Position numbers and translations under genes: made by a program. Below the pieces are notes generated by a model. It made no database searches. It was not told the DNA's origin and saw nothing but the letters and a program-made list of their open reading frames with translations. This document shows positions 1 to 64,000 of a DNA stretch of 64,000 bases, in pieces; position 1 is the stretch's first letter; every line of letters begins with the position of its first letter. Source of the DNA: an uncultured Gemmatimonadales bacterium (GTDB taxonomy: Bacteria; Gemmatimonadota; Gemmatimonadetes; Gemmatimonadales; GWC2-71-9); the NCBI GenBank assembly GCA_963739455.1, contig CAVUAK010000001.1, positions 2,208,001 to 2,272,000 of the forward strand, read 5' to 3'.

Positions 1-2121
1 CGCAGAAAAGAGGCGATCGAGAATGGTGCCGGCGTTCTCCAGGTAGGAATCGGCGTCATACGCGTGGCGGGCCGCGAACAGCACGTCGGTGAGGTTGCCA
101 CTCTGGTAGTACAGGTGGCTCAGCGATCCCCACGCACCGGCCTGCATGGGCGCAACCTTCACGCTCGCCTCCAGGTCCTGCTGCGCGGAGGCGAGCAGGG
201 CATCGGCGGCGCGTCCTTCAGGCTCCAGCCGCAGGAGCCAGCGCCAGTAGCGGAGGTTGCCCCGGAGCTCGAGCGCGTCAGGGTCGGACGCATCACGCTG
301 CAGCGCGCTGTCGGCGAGCACGAGCCCGGCGGCGATCATCGGCTCGGCCGCGAGCGGGTTGCCGACCGACAGGCGCGAGCGTCGGTACGCGAGGCGGCCG
401 CGGAACACGAGTGGCGCTCCCCACGCCGGATCCCTGGCCGCGGCGACCAGTGCGAGAGAGTCGGACTCGGTGAAGCGCGCGTTCGCCGTGGCGGAGTCGC
501 CGGTGCTCGCTGCCAGTTCGGCGCGCTTGCGCTGCTGCTCGGCGCGCTGCAGCGTCACCCAGGCATCCGCACTCCGCGTGCTGGACCGCGCCTTGAGCAG
601 GCGCACCTCCTCGCCAAGCCGTTCGCGAAGCAGGTCCGCCACCCGTCCCGGCAGGGAATCGCGCACCGCAAGCGCATCAGTGAGCGGCTCTTCCACCGAG
701 ACGCGACGGATCTCGGAGCCTCCGGCGTCCACCAGCCGGGCGGTGACATTGATGCGGCCGTTGCCGGCGGGCTGCACCTCGCCGATCACGAGCGTGCCCA
801 CCCTGAGCACGCGGGCGATGCTGTCGCGTGGGAGGCCGCTGGTGCGAAATGGTGCGACACCGTTCGACGAGATGACCTCGAGGTCCTGCACGGTCGTCAG
901 CGACTGGATGAGTTCCTCGGTGAGGCCGTCGGTGAGCGGTCCCAGTGAGTGATCCGGGCTCTTGTCCTCGAAGTAGAGGACGGCCACACGCCGCGGATCG
1001 GCCGCAGTCGCGCTGGCAGCGGGCGGCGACGCATCGGCGCGCTTCTGCCAGAACATCCAGGCGCCCACGGCGAGCACCAGTGCAGCGACCGTCCCGGCGA
1101 TGATCCGTGGCCATGGCAGGCCTGAGCTGAGGGCCATGCCGTCGTCGACTGGGACCTGCCGCGGCGTGCGAACGGTGGCGACGCCCGGGAACGGCGTACG
1201 GGGCGTCCGCGCGATTCCAGCGGCGGACGGCATCGGTGTTCGAGGCGTGGCACCGCGACGACCGGAGACGCGCTCGAGGGCGAGTGCGGCCTCGAGTTCC
1301 CCCAGGGCGTCGGCAAACTCGCGCATGCTGCCGAAGCGATCCTCCGGCGTTTTCGCCAGCGTCCGGAAGGTGGCGTCCTCGAGTTCGTCGGGTATGGCCT
1401 GGCGCACGACGCGCAGGCTGGGCACCTGCTCCATGGCGTGTCGCGCCAGCAGGGCCATGGGGTTGGGGCCGCTGAACGGTGGCTGCCCAATGAGCAGTTC
1501 ATACAGCACGCATCCAAGGCTGTACTGGTCACTCCGGCCATCGAGTTCGCCACCGAGCCCCTGTTCCGGGCTCATGTAGTGCGGCGTTCCGACTGCCATG
1601 CCGGTCTCGGTGAGCTTCTGCCCGCCGGCTACCTCGACCGCCTTGGCAATGCCGAAATCGGCCACGAGTGCATGCCCGCCCTGGAGCAGGATGTTCTCGG
1701 GCTTGATGTCCCGGTGCACGACGTGGTGGTCGTGGGCGAACTGGAGCGCTTCCGCCGCCTCGCGGACAATGCGGACGGCATCCTCCACCTGGAGCTGGTG
1801 CTCCCGCGCGAGGCGGTCGCGAAGGGACTCCCCCTCGATGAACGGCATGACGTAATAGAGAAGGCCGTCGGCGGAACCGGAGTCGTACAACGGCAGGATG
1901 TTGGGATGCTGCAACTGGGCGGCGACCTTGATCTCGCGGAGGAAGCGATCGGCGCCGATGGTGGCCGACAACTCCGGCTTGAGCACCTTGATCGCCACCG
2001 GTCGCGCGTGGCGGGTGTCGGTGGCCAGGTACACGAACGCCATGCCCCCCTGTCCGAGGGGGCGCTCCACGTCGTAGTGCCCCGCGAGGGCGGCCCGCAG
2101 TCGTTCGAACTGGTCGGACAA
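1..2121 (-). CDS. Hanks-type Ser/Thr protein kinase with TM helix and TolB-like/TPR-type C-terminal region (runs off window start)
   Basis: Hand translation of the minus strand: HRDIKPENILL, DFG (1651-1659), GTPHYMSPE, TM segment IIAGTVAALVLAVGAWMFW, then RRVAVLYFED. Spot checks keep the same frame down to position 1. Probable TTG start at 2121. Confidence 0.85.
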   Translation of the reverse strand, partial: MSDQFERLRAALAGHYDVERPLGQGGMAFVYLATDTRHARPVAIKVLKPELSATIGADRFLREIKVAAQLQHPNILPLYDSGSADGLLYYVMPFIEGESLRDRLAREHQLQVEDAVRIVREAAEALQFAHDHHVVHRDIKPENILLQGGHALVADFGIAKAVEVAGGQKLTETGMAVGTPHYMSPEQGLGGELDGRSDQYSLGCVLYELLIGQPPFSGPNPMALLARHAMEQVPSLRVVRQAIPDELEDATFRTLAKTPEDRFGSMREFADALGELEAALALERVSGRRGATPRTPMPSAAGIARTPRTPFPGVATVRTPRQVPVDDGMALSSGLPWPRIIAGTVAALVLAVGAWMFWQKRADASPPAASATAADPRRVAVLYFEDKSPDHSLGPLTDGLTEELIQSLTTVQDLEVISSNGVAPFRTSGLPRDSIARVLRVGTLVIGEVQPAGNGRINVTARLVDAGGSEIRRVSVEEPLTDALAVRDSLPGRVADLLRERLGEEVRLLKARSSTRSADAWVTLQRAEQQRKRAELAASTGDSATANARFTESDSLALVAAARDPAWGAPLVFRGRLAYRRSRLSVGNPLAAEPMIAAGLVLADSALQRDASDPDALELRGNLRYWRWLLRLEPEGRAADALLASAQQDLEASVKVAPMQAGAWGSLSHLYYQSGNLTDVLFAARHAYDADSYLENAGTILDRLFSA

Positions 2122-2204
2122 GGCTGATCTGGAAGAGGGGTTACCCAACATACTACACCAGAACTGCGCCTCGCGGGTGGCCGCGCCGCATTACTTTTCC
2201 CTCC

Positions 2205-2609
2205 ATGCTCCCGCCGTTCTTCTATCGCCTGACCGAGGGGATCCGGATCACGGTCCGTCCCGAATACCTGGCCGACCAGTCGCGACCGTCGCAGCGGCAT
2301 TTCGTCTTCGCGTATCGGGTACGCATCGAGAACACCGGCCCGCAGGCGTCACAGCTGGTGACGCGGCACTGGCACATCCACGACTCGGTGGGCCGCGACA
2401 CCGAAGTGGAGGGTGAGGGCGTGGTGGGTGAGCAGCCGGTGATCTCGCCCGGCGCGGTGCATGAGTACCAGAGCTTCTGTGTGCTGCAGTCGGGCAACGG
2501 ACACATGGAAGGGTCGTATCGCTTCGTCCGAGCCGATGGCACCTCCTTCGAGGCGCTGATCCCGCGCTTCATCCTCGATGCCGAGCAGGCCACCGGACCT
2601 GCCCACTAG
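2205..2609 (+). CDS. apaG: ApaG protein
   Basis: FAYRVRIEN...QLVTRHWHIHD...EVEGEGVVGEQPVI...GHMEGSY, the ApaG signature. Confidence 0.93.
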   Translation: MLPPFFYRLTEGIRITVRPEYLADQSRPSQRHFVFAYRVRIENTGPQASQLVTRHWHIHDSVGRDTEVEGEGVVGEQPVISPGAVHEYQSFCVLQSGNGHMEGSYRFVRADGTSFEALIPRFILDAEQATGPAH

Positions 2610-3964
2610 GCCGACGGGCGACCCCGAGCCGCGTAGCACGGCGGCCGACACACGGGAGCAGTTTGCCGCCGCGCTGACGGCCTTGCGACTCGAGCCGGGC
2701 AACTGGCTCATCGCCGTTTCGGGCGGACTCGATTCAGTGGCACTCCTGCAGCTCATCGCCGAGATCGGTCCGGCGCATGGCGTCGTTCCCATTGCCGGTC
2801 ATGTCGATCACGGCATTCACCCCGATAGCGCCGCCGTCGCCGCGCTCGTGAAGCGTCATGCCGAGCGGCTGGGGCTGCAGTACCGCTCGGAGCTGCTGCG
2901 ACTCGATGCCGACAGCTCGGAGACCACCGCCCGACGGGGGCGCTACCAGGCGCTCCGCAGCATGGCGCGGAGCGTGGCGTCGCGCGGGATCATGACCGCG
3001 CATCACGCCGACGACCAGGTGGAAACGGTGCTCATGCGCGCCCTGCGTGGCTCCGGACCGGCCGGTCTCGCTGGCATGGAGGCGGCCCGACGGGTGGATG
3101 TGGTGCGACCGGTGCTGCAATTCTCCGGCAGCAGCCTCGCGAGCGTGGTCGACGAACTGGGCCTGGAGTACTGGGATGACCCGGCGAACGAAAACCCGGC
3201 GCACCTGCAGGAGCTGGATCAGGCTGGACCTCATTCCCCGCCTGCGCACGCGCCTTCCCGATGTGGATGAGCGACTGCTCGACGTTGCGGAGCAGGCCCG
3301 CGATCACCGGACGGCGTGGGACCAGCTCCTCGGCCAGTTGCCCGGGCTCGACCTGATCGAGGGCACCCCAACATCGGTTTCGGCGTTTCCCTGGCTGGCG
3401 AATGATTCGCCGCTCGCCCGACAGTTGCTGGCGACATTGGGTCGCCGCATTGGCGTGCGCCTGTCGCAGCGTGCTGTTCGCCGGGCGCTCGCGCTCGTCC
3501 GGGCCGCGGCAAGCGGACGCCGGGCGGAGATGGGCCATGGGTGGGAGGCGGAGTTCTCTTTCGGCCGGCTCGTGCTCGAACGACCAATCGGGGTGAGCCA
3601 GGCACCGGTACAACTCGATGGGGACCTCGGTCGCCTGGTGTGGCAGGGATGGCAGGTCCGCTGGCGCAGGGCCACGGCGGGCGAGGTCGTGCGTGGCGGC
3701 CTCGTGACCTGGGTGACGCCGGGCGCACTCTCGGTGGGAGCACCAGTGTCGGGCGAACGGCTGCAACCGCTGGGTTTCTCGGGGCGACGTCCCCTCGTGC
3801 GCCTGCTTCAGGATGCACGGGTGCCTGTCGGACGGCGCCGCGGATGGCCAGTGGTGCGGCGCGGTACCGAGGTGATCTGGCTGCCTGGTGTGTGTCGTTC
3901 CGCGGCGGCAGTTCCGGCCATTGATCGCGAGGCCGTTCATCTTCTCTTCGAGCCCAATCCATGA
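2578..3964 (+). CDS. tilS: tRNA(Ile)-lysidine synthetase (frameshift near 3208)
   Basis: AVSGGLDS PP-loop, HVDHG, TAHHADDQVET, DPAN; C-terminal half continues in ORF 3047..3964; tilS-hpt-ftsH synteny. Confidence 0.88.
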
Positions 3965-4514
3965 CCCTTCCGCCAGATGCGCTCCGTCGCACCGGTGGGA
4001 CCGCCATCAAGCGCGTCGTCTTTTCGGAGCAGGCCATCGCCGAGCCGCGTGCAGGGACCTGGCGCGGGAGATCACCCTGGCATATCCCGCCGGCGACCTG
4101 CTGCTGATTGGCCTGCTCAAGGGAAGCTTCATCTTCATGGCCGACCTGGCCCGGGCGATCGAGCGGCCACTGCAGGTGGACTTCCTGGTGGCCAGTTCGT
4201 ACGGCAAGGGCACCACGTCCAGCGGTAACGTGCGGCTGCTCTACGACCCGGCGACGGACCTGGCGGGGAAGCATGTGCTGGTGGTGGAGGACATCATCGA
4301 CACAGGTCGCACGCTCCAGCGCCTGCTGTCATTGCTGAGTGCCCGGCAGCCGGCCAGCCTGGCGGTGTGTGCACTGCTCGACAAGAAGATCGCGCCCCCG
4401 ATACCGGAGGTGCGTTTCGTCGGGTTCGACTGTCCGCCGGCGTTCATCGTCGGGTATGGCCTGGACTACGCCGAGGACTACCGGCACCTGCCTTTTGTCG
4501 CGGAGGTGGGGTAG
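3961..4514 (+). CDS. hpt: Hypoxanthine phosphoribosyltransferase (frameshift near 4045)
   Basis: LLKGSFIFMADL, VLVVEDIIDTGRTL PRPP-binding motif, FIVGYGLDY; ATG 3961 overlaps the tilS stop. Confidence 0.92.
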
Positions 4515-4523
4515 TTAGGGGAG

Positions 4524-4553
4524 AGTCGGCGGTCGACAGTCGGCAGTCGGCAG
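4524..4553 (+). repeat. Tandem heptamer repeat (AGTCGGC-like x4)
   Basis: AGTCGGC GGTCGAC AGTCGGC AGTCGGC AG just after the hpt stop. Confidence 0.7.
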
Positions 4554-4558
4554 GTTGG

Positions 4559-4587
4559 TTGCCCGCTCAACTGGATCGGTCTATCAT
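4559..4587 (+). promoter_or_regulatory. Putative sigma70 promoter of ftsH
   Basis: TTGCCC-N17-TATCAT in an AT-richer intergenic region. Confidence 0.55.
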
Positions 4588-4742
4588 TTTAAGTCCGCTT
4601 GGCGCTTGGTTTTGTGACTGGCGCCACGGCCAGGCCAGACGTCATTTCGGCACTGGTCGTGCACTACAGCAGTGCACGCTCGTCGTTACCGTCGATATGG
4701 CAGGTTTTCGTCTCCCATTCATGGTGGACTTGAAAGAAATAG

Positions 4743-6730
4743 ATGGCTGAACGCATGCCGCGTCCCCCCCGGCCGAGTTGGGGGAACATGGGCAAGAACC
4801 TGGCGCTGTGGCTCCTCGTAGGGCTGCTGGCGCTTGCGCTCTTTCAGATGATGAGCCGCCAGCGGAGTCCGACGGCGGAATTTTCCTACAGCGAATTCAG
4901 CCACGAGCTCGAGCGCGGCAATGTGTCGCGCGTCGAAGTGTTCGATGGCAAGCGCGTCGAGGGCGACTTCAAGAGCGCGGTGACGCAGGACGGCCGGAGC
5001 GCCAAGAGCTTCACCGTGCTCCTGCCCATCGCGAACAGCGAAGCGTTCATGAAGCGGGTCGAGGATGCCGGCGTGCCGATCACCGCGCGCGAGCCCAAGG
5101 CCGGTTTCAGCGCGGTGCTGATCAACCTGCTGCCCTGGATCGTGATGTTCGGGCTCTGGTTCTTCCTCCTGCGCCAGCTGCAGGCGGGCGGCAGCCGCGC
5201 GTTCGCGTTCGGGAAGTCGAAGGCGAAGCTGCTCACCGGCGACACGCCGAAGGTGACCTTCGCCGACGTCGCCGGCTGCGACGAGGCGAAGACGGAACTG
5301 CAGGAGATCATCGAGTTCCTGAAGGATCCGCAGAAGTTCACCCGGCTGGGCGGGCGCCTGCCGAAGGGTGCGCTGCTGGTCGGTCCTCCGGGCACCGGCA
5401 AGACGCTGCTGGCGAAGGCGGTGGCCGGCGAGGCGGGACGCCCGTTCTTCTCGATGTCGGGTTCCGACTTCGTCGAGATGTTCGTGGGCGTCGGCGCGAG
5501 CCGGGTGCGCGACCTCTTCGAGCAGGGCAAGGCGCATGCGCCGTGCATCATCTTCATCGATGAAATCGACGCCGTGGGCCGGCATCGCGGTGCGGGCCTG
5601 GGTGGCGGTCACGACGAGCGCGAGCAGACGCTCAATCAGCTGCTGGTGGAGATGGACGGGTTCGAGTCGAACGACGGCGTGATCCTCATCGCCGCGACGA
5701 ACCGTCCCGACGTGCTGGATCCGGCGCTGCTGCGTCCCGGCCGTTTCGACCGCCAGATCGTGGTGGACTCGCCCGACGTGCGCGGACGCGAGGGCATCCT
5801 GCGGGTGCACATGCGGAAGATCCCGCTCGGTGCCGGCGTGGACCTCGGCATCATCGCGAAGGGCACGCCCGGGCATGGCGGGCGCCGATCTCGCGAACCT
5901 GGTGAATGAAGCGGCGCTCCTGGCCGCGCGGAACAACAAGACGCTCGTGGACATGAGCGACTTCGAGGAAGCGAAGGACAAGGTCATGCTCGGCGTCGAG
6001 CGCCGGAGCCTCGTGCTGAGGGACGAGGAGAAGAAGCTCACGGCGTATCACGAGGCGGGACACACGGTGGTGTCGCTCATGATCGCCGGGCTCCGACCCG
6101 ATCCACAAGGTCACGATCGTGCCGCGCGGTCGCGCGCTCGGGCTCATGATGTCGCTGCCCGACAAGGACCGGTATGGCCAGACCAAGGAATGGTTGATCG
6201 GTCGCCTGGCGATCAGCTTCGGCGGCCGCGTGGCCGAGGAGCTGGTGTTCGGCCCGGAGAAGATCACCACGGGTGCCGGCAGCGATATCCAGCAGGCCAC
6301 CGATACGGCGCGGCGCATGGTGACGATGTTCGGCATGAGCGAGCGGGTGGGCATGATGGCGGTGGGCGACCAGGAGCATGAGATCTTCCTGGGCCGCGAG
6401 ATGTCACAGCGCCGGGCCGTGTCCGAGCGCACCGCGGAAATCGTGGACGATGAGGTGAAGCGTTTCCTCGATGAGGCGTTCGACAAGGCGCGGAAGATCC
6501 TCACCGACAATCGCGTTCTCCTCGACCGCATTGCCCTGACGCTGCTCGACCGCGAGACGGTCGATCGCGAGGATCTCGACCTGCTGCTCCGCGGCGAGCC
6601 ACTGCCGCCCCGGCCGCCGGCGATTCCGCCGCTGGCCCCGGCGCCGGTGGTGCCGCCCAAGGCCGCGGCCTCGTCGCTCCGCGCCACTCCCGTGCTCGGC
6701 GCACCGCCGGCCGAGCCAGCGGGCGCGTGA
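4743..6730 (+). CDS. ftsH: ATP-dependent zinc metalloprotease FtsH (frameshifts near 5870 and 6090)
   Basis: Two TM helices, [40 protein letters not shown]; split over ORFs 4743, 5830 and 6119. Confidence 0.95.
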
Positions 6731-7909
6731 ATGTCACGCCGCTGACGATCCGAAGTCCTGCGGCGCTGCTCGACGAGCTGCGCTCGCGGGGCTGGGATGC
6801 CGGCACGGCAACCTCGACGGCGGGCGGCGTGATGCCGCTCGCCGTTCGTTGTACGGGCCTGGGGGATGACACCCTCCAGGCCCTTGTCGTGTTCGGCGGC
6901 AGTCACGGCCTCGAGGTCATCACCGGGCCCGGACTGGGCAATCATCGCCGGGTCACACGCGCGACTGGGCGCGCTGGCGCGTCCGTGGTTCGTTCCGGAG
7001 CCGCTGCAGGAACTCGCGACGTGCCTTGGACGGGCACTCCCGGCTGAGGTTCCGGTGCGGTGGCAGACGGCGCGCGGTCCCATCGCGCTCGACCGACCGC
7101 TCATCGTCGGCATCCTCAACGTGACGCCGGACAGCTTCAGCGACGGCGGGAAGCTGCGGGATGCGGCGACGGTACTGGCGCGCGCGACGGAACTGGTGCG
7201 CGACGGTGCAGGGATGCTCGACATCGGCGGCGAGTCGACGCGACCGGGACGTACGGCGGAGGTGCCACTGGCCGAGGAGCTCGCGCGTACGGTTCCGGTG
7301 GTCGAGCTGCTCGCGCGCGAACTGCCGGCTACGCCGCTCTCGATCGACACGATCAAGTCGGGCGTGGCGCGGGCGGCGCTCGATGCCGGCGCGGCGGTGG
7401 TCAATGATGTGTCGGGACTGCGCCTCGATGCGGAACTGGGCACGGTGGTCGCGAGGGCCGGGGCCGGACTCGTGCTGATGCACTCGCGCGGCTCGAGCCT
7501 GGAGCTGGCGAGCTATGCCCATGCCGAGTACGGCGATGACCTGGTGGGAACTGTCATTGCGGAACTGCGCGAGGGACTTGAGCGCGCGTCGACGGCGGGT
7601 ATCGCGCCCGATGCCGTGGCGGTGGATCCGGGCCTCGGCTTCGGCAAGACACCGGCGCAGAGCCTGGCGCTGCTCGACTCACTCGAGGCCCTTCAGTGTC
7701 TCGACCGGCCACTGTACGTTGGGCCGTCCCGCAAGCGCTTCCTGGGCGACGCGACCGGGTTGCCGGCGGACGCACGCGATACGGCGACGGCCGCGGCATG
7801 CGCGCTCGCCTGGGAGCGCGGCGCCCGCATCTTCCGCGTGCATGACGTGAAGCGCGCACGCGAGGCGCTCGCCGTGGCCTCTGCCCTCGATACCCGATTG
7901 AGCGAATGA
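6727..7909 (+). CDS. folP: Dihydropteroate synthase with N-terminal extension (frameshift near 6925)
   Basis: GILNVTPDSFSDGG, DIGGESTRPG, DPGLGFGK, GPSRK, RVHDV. Confidence 0.92.
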
Positions 7910-10311
7910 ACGACACGATCGAAGCGCAGGAACGGCCGCCCTATGGTGCGGCGCTGATCGTTACGCTGGTGGTGCTGGCGGGCTACATCGCGAGCCTGGC
8001 ACCGACGGTCACCTTCTGGGATGCCGGCGAGTTCATCGCCGCCACCAAGATCCTCGGCATCCCGCACCCACCCGGTACGCCGCTTTTCGTGCTGATGGCC
8101 CATGTCTGGGCGGTGCTGCTTCCCTTCGGATCGTGGGCGTTCCGCACCAACCTGCTGAGTGCGACGTTCAGTGCGGCGGGGGCGGGGATGTTTTTCCTGG
8201 TGGTTCATGAGTCCTTGAAAGGCGGGGAAGGCGGGGAGGGCGGGGAGGGCGGGGAGGGCGGGCGCGACCTCGTGCGATTGATCGGGGCGGGTGCGGCAGC
8301 GATCATCGGCGCGTTCTCGTTCACCAACTGGCAGAACTCGAACGAGACCGAGGTGTACGCCGTCGGCACGTTCATGATTGCGGCCTCGTGCTGGCTCGCG
8401 CTCCGGTGGCGGGCGGCGCGGGGCACGCGTCGCGCGCCGGTGTACCTGCTGCTGATCGTGTACCTGCAGGGACTGTCGGTCGCGAACCACCTGCTGGCAC
8501 TGCTGGTGGGGCCTGCGGTGCTCGGCTTCCTCTTCTTCACGCTGCGCAGCGCGCCGTCGTCGGAGCCTCGCGAGCGCCGTCACGAATGGGCCAAGCTCGC
8601 CGCGATGGCCGGCATCTGGGCGCTGCTCATCGGCACCGGGCTCGGCAACACCACGCTGCTGCTGATTGGTGCCCTCTGCTTTGCGGTCGCCGGAATATTT
8701 GCGTTCACCGCGGGGGCCGGCGGCTTTGCGGTGATGGCGCTGCTCCTCGCCGCGGTCGGCGTGTCACCGTACCTGTTCCCCTACATCCGCTCCGGGCAGC
8801 ACCCGATCGTCAACGAGGCGGCGCCGGCCACCTGGGATGCGCTGCTCGCCGTGATCCGTCGCGCACAGTATCCGCCGCGCGGCCCACTCGATGATCCCAC
8901 CGTGGCGCATGGACCGGGGAATCCGGGCCGCTCGCTCACCATCATGTGGCTGCAGGCCCAGAACTATCTCCTCTACTGGCTCTGGCAGTTCGGCAAGAGC
9001 GGTGTGCTCGCGATCCAGGCGGTGGTCTTCGCCGTGTTCTTCGGTCTCGGGGTGCGTGGTTCGCTGGCGCAGCGGCGGAGCGATCGGGGCGTGTGGTGGC
9101 TCCTGTTCCTGCTCTGGCTGGTGACGGGGATCGGGCTCGTGGTGTACATGAACTTCAAGCCGGGCTTCAGCCTCGGGTTTGCACCGGACCTGTTCCCCAA
9201 TGCGAACAACCATGAGGTACGCGAGCGCGACTACTTCTTCGTGGTGAGCTTCGTGGTGTGGGGGCTGTGGGCAGGGATTGGGCTCTGGTCGCTCGTGACA
9301 AGGGCGGCAGGAAGTCAGGCGGCAGAAAAGCAGGCGGCAGGAAGTCAGGCAGGTGCTCCGTTCGCTGCCGCGCTCTTTCTCGTTGCGTTGATTCCTCCCG
9401 CCTTGAACTGGCGGGAGGCGTCGCGCAGCAGCGCGGCCGACAGGACGCTTGCGGCCGATCTCGCGTACAACCTCCTCAATACCGCGCCACCGTACGGCAT
9501 CCTCTTCACCTATGGCGACAACGACACCTTCCCGCTCTGGTGGGCTCAGGAGGTGGCGGGCATACGACAGGACGTGACGGTTGTCTGCCTGGCGCTGGCA
9601 CAGACCGACTGGTACATGCGCCAGCTGCGCGACAACCCGATCCGTGACTTCGACGAGGCCGCGGCGCCCGCCATCTGGCAGGGGCTCCACCCGGTGAAGC
9701 CGACGTGGTCGCTGCACAGCATGACGGACGCCGAGATCCAGAGTGCTGCGAGCTCCCCGATCCTGATCGACTCGACCATGTCGATCCCGATCGGCCCGGT
9801 GGTGGCGAACTTCAAGGCTCAGACGATCCTGTACCCGAACGACATCGTCAGCCTCCGCATCATCCAGCAGAACATCGGTCGGCGGGCCATCGTCTGGTCG
9901 ATCACCACTGGCGACAACTACGAGGGTCTCCGCGACTATATCGTGCAGCAGGCCATGGGTTTCCGGCTCGCCACCGCGCGCCCTGATTCGTCGCAACCGG
10001 GCCTGAGCCTGGGTGGCATCGGGAACATCGCGGTGGACATCCCACTCACCCATCGTCTGGCGTGGGAGACCTATCAGTACGGATTCCTGCTGACTGGGCG
10101 GACGGACCGCCTCGAGAGCACGTCGGCGAGCATGGCTTCCAGCTTGTCCATCCCCTTCACCATCCTGGCCTATCACGCGGATGCGCTGGGCGACACTGCC
10201 GCCGTGATAAAGAACCTCGAGCGGGCCCAGCAGATCGCCCCCAATGAGGCGATCGAGGCAGCGCTCTCGGCCTACAGGTCCCACCTCCTCCCAGCCGCTC
10301 CAACCCCTTAA
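7906..10311 (+). CDS. DUF2723 / TMEM260-like multi-pass GT-C glycosyltransferase
   Basis: TVTFWDAGEFIA...GIPHPPGTPL, ETEVY, EVRERDYFF, FTYGDNDTFPLW; many TM helices. Confidence 0.8.
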   Translation: MNDTIEAQERPPYGAALIVTLVVLAGYIASLAPTVTFWDAGEFIAATKILGIPHPPGTPLFVLMAHVWAVLLPFGSWAFRTNLLSATFSAAGAGMFFLVVHESLKGGEGGEGGEGGEGGRDLVRLIGAGAAAIIGAFSFTNWQNSNETEVYAVGTFMIAASCWLALRWRAARGTRRAPVYLLLIVYLQGLSVANHLLALLVGPAVLGFLFFTLRSAPSSEPRERRHEWAKLAAMAGIWALLIGTGLGNTTLLLIGALCFAVAGIFAFTAGAGGFAVMALLLAAVGVSPYLFPYIRSGQHPIVNEAAPATWDALLAVIRRAQYPPRGPLDDPTVAHGPGNPGRSLTIMWLQAQNYLLYWLWQFGKSGVLAIQAVVFAVFFGLGVRGSLAQRRSDRGVWWLLFLLWLVTGIGLVVYMNFKPGFSLGFAPDLFPNANNHEVRERDYFFVVSFVVWGLWAGIGLWSLVTRAAGSQAAEKQAAGSQAGAPFAAALFLVALIPPALNWREASRSSAADRTLAADLAYNLLNTAPPYGILFTYGDNDTFPLWWAQEVAGIRQDVTVVCLALAQTDWYMRQLRDNPIRDFDEAAAPAIWQGLHPVKPTWSLHSMTDAEIQSAASSPILIDSTMSIPIGPVVANFKAQTILYPNDIVSLRIIQQNIGRRAIVWSITTGDNYEGLRDYIVQQAMGFRLATARPDSSQPGLSLGGIGNIAVDIPLTHRLAWETYQYGFLLTGRTDRLESTSASMASSLSIPFTILAYHADALGDTAAVIKNLERAQQIAPNEAIEAALSAYRSHLLPAAPTP
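8221..8262 (+). repeat. Tandem 9-mer GGCGGGGA(A/G) x4.7 inside a CDS
   Basis: Read directly; encodes GGEGGEGGEGGEGG. Confidence 0.85.
9304..9353 (+). repeat. Tandem 15-mer repeat x3 inside a CDS
   Basis: GCGGCAGGAAGTCAG GCGGCAGAAAAGCAG GCGGCAGGAAGTCAG; encodes AAGSQAAEKQAAGSQ. Confidence 0.75.
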
Positions 10312-10322
10312 ATTCCAAGGTT

Positions 10323-11006
10323 ATGGCAGCCCATAACCTGGTTGACCGGCTGGCGGCCGTCCGAGAGACGATCGACCGCAGCCTGACCCGGTCGGGGCGG
10401 CGCCATTCCGTTACCATCGTCGCCGTCACCAAGACGCATCCGCCCGAGGCGGTGCGCGAGGCGCTCGCGGCGGGGCTCGGCGACGTGGGCGAGAACCGGG
10501 TGCAGGAAGCACTCGAGAAGCAGGACGCGTTGCCGGGGGTTGCCGCGCGATGGCACCTCATCGGCACGATGCAGCGGAGCAAGGCACGGCTGGTGGCAGG
10601 GCGCTTCGCGCTGATCCACTCGGTGGACCGCGCGGACCTGGCAGGCGACCTGGCCCGACGCGTGGTACCGGGCGCGCGGCAGCGGGTGCTGCTGCAGGTG
10701 AACTGCTCGGCGGAGCCGCAGAAGGGCGGCGTCGAGCCCGAAGGCCTGCCGCAGCTGATCGACGATGTGCTCGCACTGCCGGCACTCGAACTCTGCGGGC
10801 TGATGACGATGGCGGCGTTCGACGCTGACGAACCAGCCCTGCGCCGCACGTTCGGGCTGTTGCGTCGGTTGCGGGACGAGGGCGAGCAGCGCGGCATATC
10901 GCTGCCGGAGTTGTCGATGGGCATGTCGGGGGACTATCCGATCGCGGTCGAGGAGGGCGCCACGCTGGTGCGACTCGGCACGATCCTGTTCGGAGAGCGC
11001 ACATGA
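10323..11006 (+). CDS. yggS: PLP homeostasis protein YggS family
   Basis: VAVTKT, GENRVQE, WHLIG, LSMGMSGDY, VRLGTILFGER. Confidence 0.93.
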   Translation: MAAHNLVDRLAAVRETIDRSLTRSGRRHSVTIVAVTKTHPPEAVREALAAGLGDVGENRVQEALEKQDALPGVAARWHLIGTMQRSKARLVAGRFALIHSVDRADLAGDLARRVVPGARQRVLLQVNCSAEPQKGGVEPEGLPQLIDDVLALPALELCGLMTMAAFDADEPALRRTFGLLRRLRDEGEQRGISLPELSMGMSGDYPIAVEEGATLVRLGTILFGERT

Positions 11007-11533
11007 CGGAACCGAACTTCCAGCTGACGCCAAACGAGGTGCGTGGACAGCAGTTCGGCACCTCGTTCCGGGGCTTTGACCGGATGGAAGTTGAGCTGTT
11101 CCGCGACCGGGTCGCGGAGGAGCTCGACCGGCTGTTGCGTGAACGGATCCAGATCGACGAGCGCACACGCAACGCTCAGGAGCAGCTGCGCGCTTTCCGC
11201 GAACGTGAGCGCGCCATGAACGACGCGCTGATCGCGGCCCAGCAGCTGAGGGCGGAGGCCAAGCAGGCGGCCGAGCGCGAAGCGGAAGCGGTGATCCGGG
11301 AGGCGCGGGCAGAAGGGGAGCGCATTGTGGACCGCGCCCGGATGGATGAGCGGCAGGTGCGGGAGCGGGCCGAGACGGCGGCGCGACAGTTCGCGGCCTA
11401 TGTGGCGGCGTTCCGCGCGCTGCTCGAACGACAGATGGCGGAGCTCGACGTGCTCGAGGGCCACACGAAAACCATCATCCAGGTGCAGTCGGAGGCGCTC
11501 GCCGCTTCCGCGGCCGCGATCGCCGCGTCATGA
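11003..11533 (+). CDS. divIVA: DivIVA-domain coiled-coil protein
   Basis: [27 protein letters not shown]-terminal motif followed by a coiled coil; yggS-divIVA-ileS context. Confidence 0.85.
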
Positions 11534-12366
11534 CGGCTGCTGCGGTGACGCTTGGCGCGCAGATGGCCACTGCGGTGGCGGCGATCCGCCGACGCAGCGC
11601 GTTCGTGCCCGAAGTCGGGATGATCCTCGGCACCGGTCTCGGTGCGCTGGGCAAGAGCATCGCCGTCGAGGCGGAGATTCCCTATGCCGACATTCCGGGG
11701 TTTCCCCTCAGCACCGTCGAGTCGCATGCCGGCAAGCTGCTGCTTGGCACGCTCGCAGGCCGGCGCGTCGCTGCGTTGCAGGGGCGCTTCCACCGCTACG
11801 AGGGCTACTCACTGCAGCAGGTGACGTTCCCGGTGCGGGTGCTTCGCGCGCTCGGGGCATCAACGCTCGTGGTGTCCGGCGCGGTGGGTGGCATGCACCC
11901 GCTCTGGAACCTTGGTGACCTCGCGCTCCTGTCCGACCATATCAACCTGATGGGTGACAGTCCGCTCATCGGCCCGAACGACGACACGCTTGGCCCGCGG
12001 TTCCCCGACATGTCAGCGCCCTATGATGCGGCACTGCGCGCAACGGCGCACAAGGCGGCGCTCGAGCTCGGCATTGCGCTCCGTGAGGGGGTGTACGTGG
12101 CGGTGACCGGCCCTGCGCTCGAGACCCGCGCCGAGTACCGGATGCTGCGCGCGATGGGCGCCGACGTGGTGGGCATGTCCACGGTGCCGGAAGTGATCGT
12201 CGCGGTGCACGGGGGCATGCGCGTACTGGGCATCACGGTGGTGACGGACAAGTGCCTGCCCGATGCGCTCGAGCCGGCCGATGTGGCGACGATCATCGCG
12301 ACTGCGGAATCAGCGGAGCCGCGGCTGGCGGCGTTGCTGACGCGAATCCTGGAGAAGATGGCGTGA
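11530..12366 (+). CDS. Purine-nucleoside phosphorylase (trimeric type)
   Basis: [41 protein letters not shown]. Confidence 0.92.
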
Positions 12367-15300
12367 CGCAGTTTCCCGCCTGGCCGGAACGGGGTGCCAA
12401 CGAACTCGAGCTCGAGTTGCTGGGCCGCTGGGAAGAGGAGAAGCTCTTCCGGCAGGCGCAGGAGCTCACGGCCAATGGCACGCCATTCGTCTTCTACGAG
12501 GGCCCGCCCACTGCGAATGGGCGCCCTGGAATCCATCACGTCTTCGCGCGATCCATCAAGGACCTGATCTGTCGCTTCCGCGTCATGCAGGGTCGCCAGG
12601 TGACCCGCATTGCGGGCTGGGACACGCACGGCCTGCCGGTGGAGATCGAGGTCGAGAAGGAACTGAAGCTCAACGGCAAGAAGGCGATCGAGGAATACGG
12701 CGTCGCCCGGTTCAATGCCAAGGCGCGCGAGAGCGTGTTCCGCTACCAGTCGGACTGGGAGCAGCTCTCGAACCGCACTGGCTACTGGCTCGACTACGAG
12801 AACCCGTACGTGACGTGCAGCAACGAGTACATCGAGTCGGTGTGGTGGCTGCTGCAGCGGCTGCACCAGAAGGACATGCTGTACCGTGGCCACCGGGTGC
12901 TGCCGTACTGCCCACGCTGCGGCACGGTCCTGTCGAGCCATGAGCTGGCGCTCGGGTACGAGGAGATCCAGGACAAGTCGATCTACGTGACGTTCCCGCT
13001 GGCTGATGGCAGCGGACGTGAGCTTGTCGTGTGGACGACCACGCCGTGGACGTTGCCGAGCAACGTGGCAGTGGCGGTGCACCCGGACCTGGAGTATGCG
13101 GAGTTCGATGTGGAAGGGCGTCGCCTGATCATGGCGCGGAATCGGGGCGAACACCTGTTCCCGGGCAGTCGTCAGTCGGCAGTCGTCAGTGGGGCAGAAC
13201 TGGTCGGGCTGAGCTACAGCCGCCCGCTCGACGTGGTGCCCATGCCTGCCGACCGGAAGCACGGCATCGTGGTACCGGGTGCGTTCGTCACCGCGGAAGA
13301 TGGCTCGGGCCTGGTGCACATGGCGCCGGCGTTCGGCGCCGACGACTACGCGGCGGGGCAGGAGCATGGACTGGCACTGGTGCGCCCGGTCGCGGCAGAC
13401 GGAACCTTCCATGGCACCACCTGGCCCGAGATCGAGGGCAAGCTGGTGACAACGGCCGAGACGAACAACATCATCATCCGGCGACTGAAGGAGACCGGTC
13501 GCCTGCTCGGCGATCCCGTCTCCTACGTGCATACGTATCCCCACTGCTGGCGCTGCAAGAGCAAGCTGATCTACTACGCCCGCGATTCGTGGTTCGTGCG
13601 CACGTCGGCGGTGAAGAAGCGGATGCTCGAGATCAACGCGCACGTGAACTGGCACCCACCTGAGGTGGGGTCGGGCCGGTTCGGCGAGTGGCTGGAGAAC
13701 AATGTGGACTGGGCGCTGTCCCGGGATCGGTACTGGGGCACGCCGTTGCCGGTATGGGTGTCGGACCGCGACCCGGCGCACGTGGAGGTGATCGGCAGCT
13801 ATGCGGAGCTTGCCGCGAAAGTCGGGCGGGCACTGCCGGCCGACTTCGATCCGCACAAGCCGTTCATCGACGAGTACACCTGGCCGGCGCCGGGCGGCGG
13901 CACGATGCGTCGCTCGCCCGAGGTGATCGACACCTGGTTCGACTCGGGGTCGATGCCGTACGCGCAGTGGCACTATCCGTTCGAGCACGAAGCAGAGTTC
14001 AAGGCGCACTTCCCGGCCGACTTCATCTGCGAGGGCGTGGACCAGACGCGTGGCTGGTTCTACTCGCTGCTGGCGATCGCGACGACGGTGTTCGACAGCC
14101 CGGCGTACAAGAACGTGGTGGTGAACGAGCTGGTGCTGGACGCTGAAGGCCAGAAGATGTCGAAGACCAAGGGCAACGTGGCCGATCCCTGGGCGGCGAT
14201 CCGCGAGTTCGGCGCCGACACGGTGCGGCTGTACCTGCTTGCGTCGAGCCAGGTGTGGGCGCCGCGGCGCTTCGATGCGAAGGGGATCGCGGAGCAGGGC
14301 GCGTTCCTCAACACACTCAAGTCGACTTATCGCTTCTTCTCGCTGTATGCGGGCGACTGGTCGCCGGGTGTGGGCGCCGAGGCACCACGCTCGACGCTCG
14401 ACAACTGGGTGCTGGCGCGACTCGACGGGCTGGTCGAGGAGGTGACGGCGGCGTGGGAAGGCTACCAGGTCACCGAGGGCGTCCGGGCCATCGTCGATTT
14501 CGTGGTGGATGACCTGTCGAACTGGTATGTGCGGCTGTCGCGGGCGCGCTTCTGGGCGCCGGATCACGAGGCGGACCCGGCGGCGGTGGCCACCCTGCAT
14601 GAATGCCTCGCCACGGTGGCCCGGCTGCTGGCCCCGGCGGCTCCGTTTGCATCCGACTGGCTGCACCGCGCATTGACGGGCCAATCCGTGCATCTTTCGG
14701 GGTTTCCGGTGACCCGGCGCCGGCGGGACGAGGCGCTGGAGGGGGCGATGGACGCGGTGCGCCGGCTGACGAGCCTCGGTCGCGCGGCGCGGGAGACGAA
14801 AAACATCCGGGTGCGGCAGCCGCTCTCCGCCATGCAGGTAGCGGTGCCGGCGCGATTCCGCGGCCCGTTGTTCGATGAACTGCTGGCGCTGCTGCAGAGC
14901 GAGGTCAACGTTCGCGCGGTGAGCCCGGTGGCATCCGATGCGGACCTGGTGCGGCTCAAGGCGAAGCCGAATTTCCGGGCACTCGGCAAGAAGTTCGGGA
15001 AGCGCACGCAGGAGGCAGCCGCTGCCGTCGCGAAGCTCGATGTCGACGCGCTGCGGATGCTCGAGGAGGGCGGTACCGCGCCGCTCGACGGACTGGGCGA
15101 CGTCTCGGCTGAAGAGGTGCAGGTCGAGCGTGAAGTCACCAGCGACTGGCTGGTGCAGAGCGACGGACCGTATGTGGTGGCGCTCGACCCGTTGATCACC
15201 GACGAGTTGCGCGCCGAGGGCCTGGCCCGGGAAGTGGTGAACCGGGTGCAGCGCATGCGGAAAGAGGCAGGCTACGAATACACCACCCGAATCCGGCTAT

Positions 15301-15479
15301 GGGTCACGGGTGATGAACAGGTGCAGCGCGCGGTCACGGCCCACAACGGGTTCATCCGCGACGAGACCCTGGCGCGGGAGCTCGATGTCGGGACGCGCGG
15401 TTCGGCGCCCGACCTGGAGCAGCAGGTGGATCTCGACGGGGTCTCGGCGGTACTGGGCATCCAGCGGCACGGCGAATAA
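12363..15479 (+). CDS. ileS: Isoleucine--tRNA ligase (type 2)
   Basis: [14 protein letters not shown] in place of [26 protein letters not shown]; long IleRS2-type C-terminus. Confidence 0.95.
13167..13190 (+). repeat. Heptamer x3 (AGTCG(T/G)C) in frame within ileS
   Basis: AGTCGTC AGTCGGC AGTCGTC AGT; same unit as 4524-4553. Confidence 0.6.
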
Positions 15480-15515
15480 GGCAACGGACAACCACTCATC
15501 AGGATGGGTACGAGA

Positions 15516-15902
15516 ATGATGCCGAAGAAGGACATCGACTACTTCGAGAAGCGACTGCTGGAGGAGCGCGCGCGCGTGCTCAAGCAGCTCGGCTACTACG
15601 AGAACGAGTTCAAGGCGGGCGACCAGGCGTCGGACGGGGACCTGTCGTCGTACTCGTTCCACATGGCGGACCAGGGCACCGATGCGATGGAGCGGGAGAA
15701 GCAGTTCCTCTTCGCGTCGCAGGAGGGCCGGTACCTGTGGCACGTCAACTACGCGCTCAACAAGCTCTACAACTCGCCGGAGAAGTACGGCGTGTGCGAG
15801 GCTACCGGCAAGCCGATCCCGTTCGAGCGCCTGGACGCGCTGCCGCACGCCCGCTTCTGCATCGAGGCCAAGGAAAAGGAAGAGGATGCCAAGCGCCGCT
15901 GA
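15516..15902 (+). CDS. dksA: TraR/DksA family regulator (two-Cys variant)
   Basis: Coiled coil with HMADQGTD tip; YGVCEATGKPIPFERLDALPHARFCIEAK. Confidence 0.85.
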   Translation: MMPKKDIDYFEKRLLEERARVLKQLGYYENEFKAGDQASDGDLSSYSFHMADQGTDAMEREKQFLFASQEGRYLWHVNYALNKLYNSPEKYGVCEATGKPIPFERLDALPHARFCIEAKEKEEDAKRR

Positions 15903-16389
15903 ACGGCGCCTGTTCGCGTTGACCGCCGCCGTGGTGATCGTGCTCGACCTGGTCACCAAGGCGGCGGCCGAGGCGCACCTCATGCGGGTTACCGGCGTCC
16001 CGGTGGTTGGTGACTGGTTCCAGCTGCGCCTGGTGTACAACCAGGGAGCGGCCTTCGGCCTCCACCTCGGTCCCTTCTCGCGCTGGTTCTTCCTCGGGTT
16101 CGCGGTGCTGGCGGTGTTCGTGCTCAATTCGCTGTCGCGCTCGGCGCTGCCGGGCGACCGGTTCCGCCAGATCGCCTGCGGGCTGGTGACGGGCGGCGCC
16201 ATCGGCAACCTGCTCGACCGCATCCGCAGTGCCCGCGGCGTGGTGGACTTCCTCGACATCGGCGTCGGCTCCTACCGCTGGCCCACGTTCAACGTCGCCG
16301 ACATTGCCGTCACGTGCGGGGCCTTCGCACTCGCCCTTTCGTTCTGGCGGGAAGATGTCCGTCGGTCGGAGACGGCGAGCGCCGGATGA
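15886..16389 (+). CDS. lspA: Lipoprotein signal peptidase II
   Basis: DLVTK, NQGAAFG, GAIGNLLDR, VVDFL, FNVAD. Confidence 0.94.
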   Translation: MPSAAERRLFALTAAVVIVLDLVTKAAAEAHLMRVTGVPVVGDWFQLRLVYNQGAAFGLHLGPFSRWFFLGFAVLAVFVLNSLSRSALPGDRFRQIACGLVTGGAIGNLLDRIRSARGVVDFLDIGVGSYRWPTFNVADIAVTCGAFALALSFWREDVRRSETASAG

Positions 16390-17405
16390 CCACCGCCGAG
16401 GCCACGGTCGTCCGCTTCACGGTGCTGGCGGACGCGACCGAGCGCCTCGATCGTTTCCTCGCCGACCAACTCAGCCTTTCACGCACGCAGGCCGCCCGCA
16501 TCGTCGCGGCCGGCAGCGTGCGTGTTGCCGGCGTGGTGGTGCGCGCCTCGCGACTGCTCAAGCATCGTGAGGAAGTGATGGTCGAGATGCCGGTGGTGGA
16601 ACCGGCCCGCCACCTCCTGCCGGCCGACATTCCCCTCACAATTGTCTTCGAGGATGAGCACCTCCTCATCATCGACAAGCCGGCCGGCCTGGTGGTACAC
16701 CCGGCGCCGGGTCACTGGAACGACACGCTGGTCAACGCCCTGATGGCGCGCGGTACCCAGCTGAGCGAGGGCAGCGCCGGCCGGCCTGGCCTGGTGCACC
16801 GGCTCGATCGCGACACCTCGGGGCTGATGGTGGTCGCGAAGAACGACCTGTCGCACCGGAAGCTGGCCCACGCGATCGCGCAGCGAAAAGTGAAGCGGAC
16901 CTACGCGGCGCTGGCGTGGGGCCACCTCGATGCCAGCCCGACGGTCATGGAGGCGCGCATCGCGAGGCATCCGCAGGACCGGAAGCGGATGTGGATCAGC
17001 GACCTGGGCCGGCCATCGCGCACTGATGGGTATGTCATTGGTCGCTTTGCCTCCTGTGAGCTGCTCCGGCTGGAGCTCCATTCCGGCCGAACCCACCAGA
17101 TCCGGGTGCACCTGGAGAGCATCGGCCACCCGGTGGTGGGGGACCCGATCTACGCCGGCGGGGGCAGCCGGCGGATCCAGGGGTCCGCCCGGGCCCTGGC
17201 GGACCGGATCGAAAGGGCGACCCCCCGTCAGGCGCTCCACGCTGCCGGTCTCGCCTTCCGCCACCCCGCGAGCGGTGAGGAGCTCCAATTCCGGGCAGAA
17301 TGGCCGGCCGATCTAATGCCTGCACTCAAGCTCGCGGCAGGCCCGGAAGTCGTTGCCCCACAAGAGGCTCTAACCTATCTTCAGTTCTACGAGCGAGATG
17401 GCTGA
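16386..17405 (+). CDS. rluD: RluA/RluD-family pseudouridine synthase
   Basis: S4 domain RLDRFL, DKPAGLVVHP, HRLDRDTSG, GRTHQIRVH, GDPIY. Confidence 0.9.
   Translation: MTTAEATVVRFTVLADATERLDRFLADQLSLSRTQAARIVAAGSVRVAGVVVRASRLLKHREEVMVEMPVVEPARHLLPADIPLTIVFEDEHLLIIDKPAGLVVHPAPGHWNDTLVNALMARGTQLSEGSAGRPGLVHRLDRDTSGLMVVAKNDLSHRKLAHAIAQRKVKRTYAALAWGHLDASPTVMEARIARHPQDRKRMWISDLGRPSRTDGYVIGRFASCELLRLELHSGRTHQIRVHLESIGHPVVGDPIYAGGGSRRIQGSARALADRIERATPRQALHAAGLAFRHPASGEELQFRAEWPADLMPALKLAAGPEVVAPQEALTYLQFYERDG
17353..17381 (+). promoter_or_regulatory. Putative sigma70 promoter for the che/mgl cluster, inside the rluD 3' end
   Basis: TTGCCC-N17-TATCTT ending 16 nt before the cheW start. Confidence 0.5.
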
Positions 17406-17835
17406 CGTCCGTCCGTTGCACGCTGTCGTGTTCCGCGTCGGTGGCGTAGTCTGTGCGCTACCAGCAGGGGTTGTACGGGAGATCCTGCCGGCGGTCCGGG
17501 CTACCCGGGTGCCGGGGGTACCCCCGGCCATCGAAGGCCTGATCAACGTGCGGGGCGGTCTGGTGACGGTGGTGGACGGGCATGTCCTGCTGGGACAGCC
17601 GCGACCCGCGGAGCTGGAAATGGCCGTCCTGCTGCTCGACCGGGGCGGGAAGGTGGCCGGCCTGACGGTGGGTGAGGTGCTCGATTTTCTCGAAGTTCCG
17701 AGCGCTGCAGTCGCATCCCGGGAGCAGTTGCCGGGGGTCGATCCCTCCGTCGTGAAGGCGGTCGGGGAGTGGGGTGGGCGACGGTTCGTATTGCTCGATC
17801 TCGATGCGCTGCTGGCGCCGCTGCTCGGCGGCTGA
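17398..17835 (+). CDS. cheW: Chemotaxis coupling protein CheW
   Basis: VREI...TRVPGVPPAIEGLINVRGGLVTVVD...GLTVGEV. Confidence 0.88.
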   Translation: MADVRPLHAVVFRVGGVVCALPAGVVREILPAVRATRVPGVPPAIEGLINVRGGLVTVVDGHVLLGQPRPAELEMAVLLLDRGGKVAGLTVGEVLDFLEVPSAAVASREQLPGVDPSVVKAVGEWGGRRFVLLDLDALLAPLLGG

Positions 17836-17880
17836 CCAGCCCAAGCGCGCAATAAATCCGGTTCCTGTCGGAGGTGGTCC

Positions 17881-18243
17881 GTGGGGCACACCGTTCTCGT
17901 CTGTGACGACGCGATCTTCATGCGCACCATGATTGCCGATATCCTCGCGGCCGCGGGCTACGAGGTGATCGGCGAGGCGGAAACCGGCGCGCAGGCAGTC
18001 CAGAAATATCGTGAACTCAAGCCCGACCTCGTCACCATGGACATCGTGATGCCCGACATGGGCGGCATCGATGCAGTGCGCGAGATCTGCAAGGATGATC
18101 CCGACGCGAAGGTGCTGATGTGCAGCGCGATGGGACAGCAGGCGCTGGTGGTCGAGGCGATCCAGGCGGGGGCGAAGGACTTCGTGGTGAAGCCGTTCCA
18201 GCCGTCACGCGTGCTCGAGGCGGTGCAGCGCGTTCTGGGCTGA
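17881..18243 (+). CDS. cheY: Response regulator CheY (Bacillus/Thermotoga-like)
   Basis: VCDDAIFMR, PDLVTMDIVMP, CSAMGQQALV, KPF. Confidence 0.93.
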   Translation: MGHTVLVCDDAIFMRTMIADILAAAGYEVIGEAETGAQAVQKYRELKPDLVTMDIVMPDMGGIDAVREICKDDPDAKVLMCSAMGQQALVVEAIQAGAKDFVVKPFQPSRVLEAVQRVLG

Positions 18244-18248
18244 GCCCC

Positions 18249-20180
18249 ATGGATCTCGCGAAGTACGCGGCGCTCTTCGTCTCGGAAAGTCGCGAGCACC
18301 TGCAGCAGTGCAACCAGTTGTTGCTGGCGTGGGAGCGTGACCCGGAAGCAACTGCGCCGGTAGACGGACTGTTCCGCGCGGTGCATTCGCTCAAGGGCAT
18401 GGCGGCCACGATGGGGTTTGCGCCGCTGGCCGAGCTGGCGCACCGGGCCGAGAACCTGCTCGATGCGGTGCGGAGCGGGCGAGTCGCGGTGAAGCCGGAG
18501 CACTTCGAGCTGCTCTTCCGCTCGGTGGACGAGCTGGAGGATGGGGTCGCAAGGGCCACGACGGGGAAGGGTCTCCGCGCGGAAGCCGCATCGCTGGTGA
18601 AGGCGCTGGATGCGGCGGTGAAGATCGGGGACAAGCCGGCGGAGCCGGCAAAGGCGGGGAGGGCGGGGAAGGCGGGAGAAACGGCGAAGGCGGGTGAGGC
18701 TGCAAAGGCGGGGAGGGCGGGGAAGGCGGGTGACGAAGCGACTGCAGGCGCGAAAGATGAGCGGCCGTCGCTGGACGTGAAGATCACCGTCCGCTCCGAC
18801 GCGCTGCTCCGCGGTGCACGAGCACTGCTCGCGCTCAGGAAGGTGGAAGCACTCGGTGTCGTGTCCCGGGTGACGCCCCAGGTGAGCGAGCTGGAGCGCG
18901 AGGACTTCGACGGCAAGCTGGCGCTCCGCATCCGCACCGGTGCCGCGCCGTCCGAAGTCGATGCGGTGATCCGCTCGGCGGGTGACATCGCCGGGGTGGC
19001 GATCGACCTCGCCTCGGACGAGGCGACGGTCGATGCGAACGCGATGCGGCAGATCCGCATCGACCTGTCTCGCCTCGATGTGCTGATGAAGCTGGCGGGT
19101 GAACTGGTGGTGGCGCGAAACCGGCTGGTGGAGCTGGCCCGCGCATCGACGGACCCCGAGCTGGGGCAGGTGGGCGAGCGGATCTCGCGGCTGGTGGGCG
19201 CAGTCCAGTCGGAAGTGCTCGAGGCTCGGCTGACACCGGTGCGAGAAGTGTTCGACCGATTCCCCCGCGTGGTGCGCGACCTGGCCCGCGACCTGGGCCG
19301 GCAGGTGCGGCTCGAGGTGGAGGGCGGCGACATCGAACTGGATCGCGCGGTGCTCGATGAAGTGGCTGATCCGCTGGTGCACCTGGTCCGGAACGCGATC
19401 GACCACGGCATCGAGCCGCCGCGGGAGCGGGTGAAGGCGGGCAAGGCGGCCGAGGGACGGCTCCGGTTGTCGGCGTCGCGGGAACGGAACAGCGTGGCGA
19501 TCCGGGTGGCCGATGACGGCCGTGGCATCGACCGCTCGAAGATCCTGGCGAAGGCGAAGGCCGATGGGCTGGTGGACGCCGCTGCCGAATCGCTGGCCGA
19601 TGACCAGTTGCTGCGGATTCTCTCGCGCTCGGGCTTCAGCACGGCGGCGGTGGTGAGTGGTGTGTCGGGCCGTGGTGTCGGCGTGGACGTGGTGATGACG
19701 CGCATCCGGCAGCTCGGCGGGGCAGTGGAGCTGGTCAGCGAGCCAGGGCAGGGCACGGCGTTCGTGCTGCGGGTGCCGCTGACGCTGGCGATCGTGCGGT
19801 CGCTGCTGGTGCAGGTGGGCGAGGAACGGTATGTCGTGCCGCTCAACTACGTGAGCGAGACGATCGAGTTCTCGGCGACACCAATCACGGCGCTGGGCGA
19901 TCGCGAGGCATTGGTCATCAGGGAACAGCCGGTGCCCACGGTGCACCTGCACCGGCTGCTCAACATTGCGGGGGCGAGCACGACAGGGCGGCGGCCGGTG
20001 CTGGTGGTGCAGGTAGGGGAACGCCGGAGCGCGCTGGTGGTGGATGCACTGATTGGGCAGCAGGAAATCGTGGTGGAGCCGTTCGATGCGCCTCGCGGGA
20101 TGCCCGGCTGGTTCAGCGGGGCAACGATCCTCGCGGATGGCGCGCCGGCGCTGATCCTGGACGCGGCGGCGCTCGTCTGA
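18249..20180 (+). CDS. cheA: Chemotaxis histidine kinase CheA
   Basis: HPt LFRAVHSLKGMA, P2-like domain, LVHLVRNAIDHGIE, DDGRG, GFSTA..VSGRGVG, C-terminal CheW domain. Confidence 0.95.
   Translation: MDLAKYAALFVSESREHLQQCNQLLLAWERDPEATAPVDGLFRAVHSLKGMAATMGFAPLAELAHRAENLLDAVRSGRVAVKPEHFELLFRSVDELEDGVARATTGKGLRAEAASLVKALDAAVKIGDKPAEPAKAGRAGKAGETAKAGEAAKAGRAGKAGDEATAGAKDERPSLDVKITVRSDALLRGARALLALRKVEALGVVSRVTPQVSELEREDFDGKLALRIRTGAAPSEVDAVIRSAGDIAGVAIDLASDEATVDANAMRQIRIDLSRLDVLMKLAGELVVARNRLVELARASTDPELGQVGERISRLVGAVQSEVLEARLTPVREVFDRFPRVVRDLARDLGRQVRLEVEGGDIELDRAVLDEVADPLVHLVRNAIDHGIEPPRERVKAGKAAEGRLRLSASRERNSVAIRVADDGRGIDRSKILAKAKADGLVDAAAESLADDQLLRILSRSGFSTAAVVSGVSGRGVGVDVVMTRIRQLGGAVELVSEPGQGTAFVLRVPLTLAIVRSLLVQVGEERYVVPLNYVSETIEFSATPITALGDREALVIREQPVPTVHLHRLLNIAGASTTGRRPVLVVQVGERRSALVVDALIGQQEIVVEPFDAPRGMPGWFSGATILADGAPALILDAAALV
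18651..18730 (+). repeat. 9-mer-derived repeat in the CheA P1-P2 linker
   Basis: AAGGCGGGGAGGGCGGGGAAGGCGGG at both 18651 and 18705; encodes KAGRAGKAG. Confidence 0.8.
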
Positions 20181-20205
20181 CTGGGTAAGGGTTCGGGAGA
20201 GCACC

Positions 20206-20826
20206 ATGGACGATGTGCGGACACTGAAGGCGCACCAGCTCGACGCGCTGCGCGAGGTCGCCAATATTGGCGCCGGCCACGCGGCGACCGCGCTTTCCCA
20301 GATGACCAACCGCACCATCATGATCGCGGTGCCCGAGGTCAACGTGCGCCCGCTCGAGGACGTGGCGGAGCTCTTCGGCTCCGCTGACGCCGTCATCTCC
20401 GCGGTGCTGATGCACATGATGGGCGACCTCACGGGCCGCACCATGATCCTCTTCCCCACCGAGTCAGCCCGGAACCTCTGCGACATCCTGATGCGGCGCG
20501 CGCCCGGCACGACGCAGGAATTCGGGCCGATGGAGCAGTCGGGGCTCAAGGAGGTCGGCAACATCCTGGTGAGTGCGTACCTCACGGCGCTCAGCGACTT
20601 CATGGGGATGATGCTCGTGCCGTCGGTGCCCAGCCTCGTGATCGACCAGGCGGGGGCGATCCTCACCACCACCTACCTCAATTTCGGCCACGACCGCGAC
20701 TACGTCTTCTGCGTCGAGACGGCATTCCAGGTCGCTGGCGCGTCCGAGCAGCTTCACGGGCATTTCCTGCTGCTGCCCGACCTGCCCTCGCTGCGCGCCA
20801 TCTTCGACGCCATCCGCATCTCCTGA
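20206..20826 (+). CDS. cheC: CheY-P phosphatase CheC
   Basis: Two ExxN sites: DALREVANIGAGHAATALSQM and SGLKEVGNILVSAYLTALS. Confidence 0.92.
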   Translation: MDDVRTLKAHQLDALREVANIGAGHAATALSQMTNRTIMIAVPEVNVRPLEDVAELFGSADAVISAVLMHMMGDLTGRTMILFPTESARNLCDILMRRAPGTTQEFGPMEQSGLKEVGNILVSAYLTALSDFMGMMLVPSVPSLVIDQAGAILTTTYLNFGHDRDYVFCVETAFQVAGASEQLHGHFLLLPDLPSLRAIFDAIRIS

Positions 20827-20830
20827 CCCG

Positions 20831-23542
20831 ATGCCGGGTCCTGCGCCTTCCGATCGCGACCTAGCCATCCTCCGGTCGTTCGCCAGTCGCATCGACCCGT
20901 CCGACGCCGGCGCGCACAACAACCTGGGTGTCCTGTATTACCAGAAGGGGATGATCGGCGAGGCCGTCGCCGCGTTTTCGCGCGCGCTCGAGATCGACTC
21001 GCGCATGCAGGTGGCGCAGGACAACCTCGAACTGGCGTATCGAGAGAGCGGTTTCTACGATGGCCGCGTCGCCGAACTGCAGGAACGCCTGCGGCGCACT
21101 CCCGATGATCGCGAGGCGCGCTGGGAACTGGGTCGTGCATACGCCAGCCTGAGCCGGCACGACCTCGCGGCCCAGGCCTTCGAGGAACTGCTTGCCCGGG
21201 CTCCAGCCGATGTGCCCGCCCTCATTCACCTGGGACTGGCCGAGAAGGCACGCGGCCGCATCGAGGCTGCCGGCGGGTGCTTCGCCCTCGCCGCCGAGCT
21301 CGATCCAGGCAGCGCCGTCGCGCGATTCTACCAGGGCGAGACGCTGTACAATCGCGGGCTCAACGATGCGGCACTCGAGGCGCTCGAGGCCGCCATCGCG
21401 CACAATCCCGACTACGCTGAAGCGCACTACCTGCTGGCCTTTGTCTACGGCGACATGGGGCTGCACGAGCGCGCGCTCGCGGCCACGAAGCGGGCGATCG
21501 CGCTGAACCCGATGCTCTCGCGGGCGCAGGCGAATCTTTCGCTCGAGCGGCTGGTGCCCAAGGGAGAAGAGGGCGCGAAGGCGGGGAAGGCGGGGAGGGC
21601 GGGGGGTGCTGGCGTGGGGTCCGACGGCGTGCCGCTGGAGCGGGATCCGCTGGCGCACTACCAGCTCGGGCTCGCCTTCCGGCAGAAGCGCTACTTCGCC
21701 GAAGCGTTGCGCGAGTACCGGATGGCACTCGATGCAGGCGAGGATCGCTCGCTGGTACTGCAGGCAATGGCGGAAGTGCACCTGCTGCGGCGCGATCACT
21801 CGACGGCGCTGGAGCTGTACGACGAGCTGCTGCGGCAGAACCCGAAGGTGCCGAAGCTCTGGAACGAGCGCGGCGTTTGCCTGCACCAGGCGGGGCGCCG
21901 CGACGAGGCGGCGACGGCCTACGAGCACGCGATTGCCGCCGACCGTACCTACGCGCTGGCGTGGAACAATCTCGGCGTGCTGCGGGCCAGTGCCGCCGGG
22001 TCCGATACGGCAATGGCGGCCTTCCGTTCGGCGCTGGAACGGCAGCCCGGCCTGCATGCGGCGCGACTCAACCTGGCCCTGCTGCTCATGCAGAAGCGCC
22101 AGCCGCAGGCGGCACTCGAGGCCTACCGCGAGGTGCTGTCGCGCGACCACGTGAATGCGGTGGCGTGGAACGGGGTCGGCCTGGTGCTGATGGAACTCAA
22201 GCGCTACACCGATGCCCGCAACGCCTTCGGCCGCGCGGTGGAGCATGACCCCGCCCTCGCTGCAGCGCACTACAACCTGAGCTTCACGCTGGGACAGCTC
22301 GGCGACTTCGAGGGCGCGTTGCGCGAAACCAAGCGCGCGCTGGAGCTCGAGTCGTACTACGTGCCGCAGAAGTTCGCGCTGACGATCGACCTGCAGTACG
22401 AGGATCCCACGATCGCAATCGCGCCCGACGTTGCGACTGAGGTGGGACTCGAGTCGCTGGGTGGCGAGTTCGCCTTCGATCCGGGCACCCTCGACGACCT
22501 CTTCGCCGAACTGGCGCCGCCCGAGGCTCCGGTGGTGGCCGCCCGGGTCGAGGATCCCCTCACGCTGGCGCGCGATTACCTGAGCAAGGGGCTGCTCGAG
22601 CTGGCGACGGCCGAGGTGACGCGGGCGCAGGGGCGTGGCGCGGGCCGCGCCGAGGCGCAGACGCTGCTGGGCGAGATCTACGCGCGGCGAGGGCTGCACG
22701 GCGAGGCACTGGAGCGCTTCCGCACGGCGCGCGAATCGAATCCGGGCGACCGGCTCGCGGCACTGGGTGAGCTGCGCGGCCTCGTGGCGCTGGAGCGTGC
22801 CGCCGAGGGTGGCACCCTGGCCGAGCAGCTGCTGGAAGCATTCCCCCGGGATGTTGAGGTGCTGAGCGCCGTCGCGCGCGTGCGCCTGGCCATGGGTGAC
22901 GCAACGCGCGCGCTGAGTGCGGTACAGCTGGCGCAGACTCTCGCGCCCGGCCGCTCCGACCTCCTGCACCTGCAGGCGCGAGTCGCAGTGCGACTGGATG
23001 ACCGTGCCGCAGCGATCGAGGCGTGCCGTCGCGCGCTCGAACTCGACGACTCGCTGGTGCAGGTGTGGTACGAGCTCGGGCGTCTGGAGGAAGGACGCGA
23101 GGGATGGACGGCAGCGCAGGATGCCTATGCGCGCGCACTCGACATCCTTCCCACATATCTCGAGGCAGGGCTGGCGCTGGCGGACCTGCTGCGGCGCCGG
23201 ATGCAGCATCGTCCCGCGCTCGAGGTGCTGGTGGAACTGCTGACCACCGACCCGTACGCGGTGGAAGCGCTGGTGCTGCTGGGCAAGGTGCTGTTCGAGC
23301 AGGGGCGCATCGACGAGGCGCTGGAGGGCTTCGGGCGCGCGCTCCGGTTCAACCCTGAGCATCCGGCGGCACTCTTCCATTCCGGGGACGTGCTGGCGCG
23401 CAAGCGCCGCTTCGAGGATGCGGTTGATGCGTGGGACCGGGTCTCACAGATCGATCCCTCGGGGCCCTTCGCCGCGCCGGCCCGGAGCCGGGCGCGCTCG
23501 GCGCGGGATCTCCGGCACATCTTCGCCGCGCAGCCGGGCTGA
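20831..23542 (+). CDS. Large cytoplasmic TPR protein
   Basis: Many TPR repeats (AHNNLGVLYY, AWNNLGVL, AHYNLSF) in several blocks; no signal peptide apparent. Confidence 0.85.
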   Translation: MPGPAPSDRDLAILRSFASRIDPSDAGAHNNLGVLYYQKGMIGEAVAAFSRALEIDSRMQVAQDNLELAYRESGFYDGRVAELQERLRRTPDDREARWELGRAYASLSRHDLAAQAFEELLARAPADVPALIHLGLAEKARGRIEAAGGCFALAAELDPGSAVARFYQGETLYNRGLNDAALEALEAAIAHNPDYAEAHYLLAFVYGDMGLHERALAATKRAIALNPMLSRAQANLSLERLVPKGEEGAKAGKAGRAGGAGVGSDGVPLERDPLAHYQLGLAFRQKRYFAEALREYRMALDAGEDRSLVLQAMAEVHLLRRDHSTALELYDELLRQNPKVPKLWNERGVCLHQAGRRDEAATAYEHAIAADRTYALAWNNLGVLRASAAGSDTAMAAFRSALERQPGLHAARLNLALLLMQKRQPQAALEAYREVLSRDHVNAVAWNGVGLVLMELKRYTDARNAFGRAVEHDPALAAAHYNLSFTLGQLGDFEGALRETKRALELESYYVPQKFALTIDLQYEDPTIAIAPDVATEVGLESLGGEFAFDPGTLDDLFAELAPPEAPVVAARVEDPLTLARDYLSKGLLELATAEVTRAQGRGAGRAEAQTLLGEIYARRGLHGEALERFRTARESNPGDRLAALGELRGLVALERAAEGGTLAEQLLEAFPRDVEVLSAVARVRLAMGDATRALSAVQLAQTLAPGRSDLLHLQARVAVRLDDRAAAIEACRRALELDDSLVQVWYELGRLEEGREGWTAAQDAYARALDILPTYLEAGLALADLLRRRMQHRPALEVLVELLTTDPYAVEALVLLGKVLFEQGRIDEALEGFGRALRFNPEHPAALFHSGDVLARKRRFEDAVDAWDRVSQIDPSGPFAAPARSRARSARDLRHIFAAQPG

Positions 23543-23544
23543 TC

Positions 23545-24690
23545 ATGGCTATCGAGGGACCGCTCAAGGAACTGCACATCCATGATGTGTTCCAGCTGCT
23601 GGACCTGGGCCGGAAGACGGGCGTGCTGTGCGTGACCTCTGAGCTGCGGCAGAACTCGGGGATGGTCTACTTCGAGAAGGGGGCAGTGGTCGCTGCGGAG
23701 ATCCGGAGTAATCCGCATCCACTGGGCACGCTCCTGCTGCGCGCCGGCAAGATCGCCGAGGCCGACCTGGCGCGGGCGCGGGCACTGCAGGGCGCGGGTG
23801 ACGGGCGACGGCTGGGCGACATCCTGGTGGACCTCGGCGCGATGAACCGGCGCGACCTCGAGCGGCTGGTGCGCCAGCAGGTGCAGGAAGTCATCTTCGA
23901 GCTGATGAACTGGTCGGAGGGATACTTCTCCTTCGAGGAAACCACCGGGCCGCGGACGAATGCCGAGGCCAGTGTGCGGATCCCGACGGAATCGCTGCTC
24001 ATGGAAGCGGCGCGCCGGATCGACGAATGGTCACGCATCGAGGCCAAGGTGCCGCACCTGGGCGTGGTGCCGCGCTTCGCCGATGCCGACAGCCAGCACG
24101 GGATGCTCGACCTCACGCCCTTCGAGTGGGAAGTGATCGCGACGGTGGACGGAGCACGCGACCTGCGGGCCATCGCCGACAAGCTGGGGCGGGCGGAGTT
24201 CGAGATCGCCCGCACCATCTTCGGCCTCACGAGCACCGGCGTCGTCGTGCTGGATGATCCGACACTGGTTGCCACCGGACCGGAAACCCCGGACGTGACG
24301 CAACTGGTGGTACGAGCAGAGGAGCAGCTGGCTTCGGGTGATGTCGACTCGGCGCGGCTCATCGCTACTGAAGCGACGGCGCGCTTCCCCGATCAGGCCG
24401 GCGCGCATGCGGTGCTCGGGCGCGTGCTGCTGGCGGGCGAGCACTACGCCGAGGCGGAGGAGGCATTTTTCGAGGCGCTGCGGCTCGAACCCTCGTTCGC
24501 ATCGGCGCGGCGGCTTCTCGGGACGGCGCAGGCTGCAAGCGGAAGGTTCGACGAGGCAATCGCCTCGTGGCAGCGCTGGCGGCAGCTGCCGGAGCGTTCG
24601 CCCGAGGAAGTGCAGCTGCAGGACGGGGTCGATCGCCTGCAGGCCGCGGCGCGACTGCTGAGTGACGCGATCAAGGGGTGGTATGACTGA
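23545..24690 (+). CDS. DUF4388/PATAN + MshEN-like + TPR protein
   Basis: MAIEGPLKELHIHDVFQLLDLGRKTGVL...GMVYFEKG, RLGDILV motif, WSEGYFSF, SLLMEAARRIDEW, C-terminal TPRs. Confidence 0.82.
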   Translation: MAIEGPLKELHIHDVFQLLDLGRKTGVLCVTSELRQNSGMVYFEKGAVVAAEIRSNPHPLGTLLLRAGKIAEADLARARALQGAGDGRRLGDILVDLGAMNRRDLERLVRQQVQEVIFELMNWSEGYFSFEETTGPRTNAEASVRIPTESLLMEAARRIDEWSRIEAKVPHLGVVPRFADADSQHGMLDLTPFEWEVIATVDGARDLRAIADKLGRAEFEIARTIFGLTSTGVVVLDDPTLVATGPETPDVTQLVVRAEEQLASGDVDSARLIATEATARFPDQAGAHAVLGRVLLAGEHYAEAEEAFFEALRLEPSFASARRLLGTAQAASGRFDEAIASWQRWRQLPERSPEEVQLQDGVDRLQAAARLLSDAIKGWYD

Positions 24691-25498
24691 CCCGATTCGC
24701 GAGCTGACAGCGCAGCTGGCGTCGGACCCGCAGAGCCTCGTCTTCCTCGAGCTGGGTGAGGCGTTGCGAAACCGGGGGCAGCCGGCGGCGGCGTACAAGG
24801 TCGCGCGCATGGGCGTGAACCGGTACCCGGAACTGGCGGCGTCGCACGACCTGCTGGCGCGGGTGCTCGCTGACCAGGGGGACCGTCACGCAGCGGCCGA
24901 GGCTTGGCGGCGCGTGCTGGAGCTGACGCCGGGGCATATCGGTGCCAACAAGGGCCTCGCCTTCCTGGCGTTCCGGGCGGGTGATCCCGAGGGCGCACTG
25001 CCGTTCCTCGAGGCGGCACTCGGTGCGGCGCCGGGAGACGAGGGTCTCGCGGTCGCCGTCGAGCGGGTGCGCACGGCACTGGATGGTGCGGCGGCGCGTG
25101 CCACAGCTGCGGCGGCAGCGAGTGAGCCGAGTGCGCTGCGCGGCGCAGAGGGGTTCGAGCCATTCGAGGATGCTCGCGGCGTCGTGCTGCTGGACACGCA
25201 GGGGCTGCGTCTCGCGGGCACGGTCAACGCGCCCGACGGAAGCGACGTCAGCGATGCGGTCGCGGCGCACCTGCAGGGCGTCTCGCGGGAGGCCGCGCGC
25301 GCGGCGCGACTGCTCGACCTGGGCGCATGGGAGAGTGTCACCGCAGAGTCGGCGGAGGGCCACCTCCTCGTCCTTCCGCCAACGCAGTCCACGGTGCTGC
25401 TCCTGCTGCGGGACGCGCGGGTGCCGGTGGGTCGTCTCGGCCTCATCGCGGAGCAGGCGGCGCGCGCGGCGCGCAGCTGGCTGGAGCGACTGGCGTGA
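24683..25498 (+). CDS. TPR + roadblock/LC7 domain protein
   Basis: N-terminal TPRs (FLELGEALR, LARVLADQGD); C-terminal GVVLLDTQGLRLAG...VGRL roadblock pattern. Confidence 0.75.
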   Translation: MTDPIRELTAQLASDPQSLVFLELGEALRNRGQPAAAYKVARMGVNRYPELAASHDLLARVLADQGDRHAAAEAWRRVLELTPGHIGANKGLAFLAFRAGDPEGALPFLEAALGAAPGDEGLAVAVERVRTALDGAAARATAAAAASEPSALRGAEGFEPFEDARGVVLLDTQGLRLAGTVNAPDGSDVSDAVAAHLQGVSREAARAARLLDLGAWESVTAESAEGHLLVLPPTQSTVLLLLRDARVPVGRLGLIAEQAARAARSWLERLA

Positions 25499-25845
25499 AG
25501 AACCTGGGTGAGACGCTCGAGCGGGTGACCCGCGTGGCGGGCATCCGGGGCGCGATGCTGGTGGCGGAGGCGGACGGTCTCGTGGTGGCCGAAGCATTGG
25601 CCGAGGGCCTCGACGGCGGGGCGGTCGCGGCGCTCGCGGCGAGCCTGACGCTCCGGCTCCGCCGCACGGCGATCAGTGCCGGGCTTGCGGTGCCGCAGGT
25701 GGTTCAGCTGCGGGCGGAGCGGGGAACGGTCCTCAGCGTGCCGGTGGGCGACGACCTGCTGCTCGTGGCAGTGGCGGAGCGCGATGCGAACCTGGGGCTC
25801 GCGCGGCTCGAGCTCCGGCAGGCGGCGGCGCAGCTCGGATCATGA
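25495..25845 (+). CDS. Roadblock/LC7 domain protein
   Basis: GIRGAMLVAEADGLVVA...ANLGLARLEL; GTG start overlaps the upstream stop. Confidence 0.82.
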   Translation: MKNLGETLERVTRVAGIRGAMLVAEADGLVVAEALAEGLDGGAVAALAASLTLRLRRTAISAGLAVPQVVQLRAERGTVLSVPVGDDLLLVAVAERDANLGLARLELRQAAAQLGS

Positions 25846-26303
25846 GGGTCATCGAGCCGTGGGTGGCCGAGCCGCTGCAGGGGTTCCTCGACGAGTCGGG
25901 TGCGCGGCTCACGCTGCTCATGACGTCAGCGGGCCAGGTGATCGCGCAGGACGGCTTCACCCGCTCGGTGGACGTCATGGCGGCGGCGGCGCTCGGGGCC
26001 GCGATCATGGCATCGACGGACGCGATCGCTGACGTGATGAGCACCGCGGCCTTCGGCGTGGTGCTGCACCAGGGGCCGAAGCAGAGCCTGGTGCTCCGCG
26101 CGTTCTGGACACCGCGCGGTCGATGGATCGGGCTGGTGGTCTTCGGGTCGGAAACGTCGGTGGGGCTGGTGCAGCTCTTCTTCCAGGAGCTGGAGCTCGC
26201 GCTGGCGAAGGCGGCGCCAGCGGAGCCGCCGACGCGGGCCGTGCTGGCGGAAAATTTCGAGCACGAACTCAACGCGAGCTTGCGCTCGCTCTTCGGGCGG
26301 TAG
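25842..26303 (+). CDS. mglB: MglB-like roadblock protein (putative GAP of MglA)
   Basis: LLMTSAGQVIAQDG..DVMAAAALGAAIMAST..VFGSETSVGLV with an acidic C-terminal helix; immediately upstream of mglA. Confidence 0.72.
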   Translation: MRVIEPWVAEPLQGFLDESGARLTLLMTSAGQVIAQDGFTRSVDVMAAAALGAAIMASTDAIADVMSTAAFGVVLHQGPKQSLVLRAFWTPRGRWIGLVVFGSETSVGLVQLFFQELELALAKAAPAEPPTRAVLAENFEHELNASLRSLFGR

Positions 26304-26306
26304 CGG

Positions 26307-26909
26307 ATGTCGCTGGTCAACTTCACTGCGCGCGAGATCACCTGCAAGATCGTCTACTATGGACCGGGCCGGTCCGGGAAGACGACCAACTTGCAGTACA
26401 TCTTCGGCCGGGTGCCGGACACGCGGCGCGGGCGGATGGTGTCGCTGGCCACGCAGGGTGACCGGACGCTGTTCTTCGACTTCCTTCCCATCGACCTGGG
26501 GAGCATCTCGGGGTTCCAGACCAAGTTCCAGCTGTACACCGTGCCGGGGCAGAGCTACTACAACGCGACGCGGAAGCTGGTGCTGCAGGGGGCCGACGGC
26601 ATCGTCTTCGTGGCCGACAGCCAGGCGCGGCGCTTCGACGACAACCTGGAGAGCCTGCAGAACCTGCAGGAAAACCTGCTGAGCCAGGGCGTGGATGTGC
26701 GGACGATGCCGATCGCGTTCCAGTACAACAAGCAGGACCTGCCGGGCGAGCTGGTGCTGCAGCCGTCGGAGCTGGATGACTCGCTCAATTTCCGCGGGGT
26801 GCCGAGCTTCGGTGCCGACGCGCTGCATGGCAGCGGCGTGTTCGAGACGCTGAAGGGGATCTCCGAGCTCGTGCTGCGCAAGCTGGCTGCGGGAGGGATT
26901 GCCGAATGA
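26307..26909 (+). CDS. mglA: Small Ras-like GTPase MglA
   Basis: KIVYYGPGRSGKTTNL, DRTLFFDF, QLYTVPGQ, NKQD. Confidence 0.95.
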   Translation: MSLVNFTAREITCKIVYYGPGRSGKTTNLQYIFGRVPDTRRGRMVSLATQGDRTLFFDFLPIDLGSISGFQTKFQLYTVPGQSYYNATRKLVLQGADGIVFVADSQARRFDDNLESLQNLQENLLSQGVDVRTMPIAFQYNKQDLPGELVLQPSELDDSLNFRGVPSFGADALHGSGVFETLKGISELVLRKLAAGGIAE

Positions 26910-29147
26910 GCATGCTGCAGGGCGCGCACCGATTCGATGCACTGGTGGTGGGCACGGCCAACCGCACCGCGGTGACGGCCGGCCGCGCCGTGGCGAGTGC
27001 GCCGGGGTCGGCCTACAACCCGTTGCTCATCTACGCGCGGCCCGGCATGGGCAAGACGCACCTGCTCGGCGCCATCGCGCATGAAGTGTTCGCGGTGAAC
27101 CCGGCGGCGCGCATCGAGTTCCTGACACTGGATGAGTTCGTCGAAGGCTTCCATGTCGCCCTGTCCACCGGCCAGAGTGACCGAGTTCCGCGCGCGGTTC
27201 GGCGATGCGGACCTGCTGCTGGTGGACGACATCCAGTTCCTGAGCCGGCAACGGGAAATGCAGTCGGAACTGCTGCGGGTGCTCGACGTGATGCTGGCGG
27301 GGCAGAAGCAGGTGGTGCTCACCAGCGACCGGGCGCCCTCCGAAATCGAGTCGCTCGACGACCGGCTGCTCACGCGGTTTGCCGGGGGCCTGGTGCTCGA
27401 CATCGCCCGACCGGACTACGAGACCCGGGTCGCGATCCTGCACCGCAAGGCGGAGGAGCGCGGCGCGAGCTTCCCCGACGAGGTGCTCGAGGCGGTTGCG
27501 TCGCTCGACATCGAGAGCGTGCGTGAGCTGGTGGGCGCCGTGAACCGGCTGGTGGCATTCCAGGCGGTCAGCGAGGTGCCGATCGATGCCGCACAGGCGC
27601 GGCTGCTCATCGGCGGCCTGCAGTCGGCGGTAGCGGACGACCTGGTGGTGGAACAGGCGGAGACGCTGGAGTTCGCCGGTGTCGGCCATGGCGAGATGGC
27701 GCATGCGGGTGGCGATTCGCGCCGCCTCGTGGCCGACGCGCTTCCCGGGGTGATGCTCGGCCAGTCGGACATGCTGGGCGGCGGTCCCCTGGATGAGCTG
27801 CCCTCGCACGACGAGCCCGACGACGCGCCGCACGATTTCGGGCTGGCGGGCGAGCCGCACGAGTATGCCGACGCGCACGAGTTCTCGGAACCGGGCCCGG
27901 CGAAGCAGCAGCCGGACGAGCTGGGTGAGGGACTGGCCGAGAAGCAGGCCCTGCAGGCCGACCGCGACGAGTTCGGTGATTTCCTGTCCGACCTCGCGGC
28001 CACGCTGGCGCGGCAGGTTGATCCGTGGCGCGCGCGCGTGGGCGAGGCGATCCTGCGCTGGGAGGGCGAGGGCTTCCGCACCTACCGGCTGGAGCGGCTG
28101 CTGGAAGATCCAGAGCCACCCGATCCCGAGTCGGTGATGATCCAGTACGAAGCCGACGCGGAGCAGCTGCTCGAGCTGCGCGCCGAGGCGGAGTCGCTGG
28201 CGCCTGGCATGGCCGGCGCAGCGCAGCTCACCGATCCCGGCAACATGGCGGCGGCCGATGCCTACATGCAGCGGGTGCGCGAGGGCGCGGTGCCGCCGGC
28301 GGGGCCGGTGGAGCACTGGCTGCTCGACGACCTGATCGAGGGCCCGGGGAACCGCATGGCGGTGCGCGCGGCGCTCGCGGCGATTGCCGAGCCGGGGCAG
28401 AAGTACAACCCGATCGTGGTGGTGGGCGGTTCGGGCGTGGGCAAGACACACCTGCTGCACGGCATCGGGAACGCACTGGCGCTGGCGAGCGACGGACACG
28501 TGGCCTGCCTTGGCGCGCACGACTTCACGCAGGAGCTGATCGAGGCGATCGAGCGCGATGCCGTGGCGGCGTGGCGAAATCGCTACCGTCGCTGCTCGGC
28601 GCTGCTGCTCGACGATGTGCACCTCATCGCAGGCAAGGAGCGGACGCAGGAAGAACTGTTCCTGCTGTTCAACCTCTTCCTCGAGTCGAACCGGCAGCTC
28701 GGGTTCACCTCGGCGGTGCCGCTGGCGGAGCTGTCGGGCGTGGAGCCGCGACTGCTGACGCGCCTCGAGGGCGGGCTGGTGGTCGAGTTGCCGCCGCCCG
28801 ACCGCGAGCTCCGCCAGGAACTGGTGGAGCGGACGCTCACGAGCCGCGGCCAGGATGCGGATGCCGAGCTGGTGACGTACATCGCGTCGCGTCCCGCCGA
28901 GTCGGCGCGCGCCGTCCAGGGCTACGTGCAGCGCGTGCTGCACTCGGCCGACTCGCAGCAGGCGAAGCCGAGCGCGGCGCTGGCGCGGGAGGTGCTCGAG
29001 GGCGGCGCGCGCGTGGTGCGGAAGGGCAGCACGCCGGGCCGGTCGATCAGCGTGTCGCCCGCCTCGTCGGGTGGGGTCAAGAGCCACGAGAAGACCGTCT
29101 GGACCTGGCCCACCCTCGCCGATCGCGTGATCGAGGAGTGGAAGTAG
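26906..29147 (+). CDS. Protein with two tandem DnaA/Hda-type AAA+ domains (frameshift near 27175)
   Basis: Domain 1: YNPLLIYARPGMGKTHLL, LLVDDIQFL, TSDRAP, TRFAGGL, VREL. Domain 2: YNPIVVVGGSGVGKTHLLHGIGN, LLLDDVH, TQEELF, TRLEGGL. No DnaA domain I or IV. Confidence 0.85.
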
Positions 29148-29148
29148 C

Positions 29149-30769
29149 ATGGCGATCAAGGGGTCCCTCAAGGAAGCGAGCCTTCCCGACGTCATCCAGC
29201 TGCTCTACCTGGGGCGGCGCACCGGGTGCCTGGCGATCACCGACCGCCAGAACCTGGGCTACATCTACTTCGATGACGGGAAGATCGCGTACGCGTCGAT
29301 CGTGAACCGCCGCGACCGGCTGGGCGACATGCTGGTGCGCAGCAACCGCATCAACGCGGAGCAGCTGCGCCAGGCGATCGACCAGCAGGCGAACGACCGC
29401 GAGGTGCGCCTGGGCGAGATCCTGCTGGGGCAGGGCGCGCTCACGCGGCAGGAACTGGACGACTACATGCGCCTCCAGATCGAGGAGGCGGTCTACTACC
29501 TGTTCACGTGGACCACGGGCGCCTTCAACTTCGAGGCGGGCGTCCGTCCCGATCCGCGCGACTTCCAGGTGCAGATCAACCCCGACTGGCTCCTGCTCGA
29601 GGGCGCGCGACGGGTGGACGAGTGGAGCCTGATCGAGAAGAAGATCCCGAGCTTCGACCTGATCTTCACTGCCGACCAGGCGCGGGTCGAGGCGGCGGGC
29701 GCCCCGCTGTCGGAGCAGGAGCAACTGGTCCTCCCGCTGCTCGATGGCCGGCGCGACGTGCAGCAGGTGGTGGACGAGTCGGGCCTGGTGGAGTTCGTGG
29801 TGGGCCAGGCGCTCTACAGCCTGATCACGGCGGGTTACGCGCATCGCACCGGGTCATCGGCGACCACCATCTCGCCCCGGGTCAACGATTCGCGGGTGGA
29901 GGAGCACCGGAACCTCGGCGTCGCGTTCTACCGCACGGGCATGCTGGACGAGGCGCTGCGCGAGTTCCGGCGGGTCGCGGAACTGCGGCCGACCGAGGGC
30001 AGCGCGCCGTTCTACCTCGGGCTCATCGCGCTGCGGCAGGCCAAGTGGGAAGAGGGCGTCGAGGCGTTCAAGCTGGCGGTGGAGAAGGGCGGCCCGCGCC
30101 CGGCGGCACTGCACAACCTCGGATTCGCACTGGAGCAGCTGGGGCGGCTCGAGGAAGCAGAGGCGGCGTATGGCGACGCCACCAGCCGCGCGCGCGATGA
30201 CCACCGGATCATGCTCGGCTGGGCCATCGCGGCGCTGCAGCGGGGCGAGCACCAGGTGGCGGTGAGCCGACTGGAACGCACGCGCGAGCTGCTGGGCGAG
30301 AAGACGCCGCCGGCGGCGTGGCACTGGGCGATGGCACTGGCCCAGGCGGCGAGCGACGGCCTCGACGCGGCGCTGGAGACGGCGCGCGCGGGCGTCACGG
30401 CATACCCGGAGCAGGCGGTGCTGCGGAACAACCTGGCCGTCCTGCTGGAGCTGCGGGGCGACACCGCCGGCGCGGAGCAGATGCTGAAGCTGGCGTTCTC
30501 GTCCGACCCGGCGCTGCCGCAGGTGTCGAAGAACACCGGCGACCTGCTGTATCGAGCCGGGCGTTATGACGAGGCCTACGAGGCGTACGAACGCGCGTCG
30601 CGCGTCGCGCCCGGAGCTGGGCGACGACCTCTACTTCAAGCTGGGCAACATCGCGTACAAGCGGCGGGACACGGCGCGGGCACGCGCGAGCTGGGAGCAT
30701 GCGACGGAACTGAACCCGGGCCACCAGCTGGCCCGGGCCAACCTCGACATGCTCGCGGCGGAGGCATGA
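29149..30769 (+). CDS. DUF4388/PATAN + MshEN-like + TPR protein (frameshift near 30610)
   Basis: MAIKGSLKEASLPDVIQLLYLGRRTGCL, two RLG motifs, LLLEGARRVDEW, TPRs; the last TPR continues in ORF 30566..30769. Confidence 0.82.
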
Positions 30770-31584
30770 CGGTGCACGAGGATGCGGAGTTCGATGCCCT
30801 GGCCAAGGACCTCACGGTGCGCACGGGAGTGTCGCTGGCGGCGTACAAGCCGAAGTGCCTCCGGCGCCGGATCGCCGTGCGCATGCGGGCCTGCGGCGTG
30901 CACACGTACGACGAGTACCGCGGCGTGCTCGCGAGTACGCCGGGCGAGGTCGATCGCCTGCACGACGCCCTCACGATCAACGTCACCCGCTTCTTCCGGA
31001 ACCCGGAAACCTGGGAGGCCGTAAAGGCGAACGTGCTGCCGGGGCTGATGGCGAAAGCGGCGCCGGTGCGGGTCTGGAGTGCCGGCTGCTCGTCGGGTGA
31101 GGAGGCGCATACGCTGGCGATGCTGTGGGCCGACGGCGCCGAGCGCGCGGGCCATCCCGAGTGGCTCGACCGGCTCAGCGTCGAGGCCACGGACATCGAC
31201 CGCGAGTGCATGCTGCGGGCGCGGGCGGGGCAGTATCGCACCGACGCCTTCGTGGAGACGCCGCCCCGGCTGGTGGAGCGATGGACCCGGCCGGAGGGAG
31301 AAGGGCGCATCGTCGACGCGCGGCTCCGCGCGCGGATCCAGGTGTCCACGCTCGACCTGACCCGCGATGCGATGCCGGTGCGCCGCTTCGACCTGGTCGT
31401 CTGTCGCAATGTCGTGATCTACTTCGACCGGATTACGCAGGAACGACTGTTCGTCGCCTTCCATGATGCGCTCGTGCCGGGCGGCACCCTGATCCTCGGC
31501 AAGGTGGAAACCCTGGTCGGCCCGGCGCGCGACCTGCTCGAGCTCGTGGATGTGCGCGAGCGCATTTACCGGAGGCCGGCGTGA
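30766..31584 (+). CDS. cheR: Chemotaxis methyltransferase CheR
   Basis: TINVTRFFRN, VWSAGCSSGEE, ATDID, FDLVVCRNVVIYF; ATG overlaps the upstream TGA. Confidence 0.93.
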   Translation: MTVHEDAEFDALAKDLTVRTGVSLAAYKPKCLRRRIAVRMRACGVHTYDEYRGVLASTPGEVDRLHDALTINVTRFFRNPETWEAVKANVLPGLMAKAAPVRVWSAGCSSGEEAHTLAMLWADGAERAGHPEWLDRLSVEATDIDRECMLRARAGQYRTDAFVETPPRLVERWTRPEGEGRIVDARLRARIQVSTLDLTRDAMPVRRFDLVVCRNVVIYFDRITQERLFVAFHDALVPGGTLILGKVETLVGPARDLLELVDVRERIYRRPA

Positions 31585-32069
31585 GCGCACGGGAGATCGT
31601 CGTGCGGGTATCGGACATGGCCGTGGCCTCGGCGGACGAGGTCCTCGTCACCGTGGGCCTGGGCAGCTGCGTGGCGATCATGCTCTACGATCCGGAGACG
31701 CGGATCGGCGGGCTCGCGCACATCCTGCTGCCGTCGAAGGCGCTGACCCGGCAGTCGGACAACCCGGCCAAGTTCCCGCAGTCGGCGGTGCCGGTGCTGC
31801 TGGAGCGGATGGTGGCGGCTGGGGCGAACCCGCGGCGCATCACGGCGCGCCTGGCGGGCGGGGCGAGCATGTTCTCGCAGCTGGCACCGCCGGGCACGAT
31901 CCAGATGGGCGAGCGGAACCTCGTGTCCACGCGGCAGGCGCTGAGTGCGCACAACGTGCCGCTCACGGGTGAGGCGGTGGGGGGCGACTTCGGCCGCACG
32001 GTGCGGCTGCACTGCAAGGACGGCCGGATCGACGTGTCATCGGTCGCGCACGGTGTCCAGCACCTCTGA
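31581..32069 (+). CDS. cheD: Chemoreceptor glutamine deamidase CheD
   Basis: [37 protein letters not shown]. Confidence 0.93.
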
Positions 32070-33126
32070 GCGACGGTCGGTCCTCATCGCCGACGACAGC
32101 CCATTCTTCCGCCGCCTGCTCTCCGACATCCTGGAGCGCAGCGGGGAATTCACCGTGGTGGGCACGGCGCGGAACGGCATGGACGCGCTGCAGAAGGTGC
32201 ACCGGCTGCAGCCGGACCTGGTGCTGATGGACCTGGAGATGCCGGAGCTCGACGGGCTGGGCGCCATCGGGTACATCATGTCGGAAGCGCCGCGGCCGAT
32301 CGTGGTGGTGTCGAGCTACGCGGGCCCGGGCACCTCGGCGGCGATCCGGTCGCTGGAGCTGGGCGCGGTGGAAATCGTGGCGAAGGAGTCGGGCCGCGAT
32401 GCCGCCGACCTGGAGCGGTTCGGCGAGCGCCTGCTGGAAACACTGCGGCTCTCGGCGGGGGCCGAACTGTTCCGCCTGCCGATCCTGGCACGGCCGGCAC
32501 AGGGCGTTCCGCCAGCGGCGCTCTTCTCGCTGCCGGGCCGGGCGCGCGGCTGCGTCGCCATTGCGGCATCGACCGGCGGTCCGCGCGCGCTCGCCGAGGT
32601 GGTACCGAAGCTCTCGCCGGGACTCGGCGCCGGAGTGGTGATCGTGCAGCACATGCCACCGGGCTTCACGCGGAGCCTGGCTGAGCGACTGTCGGGGCAG
32701 AGCCAGCTCCGCGTGGTGGAGGCGGAGCACGGCACGCCATTGCTCGAGGACACCGCGTACGTCGCACCGGGAGACTGGCACATGCGCGTGGCGGCGGGGC
32801 CCGACGGCGTGCACCTGCTGCTCGATCGCGAACCGACGATGCATGGTGTCCGGCCCGCCGCCGATCCGCTCTTCCGCTCGGTGGCCGAGGTGTTCGGCGC
32901 GCGCGCGGTGGGCGTGGTGCTGACGGGACTGGGCCGCGACGGCGCGGATGGGCTCAGGCGCATCCATGAGGCGGGTGGCATCGGGATCGCGCAGGATCGC
33001 GCGAGCGCCACCATCGACGGGATGCCGGCGGCGGCGCGAGCGTCGGGCGGCGCCGATCATGTGCTCTCGGTGACGCAGGTGGCGGGACAGGTGGACGCGG
33101 AGATCCGCCGCATGCGACTCCTGTGA
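32053..33126 (+). CDS. cheB: Chemotaxis methylesterase CheB
   Basis: REC domain plus [19 protein letters not shown] catalytic triad. Confidence 0.94.
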
Positions 33127-33545
33127 GTGCCCCGGCCGGGGCGTTCCTGCTGGTGCGCGCCGGTGGTCGCAAGGTGGGGCTCGCAGTCGAGGCGGTCATC
33201 GAAGTGCGCGAGCCGGATGAGCTCGGTGCCATCCCGTCGCTCGAACCGGCACTGCGCGGGGTGACCTCGCTGCGGGGCCAGCTGATGCCGGTGCTCAACC
33301 TGGGGGCGTTGCTGGGGGGTGAACCGGGGCCGGGCCTGGTGGTGGTCGTCACGAGCCTTGGAGGGCGCCGGGTGGGGCTCGAAGTCGATGACGCGGATGT
33401 GGTGGTGAGCGCTGGCGTCGCACTGCTGAGTGCCGATGAGACGCTCCCCTGGGCCCGCGCCATCGCGGTGCTCCCGGACCAGGTGTACGTGCCGCTCCTC
33501 GACCTGGGCGCGCTGGCGGCACGACTTACGGAGGTCAGCACATGA
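33123..33545 (+). CDS. cheW: CheW-like protein
   Basis: VIEV...[24 protein letters not shown]...VGLEVD. Confidence 0.8.
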
Positions 33546-34015
33546 CGCTGCCACATGGCGATGACATCCAGCTGGTCACCTTCCGGTGCGGCGGGCATGA
33601 CTTCGCATTCGATATCCTGCAGCTGCAGCGGATCCTTCGGTACGAGGTGCCGTCACCGCTGCCGGACGCGCCCGATTTTCTCGAGGGTGTGCTGTCATAC
33701 GAGGGCGCTGCGGTGCCGGTGGTGGACCTGCGGAAGCGCCTGGGGCTGCCGGCCACTGTCACCGAAGAGACGCGGGTCATGCTGCTGGTGCTCGACGGGC
33801 ATCGCGTCGGGGTGGTGGTCGATGCCGCCCGCGAGCTGGTCCGGGTGGACAGCACCACGATCAGCGCGCCGCCGCCGATGGTCCGGGGCCTCGCCGCGCG
33901 GTACATCGCGGGCATCCTGGCGCGCCCCGAGCGCACCATCGTCATCCTGAACGCGCAGCGCCTGCTGGCCGACGACGAACGGAACGTCCTGCACCACCTG
34001 GAGATCACGACGTGA
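33542..34015 (+). CDS. cheW: CheW protein
   Basis: QLVTF..FAFDI..LPDAPDFLEGV..VPVVDLRKRLG..VGVVVD. Confidence 0.88.
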   Translation: MTLPHGDDIQLVTFRCGGHDFAFDILQLQRILRYEVPSPLPDAPDFLEGVLSYEGAAVPVVDLRKRLGLPATVTEETRVMLLVLDGHRVGVVVDAARELVRVDSTTISAPPPMVRGLAARYIAGILARPERTIVILNAQRLLADDERNVLHHLEITT

Positions 34016-34905
34016 GTGAACCGACCGGCTCCGGCCCCGATCCCTGGGTGACCGGCCTGCGCGCCACGCATGCCGACATCGCGCGACGCCTGGACGCGGC
34101 CACGACCGCCATCGACCGCGACATCCTGAAGCGCGAGATCATCTCGTTCTTCAAGCGTGTGGACGGGGCGCTCACCGACCTGACGAAGCTCAAGGAGGAG
34201 ATCCGCCTGCTCGTCAACCAGTACAAGCAGGTGGCGTCCACGGCCGACTCGGCGCAGGCGCCGCAGTTCACCGGTGCGTTCCCGGTGGTGCAGGCGGACC
34301 ACCTCGGCGCGTCGACGTACATCGAGAAGGGGTGGAGCCTCATCTCGCTGGGCGATCATGCGGGGGCGATCCAGGCGCTGCAGCGCGCGCTCCAGCTGGC
34401 GCCGGGCGATACGCAGGCGCAGTCGCTGCTGGGCTGGGCGCAAATGCTCCACGAGGATTATGACGATGCCTTGGGCACCTTCTCGCGGGTACTGATGAAG
34501 GAGCCGGCCAACTCGCTCGCCCGGATCAACGTCGGCTACATTTGCCTGAAGAAGGGGATCTTCGGCGAGGCGATCGAGCACCTGTCCAAGGCCATCCGGC
34601 TGGACAACGATCGCAAGGCCACGCTGTACGCGCACTTCTACCTGGGCCTGGTGTACCTCGAGCGGGAAATGTTCGAGGATGCGCAGTCCTTCTTCCGGAA
34701 GACGCTGCAGCTCGGGCCCAACCTCATTGAGGCCTACTTCGAACTGGGACGCGCGCAGTGGTTCGCGGGGGAACGGGACCACGCGGTGGGAACCTGGACG
34801 GAGGGGCAGAAGGCCAACCGGTTCAACCCGTGGTCAAAGCGGTGCGCGGAAATGCTGGAGCGGGCGGCGGCGGGGGAAGACATTCCGCGGGCGCTGGTTT
34901 CATAG
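34012..34905 (+). CDS. Coiled-coil + TPR protein
   Basis: N-terminal helical segment, then TPRs (ARINVGYI, AHFYLGLVY, AYFELGRA). Confidence 0.8.
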   Translation: MSEPTGSGPDPWVTGLRATHADIARRLDAATTAIDRDILKREIISFFKRVDGALTDLTKLKEEIRLLVNQYKQVASTADSAQAPQFTGAFPVVQADHLGASTYIEKGWSLISLGDHAGAIQALQRALQLAPGDTQAQSLLGWAQMLHEDYDDALGTFSRVLMKEPANSLARINVGYICLKKGIFGEAIEHLSKAIRLDNDRKATLYAHFYLGLVYLEREMFEDAQSFFRKTLQLGPNLIEAYFELGRAQWFAGERDHAVGTWTEGQKANRFNPWSKRCAEMLERAAAGEDIPRALVS

Positions 34906-34906
34906 C

Positions 34907-34993
34907 AAGGCGGGGAGGGCGGGGAGGGCGGGGATGGCGGGTCGCCCTCATGCTGCTGTTGCCCGCCTTCCCCGTCGTCCCCGCCTTACCCGC
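34907..34993. repeat. 9-mer tandem array followed by its imperfect reverse complement
   Basis: AAGGCGGGG AGGGCGGGG AGGGCGGGG ATGGCGGG ... CCCGCCTTC CCCGTCGTC CCCGCCTTA CCCGC. Confidence 0.7.
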
Positions 34994-35852
34994 TCAATCC
35001 CTTGGCTCCGCGCAGGTCGGCAACGTCACCGTCGTTGCGGGTCGCGAAGAGATGAACGCCGCGATGGGCCTCGCGGAGTGGGCCGACCAGCCAGCCGACT
35101 GGCCCGGCCTCGGGCGGCGGAGCCCGCTGCCGTTCCGCCTCATCCTCGCCCGCGATGCCGCCGGTCTCTCCCGCCTTACGGGAGGTCGTGCGCCGGCCTG
35201 GGGCGCGGGGATCACGCTCCCCGGGCCGCGGCTCATTGCGCTCCGCGCCGATGCTGACCCGATGCACACCCTCCGTCATGAGCTCGCGCACCTGGTGCTG
35301 CACGATGCGGTGCAGGTGCCGATGCCACTCTGGTTCGAGGAGGGGTATGCCGTCTATGCGGCGGGCGAATGGGACCTGCTCGAGGCGCTGAGCCTGAACT
35401 ACGCCGTGGTGTCGGGGTCCACACCCGGCCTGGACTCGCTCAACCGGGCACTCCGGGGGCACCCGGCGGGGATCAGCACGGCGTATGCGCTCTCGGCGTC
35501 GGCGGTGCTGGAGCTGGCCCGCCGGAATCCGAGCCGAAGCCTGACGCCATTGGTCGAGCGCCTCGCGGCAGGTGAGCAATTCGATTCGGCGCTCCTCGCC
35601 ACGACCGGCCTTACACCGGAAAACTTCGACGAGGCATGGCAGCGAGGGGTCAGGCAACGCTACAGCCTGTTCACCTGGCTGGCCGCCGGTGGGGCATGGG
35701 CGATACTGGCCATGGCATTGATGCTGGGCACCTGGTGGAGGCGGCGACGCGACCGGGGCCGCCGGTCGGCGCTGGATGAGGGGTGGGAATTGCCTCCGGA
35801 GCCGGAAATGCAAGCGGCGCAGGCGCTTGACCCGACTCCATCCGGCGAGTAG
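34950..35852 (+). CDS. Gluzincin/peptidase MA-like exported protein with C-terminal TM anchor (start uncertain)
   Basis: TLRHELAHLVL...PLWFEEGYA (HExxH plus downstream E); C-terminal hydrophobic helix followed by WWRRRR. Confidence 0.7.
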   Translation: MLLLPAFPVVPALPAQSLGSAQVGNVTVVAGREEMNAAMGLAEWADQPADWPGLGRRSPLPFRLILARDAAGLSRLTGGRAPAWGAGITLPGPRLIALRADADPMHTLRHELAHLVLHDAVQVPMPLWFEEGYAVYAAGEWDLLEALSLNYAVVSGSTPGLDSLNRALRGHPAGISTAYALSASAVLELARRNPSRSLTPLVERLAAGEQFDSALLATTGLTPENFDEAWQRGVRQRYSLFTWLAAGGAWAILAMALMLGTWWRRRRDRGRRSALDEGWELPPEPEMQAAQALDPTPSGE

Positions 35853-35855
35853 TCT
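35827..35855 (+). promoter_or_regulatory. Putative sigma70 promoter
   Basis: TTGACC-N17-TAGTCT, upstream of ORF 35868 and tRNA-Val. Confidence 0.55.
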
Positions 35856-35867
35856 CTTACCTCTTAT

Positions 35868-36068
35868 ATGCCAGAACTGACAGCTCACAAGGTCTCGACC
35901 TCCCGCGCACGCTGGCCCCTGTCGCCGCGCAGCCTGATCGTCATTGTTGCGGCGTTGTTTGCCATCATTGCGGGGTATATGGTACTCTCGGCTGGACACG
36001 CCAGTGCGGCGGCGGTGCTGCTGGTGCTGGGGTATTGTGTGCTGCTCCCGCTCGGTATCGTCATCTAG
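35868..36068 (+). CDS. Small two-TM membrane protein (DUF3098-like)
   Basis: 66 aa with two hydrophobic helices, ending LVLGYCVLLPLGIVI. Confidence 0.6.
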   Translation: MPELTAHKVSTSRARWPLSPRSLIVIVAALFAIIAGYMVLSAGHASAAAVLLVLGYCVLLPLGIVI

Positions 36069-36141
36069 GCAAGGCCCTGGCCGGGGCAATGCCGGTGCGG
36101 TTCCGTAGCCCAGAGGTCTCGAACCGCGCCGTCCCCAATGC

Positions 36142-36216
36142 GGGCGATTAGCTCAGCCGGTTCAGAGCGCCTGCCTTACACGCAGGATGTCGGGGGTTCG
36201 AATCCCTCATCGCCCA
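36142..36216 (+). tRNA. tRNA-Val(TAC)
   Basis: GGGCGAT acceptor stem, anticodon arm CCTGC-CTTACAC-GCAGG, GGTTCGAATCC T-arm; CCA not encoded. Confidence 0.95.
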
Positions 36217-36285
36217 TATCGCGCGCCACCCCGGCGCGCTTCACTCGGCCGTTCCGGCCGGTGTTCCCGCAGGAGACATGAACGC

Positions 36286-38004
36286 ATGACGCGACTCGGT
36301 CAGGTGGTGCTGTCATCGCTCGCGCTTGGTGCAGCGCTCTCGGCCGACCTCTGTGGGCAAGGGATCCCGAAAAACACGCGTCGCCTGGGCGGGCCGGCTC
36401 CGTCAGCGATCCGGGTCATGGTCGCGATCCCGTATGCGTCGTCGACGGCGGACTCGGCCGCGGCCGTGGCGATCGGGACCGGCATGCGGACCAAGCTCGC
36501 GAGCGTGGCCGGTTCCGACTACTCGATCGTGTCCGACTCGATCATGAACACGGCACTCGAGCAGTTCGGCTATCCCAAGAACGCCATCCTCAGCCCACCG
36601 AACGCGCTGATCCTCGCCAAGCAGATCCCGGGCACCAAGGGAATCATCACGTCGACGCTGACGCGACAGGATGGCGGGCCGTACTCCATGACCTCGCGAT
36701 TCTTCGGCGTGCAGTCCGATGCCGGCGTGGTCAAGCTGGCCACGCAGACGCAGGGCGAGAAGCTCGAGGCTTTTGGCGCGCGAGTCGCTGAAGGATTCGA
36801 TGCCTCGTTCGATGCCTTCGATGATGCCAAGCAGTGCGAGGACCTGCGGGCGACCAAGCCTGAGGATGCGACGAAGGCAGCCGAGCGGTCGATCAAGAGC
36901 GTGCCGGACCAGGGCCTGGCGCACCTGTGCCTGGCCGAGATCGCCATTGCGGCAAAGAAGCCGCGGGCCGACATCGTCGGGCACCTGGAAGCGGCGACGA
37001 AGGGCGATCCGCTGAGCCTCACCGCGTGGACCCTGCTGGCGGAACAGCAGGAGCAGGCGGGTGACACGGCGGCCGTGATTACCGCCTTCAAGCAGATGCT
37101 GCTGGTGGCCCCGGGCAACCAGAAGCTGCGCGAGGGGATCTTCAAGTACCTGCTCAAGGCAGGGAAGCCCAACGTGGCGCGCGAGGTTGCAGACGAGGGA
37201 CTCAAGCTGGACCCGAACAACTGGGACCTGTACGACCTGAAGAGCAATGCCTGCCTCTTCCAGAGCGACTTCCCCTGTGCCATCGACGCCCTGGCTCAGG
37301 CGTACGCGGTCGATTCGTCGCGAGCCGACTCGAGCTTCTACAAGAAGATCGCGGTGGCCGCAGCGCAGCAGCCTGATACGGCGAAGCTGGTACTGTGGTC
37401 ACAGCGCGGCCTCAAGAAGTACCCGGACAACGTCGAGCTGCTCGGATACGCCGAGCAGGGGTACATGCTTACCGGGCAGGTGGACTCCACCGTGGCCATC
37501 GCGAAGCGCCTCCTGGCGGCGGACTCGACCCAGATCGACCCGGCCCTCGCCGCGATCCAGTCACTCGCGACGGCTGGCCGCATCGCCGATGCGCAGCCGC
37601 TCATCCAGATGGTGCAGGCGAAGGGATCGCCGCAGCAGAAGGAACAGATGGCGGCCATCCTGGCCAACGCCGCGCTCCCGCTGCTGCAGAAGTCCGAGTA
37701 TCCCGCCGCCGCCGACCTCTCGCGGCAGTGCGTGGCGAACGCCGACCCGAAGGGGCGGATCATCGGGAGCTGCCAGCTGATCCTGGGTCTCTCGGCGTTC
37801 CAGTCGGCGGCCACCATGGATGCCGAGACCGAGAAGACGAAGTCGTGCGAAGCGGCGAAGAAGGAGGACGCGCTGGTGAACGAGGCCGAGGTGGCGCTGA
37901 CCGCGGCGAAGGCGACGCGGCCGGACGCGGTGGAGAAGCCGCTGGCCGCGGTTCCGCAGTTCAAGGCGCGCACGTCGTCCATGATCAAGTCGTATTGCAA
38001 GTGA
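36286..38004 (+). CDS. Secreted alpha-helical/TPR-like hypothetical protein
   Basis: AGGAG RBS, signal-peptide-like N-terminus, TPR-like helices, several Cys; strong GC3 codon bias. Confidence 0.7.
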   Translation: MTRLGQVVLSSLALGAALSADLCGQGIPKNTRRLGGPAPSAIRVMVAIPYASSTADSAAAVAIGTGMRTKLASVAGSDYSIVSDSIMNTALEQFGYPKNAILSPPNALILAKQIPGTKGIITSTLTRQDGGPYSMTSRFFGVQSDAGVVKLATQTQGEKLEAFGARVAEGFDASFDAFDDAKQCEDLRATKPEDATKAAERSIKSVPDQGLAHLCLAEIAIAAKKPRADIVGHLEAATKGDPLSLTAWTLLAEQQEQAGDTAAVITAFKQMLLVAPGNQKLREGIFKYLLKAGKPNVAREVADEGLKLDPNNWDLYDLKSNACLFQSDFPCAIDALAQAYAVDSSRADSSFYKKIAVAAAQQPDTAKLVLWSQRGLKKYPDNVELLGYAEQGYMLTGQVDSTVAIAKRLLAADSTQIDPALAAIQSLATAGRIADAQPLIQMVQAKGSPQQKEQMAAILANAALPLLQKSEYPAAADLSRQCVANADPKGRIIGSCQLILGLSAFQSAATMDAETEKTKSCEAAKKEDALVNEAEVALTAAKATRPDAVEKPLAAVPQFKARTSSMIKSYCK

Positions 38005-38045
38005 GTGAGCAGTCGAGGTGGTCAGTCGGCAGGGAAGCTGAGGGG

Positions 38046-38074
38046 TTGCCGGGGGGCGGGGGGCTGCCTAACTT
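38046..38074 (+). promoter_or_regulatory. Putative promoter of tRNA-Asp
   Basis: TTGCCG-N17-TAACTT. Confidence 0.5.
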
Positions 38075-38096
38075 TGCCCCCCGCTGCAAAGGTCCG

Positions 38097-38171
38097 GGGG
38101 CTGTAGCTCAGCTTGGTTAGAGTGCCGCACTGTCACTGCGGAGGTCGCGGGTTCGAGCCCCGTCAGCCCCG
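38097..38171 (+). tRNA. tRNA-Asp(GTC)
   Basis: GGGGCTG/CAGCCCC acceptor stem, CCGCA-CTGTCAC-TGCGG anticodon arm, GGTTCGAGCCC. Confidence 0.95.
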
Positions 38172-38186
38172 TCGTCCTCTCAGTAC

Positions 38187-38223
38187 CGCACTCCGTCTCC
38201 TGGACGGGGTGCGTTTTCTTTTT
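38187..38223 (+). terminator. Rho-independent terminator after tRNA-Asp
   Basis: CGCACTCCGTC-TCCTG-GACGGGGTGCG followed by TTTTCTTTTT. Confidence 0.75.
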
Positions 38224-38234
38224 CCGGCCATTCC

Positions 38235-39158
38235 ATGTCAACCGGCGATACCCAGGCACTGCACGAACCTGTCCTGCTTGCGGAGGTCCTGGCCGCCGGG
38301 GCCGGGGCGCGCCGGGTCGTGGATGCCACCCTGGGTCATGGCGGCCACGCGGGAGCACTGCGGGCGCAGGGCGCCGAAGTGCTCGGCATCGACCGGGATC
38401 CCGATGCGCTCGCGACCGCCAGGACGCGGCTGGGCGAGGCCGGGATGACGTGGCTCGAGGCGCCGTATGCCTCGGCGCCCGCCATCGAGGCGGTGACGGC
38501 ATTCGTTCCCGATTTTATCCTTCTGGATCTCGGCGTCTCGTCGCGACAGCTGGATGCGGACAGCCGCGGCTTCAGCTTCCGCCCCGGCGTCGCGCTCGAC
38601 ATGCGGATGGGTGCGACCGGCCCCACTGCGGCCGACCTGCTCAACGAGTTGCCTGAAGCGCAGCTGGTGATGATCCTGCGGGACTACGCCGACGAGCGCC
38701 GGGCCAGCGCGATGGCGCGCGAGATCGTGCGGCGCCGGGACCGCGGCCCCTTCGCGTCGAGCGACGACCTGGTCAACACCATTCGCGCCGTGCTCGGGCC
38801 GCGGGCCGGTCCCGGCGAGTTTGCGCGGATCTTCCAGGGGTTCCGGATCGCGGTGAACGATGAGCTCGGCGGGCTGGCGCGGGCACTCGATGCCTTTCGC
38901 GATGCCCTTTCGCCCGGCGGCCGCCTGGCGGTGATCAGCTATCACTCGGGAGAGGACCGTCTCGTGAAGCAGGCGTTCCGGGGCTGGAGTACCGCGTGCA
39001 CCTGCCCGCCTGGCCTGCCGGTATGCATCTGCGGCGGCAAGGCGTCGGGCCAGCTGGTGACGCGCCGGCCGATCGTGGCGAGCGACGTGGAGGCAGCAGC
39101 CAATCCGCGCGCCCGCAGTGCCCGTCTCCGGGTTTTCCGGGTGAACGATGCAGGTTAA
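38235..39158 (+). CDS. rsmH: 16S rRNA m4C1402 methyltransferase
   Basis: HEPVLL, DATLGHGGH, DLGVSSRQLD, LDMRM, ISYHSGEDR, NPRARSARLR. Confidence 0.95.
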   Translation: MSTGDTQALHEPVLLAEVLAAGAGARRVVDATLGHGGHAGALRAQGAEVLGIDRDPDALATARTRLGEAGMTWLEAPYASAPAIEAVTAFVPDFILLDLGVSSRQLDADSRGFSFRPGVALDMRMGATGPTAADLLNELPEAQLVMILRDYADERRASAMAREIVRRRDRGPFASSDDLVNTIRAVLGPRAGPGEFARIFQGFRIAVNDELGGLARALDAFRDALSPGGRLAVISYHSGEDRLVKQAFRGWSTACTCPPGLPVCICGGKASGQLVTRRPIVASDVEAAANPRARSARLRVFRVNDAG

Positions 39159-39438
39159 GGGGCGGCATCACCTCCTGTTCTGGCTGCTGCTGTTCCTGGT
39201 GGTCGCCGGCGGGATCGTGGCGCGCCAGAATGCGTCGATCGCCGCGGCGGGACGCCTCAGCCGGCTCCGGGAGGAGCGCACCACGCTCGAGGCGCGACGG
39301 GCCGACCTGACCGGCCAGATCCGTGAAGCGTCGAGTCGCCGGGCGCTGGCGCCGCTCGCGGAGGCCATGGGCCTGCACGAGCCGTCCGATTCCGAAGTCA
39401 ACTACCTCAAGCTCTCAGCCGACGACCGCCGGCCATGA
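39148..39438 (+). CDS. ftsL: Cell division protein FtsL-like
   Basis: One TM helix plus coiled coil, located between rsmH and the PBP gene. Confidence 0.7.
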   Translation: MQVKGRHHLLFWLLLFLVVAGGIVARQNASIAAAGRLSRLREERTTLEARRADLTGQIREASSRRALAPLAEAMGLHEPSDSEVNYLKLSADDRRP

Positions 39439-41411
39439 ACCGCACCGCCAAGCGCATTTCCTTCCTGCAGGGCTGCTTCGCGCTGGCACTCGCGAGCATC
39501 ATTTTTCGCGCGGGGCAGTTGCAGCTGGTCGAGGGGAGCTACTGGTCGGCGCAGGCGGAATCGCGGCGCACCGCGCGTGACACGCTCGAGGCGAGGCGCG
39601 GGTCGATCTACGATCGTCGCGGGGTGCAGCTGGCGGTGACGCAGGAGTTCTATCACGTCGGCATCGCGCCGAACGAGGTCGTGGACCGGCGGGTGCTGGT
39701 GCAGGCGGCGTCGCGCGCGCTGGATGTGGGAGCGGGGGAGCTGCAGCGAAAGCTGCGGGCGGGGAAGTACATGTACTTCTACGGCCCGTACACCGCGACG
39801 CAGATCGAGCCGCTGCGACAGCTCAAGGGGGTTCACCTCGAGGGCAGCTTCCGCCGCGACTATCCGTCGTCGCTGGCGGCACCGGTCATCGGGCGGCTCC
39901 CACCCGACAGCACGCGAGGCGGCTCCGGGCTCGAGCGCGCGCTCGATGGCCTGCTGACCGGCACGCCCGGCGAGGCCGTGTTCCTGCGCGACCGCGTAGG
40001 CCGCCGGCTCGAGTCGCCGGCCCGGAAGATCAGTGACCCGGTGCCGGGCAATGACGTGTGGCTGACGCTCGATGCGGAGCTGCAGGACATCGCCGAGCGC
40101 GAGCTCGAGGACGCGATCCGTGAGCTGGGTGCCAAGGGCGGCGACGTGGTGGTGCTCGATCCGCGCTCCGGGGAATTGCTTGCGGTGGCGTCGCGCCAGG
40201 CCGGGGTCGACGGCGCCGCTGCCAGCCCGACCGCGTTCACCAGCCCCTTCGAGCCGGGATCGACAGCGAAGCTCTTCACGGCGGCGGCGCTGCTGCGGCT
40301 GGACAAGGTGGACAGCACCGACCGCGTGAGCGGCGAGGGCGGCGACTACCTGATGCCGCTCTCGCACGGGCCACCGCGGAAGATCCACGACGAGCACAAG
40401 ATCACGGGGATGATGACGCTGGCCGACGCCATCAAGATGTCGAGCAATATCGGCATGGCGAAGTTCTCCCAGCGCCTGAGCACGACGGAACAGTTCGAGG
40501 CCCTGCGCGACTTCGGGTTCGGCAGTCCCACCGGCGTCGAGTTTCCGTCCGAGTCGCGCGGCCAGCTCCAGAACCCCGAGCGCATGATCCCCGACTATTC
40601 CCGCGCCAGCATGGCGATGGGCTACGAGATCGGTGTCACGGCGCTGCAGCTGGCGGTGGCGTACGCGGCGATTGCGAACGACGGCGTGCTGGTGACGCCG
40701 ACGCTGGTGCGCGAGGTGCGGAACCCTGCGGGACAACTGCTCTACCAGCACCAGCCGGAGCCGGTGCGCCGGGTCATCTCCCTCGAGGTCGCGGCCAAGC
40801 TCCAGGACTACCTGCGCAGCGTGGTCGAGGAAGGTGGCGGCACCGGTGACAAGGCGCGACTGGCCAACTACGAGCTGGCGGGCAAGACTGGAACGGCACG
40901 CCGCTTCGAGGGAAGGTCGTACGCGAACAAGGGATACCGCGCCTCGTTCGCGGCGTACTTCCCGGCGAAGGATCCGCAGCTGGTGCTGGTCGTGACGATC
41001 GACGACCCGACGAAGGGTTCCTACTTCGGCGGGGCCACCGCGGCGCCGCTGACGAAGCGGATGCTCGAGCAGGCGCTCGCGTCCCGCTACATCTCGATCG
41101 ACCGCGCGCGGCTTGGTGGTACCACCGCTGCCGTGGCCGCCCGGCTGCCGGCCCCGGCGCCGCGTGCCGATGCGGTGGCGTCGGTGACGCGTGTCAGCTG
41201 GCCCTATCGCCCACCCGACTCGACCACGGCGAAGCCGGTCGCCATCGTGCCCGACGTGAGCGGGCGCGGCGTCCGCGCGGCGGTGCTCTCGGTGCACCAG
41301 CGCGGGTTCCGCGCGAGCGTGAAGGGCACCGGGCATGTCGTGCGCACCGATCCCGTGGCCGGAAGCACGGTGAGCACCGGCACCGTGGTCACCATCTGGA
41401 CCGGCGAGTGA
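39435..41411 (+). CDS. ftsI: Class B penicillin-binding protein with C-terminal PASTA-like domain
   Basis: RGSIYDR, FEPGSTAK (SxxK), SSN, GKTGT; IVPDVSG PASTA start. Confidence 0.9.
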   Translation: MNRTAKRISFLQGCFALALASIIFRAGQLQLVEGSYWSAQAESRRTARDTLEARRGSIYDRRGVQLAVTQEFYHVGIAPNEVVDRRVLVQAASRALDVGAGELQRKLRAGKYMYFYGPYTATQIEPLRQLKGVHLEGSFRRDYPSSLAAPVIGRLPPDSTRGGSGLERALDGLLTGTPGEAVFLRDRVGRRLESPARKISDPVPGNDVWLTLDAELQDIAERELEDAIRELGAKGGDVVVLDPRSGELLAVASRQAGVDGAAASPTAFTSPFEPGSTAKLFTAAALLRLDKVDSTDRVSGEGGDYLMPLSHGPPRKIHDEHKITGMMTLADAIKMSSNIGMAKFSQRLSTTEQFEALRDFGFGSPTGVEFPSESRGQLQNPERMIPDYSRASMAMGYEIGVTALQLAVAYAAIANDGVLVTPTLVREVRNPAGQLLYQHQPEPVRRVISLEVAAKLQDYLRSVVEEGGGTGDKARLANYELAGKTGTARRFEGRSYANKGYRASFAAYFPAKDPQLVLVVTIDDPTKGSYFGGATAAPLTKRMLEQALASRYISIDRARLGGTTAAVAARLPAPAPRADAVASVTRVSWPYRPPDSTTAKPVAIVPDVSGRGVRAAVLSVHQRGFRASVKGTGHVVRTDPVAGSTVSTGTVVTIWTGE

Positions 41412-42862
41412 CCGTGCCCGCGCGAGCACTGCTCGACAGCCTGCGGCGCGCCGACCTGCTGGTGGAGGCTGATGCGCTGCCGGCGGTGACGGGGATCGGC
41501 ACCGACAGCCGGAGCGTGACGCCGGGGCTGCTCTACGTGGCGGTGCGCGGATCGCAGGCCGACGGACACCGCTTCATTCCCGATGCCCTGGCGCGCGGAG
41601 CGGCCGGCGTCGTGGTGGAGGCGCGACAGCAGCTTGCCGCACCGCAGGTGGTGGTGCGCGATGGCCGCCGTGCCGCGCTGGTGCTCGCACGCGAGTGGTT
41701 CGGCGACCCGGCCGCGGACCTGCAACTCGTCGGCGTGACCGGTACCAACGGCAAGACCACCACCACGGCGCTGGTGCGTCACCTGTTCAACGCCGAGGGC
41801 ACCGCGGCCAGCATCGGGACGCTCGGCGCGTTCGATGGCCAGGGCGACAGCGTGGAGTCCACCGCGGGCTCGCTCACGACACCGGGCCCGGTGGACCTCC
41901 AGGCGACATTCCGTGCGCTGCGCGATCGCGGCTGTACCACCGTGGCCATGGAGACGTCGTCGCACAGCCTCGACCAGGGGCGGCTCGATGGGCTGGCGTT
42001 TGCGGCCGGCATCTTCACCAACCTCACCCGCGACCATCTCGACTATCACGGCACCATGGAGGCCTACCTCGCCGCCAAGCTCAAGCTGGCGACGCTGCTC
42101 CGGATCGGTGGTACCGAGGTGGTGAACATCGACGATCCGGCCTGGACGGCACTGCCCGGCGGTGACCGCCGCGTCACCTTCGGGCTGGCCCCGGACGCCG
42201 ACGTGCGCGCGGCGCACCTCGAGCTGGCTGCGGCGGGCAGCCGCTTCCTGCTGGACGGGCAGTTCGGGTGCGCCGAGGTGGCGTTGCCGCTCCTGGGTGA
42301 CTTCAACGTGGCCAACGCGCTGGCTGCAGCGGCGTGTGCGCTGGCGCTCGGTCACCCGATTGCCGACGTGGCGACGCGGCTCAGCGCGGCGCCGCAGGTG
42401 CCGGGGCGGATGGAACTCATCAGCGATCGTCCCTGCGCGGTGCTGCGCGACTACGCGCACACCCCCGACGCGCTGGAGCGCGCGCTCCGCACGCTCCGCC
42501 CACTGACGCCGGGGCGCATCATCGTGGTCTTCGGTTGTGGCGGCGACCGCGACCGGGGCAAGCGCCCGATCATGGGCCAGCTGGCCGCGGAACTGGCCGA
42601 CCTGCCGGTGGTGACGTCGGACAACCCGCGCACGGAAAATCCCGACGCGATCATCGACGACGTGGAGCAGGGCATGGGTTCGGTGCCGCGACTGCGCATC
42701 GCCGACCGGCGCCTGGCGATTGCAGCGGCACTGAACGAGGCGCGCCCTGGCGACACACTACTGCTCGCCGGCAAGGGCCACGAGACCTACCAGGTGATCG
42801 GCACCGAGAAGCAGCCCTTCGACGAGCGCGAAATCGTGCTCGCGGCGCTCGGCACCAGATGA
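41408..42862 (+). CDS. murE: UDP-MurNAc-tripeptide synthetase
   Basis: GVTGTNGKTT, METSSH, DHLDYH, DYAHTPD, TSDNPR, AGKGHE. Confidence 0.95.
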   Translation: MTVPARALLDSLRRADLLVEADALPAVTGIGTDSRSVTPGLLYVAVRGSQADGHRFIPDALARGAAGVVVEARQQLAAPQVVVRDGRRAALVLAREWFGDPAADLQLVGVTGTNGKTTTTALVRHLFNAEGTAASIGTLGAFDGQGDSVESTAGSLTTPGPVDLQATFRALRDRGCTTVAMETSSHSLDQGRLDGLAFAAGIFTNLTRDHLDYHGTMEAYLAAKLKLATLLRIGGTEVVNIDDPAWTALPGGDRRVTFGLAPDADVRAAHLELAAAGSRFLLDGQFGCAEVALPLLGDFNVANALAAAACALALGHPIADVATRLSAAPQVPGRMELISDRPCAVLRDYAHTPDALERALRTLRPLTPGRIIVVFGCGGDRDRGKRPIMGQLAAELADLPVVTSDNPRTENPDAIIDDVEQGMGSVPRLRIADRRLAIAAALNEARPGDTLLLAGKGHETYQVIGTEKQPFDEREIVLAALGTR

Positions 42863-44214
42863 GTCCCTGGACCGCTGCGTTGATCCAGCAGGCACTCGGG
42901 CTTGCGGCGCGCCCGACAACCGCATCATGGACGGCCGTCTCCACCGATACCAGGAGCATCGAACCCGGGGCACTCTTCCTGGCGCTGGTGGGTGAGCGTT
43001 TCGACGGGCACAACTACCTCGCGGCCGCGCGCGACCAGGGCGCCACTTCCGCCGTGGTGCGCCGTGGCACGGCGCCGGTGCCGGGTCTCGAGCTGCTCGA
43101 GGTGGACGACACGCTTCGTGCCTACGGCGACATTGCACGGGCACGCCGCCGCCTTGCTCAAGGGACCGGTGGTGTGCGTCACCGGAAACAATGGCAAGAC
43201 GACGGTGAAGGAGATGGTGGCGACGGTGCTCCGGACGCGCTTCCGGGTGCACGCAACGCGGGCCAACAACAACAACCTCGTCGGGGTGCCGCTCACGATC
43301 ATCGAGGCGCCATGGGACGTCGAGGCACTCGTCATCGAGGGCGGCGGCAACATCCCAGGCGAGTTGCCGCGCTACCGGGAGATCATCGAACCGACGATCA
43401 CGGTCGCGACCAATGCCACCGAGGGTCACCTCGAGGGGTATGGATCACTCGAAGCCATCGTGGCTGACACTGTCGCGGTGACCGCAGGGGTTGCGCTCGC
43501 CGTGGTGGGAATGGAACCGCGGTCGCTGGCAGAGGGTGCGCGCCGCGTTGCCGGGAAGGTGATCACCGTCGGGTGGCAGGACGCGGACCGGGTTCCCGAG
43601 GTGCTCGGCAGCGACGCGCTGGCCCGGCCCCGCGTGCGCCTGGCGGGGCAGGAGGTCCAGTTGCCACTTCCCGGCAGGCACCAGGCGCTCAATGCCGAGT
43701 TCGCGTGGGCGGTGGCGCCAGGCAGCCGGCATCAGCGGCGAGGCGGCGGCGAAGGCCCTCGCGACGGTGACGGTGCCGGGGGGCCGGAGCGAACTGAGCC
43801 AGGTGGGCTCGCTCACCATCCTGAACGACTGCTACAACGCGAACCCGCACTCATTCGCGGCCTCGATCGCCACGGCAGGCGAACTGCGCCGCGGCCGGCG
43901 GCTGGTGTTCGTGGCGGGCACGATGCGCGAACTCGGGCCCGACGCCGAACGACTGCATCGAGGAGGTGGCCGCACAGATCGTGGCGCTCGATCCCGAGCT
44001 GATCGCGGCGGTGGGCGAGTTCGTGCCAGCCTTCCAGCGGTGGGCAGGGACGCTGGGCGAGCGGCTCATCACCGCCGACGATGCCCCCGCCATGGGTCCG
44101 CTGCTCGCATCGCGGCTTCGCGGCGATGAAGTCCTCGTGCTGAAAGGGTCCCGCGGGGCAGCGCTCGAACGTATACTTCCGGCCATTACTGGCCGTGCCG
44201 CCGCCCCGCACTGA
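42859..44214 (+). CDS. murF: UDP-MurNAc-pentapeptide synthetase (three frameshifts)
   Basis: STDTR, GERFDGH, TGNNGKTTVKE, NNLVGVP, NDCYNANP, LKGSRG spread over successive frames. Confidence 0.9.
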
Positions 44215-44220
44215 GGCCCG

Positions 44221-45349
44221 ATGCTCTACTACCTGCTCGCTCCGCTGGGCAAGAAGTATCTCCTCTTCAACCTCATCAACTACCTGAGCTTCCGCGCGGC
44301 GGCCGCGATGGTCACCGCGCTGCTGATCGCGTTCCTGGTGGGCCCGGGCATCATCGCGCGGCTCCGGGCGCACAAGGTGGGGCAGGTGATCCGCGCCGAG
44401 GGGCCCGCCAGCCACCAGGGCAAGCGCGGCACGCCGACGATGGGCGGGATCATCATCCTGCTCGCGACGGTCATCCCGACGCTGCTCTGGGCCCGGCTGG
44501 AGAATCGCGCGGTGCTCTTCGCGCTGCTGTCGATTCTCTGGATGGGCGGCATCGGGTTCATCGATGACTACCTCAAGATCGTGCAGGGCAAGTCGCGCGG
44601 GCTGGTGGCGCGCTGGAAGCTGGTGGGGCAGTGCTCCTTCGGCATCGCGCTCGGGCGTCCTGCTCTATCGCTATCCAGTCGTACCGGTAGATACCATCCC
44701 GGCGACTGCCACGACCCTGCCTTTCTTCAAGTACCTCGTGGTCAACTTCTCGCCACTGGTGTTCGTCGCCTTCGTGACGCTGGTCATCACCGGCAGCAGC
44801 AATGCGGTGAACCTGACGGACGGCCTCGACGGACTGGCGGCCGGGCTCTCGGCCATTGCCGCGTTCGGCTTCGCGGTGTTCGCCTACCTGCTGGGCCGCG
44901 TCGACTCCACCGGCTACCTCTACCTCTTCTACCTGCCGGGTGCCGGGGAGATCGCCGTCTTCTGTGCCGCGCTCATGGGTGCGTGCATCGGCTTCCTCTG
45001 GTTCAACGCGCACCCGGCCCAGGTGTTCATGGGCGACACGGGCAGCCTCGCCATCGGTGGCGCATTCGGGGCGGTGGCGATCCTGCTCAAGGCGGAGTTC
45101 CTGCTGCTGCTGATCGGCGGGGTGTTCGTGGCGGAGGCGCTGTCGGTGATGGCGCAGACGTCGGTGTACAAGTGGTTCCGTCGCACGCGAGGGAAAGAGT
45201 ACGCCGATGCGCATCGCGTCTTCCGCATGGCACCGCTGCATCATCACTTCGAGAAGCTGGGCTGGCACGAGACCACGGTGGTGACCCGCTTCTACATCCT
45301 CGGCATCTTCTGCGCGCTGCTGGCGCTCTCCACCCTCAAGCTCCGGTGA
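44221..45349 (+). CDS. mraY: Phospho-MurNAc-pentapeptide transferase (frameshift near 44655)
   Basis: TPTMGG, GFIDDY, NAVNLTDGLDG, FMGDTGS, MAPLHHHFE. Confidence 0.95.
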
Positions 45350-46702
45350 CACTGCTCGACGACCTCCGCGCGGAGGGCAGGGAGACGCGATCATCGGGCT
45401 GGGCAAGAGCGGTGTCGCGGCGGGCCTGCTGCTGCGCGACCACGCGGTGCCGGTGTACGCCTCGGAAATCAGGGACAGCGACACTACGCAGAAGTGGGCA
45501 GGCACGCTGCGCGCCGCCGGTGCGGAGGTGGAGCTTGGCGCTCACGACCTCGCGCGCATCGCGCGCGCGGGCACCGTGATCGTGGCGCCGGGCGTGCCGC
45601 CGGAAGCGCCGCCGATCCGGGCCGCCGCCGACGCGAACATCCCGATCCTGGCGGAAGTGGATCTCGGCTTCACGGCGCTGCCCACGACCAGGTTCGTGGC
45701 GCTGACCGGCACCAACGGCAAGACCACGACGACGTCGCTGGTGGCTCACCTCATGACGGCCACCGGGCTCGACGCCGTGGCGGCAGGCAACATCGGGTTG
45801 CCGCTCTCGGAGGTGGCGCGACGCGCGACGCCGCCCGCGTGGGTGGCGCTCGAGCTCTCGTCGTTCCAGTTGCACGACAGCCCACACATCACGCCGCAGG
45901 TCGGCGTGCTGCTCAACCTCTCGTCCAATCATCTCGACCGCTATCACTCCATCGAGGAGTATTTCGGCGACAAGGCGCTGCTCTTCCGGAACGCGGACGC
46001 GGGGTCGGTGTCGGTGAGCAATGCCGATGACGCCGCGGTGCAGGGGATCATGAAGACAGTACCGGGGCGTCACCTGCGCTTCTCGGTGCAGGAGCGTGCC
46101 GATGGATGGTACGACCGCGCCGGCGGCTGGCTGATGCTGGGCGGTGATCGCCTGCTCGAGCGGGGCCGGCTTCCGCTGCTGGGCGACCACAACATCGCCA
46201 ATGCGCTGGTGGCGGGCCTGGTGCTCCGGGAACTGGGTGCCTCGCTCGACGCGATCGCGAAAGGGCTGACTACCTTCCGGGCAATTCCGCACCGGGTCGA
46301 GCCGGTGCGCGAGGTGAATGGCGTGCTGTGGATCAACGACTCGAAGTCCACCAACGTCACGTCCACCGAGGTGGCGATCGCGGCAGCTCGACCGGCCGTT
46401 CGTGCTGCTGCTGGGCGGGCGGCACAAGGGTGAGCCGTACACGAGGCTCGGGCCGCTGCTGCGCCCCCGGTGTCGCGCGGTGGTGGCGTACGGCGAGTCG
46501 GGCGACCAGATCGAGCGGGACCTGCATGGTGCGGTGCGCGTGGTGCGCGCGGGCACCTTCACGAACGTGGTGGAGACGGCGGCCAGCCTGGCCCAGCGCG
46601 GCGACGCGGTGCTCCTCTCTCCCGGCCTGTTCCAGCTACGACATGTTCAACAACTACGAGGAGCGCGGAGACACGTTCCGCGCGCTGGTCGAGGCGCTCT
46701 GA
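45346..46702 (+). CDS. murD: UDP-MurNAc-L-Ala--D-Glu ligase (frameshifts)
   Basis: IIGLGKSG, TGTNGKTTT, AGNIG, ELSSFQL, NDSKSTN, SSYDMFNNYEERG. Confidence 0.92.
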
Positions 46703-47875
46703 TGGCAGCACCAATGGTTCGGCACCCTGGCGAGCTGAGGTGGGAAACGCGACTGCTCGCCGTCGTGGTGCTGACGCTGCTCGTGTTCGGCATCGCCACC
46801 GTGTATGGTGCGGCCGGACTCCAGACGAAGGGGGCGGGGCTCAACATCGCGCTGAGCCAGCTCTCCGGCGCGCTGATCGGCGGAATCCTGCTGGTGGCGG
46901 TCGCGCGGGTGGACTACCGGGTGTGGCAGCGCTTCGCCTGGCCGTTGCTCCTCGTCACCATCGGCTTCCTCATCATTCCGCTGCTTCCGTTCACGTACAG
47001 CATCGCGCCGCTCATCAACGGCGCGCGGCGCTGGGTACAGATCGGGCCCCTCCGACTGCAGCCCTCCGAGCTGGCGCGACTCGCCGTCGTCATCTGGTGC
47101 GCGATGCTCGCGGCCCGGAAGGGCGACGCAGTGCGCGGCTTCAAGAAGGGTGTGCTGCCGTTCCTGGTGGGGATGGGCGCGCTCTCGGGGCTCATCGTGC
47201 TCGAGCCCAACATGTCGATGGCGACACTGGTGGCGCTCTGCGGCGCGATGGTGCTCTTCTCGGCGGGCGCCAAGCTGGGACACTTCATGCTGCTCGGCCT
47301 GGGGGCGATGCTGCTCGCGGCCCAGGCGGTGATCATGACGCCATACCGGATGAAGCGCGTGCTCGCGTTCATCGACCCCGACAAGGTGGGCGCCGACGCG
47401 CATCACCAGATCAACGAATCGATCATCGGCGTGGGCGCCGGCCGCTTTCTCGGCGTGGGTTTCGGCGAGGGACAGCAGAAGTTCCACCTGCCCTATGCCT
47501 ACTCCGACTTCCTCTTCAGCACGATCGCGGAGGAATGGGGCTTCGTGGGCGTGTGTCCTCGTGGTGCTGCTCTTCTCGCTGTTCTGCTGGCTTGGCTTCC
47601 GCATCGCGCGCACGGCGGCGGACACGTTCGGCCAGTACCTCGCCGTGGGACTCACCAGTGCTGTCGGGCTGACGGCGTTCCTGCACATGGCGGTGTCGCT
47701 CGGCCTGATGCCGACCACGGGGCTGACGCTGCCGTTCATGTCGTACGGGCGGACGAGCCTGGTCATTTCGCTGGTCGGCGCGGGAATCCTGATCAACATC
47801 GGGCGGATGCGGGGGAAGCCGGCACCCAGAACCGCGGGGAACAGGGAACAGGGAACAGGGAACAGGAACTCGTGA
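46702..47875 (+). CDS. ftsW: Peptidoglycan polymerase FtsW (frameshift near 47557)
   Basis: NGARRW, LQPSELA, DFLFSTIAEEWG, PTTGLTLPFMSYG. Confidence 0.92.
47837..47869 (+). repeat. Tandem heptamer GGGAACA x4 at the ftsW 3' end
   Basis: GGGAACA GGGAACA GGGAACA GGGAACA GGAAC. Confidence 0.85.
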
Positions 47876-48985
47876 GTCCCAAGGTGCACTCCTCGGGCTC
47901 ACGCATCCTCATCGCGGGTGGCGGGACCGGCGGGCACCTCATGCCGGCGCTTGTCGGTGGCGGAGGCACTGCGCTCGATGCCGGCGGGCTTCGAGCCGGT
48001 GCTGATCGGCGCGCAGCGCGGCGTCGAGGCGAAGCTGCTGCAACACCGGAATTTCCGGTATCACCTCCTGCCCGCCGAGCCGATCTACCGGCGCCAGTGG
48101 TGGAAGAATGCCCGCTGGTCATTCGCCGGAATCAACCTGCTCCGAAAGTTGAGCAAGCTGTTCCGCGAGGAGCATCCGGTGGCAGTGCTGGGCACCGGCG
48201 GCTATGCGAGCGCCCCGGTGGTGTGGTGGGCCAGCCGCCTCGGCATCCCGACGGCGATCCAGGAACAGAATGCGTATCCGGGGCTGTCGAACCGGTGGCT
48301 GGCGAAGCGAGTGCAGGAGATTTATCTCGGCCTGCCGGAGGCGATGTCGCACTTCGACAAGGGCACCACGGCGCGGATGATCGAGACCGGCAACCCGATC
48401 GCGCCGCCGACACCTGGCCGGGCGGAGCATGCGCGACTGCGCTTCGGCCTCAAGCCGGGGCGCCGGACAGTGCTCATCACCGGTGGGAGCCAGGGCGCGC
48501 TCGCGATCAATGCGGCGGTGGCCGACTGGATCGGGGCAGGAGAGCCGCGCGGTGTGGACATCCTCTGGGTGACCGGCTCCAGCACGTACGAGCAGTTCAA
48601 GCACTTCCACGAGCCGCCGCATGTGCAGGTCATTTCCTTCCTCGACCCGATGGCCGACGGCTACGCGGTGGCCGACCTGGTGGTGTCGCGCGCCGGGATG
48701 ATCACCATCGCCGAGCTGTGCGCGTGGGGGCTGCCCGGCATCCTGATCCCGCTTCCCACCGCAGCGGCCGACCACCAGACGGGCAATGCCCGGGCAATGG
48801 AGATGGCGGGCGCGGCGGCCCTGCTGCTGCAAAGTGAACTCACCGGCAAGCGCCTGGGGGAGGAGATCGGGCGCCTGTTCGAGTTCCCCGAGGCACGGCG
48901 CGAGATGGCGGATCAGGCCCGGAAGCGGGGCCGGCCCGACGCTGCGCGCGACATCGCCGGCCGGCTGGCCGCCCTGGCTGGGTAA
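47872..48985 (+). CDS. murG: Lipid II GlcNAc transferase (frameshift near 47952)
   Basis: AGGGTGGH, GTGGYAS, EQNAYPG, GNP, GGSQGA, SRAG, DHQTGNA. Confidence 0.93.
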
Positions 48986-49043
48986 CTGTCCAGTTTCCGG
49001 ACTGTTCCCGGCGTCACAACTGTCCTAAATTCAGCAAGTTACG

Positions 49044-50417
49044 ATGGATCTTTTCGCCACAGACGACTCGCGTCCGGTGCATTTCATGGGCATCGGCGGC
49101 GCCGGAATGAGTGCCTTGGCGCTCCTGGCCCGCCGCCGAGGCGTGGTGATCAGCGGCTGCGACAACGACCGCAGCGGGGCTGACGACCTCATCGCGCTGG
49201 GCGTGCCGGTGGCGCAGGGTCATGCCGCGGCGCACGTGCAGGGATGCCGCGCGGTGGTGGTCACGGCGGCGGTGCCCACGGATCATCCGGAATTGCTCGC
49301 GGCGCGCGCGGCGGGCATCCCGGTGGTGCCGCGCAAGGAAGCGCTGGCAGCACTCTGCGCCGGCCGCGAGACCGTGGCGGTGAGCGGCACCCACGGAAAG
49401 ACCAGCACCACCGCGATGGCGACCGAGGCGCTCATCGAGGCGGGTCTCGACCCGACCGGCCTTGCCGGCGGACGAGTGTCCACCTGGGGCGGGAATGCGC
49501 GGGTTGGAGCCGACCAGCTCTTCGTGGTGGAAGCTGATGAGTACGACCAGGCGTTCCTGGCGCTCTCTCCCACGGTCGCGATCGTCAACAACGTCGAGGC
49601 AGACCATCTCGAGTGCTACGGCTCCCTCGAGGCGCTGGAGACAGCTTTCGTAACCTTTGCGTCGCGCGCCAGGGTAGCAATCGTCGGCATCGACGATCCT
49701 GGCGCCGCGCGGATCGCTGCGCGGCTCAGCAACAAGGTGGTCCGGTTCGGCGTGAGCAGCGAGGCGGACGCGCGCCTGCATGACATTACGCAGCGCCCCG
49801 ATCACACACATGCTCGCGTGCGCTTCGCGGACGGCGGTGAAATCGGGCTGACGCTGCACGTGCCGGGACTGCACAACCTTCGCAACGCGACGGCGGCATT
49901 GCTCGCGGTGGACGCGGTTGGCGGCGACCTGGAGGCCGCGGTCACGGCGCTCTCGCGGTACCGCGGCGTCGGGCGGCGGTTCGAGCGGGTGGGTGTTGCC
50001 GGCGGCGTGGACGTGATAGACGACTACGCCCACCATCCCTCGGAACTGGTGGCGACGCTCGAGGCGGCCCGCCAGGTATTTCCGGGACGGCGCCTGGTGG
50101 CTGTGTTCCAGCCGCACCTGTACTCGAGGACCGAACTGCACGGCGACGCGATGGGCACCGCCCTCGCCGCGGCCGACCTGGTCGTCGTCACCGAGATCTA
50201 CGCCGCCCGGGAGCAGCCGGTGCCGGGAGTAACCGGACGCCGGGTGGCCGATGCGGTGAAGGCGGCCGGCGGAACGGTGCACTTCGAAGCCGATCGTGCA
50301 GGGCTGGGACGGGCGGTCGCGTCGCACCTCCGGTCCGGCGACGTCGTGCTGACGATGGGCGCTGGTGACATCACGCGCGTTGGTCCGGAGCTGGTGGGCC
50401 TGCTGCAGCAGCGATGA
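49044..50417 (+). CDS. murC: UDP-MurNAc--L-alanine ligase
   Basis: HFMGIGGAGMS, GTHGKTST, EADEYD, DDYAHHPSE, FQPHLYSRT. Confidence 0.95.
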   Translation: MDLFATDDSRPVHFMGIGGAGMSALALLARRRGVVISGCDNDRSGADDLIALGVPVAQGHAAAHVQGCRAVVVTAAVPTDHPELLAARAAGIPVVPRKEALAALCAGRETVAVSGTHGKTSTTAMATEALIEAGLDPTGLAGGRVSTWGGNARVGADQLFVVEADEYDQAFLALSPTVAIVNNVEADHLECYGSLEALETAFVTFASRARVAIVGIDDPGAARIAARLSNKVVRFGVSSEADARLHDITQRPDHTHARVRFADGGEIGLTLHVPGLHNLRNATAALLAVDAVGGDLEAAVTALSRYRGVGRRFERVGVAGGVDVIDDYAHHPSELVATLEAARQVFPGRRLVAVFQPHLYSRTELHGDAMGTALAAADLVVVTEIYAAREQPVPGVTGRRVADAVKAAGGTVHFEADRAGLGRAVASHLRSGDVVLTMGAGDITRVGPELVGLLQQR

Positions 50418-51088
50418 AGCCGGGCTGGTACGTGCTGGGATCGCTGGTCCTTCTCGGGTTGGGCTGGTTCCTGGCCCCGAAACTCGGCCGGCGTCTCGCC
50501 TTCTTCGACGTGAGGAACGTCGAGGTGGTGGGCGCCCAGTTCGTACCAATGAGTACCATTGTGGGTTCGCTCAAGCTCCCGGCGTCGGCCAGCATCTTCG
50601 ATCCACTCGGGCCGGTGGCGTCGCGAGTGCGCAAGCTCCCAGGCATCAAGGGGGTCGAGATCAGCCGCCGCCTGCCGGGCACGCTGGTGGTACGGGTGAC
50701 GGAAGTGATACCGGTGGCGCTCGCGACCACGAAGGACGGGCTCCGCATGGTGGACGGGCGGGGGCGCACGCTGCCCTTCGATCCCTCGCGCACGGCGCCC
50801 GACCTGCCGGTGATGCCGGTGCCCGACTCGATGGTCGCAGCATTTCTCGGCCGGGTGCGTGAGATCGACCCGGCGTTCTACGCCAAGGTGGACGCGGCGT
50901 GGCAGTCCCAGGGTGACGTGGTGTTGCGGATGCAGGACCATCGCGTCTGGCTCCGGGCCGATGCCGGACCGGCCGACTTGCGCGCGATCAAGCTGGTGGA
51001 ACAGGACCTGGCCCGGCGGGGAAAGCCCTACGCCGAGCTCGACGGACGATTCGCGGACCAGGTGGTGGTCCGCTGGAGCGCGGCATGA
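50414..51088 (+). CDS. ftsQ: Cell division protein FtsQ/DivIB
   Basis: TM helix plus POTRA-like domain (RRLPGTLVVRVTE), ELDGRF; upstream of ftsA. Confidence 0.85.
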   Translation: MKPGWYVLGSLVLLGLGWFLAPKLGRRLAFFDVRNVEVVGAQFVPMSTIVGSLKLPASASIFDPLGPVASRVRKLPGIKGVEISRRLPGTLVVRVTEVIPVALATTKDGLRMVDGRGRTLPFDPSRTAPDLPVMPVPDSMVAAFLGRVREIDPAFYAKVDAAWQSQGDVVLRMQDHRVWLRADAGPADLRAIKLVEQDLARRGKPYAELDGRFADQVVVRWSAA

Positions 51089-52335
51089 CCGAACCGCAAA
51101 AACAGCTGGTGGCTGCCATCGACCTCGGCACGACGAAGGTCTCTGCAGCCGTCGCCGAGGCCACGGGCGACCCCCGTCACCCCACGGCCAAGGTGCTGGG
51201 GTTCGGCATCGAGCGAACCCAGGGCGTGCGGCGCGGAGTGGTGCGGGACATCGAGGAGGCCACCCGGGCCATCACCAAGGCGATGAGCGCGGCGCAGAAG
51301 ATGGCGGGCGCCGAGATCGGCACGGTGTACATCGGAGTTGCGGGTGAGCATGTCGCCGGGCGCACCTCGCATGGCATGGTGTCGGTGACCAGCGACGAGA
51401 TCCGCACCAGCGACGTCGCCCGGGTCAATGATATGGCGAGCAATATCTCCTTCGGGCGCGACCACGAACTGCTGCACGCCATCCCGCTCGACTACCTGGT
51501 GGACCAGCAGGGCGGCATCACCGAGCCGATCGGCATGACGGGCTCCCGGCTCGAGGCCGAGGTGTACCTGGTCACGGTGCTGTCGAGCGTGGTCACCAAC
51601 CTGCGGAAATGCTCGGAGAAGGCCGGCTTCCAGGTTGGCGAATTCGTGCTGGAGCCGCTGGCCGCTTCCACCGCGGTGCTCACCAGCGACGAGAGGGAAC
51701 TGGGCTGTGCCATCGTGGAGCTGGGGGGCGGCTCAACCAACGTGGCAATCTTCCAGCATGGGAAGATCCGGCACACGGCGTCGCTCCTCTGTGCCGGAGG
51801 GCACGTCACCAACGACATCGTTCACGGGCTACAGGTGACGCAGGCCGACGCCGAGCGACTCAAGGAGCGCTCGGGCTCGGCGTGGGAGCCGCTGGTACCC
51901 GATGCCGACATCATCGAGCTGCCCGGCACGCCGGGCCAGGGAGCCCGGACCGCGCAGCGCCGGGTGCTTGCGCATATCATGCATGCGCGCATGCAGGAGA
52001 CGCTGGAATACGCGCTCGACGAAATCAGCAAGGCCGGGTACCACCAGCAGCTTCCCGCCGGTATCATCCTGACAGGTGGCGGCGCGCTCGCGCCGGGCAT
52101 CGTAGAGCTGGCTCGCGAGGTCTTCGCGATGCCGGTGCGAGTCGGGGTGCCGGGGCAGGGTCTTCGCGGCCTGGCCGACAGCTTGGAGACGCCCCGCATG
52201 GCAGTGACCGCAGGCCTGCTGCTCTACGGCGCGCGACAGGAACTTTCAGGTGCCTTCGGGACCGGCGTCCGCCGGAACCGCACAGTTGAGAAGCTCGTGA
52301 CCCCGGTCAAGCGTTGGCTGCAGGACTTTTTCTGA
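51085..52335 (+). CDS. ftsA: Cell division protein FtsA
   Basis: [30 protein letters not shown]-terminal amphipathic helix WLQDFF. Confidence 0.95.
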
Positions 52336-52345
52336 GGAGGGGCGA

Positions 52346-53524
52346 GTGTCCGGAATGATCTTCGAATTCGAGGACGCGGAACGGAACGCGCAGAGCGCCC
52401 GCATGAAGGTCGTCGGTATCGGGGGCGGCGGCGGCAACGCCGTCAACCGGATGATCGACGAGAACCTGCAAGGTGTGGACTTCATCTCGGTCAATACCGA
52501 CGCCCAGGCGCTGACCCGCTCCAAAGCCAGTCACAAGATCCAGATCGGCAAGCGGCTGACCCGCGGACTGGGCGCCGGTGCGCGACCCGAAATCGGGCGC
52601 CAGGCGATCGAGGAAGACCGGGCCGAAGTGCTCGAGGCGCTCCAGGGCGCCGACATGGTGTTCGTCACCTGCGGCATGGGCGGCGGTACTGGTACCGGTG
52701 CGGCACCGATCATCGCCGAGCTGGCGCGTGAAGTGTCGGCGCTGACGGTGGGCATCGTGACGCGGCCGTTCCAGTTCGAGGGAAAGAAGCGGACGCTCCA
52801 GGCCGAGATGGGCATCGCGGAGATGCGGAAGAACGTCGACACCATGATCGTGGTGCCGAACGAGCGCCTCCTGGCCATCGTGGGGAAGGGCACCCAGTTC
52901 CTCGAGGCGCTGAAGAAGGCCGACGAGGTGCTGCTCCACGCCACGCAGGGCATTTCCCGGCTCATCACCACCACCGGCATCATCAACGTCGACTTCGCCG
53001 ACGTACGCACCGTCATGCAGAACGGTGGCGCTGCGCTCATGGGCACTGGCATCGGCCGGGGCGAGAACCGGGCACTCGAGGCGGCACAGCAGGCGATCTC
53101 CAGCCCGTTGCTCGACAACGTGTCGATCACGGGCGCATCGGCGGTGCTGCTGAACATTGTTGGCGGCGACGACCTGACGCTGGGTGAAGCCACCACGATC
53201 TCGGAGATCGTGCACGAAGCGGTGGGTGAGGACGCCGAGATCATCTTCGGCGCCGGCAATGATCCTGCGATGCAGGGCGAGATTCGCGTGACGGTCATTG
53301 CGACGGGCTTCGACCGGGGTCAGCTCCATGAGACGCGCCCGAGCGGCGTGATCTCGTTCCCCGGCCGGCGCAAGCCAGTTCCGTACACGGAGGAGCGCTC
53401 GTCGACCCCACCCCCCCAACCGGCTCAGGTGCGTCCAATGCGCCAGCCGCATCCGCAGGTGCCGCCGGGGGCCGACGTTCCCGACATGGAGATCCCGACG
53501 TTCATCCGTCGCCAGATGGATTGA
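52346..53524 (+). CDS. ftsZ: Cell division protein FtsZ
   Basis: [24 protein letters not shown]-terminal [11 protein letters not shown]. Confidence 0.97.
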
Positions 53525-54786
53525 TGCAGCGCAAATACCACGCTGCCGCCGTAGTCCTACTGGCGTTCGCCCTCGGCGGACGCCAGTTGTGGTTTCGAAA
53601 TCAGTCGTTGCCGAGTGTCCCCATTGCTGTTCCCGCCGTTGATTCCGCCCCTGCATCCATCGAGTCACCGGATACGCTCCATCGCGGCGAGACGCTGGCG
53701 CACCTCTTTGCGCGCCATGGGCTGGGCCCGGCGGAGGTCAATCGCCTGGCATCGATGCTCGACCTGCGAAAGCTCAAGACCGGTCTCGTGTTCCATGTTC
53801 GCCGCCAGCACGCCGACTCCACGCCCGACCAGATCGTGGTGCGCACCGGCCCGGAGCAGCGGCTCAAGCTGACGCGGATGTCGACCGAGTGGCTCGCCAC
53901 GGCTGAACCGATCCGCTGGTTCGTGGATACGGTGCGCTATGCCGGTTCGATCGAGACATCGCTGTACGAGGCGCTCGACCGCGCGGTGCCGTGGTCGTCG
54001 CTGGCGGCTGACGAGCGCGTCAAGCTTGCCTGGGAGCTGTCGGACGTGTTCGCGTGGCAGCTCGACTTCAGCCGCGACCTGCAGCCGGGGGACGAGTTCC
54101 AGGTGGTGCTCGAGCGGCTGACCTCGGAGGAGGGTGAGACGCGGGCGGGCGACGTGCTCGCGGCCGACCTGGAAGTGAATGGCAAGCCGGTGAGTGCGTT
54201 CCGGTTCACGGAGAACGGAAAGCCGGGGTACTTCGACGCCGCGGGGCTGTCACTGCGACGCGCGTTCCTGCGGGCGCCGGTCGAGTTCCGCCGCATTTCC
54301 AGTCGGTTCAACCGCTCGCGGATGCATCCGGTGCTGGGCTATGCGCGGCGGCATGAGGGCACCGACTACGCCGCGGACCCGGGCACGCCGGTGATGGCGG
54401 CGGGTGACGGCACCGTGGTGAGCGCCGGATGGAGCGGCGGCTACGGCAACATGATCGTGGTGCAGCACAAGAACGGGATCACGACGCGGTACGGCCACCT
54501 GCGCGGGTTCGCCAGTGGGGTGCACGCCGGCGCGCGCGTGTCGCAGGGCGAGGTGATCGGCTATGTCGGGTCGACTGGCCTCGCGACCGGGCCGCACCTG
54601 CACTACGAGTTCCGCGTGAACGGCGCGGCGCGAGATCCCTCGCGGGTGAATCTCGGCAACGGCGAGCCGGTGACGCCGTCACTCAAGGGAGCATTCGACG
54701 CCGAGCAGATCCTGCTGAGTCACCTGCTGCAGGCGCAGTCACCCACCGCCGTCGCCGTCACGGGCGCCGGGCCGCCGACGCCATGA
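53524..54786 (+). CDS. M23 family peptidoglycan endopeptidase (MepM-like)
   Basis: [39 protein letters not shown]. Confidence 0.9.
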
Positions 54787-56408
54787 CCGAGGTGAGTGGA
54801 GGCTGGGAGGACACGTCCGACGCGGCGCCGGTCGCCACGCTTGCCGAGCGCCTCATCTTCGAGCGGCTCCTGGCCGACCTCTCCACCACCTTCGCCAATG
54901 CTGCCAGTGATGATGTCATCCCCGAGATCGAGCGCGGGCTGACCCAGCTGGTCACCTTCCTCGGCTACGACCGCAGCACCCTCGGTGAATTCTCCGCCGA
55001 TGGACAGGAGTTGACCGTCATCGGCTCGGTCGCGGTGCCGGGCTTCGAGGCGACGCCGGTTGGCCCCCTTCCCGCGAAGCTCGGCTGGTTCAAGCGGGAG
55101 CTCCGGGCGGGGCGGAACGTGAGGTTCCCGGCGATGCCGGAGGACGTGCCGCCGGAAGCGGTCGGTGAACTCGAGTACGCCCGGCGGACGGGGCTGCGAT
55201 CGATCCTCACCATTCCGGTCCGGGTGGGCGGGCAGGTGATGGGGGCCATTTCCTTCAGCGCGTTCAGCTCGACTCGTGAATGGCCTGACGACCTCATTGC
55301 GCGGCTGCGCATGGTGGGCGAGGTGTTCGTGCAGGCGCTCGTCCGAAGCCGCGGAGATGCCGCGCTGCGGGTGGCGCACGACGAGATCAAGCGGCTGAAT
55401 GCCCGCCTCGAGGCGGAGAATGTGTACCTGCGCCAGGCGGTGCAGCTAAAGCTGCCCGGCGATCTTGCCAGCCACTCCACCCGCTACAACGAGATCCTGG
55501 ACGACATCCGCCAGGTGGCGCCGACGTCGTCCACCGTGCTGCTGCTGGGCGAGACCGGCAGCGGCAAGGAGGTCCTGGCCCGCGCGATCCATGAACTGAG
55601 CGGCCGCAACAAGCGCCCGATGGTGAAGGTCAACTGCGCGGCGCTACCAGCCACGCTGATAGAGGCGGAACTCTTCGGGCGGGAGAAGGGGGCATTTACC
55701 GGCTCGCTGTCACGCCAGATGGGGCGGTTCGAGCTGGCCGACGGGGCGACGATTCTCCTGGATGAGATCGGCGAGCTGCCGCTCGAGCTCCAGCCGAAGC
55801 TGCTGCGCGTGCTGCAGAGCGGGGAGTTCGAGCGCCTCGGCGGCACGCAGACGATCAAGGTGGACGTCCGGGTCATCGCGGCGTCAAACCGTGACCTGGC
55901 CCAGGCTGCACAGGAGGGGACATTCCGGCAGGACCTCTATTACCGGCTGAATGTCTTCCCCATCGAGGTCCCGCCACTGCGGGAGCGACGGGAGGACATT
56001 CCGATGCTGAGCTGGGCCTTCATCCAGGAGTTCAGCGACTCGATGGGAAAGCCGATCAGCGGCATCGATGAGGCATCCATGGTGGCGCTTCAAGCGTACG
56101 CGTGGCCGGGGAACATCCGGGAACTGCGCAACCTGATTGAGCGCGCCATGATCCTCGCGCGGGGGCCGGTCCTGAAGATCTCGCTGGGGCGGGTAATGTC
56201 GTCATCGAGCTCGACATCGGGCGAGACGCCGAGCAGTCGGGACGATGCGGAGCGGAGTCACCTGCGGCGGGCCCTGGAGCGCTGCGGCTGGCGTATTCGC
56301 GGGTCGGGCGGGGCGGCGGCGGTGCTGGACATGAAGCCCACCACGCTGGAATCGCGGATGAAAAAGCTCGGGCTCTCGCGTCCGGGCCTCCAAGACGATT
56401 CGGAGTAA
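54783..56408 (+). CDS. Sigma54-dependent activator with GAF domain (FhlA-like)
   Basis: [45 protein letters not shown]-terminal HTH. Confidence 0.92.
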
Positions 56409-56487
56409 CTCCGAAACTCCGTAGGCTCCCGCCCGCGTTCCACTGCATCCTCTTTCTCATTTGCACGCTCCATCCCCTTACTCCGTA
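56399..56487. promoter_or_regulatory. Putative upstream activator sequences
   Basis: Palindrome TTCGGAGT-A-ACTCCGAA (56399-56415) plus ACTCCGTA at 56416 and 56480. Confidence 0.45.
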
Positions 56488-56523
56488 AGAGCTTGGCCTG
56501 AAAGTCAGGCTAGAGGCCTCAAG

Positions 56524-56539
56524 TGGCCCACGCGTTGCT
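56524..56539 (+). promoter_or_regulatory. Sigma54 -24/-12 promoter
   Basis: TGGCCCACGCGTTGCT = GG-N10-GC, downstream of a sigma54 activator gene. Confidence 0.7.
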
Positions 56540-56550
56540 TTTGCACCGGC

Positions 56551-56892
56551 ATGATCTCTTTCTCGCTCAGGATCGTCGTGCCGGCCGCCAAGCGGCAGGA
56601 AGTCGTCTCCAGCGTCGGGTCACTGCTGGCCCCGACCAGGGTGCAGCCGGAATGCCTGAGCGTCCGATTGTACGTGGATACCGAGGACCCCAATGCCGTA
56701 ACGATGGTGCAGGAGTGGAACTCCCGTTCGCAGCTGGACCGGTACCTCGCCTCAGCCGCGGGGAAGCTCCTGCTGGAGGCGATGGAGTCGTCGAGCGAGG
56801 CCCCCGACATCCGGTTCGACACGGTCCAGCGCGCCGGTGGCATAAACATCTTCGCAGAGGCACGCGCGTCACCGGAGGGAGAGGTGGCGTAG
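56551..56892 (+). CDS. Antibiotic biosynthesis monooxygenase (ABM)-like protein
   Basis: TRVQPECLSVRLYVDTEDPNAVTMVQEWNS ABM pattern. Confidence 0.75.
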   Translation: MISFSLRIVVPAAKRQEVVSSVGSLLAPTRVQPECLSVRLYVDTEDPNAVTMVQEWNSRSQLDRYLASAAGKLLLEAMESSSEAPDIRFDTVQRAGGINIFAEARASPEGEVA

Positions 56893-56943
56893 GGCAGCGA
56901 ATCACGGAGGCAGGACCATCATTTCAAGTCAAGGAGAGGCACG

Positions 56944-58653
56944 ATGCACAGGTTCGGTTTCGGGCGAAGACTGGCTCGCGCAATGGTGCGCATGCTTCCA
57001 GTGATGGCAGTGCTGGCCGGGCTCACCCAGTCGGCGAATGCGCAGGCGAGTGGAAAGAAGCCCAACATCCTTGTCATCATGGGCGATGACGTGGGGTGGT
57101 TCAACATCGGGGCCTACAGCCAGGGCATCATGACCGGGAAGACGCCGAACCTGGACAAGCTGGCCTCGGAGGGGATGCGCTTCACCGACTACTACGCGGA
57201 GGCAAGCTGCACTGCTGGTCGCGCCAACTTCATCACCGGAGAGCTGCCGCTCCGCACGGGCATGACCACGGTGGGTCAGGCGGGCGCCAACGTCGGGCTT
57301 CCTGCGGAAGCGTCAACGATCGCCGTCGCGCTCAAGGCGCAGGGCTACGCCACGGGCCAGTTCGGCAAGAACCACCTGGGCGACCTGAACAAGTTCCTGC
57401 CCACGGTCCACGGCTTCGATGAGTTCTTCGGCTATTTGTACCACCTGGACGCCATGTCCGATCCGTACTGGTACTCATTCCCCAATGACGCGGCCTATCG
57501 CGACAAGGCAGGTCCGCGCAACCTCGTCCACACCTGGGCCACCACGACGGCTGACCCGACGGTACAGCCGCGCTGGGGCGTGATCGGCAAGCAGAAGATC
57601 GTGGACGAAGGCCCACTGGCGCCGTATCCGGACATGACGAATGTGCAGAACATGCACGACATCACGCCGAAGGCGAAGTACGACATGACGACCTTCGACT
57701 CGGTCCTGGTCCAGGCCAGCAGCAAGTTCATGGACCAGGCGAAGTCAGCCGGGAAGCCGTTCTTCATCTGGCACAACACGACGCGCATGCACGTGTGGAC
57801 CTTCCTGTCCCCGAAGTACCAGGGCCTCATGAACAGCAAGACCGGCTATAGCCTCGAGGACGCGGGCATGCAGCAGATGGATGACGATGTCGGCCTGCTC
57901 CTGAAGCACCTGCAGGACATTGGCGAAGCGGACAACACCATCGTCATCTTCACGACTGACAACGGCGCCGAGGTATTCACCTGGCCGGACGGTGGCATGA
58001 CGCCGTTCAAGTCCACCAAGGGCACGGTCAGCGAGGGCGGCTTCAGGGTGCCGGCTATTATTCGCTGGCCGGGCAAGGTGAAGCCAGGCAGCGTTGAGAA
58101 CGGCATCATCTCGGGGCTCGACTGGTACCCGACGCTGGTCGCTGCAGCGGGCAATCCCAACATTACCCAGGAACTGCTGACCGGGGTGAAGCTGGGCGAC
58201 CAGACCTATAAGAACCACCTCGACGGCTACAACCAGCTGGACCTCATCACCGGCAAGGGTCCCTCAAACCGGCACGAGATCTTCTACTTCGGTGGCGCGC
58301 AGCTGGGTGCCATCCGGCTCGACGACATGAAGTTCGTCTTCTACCAGCAGCCGGGAGGCTGGCCGGGCCCGAAGACCAGCACGGACATGCCGGTGTTGAT
58401 CAACCTGCGGTGGGATCCCTTCGAGCGTACCCCGATGACGCTCGGCGAAACCTCGGCCACCGGGGCGTGGGGCTACGGCAACGAGTTCTTCGGGCGTGAG
58501 GCGTGGCGCTTCGTGGCGGTGCAGCAGGCTGCGCTCAAGCTGGCCGAAACGGCGATCGCCTTCCCGCCGATGCAGGACCCTGCCTCCTTCAACCTGAGCG
58601 CCGTGAAGGCGCAGCTCGAGGCAATGAGCAAGGCCGGCAAGACAGGTCAGTGA
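56944..58653 (+). CDS. Exported arylsulfatase (Cys-type)
   Basis: Signal peptide, KPNILVIMGDD, SCTAGRANFITG (CxAxR), GKNHLG, TDNG. Confidence 0.92.
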   Translation: MHRFGFGRRLARAMVRMLPVMAVLAGLTQSANAQASGKKPNILVIMGDDVGWFNIGAYSQGIMTGKTPNLDKLASEGMRFTDYYAEASCTAGRANFITGELPLRTGMTTVGQAGANVGLPAEASTIAVALKAQGYATGQFGKNHLGDLNKFLPTVHGFDEFFGYLYHLDAMSDPYWYSFPNDAAYRDKAGPRNLVHTWATTTADPTVQPRWGVIGKQKIVDEGPLAPYPDMTNVQNMHDITPKAKYDMTTFDSVLVQASSKFMDQAKSAGKPFFIWHNTTRMHVWTFLSPKYQGLMNSKTGYSLEDAGMQQMDDDVGLLLKHLQDIGEADNTIVIFTTDNGAEVFTWPDGGMTPFKSTKGTVSEGGFRVPAIIRWPGKVKPGSVENGIISGLDWYPTLVAAAGNPNITQELLTGVKLGDQTYKNHLDGYNQLDLITGKGPSNRHEIFYFGGAQLGAIRLDDMKFVFYQQPGGWPGPKTSTDMPVLINLRWDPFERTPMTLGETSATGAWGYGNEFFGREAWRFVAVQQAALKLAETAIAFPPMQDPASFNLSAVKAQLEAMSKAGKTGQ

Positions 58654-58685
58654 ACCTGGGGGGACTTGAATACGGGGGAAATTCG

Positions 58686-58712
58686 CGGGCGGTCCGAAAG
58701 GGCCGCCCGTTC
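58686..58712 (+). terminator. GC hairpin with GAAA loop after sulfatase 1
   Basis: CGGGCGGTCC-GAAA-GGGCCGCCCG; weak U-tract. Confidence 0.5.
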
Positions 58713-58822
58713 CGTGTCGATTGCTCGTCGGAAAGTCGCCCTATTTCTCCCGGCGCCTTATGATATCCTAAGCATCGCACCACCAGAGGGGTGGCAGCAG
58801 GAATCCAACGGGGAGCGTGAGA

Positions 58823-61456
58823 ATGCGTAGGCGAAGCGCAGCAGTGCTTGTCTGGTTGGTCGTGACGCTTGCTTCCACGCCAATGGCGGCGCAGGTGGTC
58901 ACCGGGACGCCGGGCGCTCCCAGTGCCACGACCACCATCAAGGGCGACCAGATCCCGGTGGGCCAGCCGCCGTTCGGCGGCGTGATCAAGGATGTGGCCA
59001 CCCAGTCGACCCCCTGGTGGGCGCCTCGCGTGGTGCCGCCCAAGGGCGCGCCGAACATCCTGCTGATCATGACCGATGACCAGGGGTACGGGGTGCCGGG
59101 AACCTTCGGCGGAGTGATCCCGACGCCGGCGCTGGACCGAATTGCGAAGGCGGGGCTGCGATACACCCAGTTCCACTCGACGGCACTCTGCTCCCCGACC
59201 CGCGCAGCACTCATTACCGGCCGCAACCATCACTCGGTGGGTTCGGGCGTCATTGGCGAGCTCTCCACCGGGTATCCGGGCTACAACTCCGTCATCGGCC
59301 TCGAGAATGCCAGCATCGGGCAGATCCTGAAGGACAACGGCTACGCGACGTCGTGGTTCGGCAAGAACCACAACACGCCAGGGTTCCAGTACAGCAGTGC
59401 CGCCGGGCCGTTCGAGCAGTGGCCATCGGGGATGGGCTTCCAGTATTTCTACGGCTTCATGGGTGGCGAGACGGACCAGTGGCAGCCGTACCTGTTCCGT
59501 GATCACACGCAGGTGTTCCCGTGGATCGGCAAGCCGGGCTACAACCTGATTACCGACATGGCTGATGACGCCATCCGGTACATGCGCGAGCTCAACGCCG
59601 CGGCGCCCGACAAGCCGTTCTTCCTGTACTACGTGCCCGGCGGCACGCACTCGCCGCACCAGCCGAAGCCGGAGTGGATCGAGAAGTTCAAGGGCAAGTT
59701 CGACATGGGCTTCGAGAAGCTGCGCGACTCGATCTTCGCCAACCAGAAGCGGCTGGGCGTGATCCCGCCCGGCACCGAGCTGACCCCGTGGCCGTCGAGC
59801 CTGCCGAAGTGGGATACGCTCAAGGCGGTGCAGAAGAAGATCTACACCCGCCAGGCTGAGGTATTCGCCGGATACACGGCCTACACCGACTACGAGATCG
59901 GTCGCGTCATACAGGCGGTGCAGGACATGGGCAAGCTCGACAACACCCTGATCATCTACATCGACGGTGACAACGGCACGAGCCCGGAAGGCGGCGTCGA
60001 GGGCACGTTCAACCAGCTCACCGCCTACAACGGCATCTTCAACCTGCCCGAGGCCATCCAGCTGCTGCACCTTCCGCAGCTGGGCTCCGACAAGACGTAC
60101 CCGCACATGTCGGCGGCGTGGACCTGGGCGTTCGACACCCCGTTCAAGTGGACCAAGCAGGTTGCCTCGCACTTCGGCGGCACCCGGCAAGGGCTGGCCA
60201 TTTCGTGGCCGGGCCACATCACGGACGAGGGTGGCATCCGGACGCAGTTCCACCATGTCATCGACATCGTGCCCACGATCCTCGAGGCAACCGGCATCCC
60301 GGCGCCCAGCGTGGTGGACGGTATCAAGCAGCACCCGATCGAAGGGGTGAGCATGCTCTACACCTTCGACAAGGCGAATGCGAACGCGCCGTCAACGCGC
60401 ACGACGCAGTACTTCGAGATGGTGGGGAATCGCGCGATCTACCATGATGGCTGGATCGCCGCGACCACGCCGCCGGCGCCGCCATGGGAGCTGGGCACCG
60501 CCGCCATGCCCGACATCATGACCGGCTACAAGTGGGAGCTGTACAACATCGCCGAGGACTATTCGGAGAACAACGACCTCGCGGCGAGCAATCCGGCAAA
60601 GCTGGCCGAGATGCAGAAGCTGTTCCTGGCGGAAGCAGCGAAGTACAATGTGTTTCCGCTGGACAACTCCGGCTTCGTTCGACTCCTGACGGAGCGGCCG
60701 AGCGCCATCGCCGGAAGGACGGAGTTCACGTACACTGGGGTGAACCCCGGCATTCCAACTGGCAATGCGCCGAGCATCCTGGACCGGGACTACACGATCA
60801 CCGCACTGGTGACGATTCCCAAGGGCGGCGCAGAGGGGATGATCGCCACCCTGGGCGGACGCTTCGGTGGATATGGGCTGTACCTGAGCCGCAGCTTCAA
60901 CTGGTGGTACCGCGAGACGCTCTTCCGCCGCGTGGGCCTGGCGCTGCTGGGCCTGGGTCTTGTGCTCATGCTCGCGAACCGGGGCGGGAAATTCGCGCGC
61001 GGGCTCGCGTACTTCGGCGCCGCGTGGGTCGTGGTGGTATTCGGTGCCGGAGCACTGGGCATGGGCCGGGGGAAGCCGGTCTTCCTCTACAACTTCCTGG
61101 ACCTGGAGCGGTTCAAGTGGGAGGGACCTTCGCTGAGCGCGGGAACCCACACCATCTCCTTCGACTTCAAGTATGACGGGCCTGGGCCGGCGAAGGGTGG
61201 TACCGGTGTGTTGAGCGTCGACGGGAAGGAAGTCGACAAGAAGTCAGTCAAGCACACGATCCCGCTGCTGATGTCCATCGATGAGACCTTTGACATCGGT
61301 GTCGACACCAGGACGCCGGTTGACGACAACGCCTACGCGGTGCCGTTCGCCTTCACGGGTACGATCGATACGCTCAAGATCAAGCTTGGCCCGTCACAGC
61401 TGGCTGAGCCGGAGAAGCAGGCCGCAGCAGCGGCGGTCGCCGCGGCAAACAACTAG
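58823..61456 (+). CDS. Exported arylsulfatase with C-terminal LamG-like domain
   Basis: PNILLIMTDD, LCSPTRAALITGR (CxPxR), GKNH, GDNG; C-terminal beta domain ending ETFDIGVDT..FAFTG. Confidence 0.92.
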   Translation: MRRRSAAVLVWLVVTLASTPMAAQVVTGTPGAPSATTTIKGDQIPVGQPPFGGVIKDVATQSTPWWAPRVVPPKGAPNILLIMTDDQGYGVPGTFGGVIPTPALDRIAKAGLRYTQFHSTALCSPTRAALITGRNHHSVGSGVIGELSTGYPGYNSVIGLENASIGQILKDNGYATSWFGKNHNTPGFQYSSAAGPFEQWPSGMGFQYFYGFMGGETDQWQPYLFRDHTQVFPWIGKPGYNLITDMADDAIRYMRELNAAAPDKPFFLYYVPGGTHSPHQPKPEWIEKFKGKFDMGFEKLRDSIFANQKRLGVIPPGTELTPWPSSLPKWDTLKAVQKKIYTRQAEVFAGYTAYTDYEIGRVIQAVQDMGKLDNTLIIYIDGDNGTSPEGGVEGTFNQLTAYNGIFNLPEAIQLLHLPQLGSDKTYPHMSAAWTWAFDTPFKWTKQVASHFGGTRQGLAISWPGHITDEGGIRTQFHHVIDIVPTILEATGIPAPSVVDGIKQHPIEGVSMLYTFDKANANAPSTRTTQYFEMVGNRAIYHDGWIAATTPPAPPWELGTAAMPDIMTGYKWELYNIAEDYSENNDLAASNPAKLAEMQKLFLAEAAKYNVFPLDNSGFVRLLTERPSAIAGRTEFTYTGVNPGIPTGNAPSILDRDYTITALVTIPKGGAEGMIATLGGRFGGYGLYLSRSFNWWYRETLFRRVGLALLGLGLVLMLANRGGKFARGLAYFGAAWVVVVFGAGALGMGRGKPVFLYNFLDLERFKWEGPSLSAGTHTISFDFKYDGPGPAKGGTGVLSVDGKEVDKKSVKHTIPLLMSIDETFDIGVDTRTPVDDNAYAVPFAFTGTIDTLKIKLGPSQLAEPEKQAAAAAVAAANN

Positions 61457-61474
61457 CGCCCGCTCGCCGCACTC

Positions 61475-61513
61475 GAGGCCTCCTGTCCCGCGCCTGCGGG
61501 ACCGGGGGTCTTT
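61475..61513 (+). terminator. Rho-independent terminator after sulfatase 2
   Basis: GAGGCCTCCTGTCCCGC-GCCT-GCGGGACCGGGGGTCTTT. Confidence 0.6.
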
Positions 61514-61528
61514 GCGCATATTGCCCCG

Positions 61529-62248
61529 ATGATTCTCTATCCCGCGATCGACCTCCGTCGCAGCCGAGTGGTGCGCCTGGCCCAGGGGAATGCGGCAAAG
61601 GAGACCGTCTACTCCCATGATCCGGTTGCCCAGGCGCAGGCGTTTGTCGCGGAGGGCGCGACGTGGCTTCACGTTGTGGATCTCGACCGAGCCTTCGGGG
61701 ATGGGGACAACCTGAAGGTCGTCGCCACGATCGTGGAGGCACTGGGGACCGAGGTGCGTGTCCAGGCGGGCGGCGGGTTTCGCTCGATCGCCGCGATCGT
61801 GGCAGCCATCGAGGCCAGGGCGGCGCGCGTTGTGATTGGCACGGCGGCGGTTCGCACACCGGAGCTCCTGATCGAGGCCGCGCAGGCGGTGGGTGCCGAG
61901 CAGCTCGCGGTGGGGCTGGACGCCCATGACGGCATGGTGGCGGTGCGCGGCTGGACCGAGCGCACGGGGGTCCGGGTTGAGGACGCTGCCCAGCGTGCCC
62001 TCGGGGCGGGTATCACGACCATTGTGTATACCGACATCGCTCGGGACGGCATGCTCACGGGGCCGGACCTGGAGGGCTGCCGAGCCCTGATCGGGCTTGG
62101 CGCCCAGGTCATCGCGAGCGGAGGGTTCGCGAGCCTTGATCATGTCGCCGCGGCCAGGGATGCGGGCTGTGCGGGCGCGATTCTGGGGAGGTCGTTGTAT
62201 GAGAAGACGATTTCGCTCAAGGAGGCCCTCGGCGCAGCAAAAGCGTGA
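61529..62248 (+). CDS. hisA: ProFAR isomerase HisA
   Basis: YPAIDL..VVRL.QG, HVVDLD, GGG.RS, TDIARDGMLTGPD, ASGG, LGRSLYE. Confidence 0.92.
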   Translation: MILYPAIDLRRSRVVRLAQGNAAKETVYSHDPVAQAQAFVAEGATWLHVVDLDRAFGDGDNLKVVATIVEALGTEVRVQAGGGFRSIAAIVAAIEARAARVVIGTAAVRTPELLIEAAQAVGAEQLAVGLDAHDGMVAVRGWTERTGVRVEDAAQRALGAGITTIVYTDIARDGMLTGPDLEGCRALIGLGAQVIASGGFASLDHVAAARDAGCAGAILGRSLYEKTISLKEALGAAKA

Positions 62249-62454
62249 GGAGGAACAGCGACAGCGTAACGAGGAACTGCAACGGCGTCTCCAGCCAACC
62301 AATTCCCGCCCAATCCCGTCATAGCTAGAAGTGGCCTGACCCGACCGGTCCCACCGCATCCGTTTCGAGCTCGTTCCGAACTGAAACCCCATGGGGGCGG
62401 AGCCCGTAAGTGACTCCATTCGCCCCACATGCACCTGTCTGGAGCTGATCAATC

Positions 62455-63547
62455 ATGAAGCGCCGAACGCTGATCATCCTTGCCATTCTCGTCCCCCTCC
62501 TCGCTGCCGGCGGGTGGGCGGCCAAAAAGAAGTTTGGGACCAAGAAGGACGAAGGACCAAAGCCCGTGGCCGTCACCCGCGGGGAACTGACCGACAAGGC
62601 GATGGCGATCGGAACGATCGAGCCGCGGGTTGAGGTGGGCGTGAAGTCGAACCTGGCCGGCGTGGTGCGGAAGCGGTACGCCGAGGTGGGCGATTACGTG
62701 AAGCGTGGCGCGCCACTGCTGGAGATCTCGCCCAACCCGACGCCGCTGGAACTGATCGAGCTGCGGCGCAGCATCGAGATGCGCGAGATCGAGCTCAAGA
62801 ACCTGCAGAAGGAGCTGGAGCGGCAGACCGAACTCAAGAGGCAGAACCTGAACTCGGACGACGGACTACGAGCTGGCCCAGCGACGGGTGGAGGAGTCGA
62901 CGGTGCAGCTCTCGCTGGCACGCGAGCGGCTGGCCCTGCAGGAGAGCGGCAAGGTGGACGGCGGCAGCACGGTGGAGACCATCATCCGCTCGCCGATCGA
63001 CGGCTTCGTGCTGGAGGACTCGATCGAGATCGGGGACCCGGTAGTGGCCCTCTCGCCGTACCAGGAGGGCACCGTCCTCATGCGCATGGCTGCGATGAAG
63101 GACCTGCTCTTCCGCGGCACGGTGGACGAGATCGACGTGGGCCGCCTGACCGAGGGGATGCCGGTGATCATCAAGATCGGCGCGCTGCCGGACGCCCAGG
63201 TGAAGGGCAAGCTCTCCAAGATCTGGCTCAAGGCGCGGAAGCAGGACCAGGCAACGGTATTTCCGATCGAGATCACGCTGCTCGAGGTGAAGGGGACGAC
63301 CCTTCGCGCCGGCTATTCCGCCAACGCGGAGGTGATCATCGCGCGGCGCGACAGCGTGCTGCTCATTCCCGAGCGGCTCATCACGCAGCGGAACGACTCA
63401 TCGTTCGTGCAGGTGAAGCAGGCGGACGGCACCGGCGCGGAGCGGTACATCAAGACCGGCCTGAGCGACGCGATCAACGTCGAGGTGCTCGACGGCCTCA
63501 CTGAGGGCGAGCTGGTCATGGAGAAGCCGCCCAAGGAGATCACCTGA
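62455..63547 (+). CDS. MacA-like efflux periplasmic adaptor (frameshift near 62862)
   Basis: N-terminal TM, GTIEP..VGVKS..GVV..EVGDYVKRG, coiled coil, IRSPIDG, VDEIDVG, EVLDGL. Confidence 0.85.
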
Positions 63548-63548
63548 C

Positions 63549-64000
63549 GTGTTCCGCGAGTTCTTCGCGGACATCCGCACCCAGAAGCTCCGCACCTCCC
63601 TCACCGTCCTCGGCATTGCCTGGGGGACGGTGGCGGTGGTGGTGCTGCTGGCATTCGGGGCAGGGCTCGAGCGGCAGACGAAGAAGCGCTTTCACGGGCT
63701 GGGCGACCGGATCGTGATCCTGTTCGGTGGACAGTACCACCAAGGCCTTCGCCGGGTTCCCCAACGGGCGCGATATCCAGCTCACCGAGGACGACGCGAC
63801 GCTGCTGCGGCGCGAGGTGGCCGAGATCGCGCAGATCTCGCCGGAGTACATCTCGCGCTCGACGCGGGTGCACCGCGGCCTCAAGGCGGCGAACCCGGCC
63901 GTGACCGGCATCCTGCCGGAGTACGGCGACATGCGGAACATCATCCCGCAGGCCGGGGGACGGTTCATCAACGAGCAGGACGTGGCAGAGCGCCGGCGCG
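63549..64000 (+). CDS. MacB/FtsX-type ABC permease (partial; frameshift near 63732)
   Basis: KLRTSLTVLGIAWGTVAVVVLLAFG, GRFINEQD. Confidence 0.82.
   Translation, partial: MFREFFADIRTQKLRTSLTVLGIAWGTVAVVVLLAFGAGLERQTKKRFHGLGDRIVILFGGQYHQGLRRVPQRARYPAHRGRRDAAAARGGRDRADLAGVHLALDAGAPRPQGGEPGRDRHPAGVRRHAEHHPAGRGTVHQRAGRGRAPA

Follow-up and report, generated by a model that had tools for sequence, protein, structure and literature searches.

A conserved Gemmatimonadota gene string combining an F1-like chemosensory set, a second MglA/MglB pair and a DnaA-derived ATPase, with a possible role in setting the state of a cell pole

Profile searches of the window (the whole 64,000-nucleotide stretch that was analysed, from an uncultured Gemmatimonadales bacterium) identified a string of 18 genes, all on the + strand, at positions 17398 to 34905. 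The string is conserved in soil Gemmatimonadota and suggests a so far unstudied route from sensing to the cell pole. We see about an even chance that it encodes a signalling module of three layers that determines the state of a single cell pole, most probably in respect of type IVa pilus assembly. In the inner layer, a DnaA-derived ATPase would be held by its C-terminal tail on a PATAN-MshEN-TPR adaptor that probably binds c-di-GMP. The middle layer would comprise a second MglA GTPase, a paralogue of MglB, two additional roadblock proteins, the other PATAN-MshEN protein and a large scaffold of TPR type. The outer layer would be an F1-like chemosensory pathway fed by orphan receptors of 44H length, whose CheY-P would act on the module and not on the flagellar motor. 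Nearly all that is known of how chemosensory pathways flip a small-GTPase polarity switch comes from Myxococcus, whose genome carries the parts at scattered sites; the cluster is a candidate parts list in one string, from a different chemosensory class and phylum. It also supplies a Thermotoga-type CheY with a candidate target other than the flagellum, and presents a DnaA-type ATPase whose predicted partner is not DNA.

Every gene named in the original prediction was found, in the order given there, but its count of 17 was wrong, since its own list sums to 18. The tight, mostly overlapping packing that it described was confirmed: 10 of the 17 junctions overlap by 4-17 bp and the remaining seven are gaps of 1-45 bp. 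Between positions 16500 and 36400 there were no terminator-like sites (5.1 expected from shuffles) and no sigma-70-like sites (1.0 expected). The cluster is flanked by divIVA-ileS-lspA-rluD on one side and dcw genes on the other, which are ordinary housekeeping neighbours; no MCP, pilus or polysaccharide gene was found inside it. Its features are as follows.

17398..17835, +, cheW, first of three (PF01584, E 2.8e-24); overlaps the upstream rluD by 8 bp
17881..18243, +, cheY, single receiver domain, Thermotoga/Bacillus type (closest solved structure T. maritima CheY, 177.9 bits)
18249..20180, +, cheA, Hpt-P2-dimerisation-HATPase-CheW, without receiver domain (Pfam)
20206..20826, +, cheC phosphatase (PF04509 twice; best NCBIfam CheC_Thtogales, 171.9 bits, under cut-off 250)
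20831..23542, +, 903-aa all-TPR protein (TPR families only; 36-76% identity, 24 orthologues)
23545..24690, +, PATAN (DUF4388) protein 1, MshEN-type insert, TPR end (PF14332 113 bits; NF053729 37.9 bits, cut-off 38)
24683..25498, +, TPR-roadblock protein (TPR; PF03259 29.5 bits)
25495..25845, +, stand-alone roadblock protein, 116 aa (PF03259 29.7 bits)
25842..26303, +, diverged MglB paralogue, conserved C-terminal helix (NF052242 31.8 bits, cut-off 200; alignment)
26307..26909, +, MglA paralogue, Group 1 small GTPase (240.9 bits to solved MglA 5ymx)
26906..29147, +, tandem DnaA-domain-III AAA+ protein (first AAA intact, then a helical domain of ~110 aa, second AAA degenerate, tail conserved)
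29073..29144, +, C-terminal tail of this ATPase, conserved; predicted binder of the PATAN protein 2 TPR groove
29149..30769, +, PATAN protein 2, PATAN-2 (PF14332 125 bits; NF053729 42.2 bits, over cut-off)
30766..31584, +, cheR (PF01739 and PF03705; own ORF in congeners)
31581..32069, +, cheD (PF03975)
32053..33126, +, cheB, receiver and methylesterase (NF001965 335 bits, over cut-off; start codon approximate)
33123..33545, +, cheW, second (PF01584)
33542..34015, +, cheW, third (PF01584)
34012..34905, +, 297-aa protein, N-terminal helical region and TPR (TPR families)

One extra base near 27182 splits the ATPase reading frame, and another near 30613 produces an apparent fusion of PATAN-2 to cheR; both were missing from all four aligned congeners. 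Because two other genes of the assembly, ftsH in the window and aroC outside it, are likewise split in two, and the bases are absent in congeners, these two breaks are most likely assembly errors, and a PATAN-TPR-CheR fusion and a split ATPase were rejected as real features. The congener L018 has a separate break further along its ATPase gene.

In a 121-genome sample of the phylum, mglA and cheC were no more than 7 kb apart in 66 of the 72 genomes having both cluster orthologues and on separate contigs in the other six, although these genomes are kin and the counts therefore overstate independence. All 20 relative loci examined were collinear in gene order, and 11 of them had matches for all 18 genes; the arrangement is thus not due to chance. 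In further loci, the best-scoring 80 of 570, among which close relatives are over-represented, 78 showed no deviation within the compared DNA. The che-mgl linkage noted in the original prediction is therefore kept in related genomes, and it extends beyond Gemmatimonadales to three other families of the class. In a scan that favours close relatives, 79 of 80 PATAN-2 loci were labelled Gemmatimonadota and one, a 6.3-kb contig, Limnocylindria.

Parts of the string have been lost piecemeal. L026 and L043-L045 keep the core, together with the 297-aa TPR protein, and have lost the che genes; L042 keeps che and PATAN-2 and has lost the Mgl genes; L047-L049 have no roadblock match and no cheR; in L040 and L041 MglA is degenerate and che partly retained. 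Only the ATPase and PATAN-2 are found in G138, at the same site after rluD. Natural deletion variants thus separate the layers. Since the Che arms, the Mgl shell and the ATPase are lost separately, the link from che to MglA is one that we infer. The original prediction had an F1-type pathway wired to the GTPase switch; the F1-like che set was borne out and the wiring was not, the core persisting where every che gene and every receptor has gone, and L042 having che without Mgl. The che genes and the MglA core might even be independent and share an ancient transcription unit behind ileS-lspA-rluD, as the loss of each layer without the other and the translational coupling of the block to housekeeping genes would allow. 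We regard this as improbable: the two che arms stay split around the core across several families, PATAN-2 is found in every locus where che genes remain, and CheY, being strongly conserved in genomes without a flagellar target, needs some target.

F1 chemosensory systems are characterized by CheC, CheD and a CheY of the Thermotoga/Bacillus type. All three features were present here, together with an Hpt-P2-dimer-kinase-CheW CheA that has no receiver domain. The phospho-His motif of CheA was conserved in 29 of 30 orthologues and the catalytic Cys motif of CheD in 24 of 25, and CheY had a mean column identity of 88% over 26 orthologues, conserved across its whole surface. In three of this genome's four MCPs the hairpin tip is followed by 154-155 residues, which is the 44H length; the fourth is longer and is located in a separate che cluster. 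An MCP was present in 78 of 78 genomes with a non-decayed cheC and absent in five of the seven that keep mglA with che arms lost or decayed.

At the level of gene presence, the chemosensory output does not seem to serve flagella, in agreement with the non-flagellar outputs originally proposed. Searches for FliG found none in this genome, which is 83.7% complete, and none in 60 of the 80 cheC-positive genomes, the other 20 having it; in family f10 all nine genomes have FliG and none carries this cheC. Among 22 flagellated genomes, scored with a motif pattern that was relaxed after the sequences had been viewed, the N-terminal CheY-binding peptide of FliM was kept in 14 of 14 with another full-length CheA and was missing in four of the five where the cluster CheA is the sole CheA. 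G130 retains the peptide though no CheA besides that of the cluster was found there, and G037 and G117 retain it with other CheA matches that are only partial. An ordinary flagellar chemotaxis system, vestigial in non-flagellated descendants, would account for the Thermotoga-type CheY, CheC and CheD, for the 20 flagellated carriers and for G130; it is very improbable, given intact catalytic motifs despite the frequent absence of FliG, and flagellated carriers that mostly have another CheA or, in four of five cases, a FliM without the peptide. The idea that the linker of the 903-aa TPR protein holds a CheY-binding helix like that of FliM was rejected, since its motif is also kept in the che-less loci L026 and L044 and so lends no support.

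The premise that CheC/CheD systems normally serve flagella or archaella needs a correction as regards CheC: PMC4671073 and PMC3945109 already describe the non-flagellar Dif system of Myxococcus, which has the CheC homologue DifG, the CheY DifD and 44H receptors and controls exopolysaccharide. Dif (DifA/C/D/E/G) also resembles the cluster in its P2-bearing CheA and in a single-domain CheY with the same specificity residues. The cluster might therefore work similarly, CheA signalling through an orphan response regulator to exopolysaccharide, adhesion or biofilm, with CheY and CheC as a phosphate sink, as DifD is in the same sources, and the MglA/PATAN/c-di-GMP core reporting on the state of pili or surface, either upstream of the kinase or in parallel with it. 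MshEN-type motifs would suit such a sessility output, and the five primary kinase-specificity residues of DifD given there (F13, M14, M17, D20 and I21) are identical in the cluster CheY. These residues, however, are largely common to Thermotoga CheY and so mark the F1 type and not Dif; the cluster has no MCP or polysaccharide gene; and conservation of the whole CheY surface appears to exceed the needs of a sink. We judge this alternative unlikely. In the same texts Dif acts through EpsW, has its receptor in its operon and has no described link to mglA, PATAN proteins or an ATPase, whereas the cluster additionally has CheR, CheB, CheD and three CheW proteins.

The canonical MglA/MglB synteny is dnaX-ybaB-recR-mglB-mglA (PMC3983030). 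The cluster pair fails this synteny and is a second, paralogous pair, at 48-58% identity to a dnaX-recR-linked pair elsewhere in the genome, at C1:2010580. The original prediction placed mglA and mglB in the core correctly, with the correction that they are this second pair and not the recR-linked canonical one. Cluster MglB adjoins mglA, scores below Pfam and NCBIfam cut-offs and shares 34% identity over 101 aa with the recR-linked MglB. Group 1 MglA proteins are marked by a G1 P-loop, an intrinsic Arg next to G2, a TVPGQ G3 and an NKxD G4 (PMC4316618). The cluster MglA has all four, and they were found in 38, 35, 36 and 36, respectively, of 38 sequences (three of which are recR-type copies), the exceptions being L040, L041 and, for one motif, L057. 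The MglB paralogue is proposed to have GAP activity on MglA, which may act through the 903-aa TPR protein, a candidate effector or scaffold.

The Frz-MglA/MglB/RomR(-RomX, MglC) system of M. xanthus likewise combines a chemosensory pathway with Group 1 MglA, MglB and extra roadblock proteins, in genomes with type IVa pili. Its mglA is not encoded near its partners (PMC4316618) and the Frz CheA bears a receiver domain (PMC3945109). The cluster, by contrast, has interleaved genes, an F1-like CheA without receiver, CheC and CheD, and adds PATAN-MshEN proteins and a DnaA-type ATPase to a second MglA paralogue.

Both PATAN proteins passed the PF14332 cut-off of 25, with 113 and 125 bits. PATAN-2, 539 aa long in congeners, consists of a split PATAN domain, a tandem MshEN motif, a small helical/strand domain and a TPR superhelix; a fold search returned TPR proteins only and barely covered the N-terminal part, and the atlas matched it to PATAN clusters at 0.92. 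Its two MshEN (RLG-type) motifs scored 42.2 bits against the NF053729 cut-off of 38, with R57 present in 84 of 84 sequences and G59 and Q80 in at least 98%, and PATAN-2 would probably bind c-di-GMP through them. The match of PATAN-1 was borderline (37.9 bits) and its first Arg is replaced. From these motifs, both PATAN proteins are probable c-di-GMP sensors, and this genome has 12 GGDEF matches. The earlier PATAN-TPR labelling was borne out for both of its parts and had overlooked the MshEN-type motifs. PatA-type (PATAN-receiver) regulators of cyanobacteria, such as PixE, place PATAN downstream of a chemosensory kinase and contact the pilus motor; in the cluster, PATAN and receiver instead belong to different proteins, and the domains joined to PATAN are MshEN and TPR. 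CheY may act on a PATAN protein.

The first AAA domain of the ATPase keeps its Walker A, Walker B, sensor and arginine-finger positions in 80-84 of 84 sequences and is 41% identical to DnaA domain III (8bv3; rmsd 1.6), with 2z4r also alike in fold and initiator-clade motifs. Two AAA copies are present except in L051 and L052, which have one. DnaA domains I (PF11638) and IV (PF08299) were absent from the intact congener protein and present in true DnaA, whose dnaA-dnaN locus lies elsewhere in the genome. The ATPase exceeds the TIGR00362 cut-off, and public databases call it DnaA or DnaA/Hda, which hides it there; the sequences found by a short-length homologue search were for the most part fragments under the name Gemmatimonadales DnaA/Hda, with one assigned to Methylomirabilota, followed by pieces of true DnaA.

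Hda has a single AAA+ domain with a clamp-binding N-terminus. A cell-cycle function, in which the ATPase co-oligomerises with or inactivates true DnaA in an Hda-like manner and the MglA/PATAN module couples replication or asymmetric division to c-di-GMP and the identity of the pole, is suggested by the conserved active site and likeness to DnaA, by the location between divIVA-ileS-lspA-rluD and the dcw genes, and by persistence of the inner pair and core without any chemoreceptor. We nevertheless think it quite improbable. Besides lacking domains I and IV and having two AAA copies, a helical domain and a peptide tail, the ATPase scored 162.1 bits against the Hda cut-off (TIGR03420) of 194.8, and no clamp-binding N-terminus was seen in its alignment. 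It was not found in 9 of 28 family f2 genomes or in most of the remaining phylum, so it is not essential, and the flanking genes are ordinary.

The tail of the ATPase is predicted to dock in the TPR groove of PATAN-2, as in the preferred module. Modelled with congener proteins of L037, the complex scored 0.83, against 0.23 for the best of three controls, with at least 69% of contacts agreeing between runs and partner pLDDT of at least 58; PATAN-2 was the one TPR protein of the cluster modelled as partner. Of 157 solved complexes, 116 attained this mark, as did 2 of 215 mismatched pairs, although the pass may reflect likeness, since TPR-peptide complexes are common among solved structures. Tail residues E730, W736 and E745 were invariant in 84 of 84 sequences, and conservation of the predicted interface residues was only slightly above that of the remaining TPR region (0.78 versus 0.71). 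In all four ATPase-lacking loci PATAN-2 was C-terminally shortened, to 430-477 aa (about two events on the tree), and in one of them the interface residues were eroded.

A more doubtful extension is that a DnaA AAA+ core has been reused as a signalling ATPase that, on a c-di-GMP-binding PATAN-TPR adaptor, forms a hub for a Ras-like GTPase and an F1 pathway, integrating CheY-P, c-di-GMP, GTP and ATP states in one polar complex. The helical domain of the ATPase is a repeat also found beside DnaA-type domains in long proteins, some labelled Thermoplasmata; if the extension is true, the shared repeat would indicate a cross-domain class of non-replicative DnaA ATPases. A genomic-context scan for the long proteins gave one locus, which matched in the AAA region only, and a PATAN-like N-terminal domain in them was unsupported (profile comparison probability 0.2, E 0.36).

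Polar hubs of comparable composition act on pili. In Bdellovibrio MglA-Bd2492(TPR)-RomR-CdgA and M. xanthus MglA-SgmX, MglA, a TPR partner and a c-di-GMP receptor meet at one pole; these hubs differ from the cluster in having no chemosensory arm or ATPase, and in using a degenerate GGDEF protein, in place of MshEN, as c-di-GMP receptor. Pili may likewise be the output here. This genome encodes pilB-pilT-pilC, pilMNOPQ and pilins, but PilM does not discriminate, as it is near-universal in the phylum (115 of 121 genomes), including lineages without the cluster. Gliding direction, an output suggested in the original prediction, is the least supported, since GltE, the one Myxococcus gliding marker searched, was under cut-off in all five genomes.

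No functional description of the cluster was found in the literature searched, which excluded most subscription papers. The claim that no system of this composition has been characterised agrees with this search, but the neighbourhood itself is not new: a supplementary table of PMC4316618 already lists PATAN-mglA for the cultured Gemmatimonas aurantiaca T-27, and because of that listing genetics may be possible.

The cluster and its neighbours were laid out in the window as follows.

17398-34905, + strand: cheW-Y-A-C, 903-aa TPR, PATAN-TPR (PATAN-1), TPR-roadblock, roadblock, mglB-like, mglA, double DnaA-type AAA+ (the ATPase), second PATAN-TPR (PATAN-2), cheR-D-B-W-W, 297-aa TPR
10323-17405: flank with yggS-divIVA-pnp-ileS-dksA-like-lspA-rluD
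34944-38004: MA-family peptidase gene and 605-aa TPR gene, directly after the cluster in most relatives and outside it as defined
38235-53524: flank with dcw genes mraW to ftsZ

The composition and order given in the original prediction were confirmed, but 18 genes were counted rather than 17. Ten of the 17 junctions overlap, the largest intergenic gap is 45 bp, and the cluster region contained no terminator-like sites, compared to 5.1 in shuffled sequences. Compared with 4/4 congeners, a single additional base interrupts both the ATPase gene and PATAN-2. Since these bases are absent in congeners and other housekeeping genes were also found in two pieces, they were treated as assembly errors; protein-level work was carried out using intact congener genes (locus L037). 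Both ftsH (window 4788-6730) and aroC (L064:4924-6158) were split in two, which fits indel errors in the assembly. The presence of divIVA is notable in a diderm host.

Conservation was assessed in relatives, of which the named ones were Gemmatimonadales MAGs, and in a phylum sample of 121 genomes that included the source genome (G000) and in which the unpublished G082 and G120 count in tallies only. MglA matches were obtained in all 41 relatives. Twenty of these 41 loci were fetched, with long contigs preferred; gene order was collinear in all 20, and every gene was matched in 11. There was no deviation, within the sequence covered, in 78 of 80 further loci, these being the best 80 of 570 and skewed to close kin. 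In the phylum sample, 77 cluster-type mglA were counted among the matches listed, and 80 cheC orthologues were found. Both were present in 72 genomes, no more than 7 kb apart in 66 and on different contigs in the other six; the linkage of che and mgl genes held in relatives. Within the class, the cluster extends to three more families, f4, f5 and f8 (L050-L052); none of the families f6, f7 and f9-f12 yielded a cluster-type cheC in the 121-genome sample.

The block is separable into layers. All che genes were absent and the core (Mgl, roadblock, TPR, PATAN and ATPase genes) retained at L026, L044 and L045 and in the covered part of L043, and the che genes were decaying in L056 and L057. At L042 the Mgl genes and the ATPase are missing from a locus that still has its che genes together with PATAN-2 and the final TPR gene, and L047-L049 had no roadblock match and no cheR. 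Only the ATPase and PATAN-2 were found in genome G138, between rluD and the peptidase gene; PATAN-2 was the sole gene found at every cluster locus examined. As it is kept where the che genes have been lost, the core clearly functions without chemosensory input, and the evidence on wiring cuts both ways. The che arms, split to either side, and the constant PATAN-2 hub suggest wiring between the layers, while these losses would suit che genes and core that are merely co-located, a reading to which we attach a small probability. L040 and L041 no longer have cheR, B and D, and their MglA has lost both arginine finger and G3 motif; this genus, g31, has a natural pseudo-GTPase variant of the cluster MglA (L040:9376-9981, L041:9861-10466) with truncated TPR and PATAN-1 neighbours.

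The domains of the cluster CheA are Hpt, P2, dimerisation, kinase and CheW, and a receiver is absent. Among solved structures, the cluster CheY was nearest to Thermotoga CheY; across 26 orthologues of the cluster CheY the mean column identity was 88%. The catalytic motifs of CheA, CheB and CheD were preserved in nearly all orthologues; motif patterns were matched in 18/24 for CheR and 24/30 for the first CheC pattern. No receptor gene lies within the cluster. The genome has four MCPs. Three are orphans in which 154-155 residues follow the tip, or 22 heptads, which is the 44H length; the fourth is encoded elsewhere, alongside a HEAT-repeat gene in a second chemosensory cluster. MCPs were present in 78/78 genomes with a non-decayed cheC and in only 2/7 genomes that keep mglA but have che arms lost or decayed. 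The second chemosensory cluster (G000:C1:612500-620900; L060:6536-14841) reads cheY, cheY, cheA, cheW, a longer MCP, the HEAT-repeat gene, cheR and cheB, and is reminiscent of Myxococcus Che7. The orphan MCP at L063:5912-7993 carries a GAF domain in its cytoplasmic part besides several membrane segments, and overlaps the folK-panB-panC-panD genes.

FliG was not found in the source genome (83.7% complete) and was present in 20 of 80 carriers of the cluster cheC. The N-terminal CheY-binding peptide of FliM, defined by its consensus, was sought in 22 flagellated genomes, related to one another, with a pattern that was relaxed after inspection of the sequences. It was found in 14/14 genomes with another full-length CheA and in 3/8 without one, and was absent in four of the five genomes whose sole CheA is that of the cluster, the exception being G130. 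We concluded that the cluster chemosensory pathway is very probably not flagellar; a flagellar system, to which G130 and the FliG carriers might lend themselves, is very improbable. The five genomes in which FliM lacks the peptide (5/22; L066, L069, L163, L165, L166) have flagella that, judged from sequence, apparently escape classical chemotactic control.

The cluster MglA matched solved MglA at 240.9 bits and preserves the Group 1 motifs, as defined in PMC4316618. A second pair, dnaX-ybaB-recR-mglB-mglA, is found at C1:2010580, a synteny reported for deltaproteobacteria (PMC3983030); since this canonical pair lies elsewhere in the genome, the window mglA/mglB are paralogues. Cluster MglB is 34% identical to the recR-linked MglB over 101 residues and keeps a C-terminal helix. 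In the canonical MglA (G000:C1:2010000-2011300; L059:9076-10255), some 30 residues are inserted behind position 156. For Gemmatimonas aurantiaca T-27, the PMC4316618 supplement lists GAU_1115 (MglB, MglA) and GAU_1409 (PATAN, MglA, an unnamed gene, PATAN), the latter row naming neither che genes nor the ATPase.

Both PATAN-1 and PATAN-2 have a split DUF4388 with an inserted MshEN-type c-di-GMP motif, scoring 37.9 bits in PATAN-1 and 42.2 bits in PATAN-2 against a cut-off of 38. The two half-motifs of PATAN-2 were near-invariant in 84 sequences. L031, L042 and L058 form a single clade in which a clean deletion has removed the insert and the ATPase is also absent. The source-genome PilB has an MshEN domain with the arginine missing from its first motif. 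Twelve GGDEF matches were found in the source genome. According to a preprint (10.1101/2021.06.11.447907), PATAN equals DUF4388, PATAN-receiver proteins bind the pilus motor, and PATAN genes occur close to mglA.

In the first AAA domain of the ATPase, Walker A and Walker B as well as the sensor and arginine positions are preserved in 80-84 of 84 sequences; the second keeps Walker A/B and the arginines and has lost the sensor-1 aspartate (84 sequences). The predicted structure (mean pLDDT 77.5, pTM 0.45) matches DnaA domain III. A link to replication or division, which this likeness would invite, is improbable; DnaA domains I and IV are absent from the ATPase, and the true dnaA-dnaN is at another locus. 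A single-AAA form occurs in L051 and L052, and a search for the helical middle domain gave matches in 79/121 genomes. The tail has three invariant residues and low model confidence by itself.

All four loci without the ATPase (4/4, about two events) have a shortened PATAN-2 TPR end, and a complex of PATAN-2 with the last 49 ATPase residues was therefore modelled. Its score was 0.83, compared to 0.23 for the best of three controls; in calibration, the mark was reached by 116/157 solved complexes and 2/215 mismatched pairs. The runs shared at least 69% of contacts, with a partner pLDDT of at least 58, and the modelled tail runs along asparagines of the TPR groove. The model supports a predicted binding of the tail to the PATAN-2 groove, and no more than predicted, because TPR-peptide complexes are frequent among solved structures, PATAN-2 was the sole TPR protein modelled and conservation of the predicted interface is barely above background.

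The source genome has a complete type IVa pilus set. PilM, being near-universal (115/121), has no discriminating value for a pilus output, and GltE was above the cut-off in 0/5 genomes searched. We consider unlikely a Dif-like alternative (PMC4671073 and PMC3945109), in which the cluster CheY and CheC would serve as a phosphate sink and the output would be EPS or adhesion. The mechanism that we favour, at about an even chance, runs from the che pathway through CheY-P to the PATAN/MglA core and pilus assembly; we infer all steps from CheY onward. Receptors, CheW and CheA would phosphorylate CheY, and CheC, D, R and B would reset and adapt. CheY-P would target the core, plausibly a PATAN domain, by analogy with fused cyanobacterial regulators, and c-di-GMP may gate the PATAN adaptors. 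MglA would cycle under its roadblock partners and take effect through the TPR scaffold, as MglA does by way of SgmX (PMC7519303). The tethered ATPase may contribute an ATP-dependent step, with pili assembled at one pole as the probable output. The cluster would work like Frz-MglA or the Bdellovibrio hub, without belonging to either.

No description of the cluster was found in the open literature searched, at the level of titles and abstract starts apart from the papers cited here, PMC3441718 and PMC10782961, and within that literature the architecture remains, as predicted, functionally undescribed. The ATPase-adaptor pair is the part of the cluster without a known counterpart.

A second copy of the ATPase helical domain stands alone in a protein of 264 aa that gave no Pfam match (L177:9569-10363, on G037:C50). 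This domain, of about 110 aa, is also similar to a repeat of which long proteins (P0124, P0141, P0153, P0163, P0230, P0127, P0130, P0134, P0204) have as many as 25 copies; the members with a taxon name are Thermoplasmata, other archaea and one Wallbacteria. In five of these proteins, none of them among the members with a taxon name, the repeats are fused to a DnaA-type AAA domain that lacks domain IV, and zinc ribbons are present in four of the five. DUF835 or KaiC-like domains occur in others.

Follow-up and report, generated by a model that had tools for sequence, protein, structure and literature searches.

A two-module DnaA-type ATPase as a candidate adaptor in an MglA-containing chemosensory operon of Gemmatimonadota

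A gene in a chemosensory operon of an uncultured Gemmatimonadales bacterium encodes two tandem copies of domain III of DnaA, the first of which retains its catalytic residues, together with a helical segment (here called MID) and a tryptophan-proline tail. The gene lies between mglA and a DUF4388-TPR gene, and in some lineages it is reduced to two short motifs. We propose, with a probability of about 0.55 and from comparative sequence analysis, that the encoded protein is an ATP-gated adaptor of the MglA / DUF4388-TPR (PATAN) polarity branch of this operon rather than a replication protein. The proposal is favoured by the constancy of the two neighbours, by the reduced mini-proteins, by the conservation of the catalytic residues in module 1, and by the low frequency of FliG among genomes that carry the gene. 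It is also backed by a protein that carries MID and tail on a different N-terminal domain and by archaeal proteins in which domain III is fused to MID-like repeats or to DUF835.

To our knowledge, the DnaA paralogues that lack domain IV (Hda, helicase loaders, IstB) all work in DNA replication or transposition. If the proposal is correct, the protein would be an initiator ATPase put to a use other than on DNA, and it would add a component to MglA signalling. Its family has become fixed within a polarity operon in most of one bacterial class and has its helical domain in common with archaea without DnaA. In the open-access literature no paper on this protein was found.

Results

The gene and its reading frame

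The window is the whole stretch of DNA that was analysed, 64,000 nucleotides corresponding to G000:C1:2208001-2272000. The gene begins with an ATG at 26906, which overlaps the stop of mglA, as an earlier note made from the letters alone had stated, and its end at 29147 is one base before the DUF4388-TPR gene.

26906..29147, + strand: whole gene, module 1 - linker - MID - module 2 - tail; the intact homologue has 748 aa, and there is one extra base near 27184 here
27181..27184, + strand: single extra base, probable assembly error, from same-genus loci and related-strain contigs

In the window the gene is split over two frames. The extra base near 27184 is absent from three same-genus loci, compared on the matching strand, and contigs of related strains leave it out in three of four runs; the frame break most probably arose in assembly. 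Another surplus base, near 30610 and likewise absent from related contigs, fuses the DUF4388-TPR gene to cheR, and the two are read as a single ORF of 811 aa (window 29149-31584). In addition, ftsH (window 4743-6730) changes frame twice, consistent with indel errors in the assembly. From the two extra bases and the two ftsH frame breaks it follows that the assembly is indel-prone, and the one-base insertion near 30610 together with the ftsH breaks makes a real pseudogene unlikely. A sequencing run of the same strain was sought and none was found, the best share being 0.15.

The intact homologue P0003 (748 aa, 95% identical) stood in for the broken gene in the analyses. A script recovered both modules and the tail in a single open frame from 54 of 58 loci; among the other four, two are broken elsewhere, one is at a contig end, and one was missed by the script though both its halves share one frame. 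A misassembly, or two separate genes, is rejected by the intact P0003 and by these single-gene homologues.

Domain architecture

26906..27617 (end approximate), + strand: module 1 (D1), DnaA domain III with lid; catalytic motifs all kept, ssDNA-binding positions altered; spans the frameshift
27618..27956, + strand: acidic linker, predicted disordered, 8-132 aa among homologues
27957..28313, + strand: MID, all-helical, about 120 aa, without a name in Pfam; the acidic-aromatic helix at its start survives even in the mini-proteins
28314..29006 (end approximate), + strand: module 2 (D2), DnaA domain III with lid; sensor I Asp lost; missing or truncated in many relatives
29064..29147 (start approximate), + strand: tryptophan-proline tail and last helix; present in all architectures; the last codons hold the ribosome-binding site of the next gene

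Conserved blocks were defined in a core set of 51 homologues from two families, with duplicates and one unpublished genome left out, and they are module 1, the 120-aa helical MID, module 2 and the tryptophan-proline tail. PF00308 matches the window at 26918-27202 and 27174-27398 (module 1, in its two frames) and at 28314-28787 (module 2), and it is scored twice in P0003 (E 4e-90), where neither Bac_DnaA_C nor DnaA_N has a Pfam match. The protein begins at domain III and has no domain I. The canonical dnaA of the genome is found at G000:C1:881-882 kb as the fourth PF00308 match and the only PF08299 (domain IV) match. The earlier note had described two domain-III modules, each with Walker A, Walker B, Arg finger and sensor II, and the absence of domains I and IV, and all of this holds. 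It had also named what would count against it, namely homologues that are two separate genes or carry domain IV, or a genome without another dnaA in which the duplication is a misassembly; what was found are single genes (the 54 of 58 above) without domain IV, and a canonical dnaA elsewhere.

The linker has a median length of 32 aa in the 51 homologues, and its long acidic version is genus-specific, while no part of the family is better retained than MID and the tail. The linker, helical segment and tail of the earlier note are present, but the weight that belongs to MID and tail had been undervalued there. The AlphaFold2 model has confident domains and leaves the domain packing open (pLDDT 79.6, pTM 0.48), and MID alone has a confident predicted fold (pLDDT 88). 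Fold and sequence searches with MID gave no significant match, the best fold score (Z 6.4, rmsd 3.9, 96 aligned) being in the range of common helical bundles, and the Atlas gave no usable match either. The ATPase domain matches B. subtilis domain III (8bv3), with Foldseek E 1.7e-18, rmsd 1.6 Å and sequence E 3e-53. The cut-off of the DnaA equivalog TIGR00362 is passed only through the sum of the two domains, and for this reason annotation pipelines mislabel the two-module family as DnaA.

In comparison with DnaA domain III of known structure (PF00308; 8bv3/8btg, T. maritima 2z4r, A. aeolicus 1l8q/2hcb/3r8f), the fold, Walker A and B, box VII, Arg finger and sensor II are the same. The protein differs from DnaA in having two copies of this domain, no domain I or IV and the extra MID and tail, and in being encoded in a chemosensory operon, separate from the canonical dnaA.

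In 49 of 50 loci the last codons of the tail coincide with the ribosome-binding site from which the following gene is read, and the conservation of the tail may in part be due to this overlap. The tail is also kept in a second copy in G037, where no such downstream neighbour exists.

Gene neighbours

17398..34905, + strand: chemosensory operon (cheW, cheY, cheA, cheC, TPR, DUF4388-TPR, roadblocks, mglA, two-module gene, DUF4388-TPR, cheR, cheD, cheB, cheW, cheW, TPR)
24662..26303, + strand: TPR-roadblock, roadblock and a further, presumably MglB-like gene
26307..26909, + strand: mglA-type small GTPase; its stop overlaps the start of the two-module gene
29149..30765 (end approximate), + strand: DUF4388 (PATAN-like)-TPR with MshEN-like motif; most constant neighbour; fused to cheR by the base near 30610

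The first cheW and the cheY of the operon were identified by reading the translation, and the last gene of 24662..26303, which has no Pfam match, we take to be MglB-like by its position. No chemoreceptor was found inside the operon; four matches lie elsewhere in the genome.

When best matches only are counted, in 56 genomes, all 60 short loci have the DUF4388-TPR gene immediately downstream, and 59 have mglA upstream, the exception being a contig start. The linkage with mglA, roadblock and PATAN/TPR genes is conserved, with one exception: in G138 the full gene adjoins DUF4388-TPR and has no adjacent mglA. The tie to mglA is real, yet of the two neighbours the downstream DUF4388-TPR gene is the more tightly linked.

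Three observations concern the surroundings of the gene. An MshEN-like motif, searched as a sequence pattern, has one match in each of the two DUF4388 proteins (window 23545-24690 and 29149-29500), which suggests a putative c-di-GMP input; the MshEN-like insert is absent in G031 and G035, both of them mini-protein genomes. Genes for peptidase-MA-like and TPR proteins (window 34758-38004) follow the operon in most wide loci, the reduced ones included. A second MglA paralogue (about 60% identical, 160 residues) is found in G000 and most of the order, and persists where the operon is missing.

A natural deletion series

To exemplify how little of the protein can be retained, consider the 20 wide loci that were picked as unusual or distant. 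In G031, G035 and G136 a gene of 69-73 aa stands between mglA and DUF4388-TPR; both ATPase modules are gone, and only the first helix of MID and the tail are kept. These mini-proteins come from two genera of one family only, and the G136 locus is also without cheA, cheC and roadblock genes. In G101 both modules and the first MID helix are kept and the remainder of MID is gone. In genus g31 (L069-L071) the identity of MglA is down to 36-42% and the locus has no cheR, cheD or cheB; cheA, cheC and cheY stay and the gene is intact. The second gene of G037 (L080:8363-10363), outside the operon, joins an Fe-hydrogenase-like N-terminal domain to MID and tail; it adjoins a gene that reads like a CRP-type regulator, with no Pfam match. 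The intermediate architecture, module 1-MID-tail, is that of 17 of 147 cluster representatives. A single clade of four proteins with this architecture is rejected (p-AU 0.00014), and module 2 was lost repeatedly.

The series of two modules, one and none makes the two short motifs the constant part and the ATPases optional inputs, and it points to the motifs as the first targets for mutation. In the adaptor proposal, the first MID helix and the tail would constitute a binding element, most likely for the DUF4388-TPR protein, which would relay to MglA; the element might also contact MglA directly. Module 1 would bind and hydrolyse ATP and join head-to-tail via its Arg finger as in DnaA, and this joining would cluster or expose the helix-tail element. 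Module 2 would be an optional partner module of low affinity, which supplies a second Arg finger and an oligomer surface. The output would be surface motility or polarity, probably by type IVa pili and not by flagella.

It is rather unlikely that the protein is instead a direct effector or exchange factor of MglA, with short motifs that bind MglA and an ATPase that couples the energy state to the GTPase cycle. Such a role would fit the four-base overlap between gene start and mglA stop in 38 of 49 loci (the nearest start was chosen, which favours overlaps), as well as the mglA that flanks all three mini-proteins. It does not fit G138, where the gene stays next to DUF4388-TPR without adjacent mglA, nor genus g31, where MglA has drifted and the gene is well conserved.

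Conservation of residues in the two modules

Residues are numbered as in B. subtilis DnaA from a gap-free alignment, counts are over the 51 core homologues, and residue roles follow excerpts of PMC6669920, PMC8287927, PMC10721633 and PMC5742627. In module 1 the Walker A Lys (51/51), both Walker B Asp (51/51), the sensor I Asp (50/51), the box VII Arg (50/51), the Arg finger (47/51) and the sensor II Arg (51/51) are retained. At the ssDNA-binding position of Ile190, module 1 has His in 39/51, and Arg206 is lost. Module 2 retains Walker A (51/51), Walker B (51/51 and 50/51), box VII Arg (51/51), Arg finger (51/51) and sensor II (50/51), while its sensor I Asp is present in just 7/51, in agreement with the replacement reported in the earlier note. 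Sensor I contributes to the high nucleotide affinity of DnaA, according to the same set of excerpts. As far as residue patterns can tell, module 1 would be the active ATPase, and module 2 would bind nucleotide more weakly while its surface for oligomer and ssDNA contacts is intact. Both patterns erode in divergent members (35 sequences for module 1 and 21 for module 2), which have truncated lids and worn motifs; the Walker A Lys of module 1 is nevertheless found in 35 of the 35.

The ssDNA residues of the initiator-specific motif are changed in module 1 and largely kept in module 2: Ile/Val190 in 48/51, Lys/Arg222 in 47/51, Arg202 in 51/51, Arg206 in 49/51 and Glu228 in 51/51. Positions Ile190, Lys222, Arg202 and Glu228 contact ssDNA in B. 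subtilis DnaA, according to excerpts of PMC6669920 and PMC10721633, and archaeal domains largely keep these residues too. This surface speaks against the adaptor proposal, in which it is not needed, and it would be explained if module 2 were a sensor that binds ssDNA or RNA by the initiator-specific motif and signals through MID and tail to MglA or the pilus, for example in DNA uptake. A sensor of this kind is nonetheless unlikely: Asn187 is not retained in module 2, module 1, which is the constant module, has the His at position 190, the conservation decays in the 21 divergent module-2 sequences, the same surface also makes oligomer contacts, and module 2 is dispensable.

Distribution and output

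The phylum sample comprises 151 genomes, G000 included, of which two are unpublished. MID is present in 102 of them, and an orthologue of DUF4388-TPR in 104, which are the same 102 plus G101 and G136, where the gene has variant forms. With the queries used, the gene was not found in 45 of the 151. MID was found in none of the 15 genomes outside the class, and the family is not phylum-wide in the sample.

FliG is found in 39 of the 151 genomes and in only 26 of the 102 with MID, so that a flagellar output as the general role is rejected. PilM occurs in 142/151 (98/102 with MID and 44/49 without) and, being nearly universal, does not by its co-occurrence single out pili. In G000, which is 84% complete, PilM and ATPases of the PilB/PilT type are present and FliG had no match. 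Against the adaptor proposal stand this near-universality of PilM, the loosely defined domain packing of the model, the overlap of the tail with a ribosome-binding site, and the restriction of the mini-proteins to two genera.

The analogy for the adaptor proposal is M. xanthus MglA-SgmX (excerpts of PMC11580455; also PMC7519303 and PMC7668184). The MglA-MglB-SgmX system shares a small GTPase and roadblock and TPR proteins, acting there on type IVa pili (excerpts of PMC11580455); it differs in that those excerpts mention no DnaA-type ATPase, and in that the parts here are in one CheA/CheC/CheD-type operon. Group 1 MglA in Gemmatimonadetes, and PATAN genes near some Group 1 mglA, are described in excerpts of PMC4316618, in the main text of which 'dnaa' is not mentioned.

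Archaeal relatives

Among the 147 representatives, 18 are long proteins with 4-11 MID-like repeats. In four of these the C-terminal end is a DnaA domain III that no domain IV follows, and DUF835 is present in two. MID is aligned to the archaeal repeats by hhalign with probability 94.5% (E 7.8e-8), while 20 column shuffles reach at most 0.44% and the reversed control 0.31%. Among the best 80 genome loci listed, the top two are from Thermoplasmata / Thermoplasmatota archaeon, and the other 78 are bacterial and read as canonical dnaA. In the Atlas, a Thermoplasmatota cluster of DnaA plus DUF835 comes first and Gemmatimonadota clusters come next, as a lead only, with scores under 0.9. The archaeal assignment of contigs is based on record titles and class-wide recurrence. 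In 32 of 37 genomes of the archaeal class PF00308 is matched at E 1e-25 or better, up to eight times each, and DnaA domain IV is found in none of the 37, for which completeness is not given.

The Thermoplasmatota loci L166-L207, of the class of G176, contain expanded paralogues of DnaA domain III without domain IV. Their architectures include repeat/zinc-ribbon forms, HEAT fusions, DUF835 fusions, and short forms of 410-490 aa that begin with a hydrophobic stretch and close with an acidic helix. In excerpts of PMC5847659, DUF835 is listed among the output domains of response regulators in archaea, as a KaiC-like domain that has been inactivated. The Thermoplasmatota fusions resemble the family here in joining domain III without domain IV to MID-like units and in having Gly for the usual Trp after the Arg finger (21/24 there, 49/51 and 42/51 here). 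They differ in having about eight MID-like repeats before one ATPase domain, in their zinc ribbons or DUF835, and in the lack of a tail.

An assignment of the archaeal N-terminal domain as PATAN was not supported, its likeness to DUF4388 being not significant (probability 0.4%), and the argument from fusion for DUF4388 as the partner is therefore weak. Two of three such domains tested matched DUF2226, which we take to be akin to PATAN, with E 2e-4 and 0.025, both under the cut-off.

It appears that the ATP-binding core of DnaA has found a second use apart from DNA replication. Tentatively, and at less than even odds, the bacterial and archaeal proteins may belong to one cross-domain class of signalling DnaA ATPases, in which domain III without origin binding, combined with MID, would act as an ATP-dependent, possibly ssDNA-tuned, polymerising switch, wired to PATAN/small-GTPase pathways in Gemmatimonadota and to DUF835-type pathways in Thermoplasmatota archaea without a DnaA initiator.

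Phylogeny and the relation to replication

In a tree of domain III with narrow outgroups (one Hda, four non-Gemmatimonadota groups, E. coli), module 1 (100/99), module 2 (100/99) and the DnaA of the phylum (100/100) are each well-supported clades, from which it follows that the duplication predates the sampled lineages. Modules 1 and 2 are sisters with support 97 in a quick LG+G4 tree; under the mixture model this falls to 62/61, and a sister relation is not claimed. The data are compatible with descent of the modules from the DnaA of the phylum itself (p-AU 0.49) and do not reject a single clade of modules 1 and 2 with the archaeal ATPase domains (p-AU 0.47), with deep branches weakly placed.

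Hda is also a DnaA-clade AAA+ protein without domain IV that keeps the Arg finger. The protein here differs from it in having a canonical Walker A Lys and no N-terminal extension, in scoring 150.9 bits against the TIGR03420 cut-off of 194.8, and in a sequence similarity that is far greater to DnaA (E 1e-53) than to Hda (E 7e-6). A clamp-binding pattern is found in 0/51 homologues, in accordance with the earlier note, which had seen no obvious motif of this kind.

These comparisons bear on the idea that the protein is a trans-regulator of replication initiation, in which module 2 co-assembles with DnaA, or donates an Arg finger like Hda, and thereby ties initiation to the state of MglA. In its favour are the invariant Arg finger and box VII Arg of module 2, its equivalents of the filament-interface residues Arg202, Arg206 and Arg321 (roles from excerpts of PMC6669920), and the p-AU for an origin from the phylum's DnaA. 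The idea is quite improbable in view of the missing clamp pattern and the score below the Hda cut-off, the repeated loss of module 2, the deletion of both modules in three genomes that keep the operon core, the 45 genomes in which the queries did not find the gene, and the lack of domain IV in 37/37 genomes of the archaeal relatives. The earlier suggestion of a repurposed initiator-family ATPase that acts as switch or scaffold stands; its companion, co-assembly with DnaA that links polarity to replication, is not upheld, since the operon persists without the ATPase modules, the clamp pattern is absent and no DnaA domain IV was found in the genomes of the archaeal relatives.

Least probable is that the function lies in the short motifs alone, with the ATPase modules as no more than a passive spacer or polymer: both modules can be deleted and divergent forms have truncated lids and worn motifs, but module 1 shows hardly any variation at its catalytic residues in the core set and its Walker A Lys persists in every divergent sequence.

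On G000:C1 the cumulative GC skew is lowest near 1,008 kb, which puts it roughly 125 kb away from dnaA, and within 7 kb around dnaA there are four DnaA-box-like sites only.
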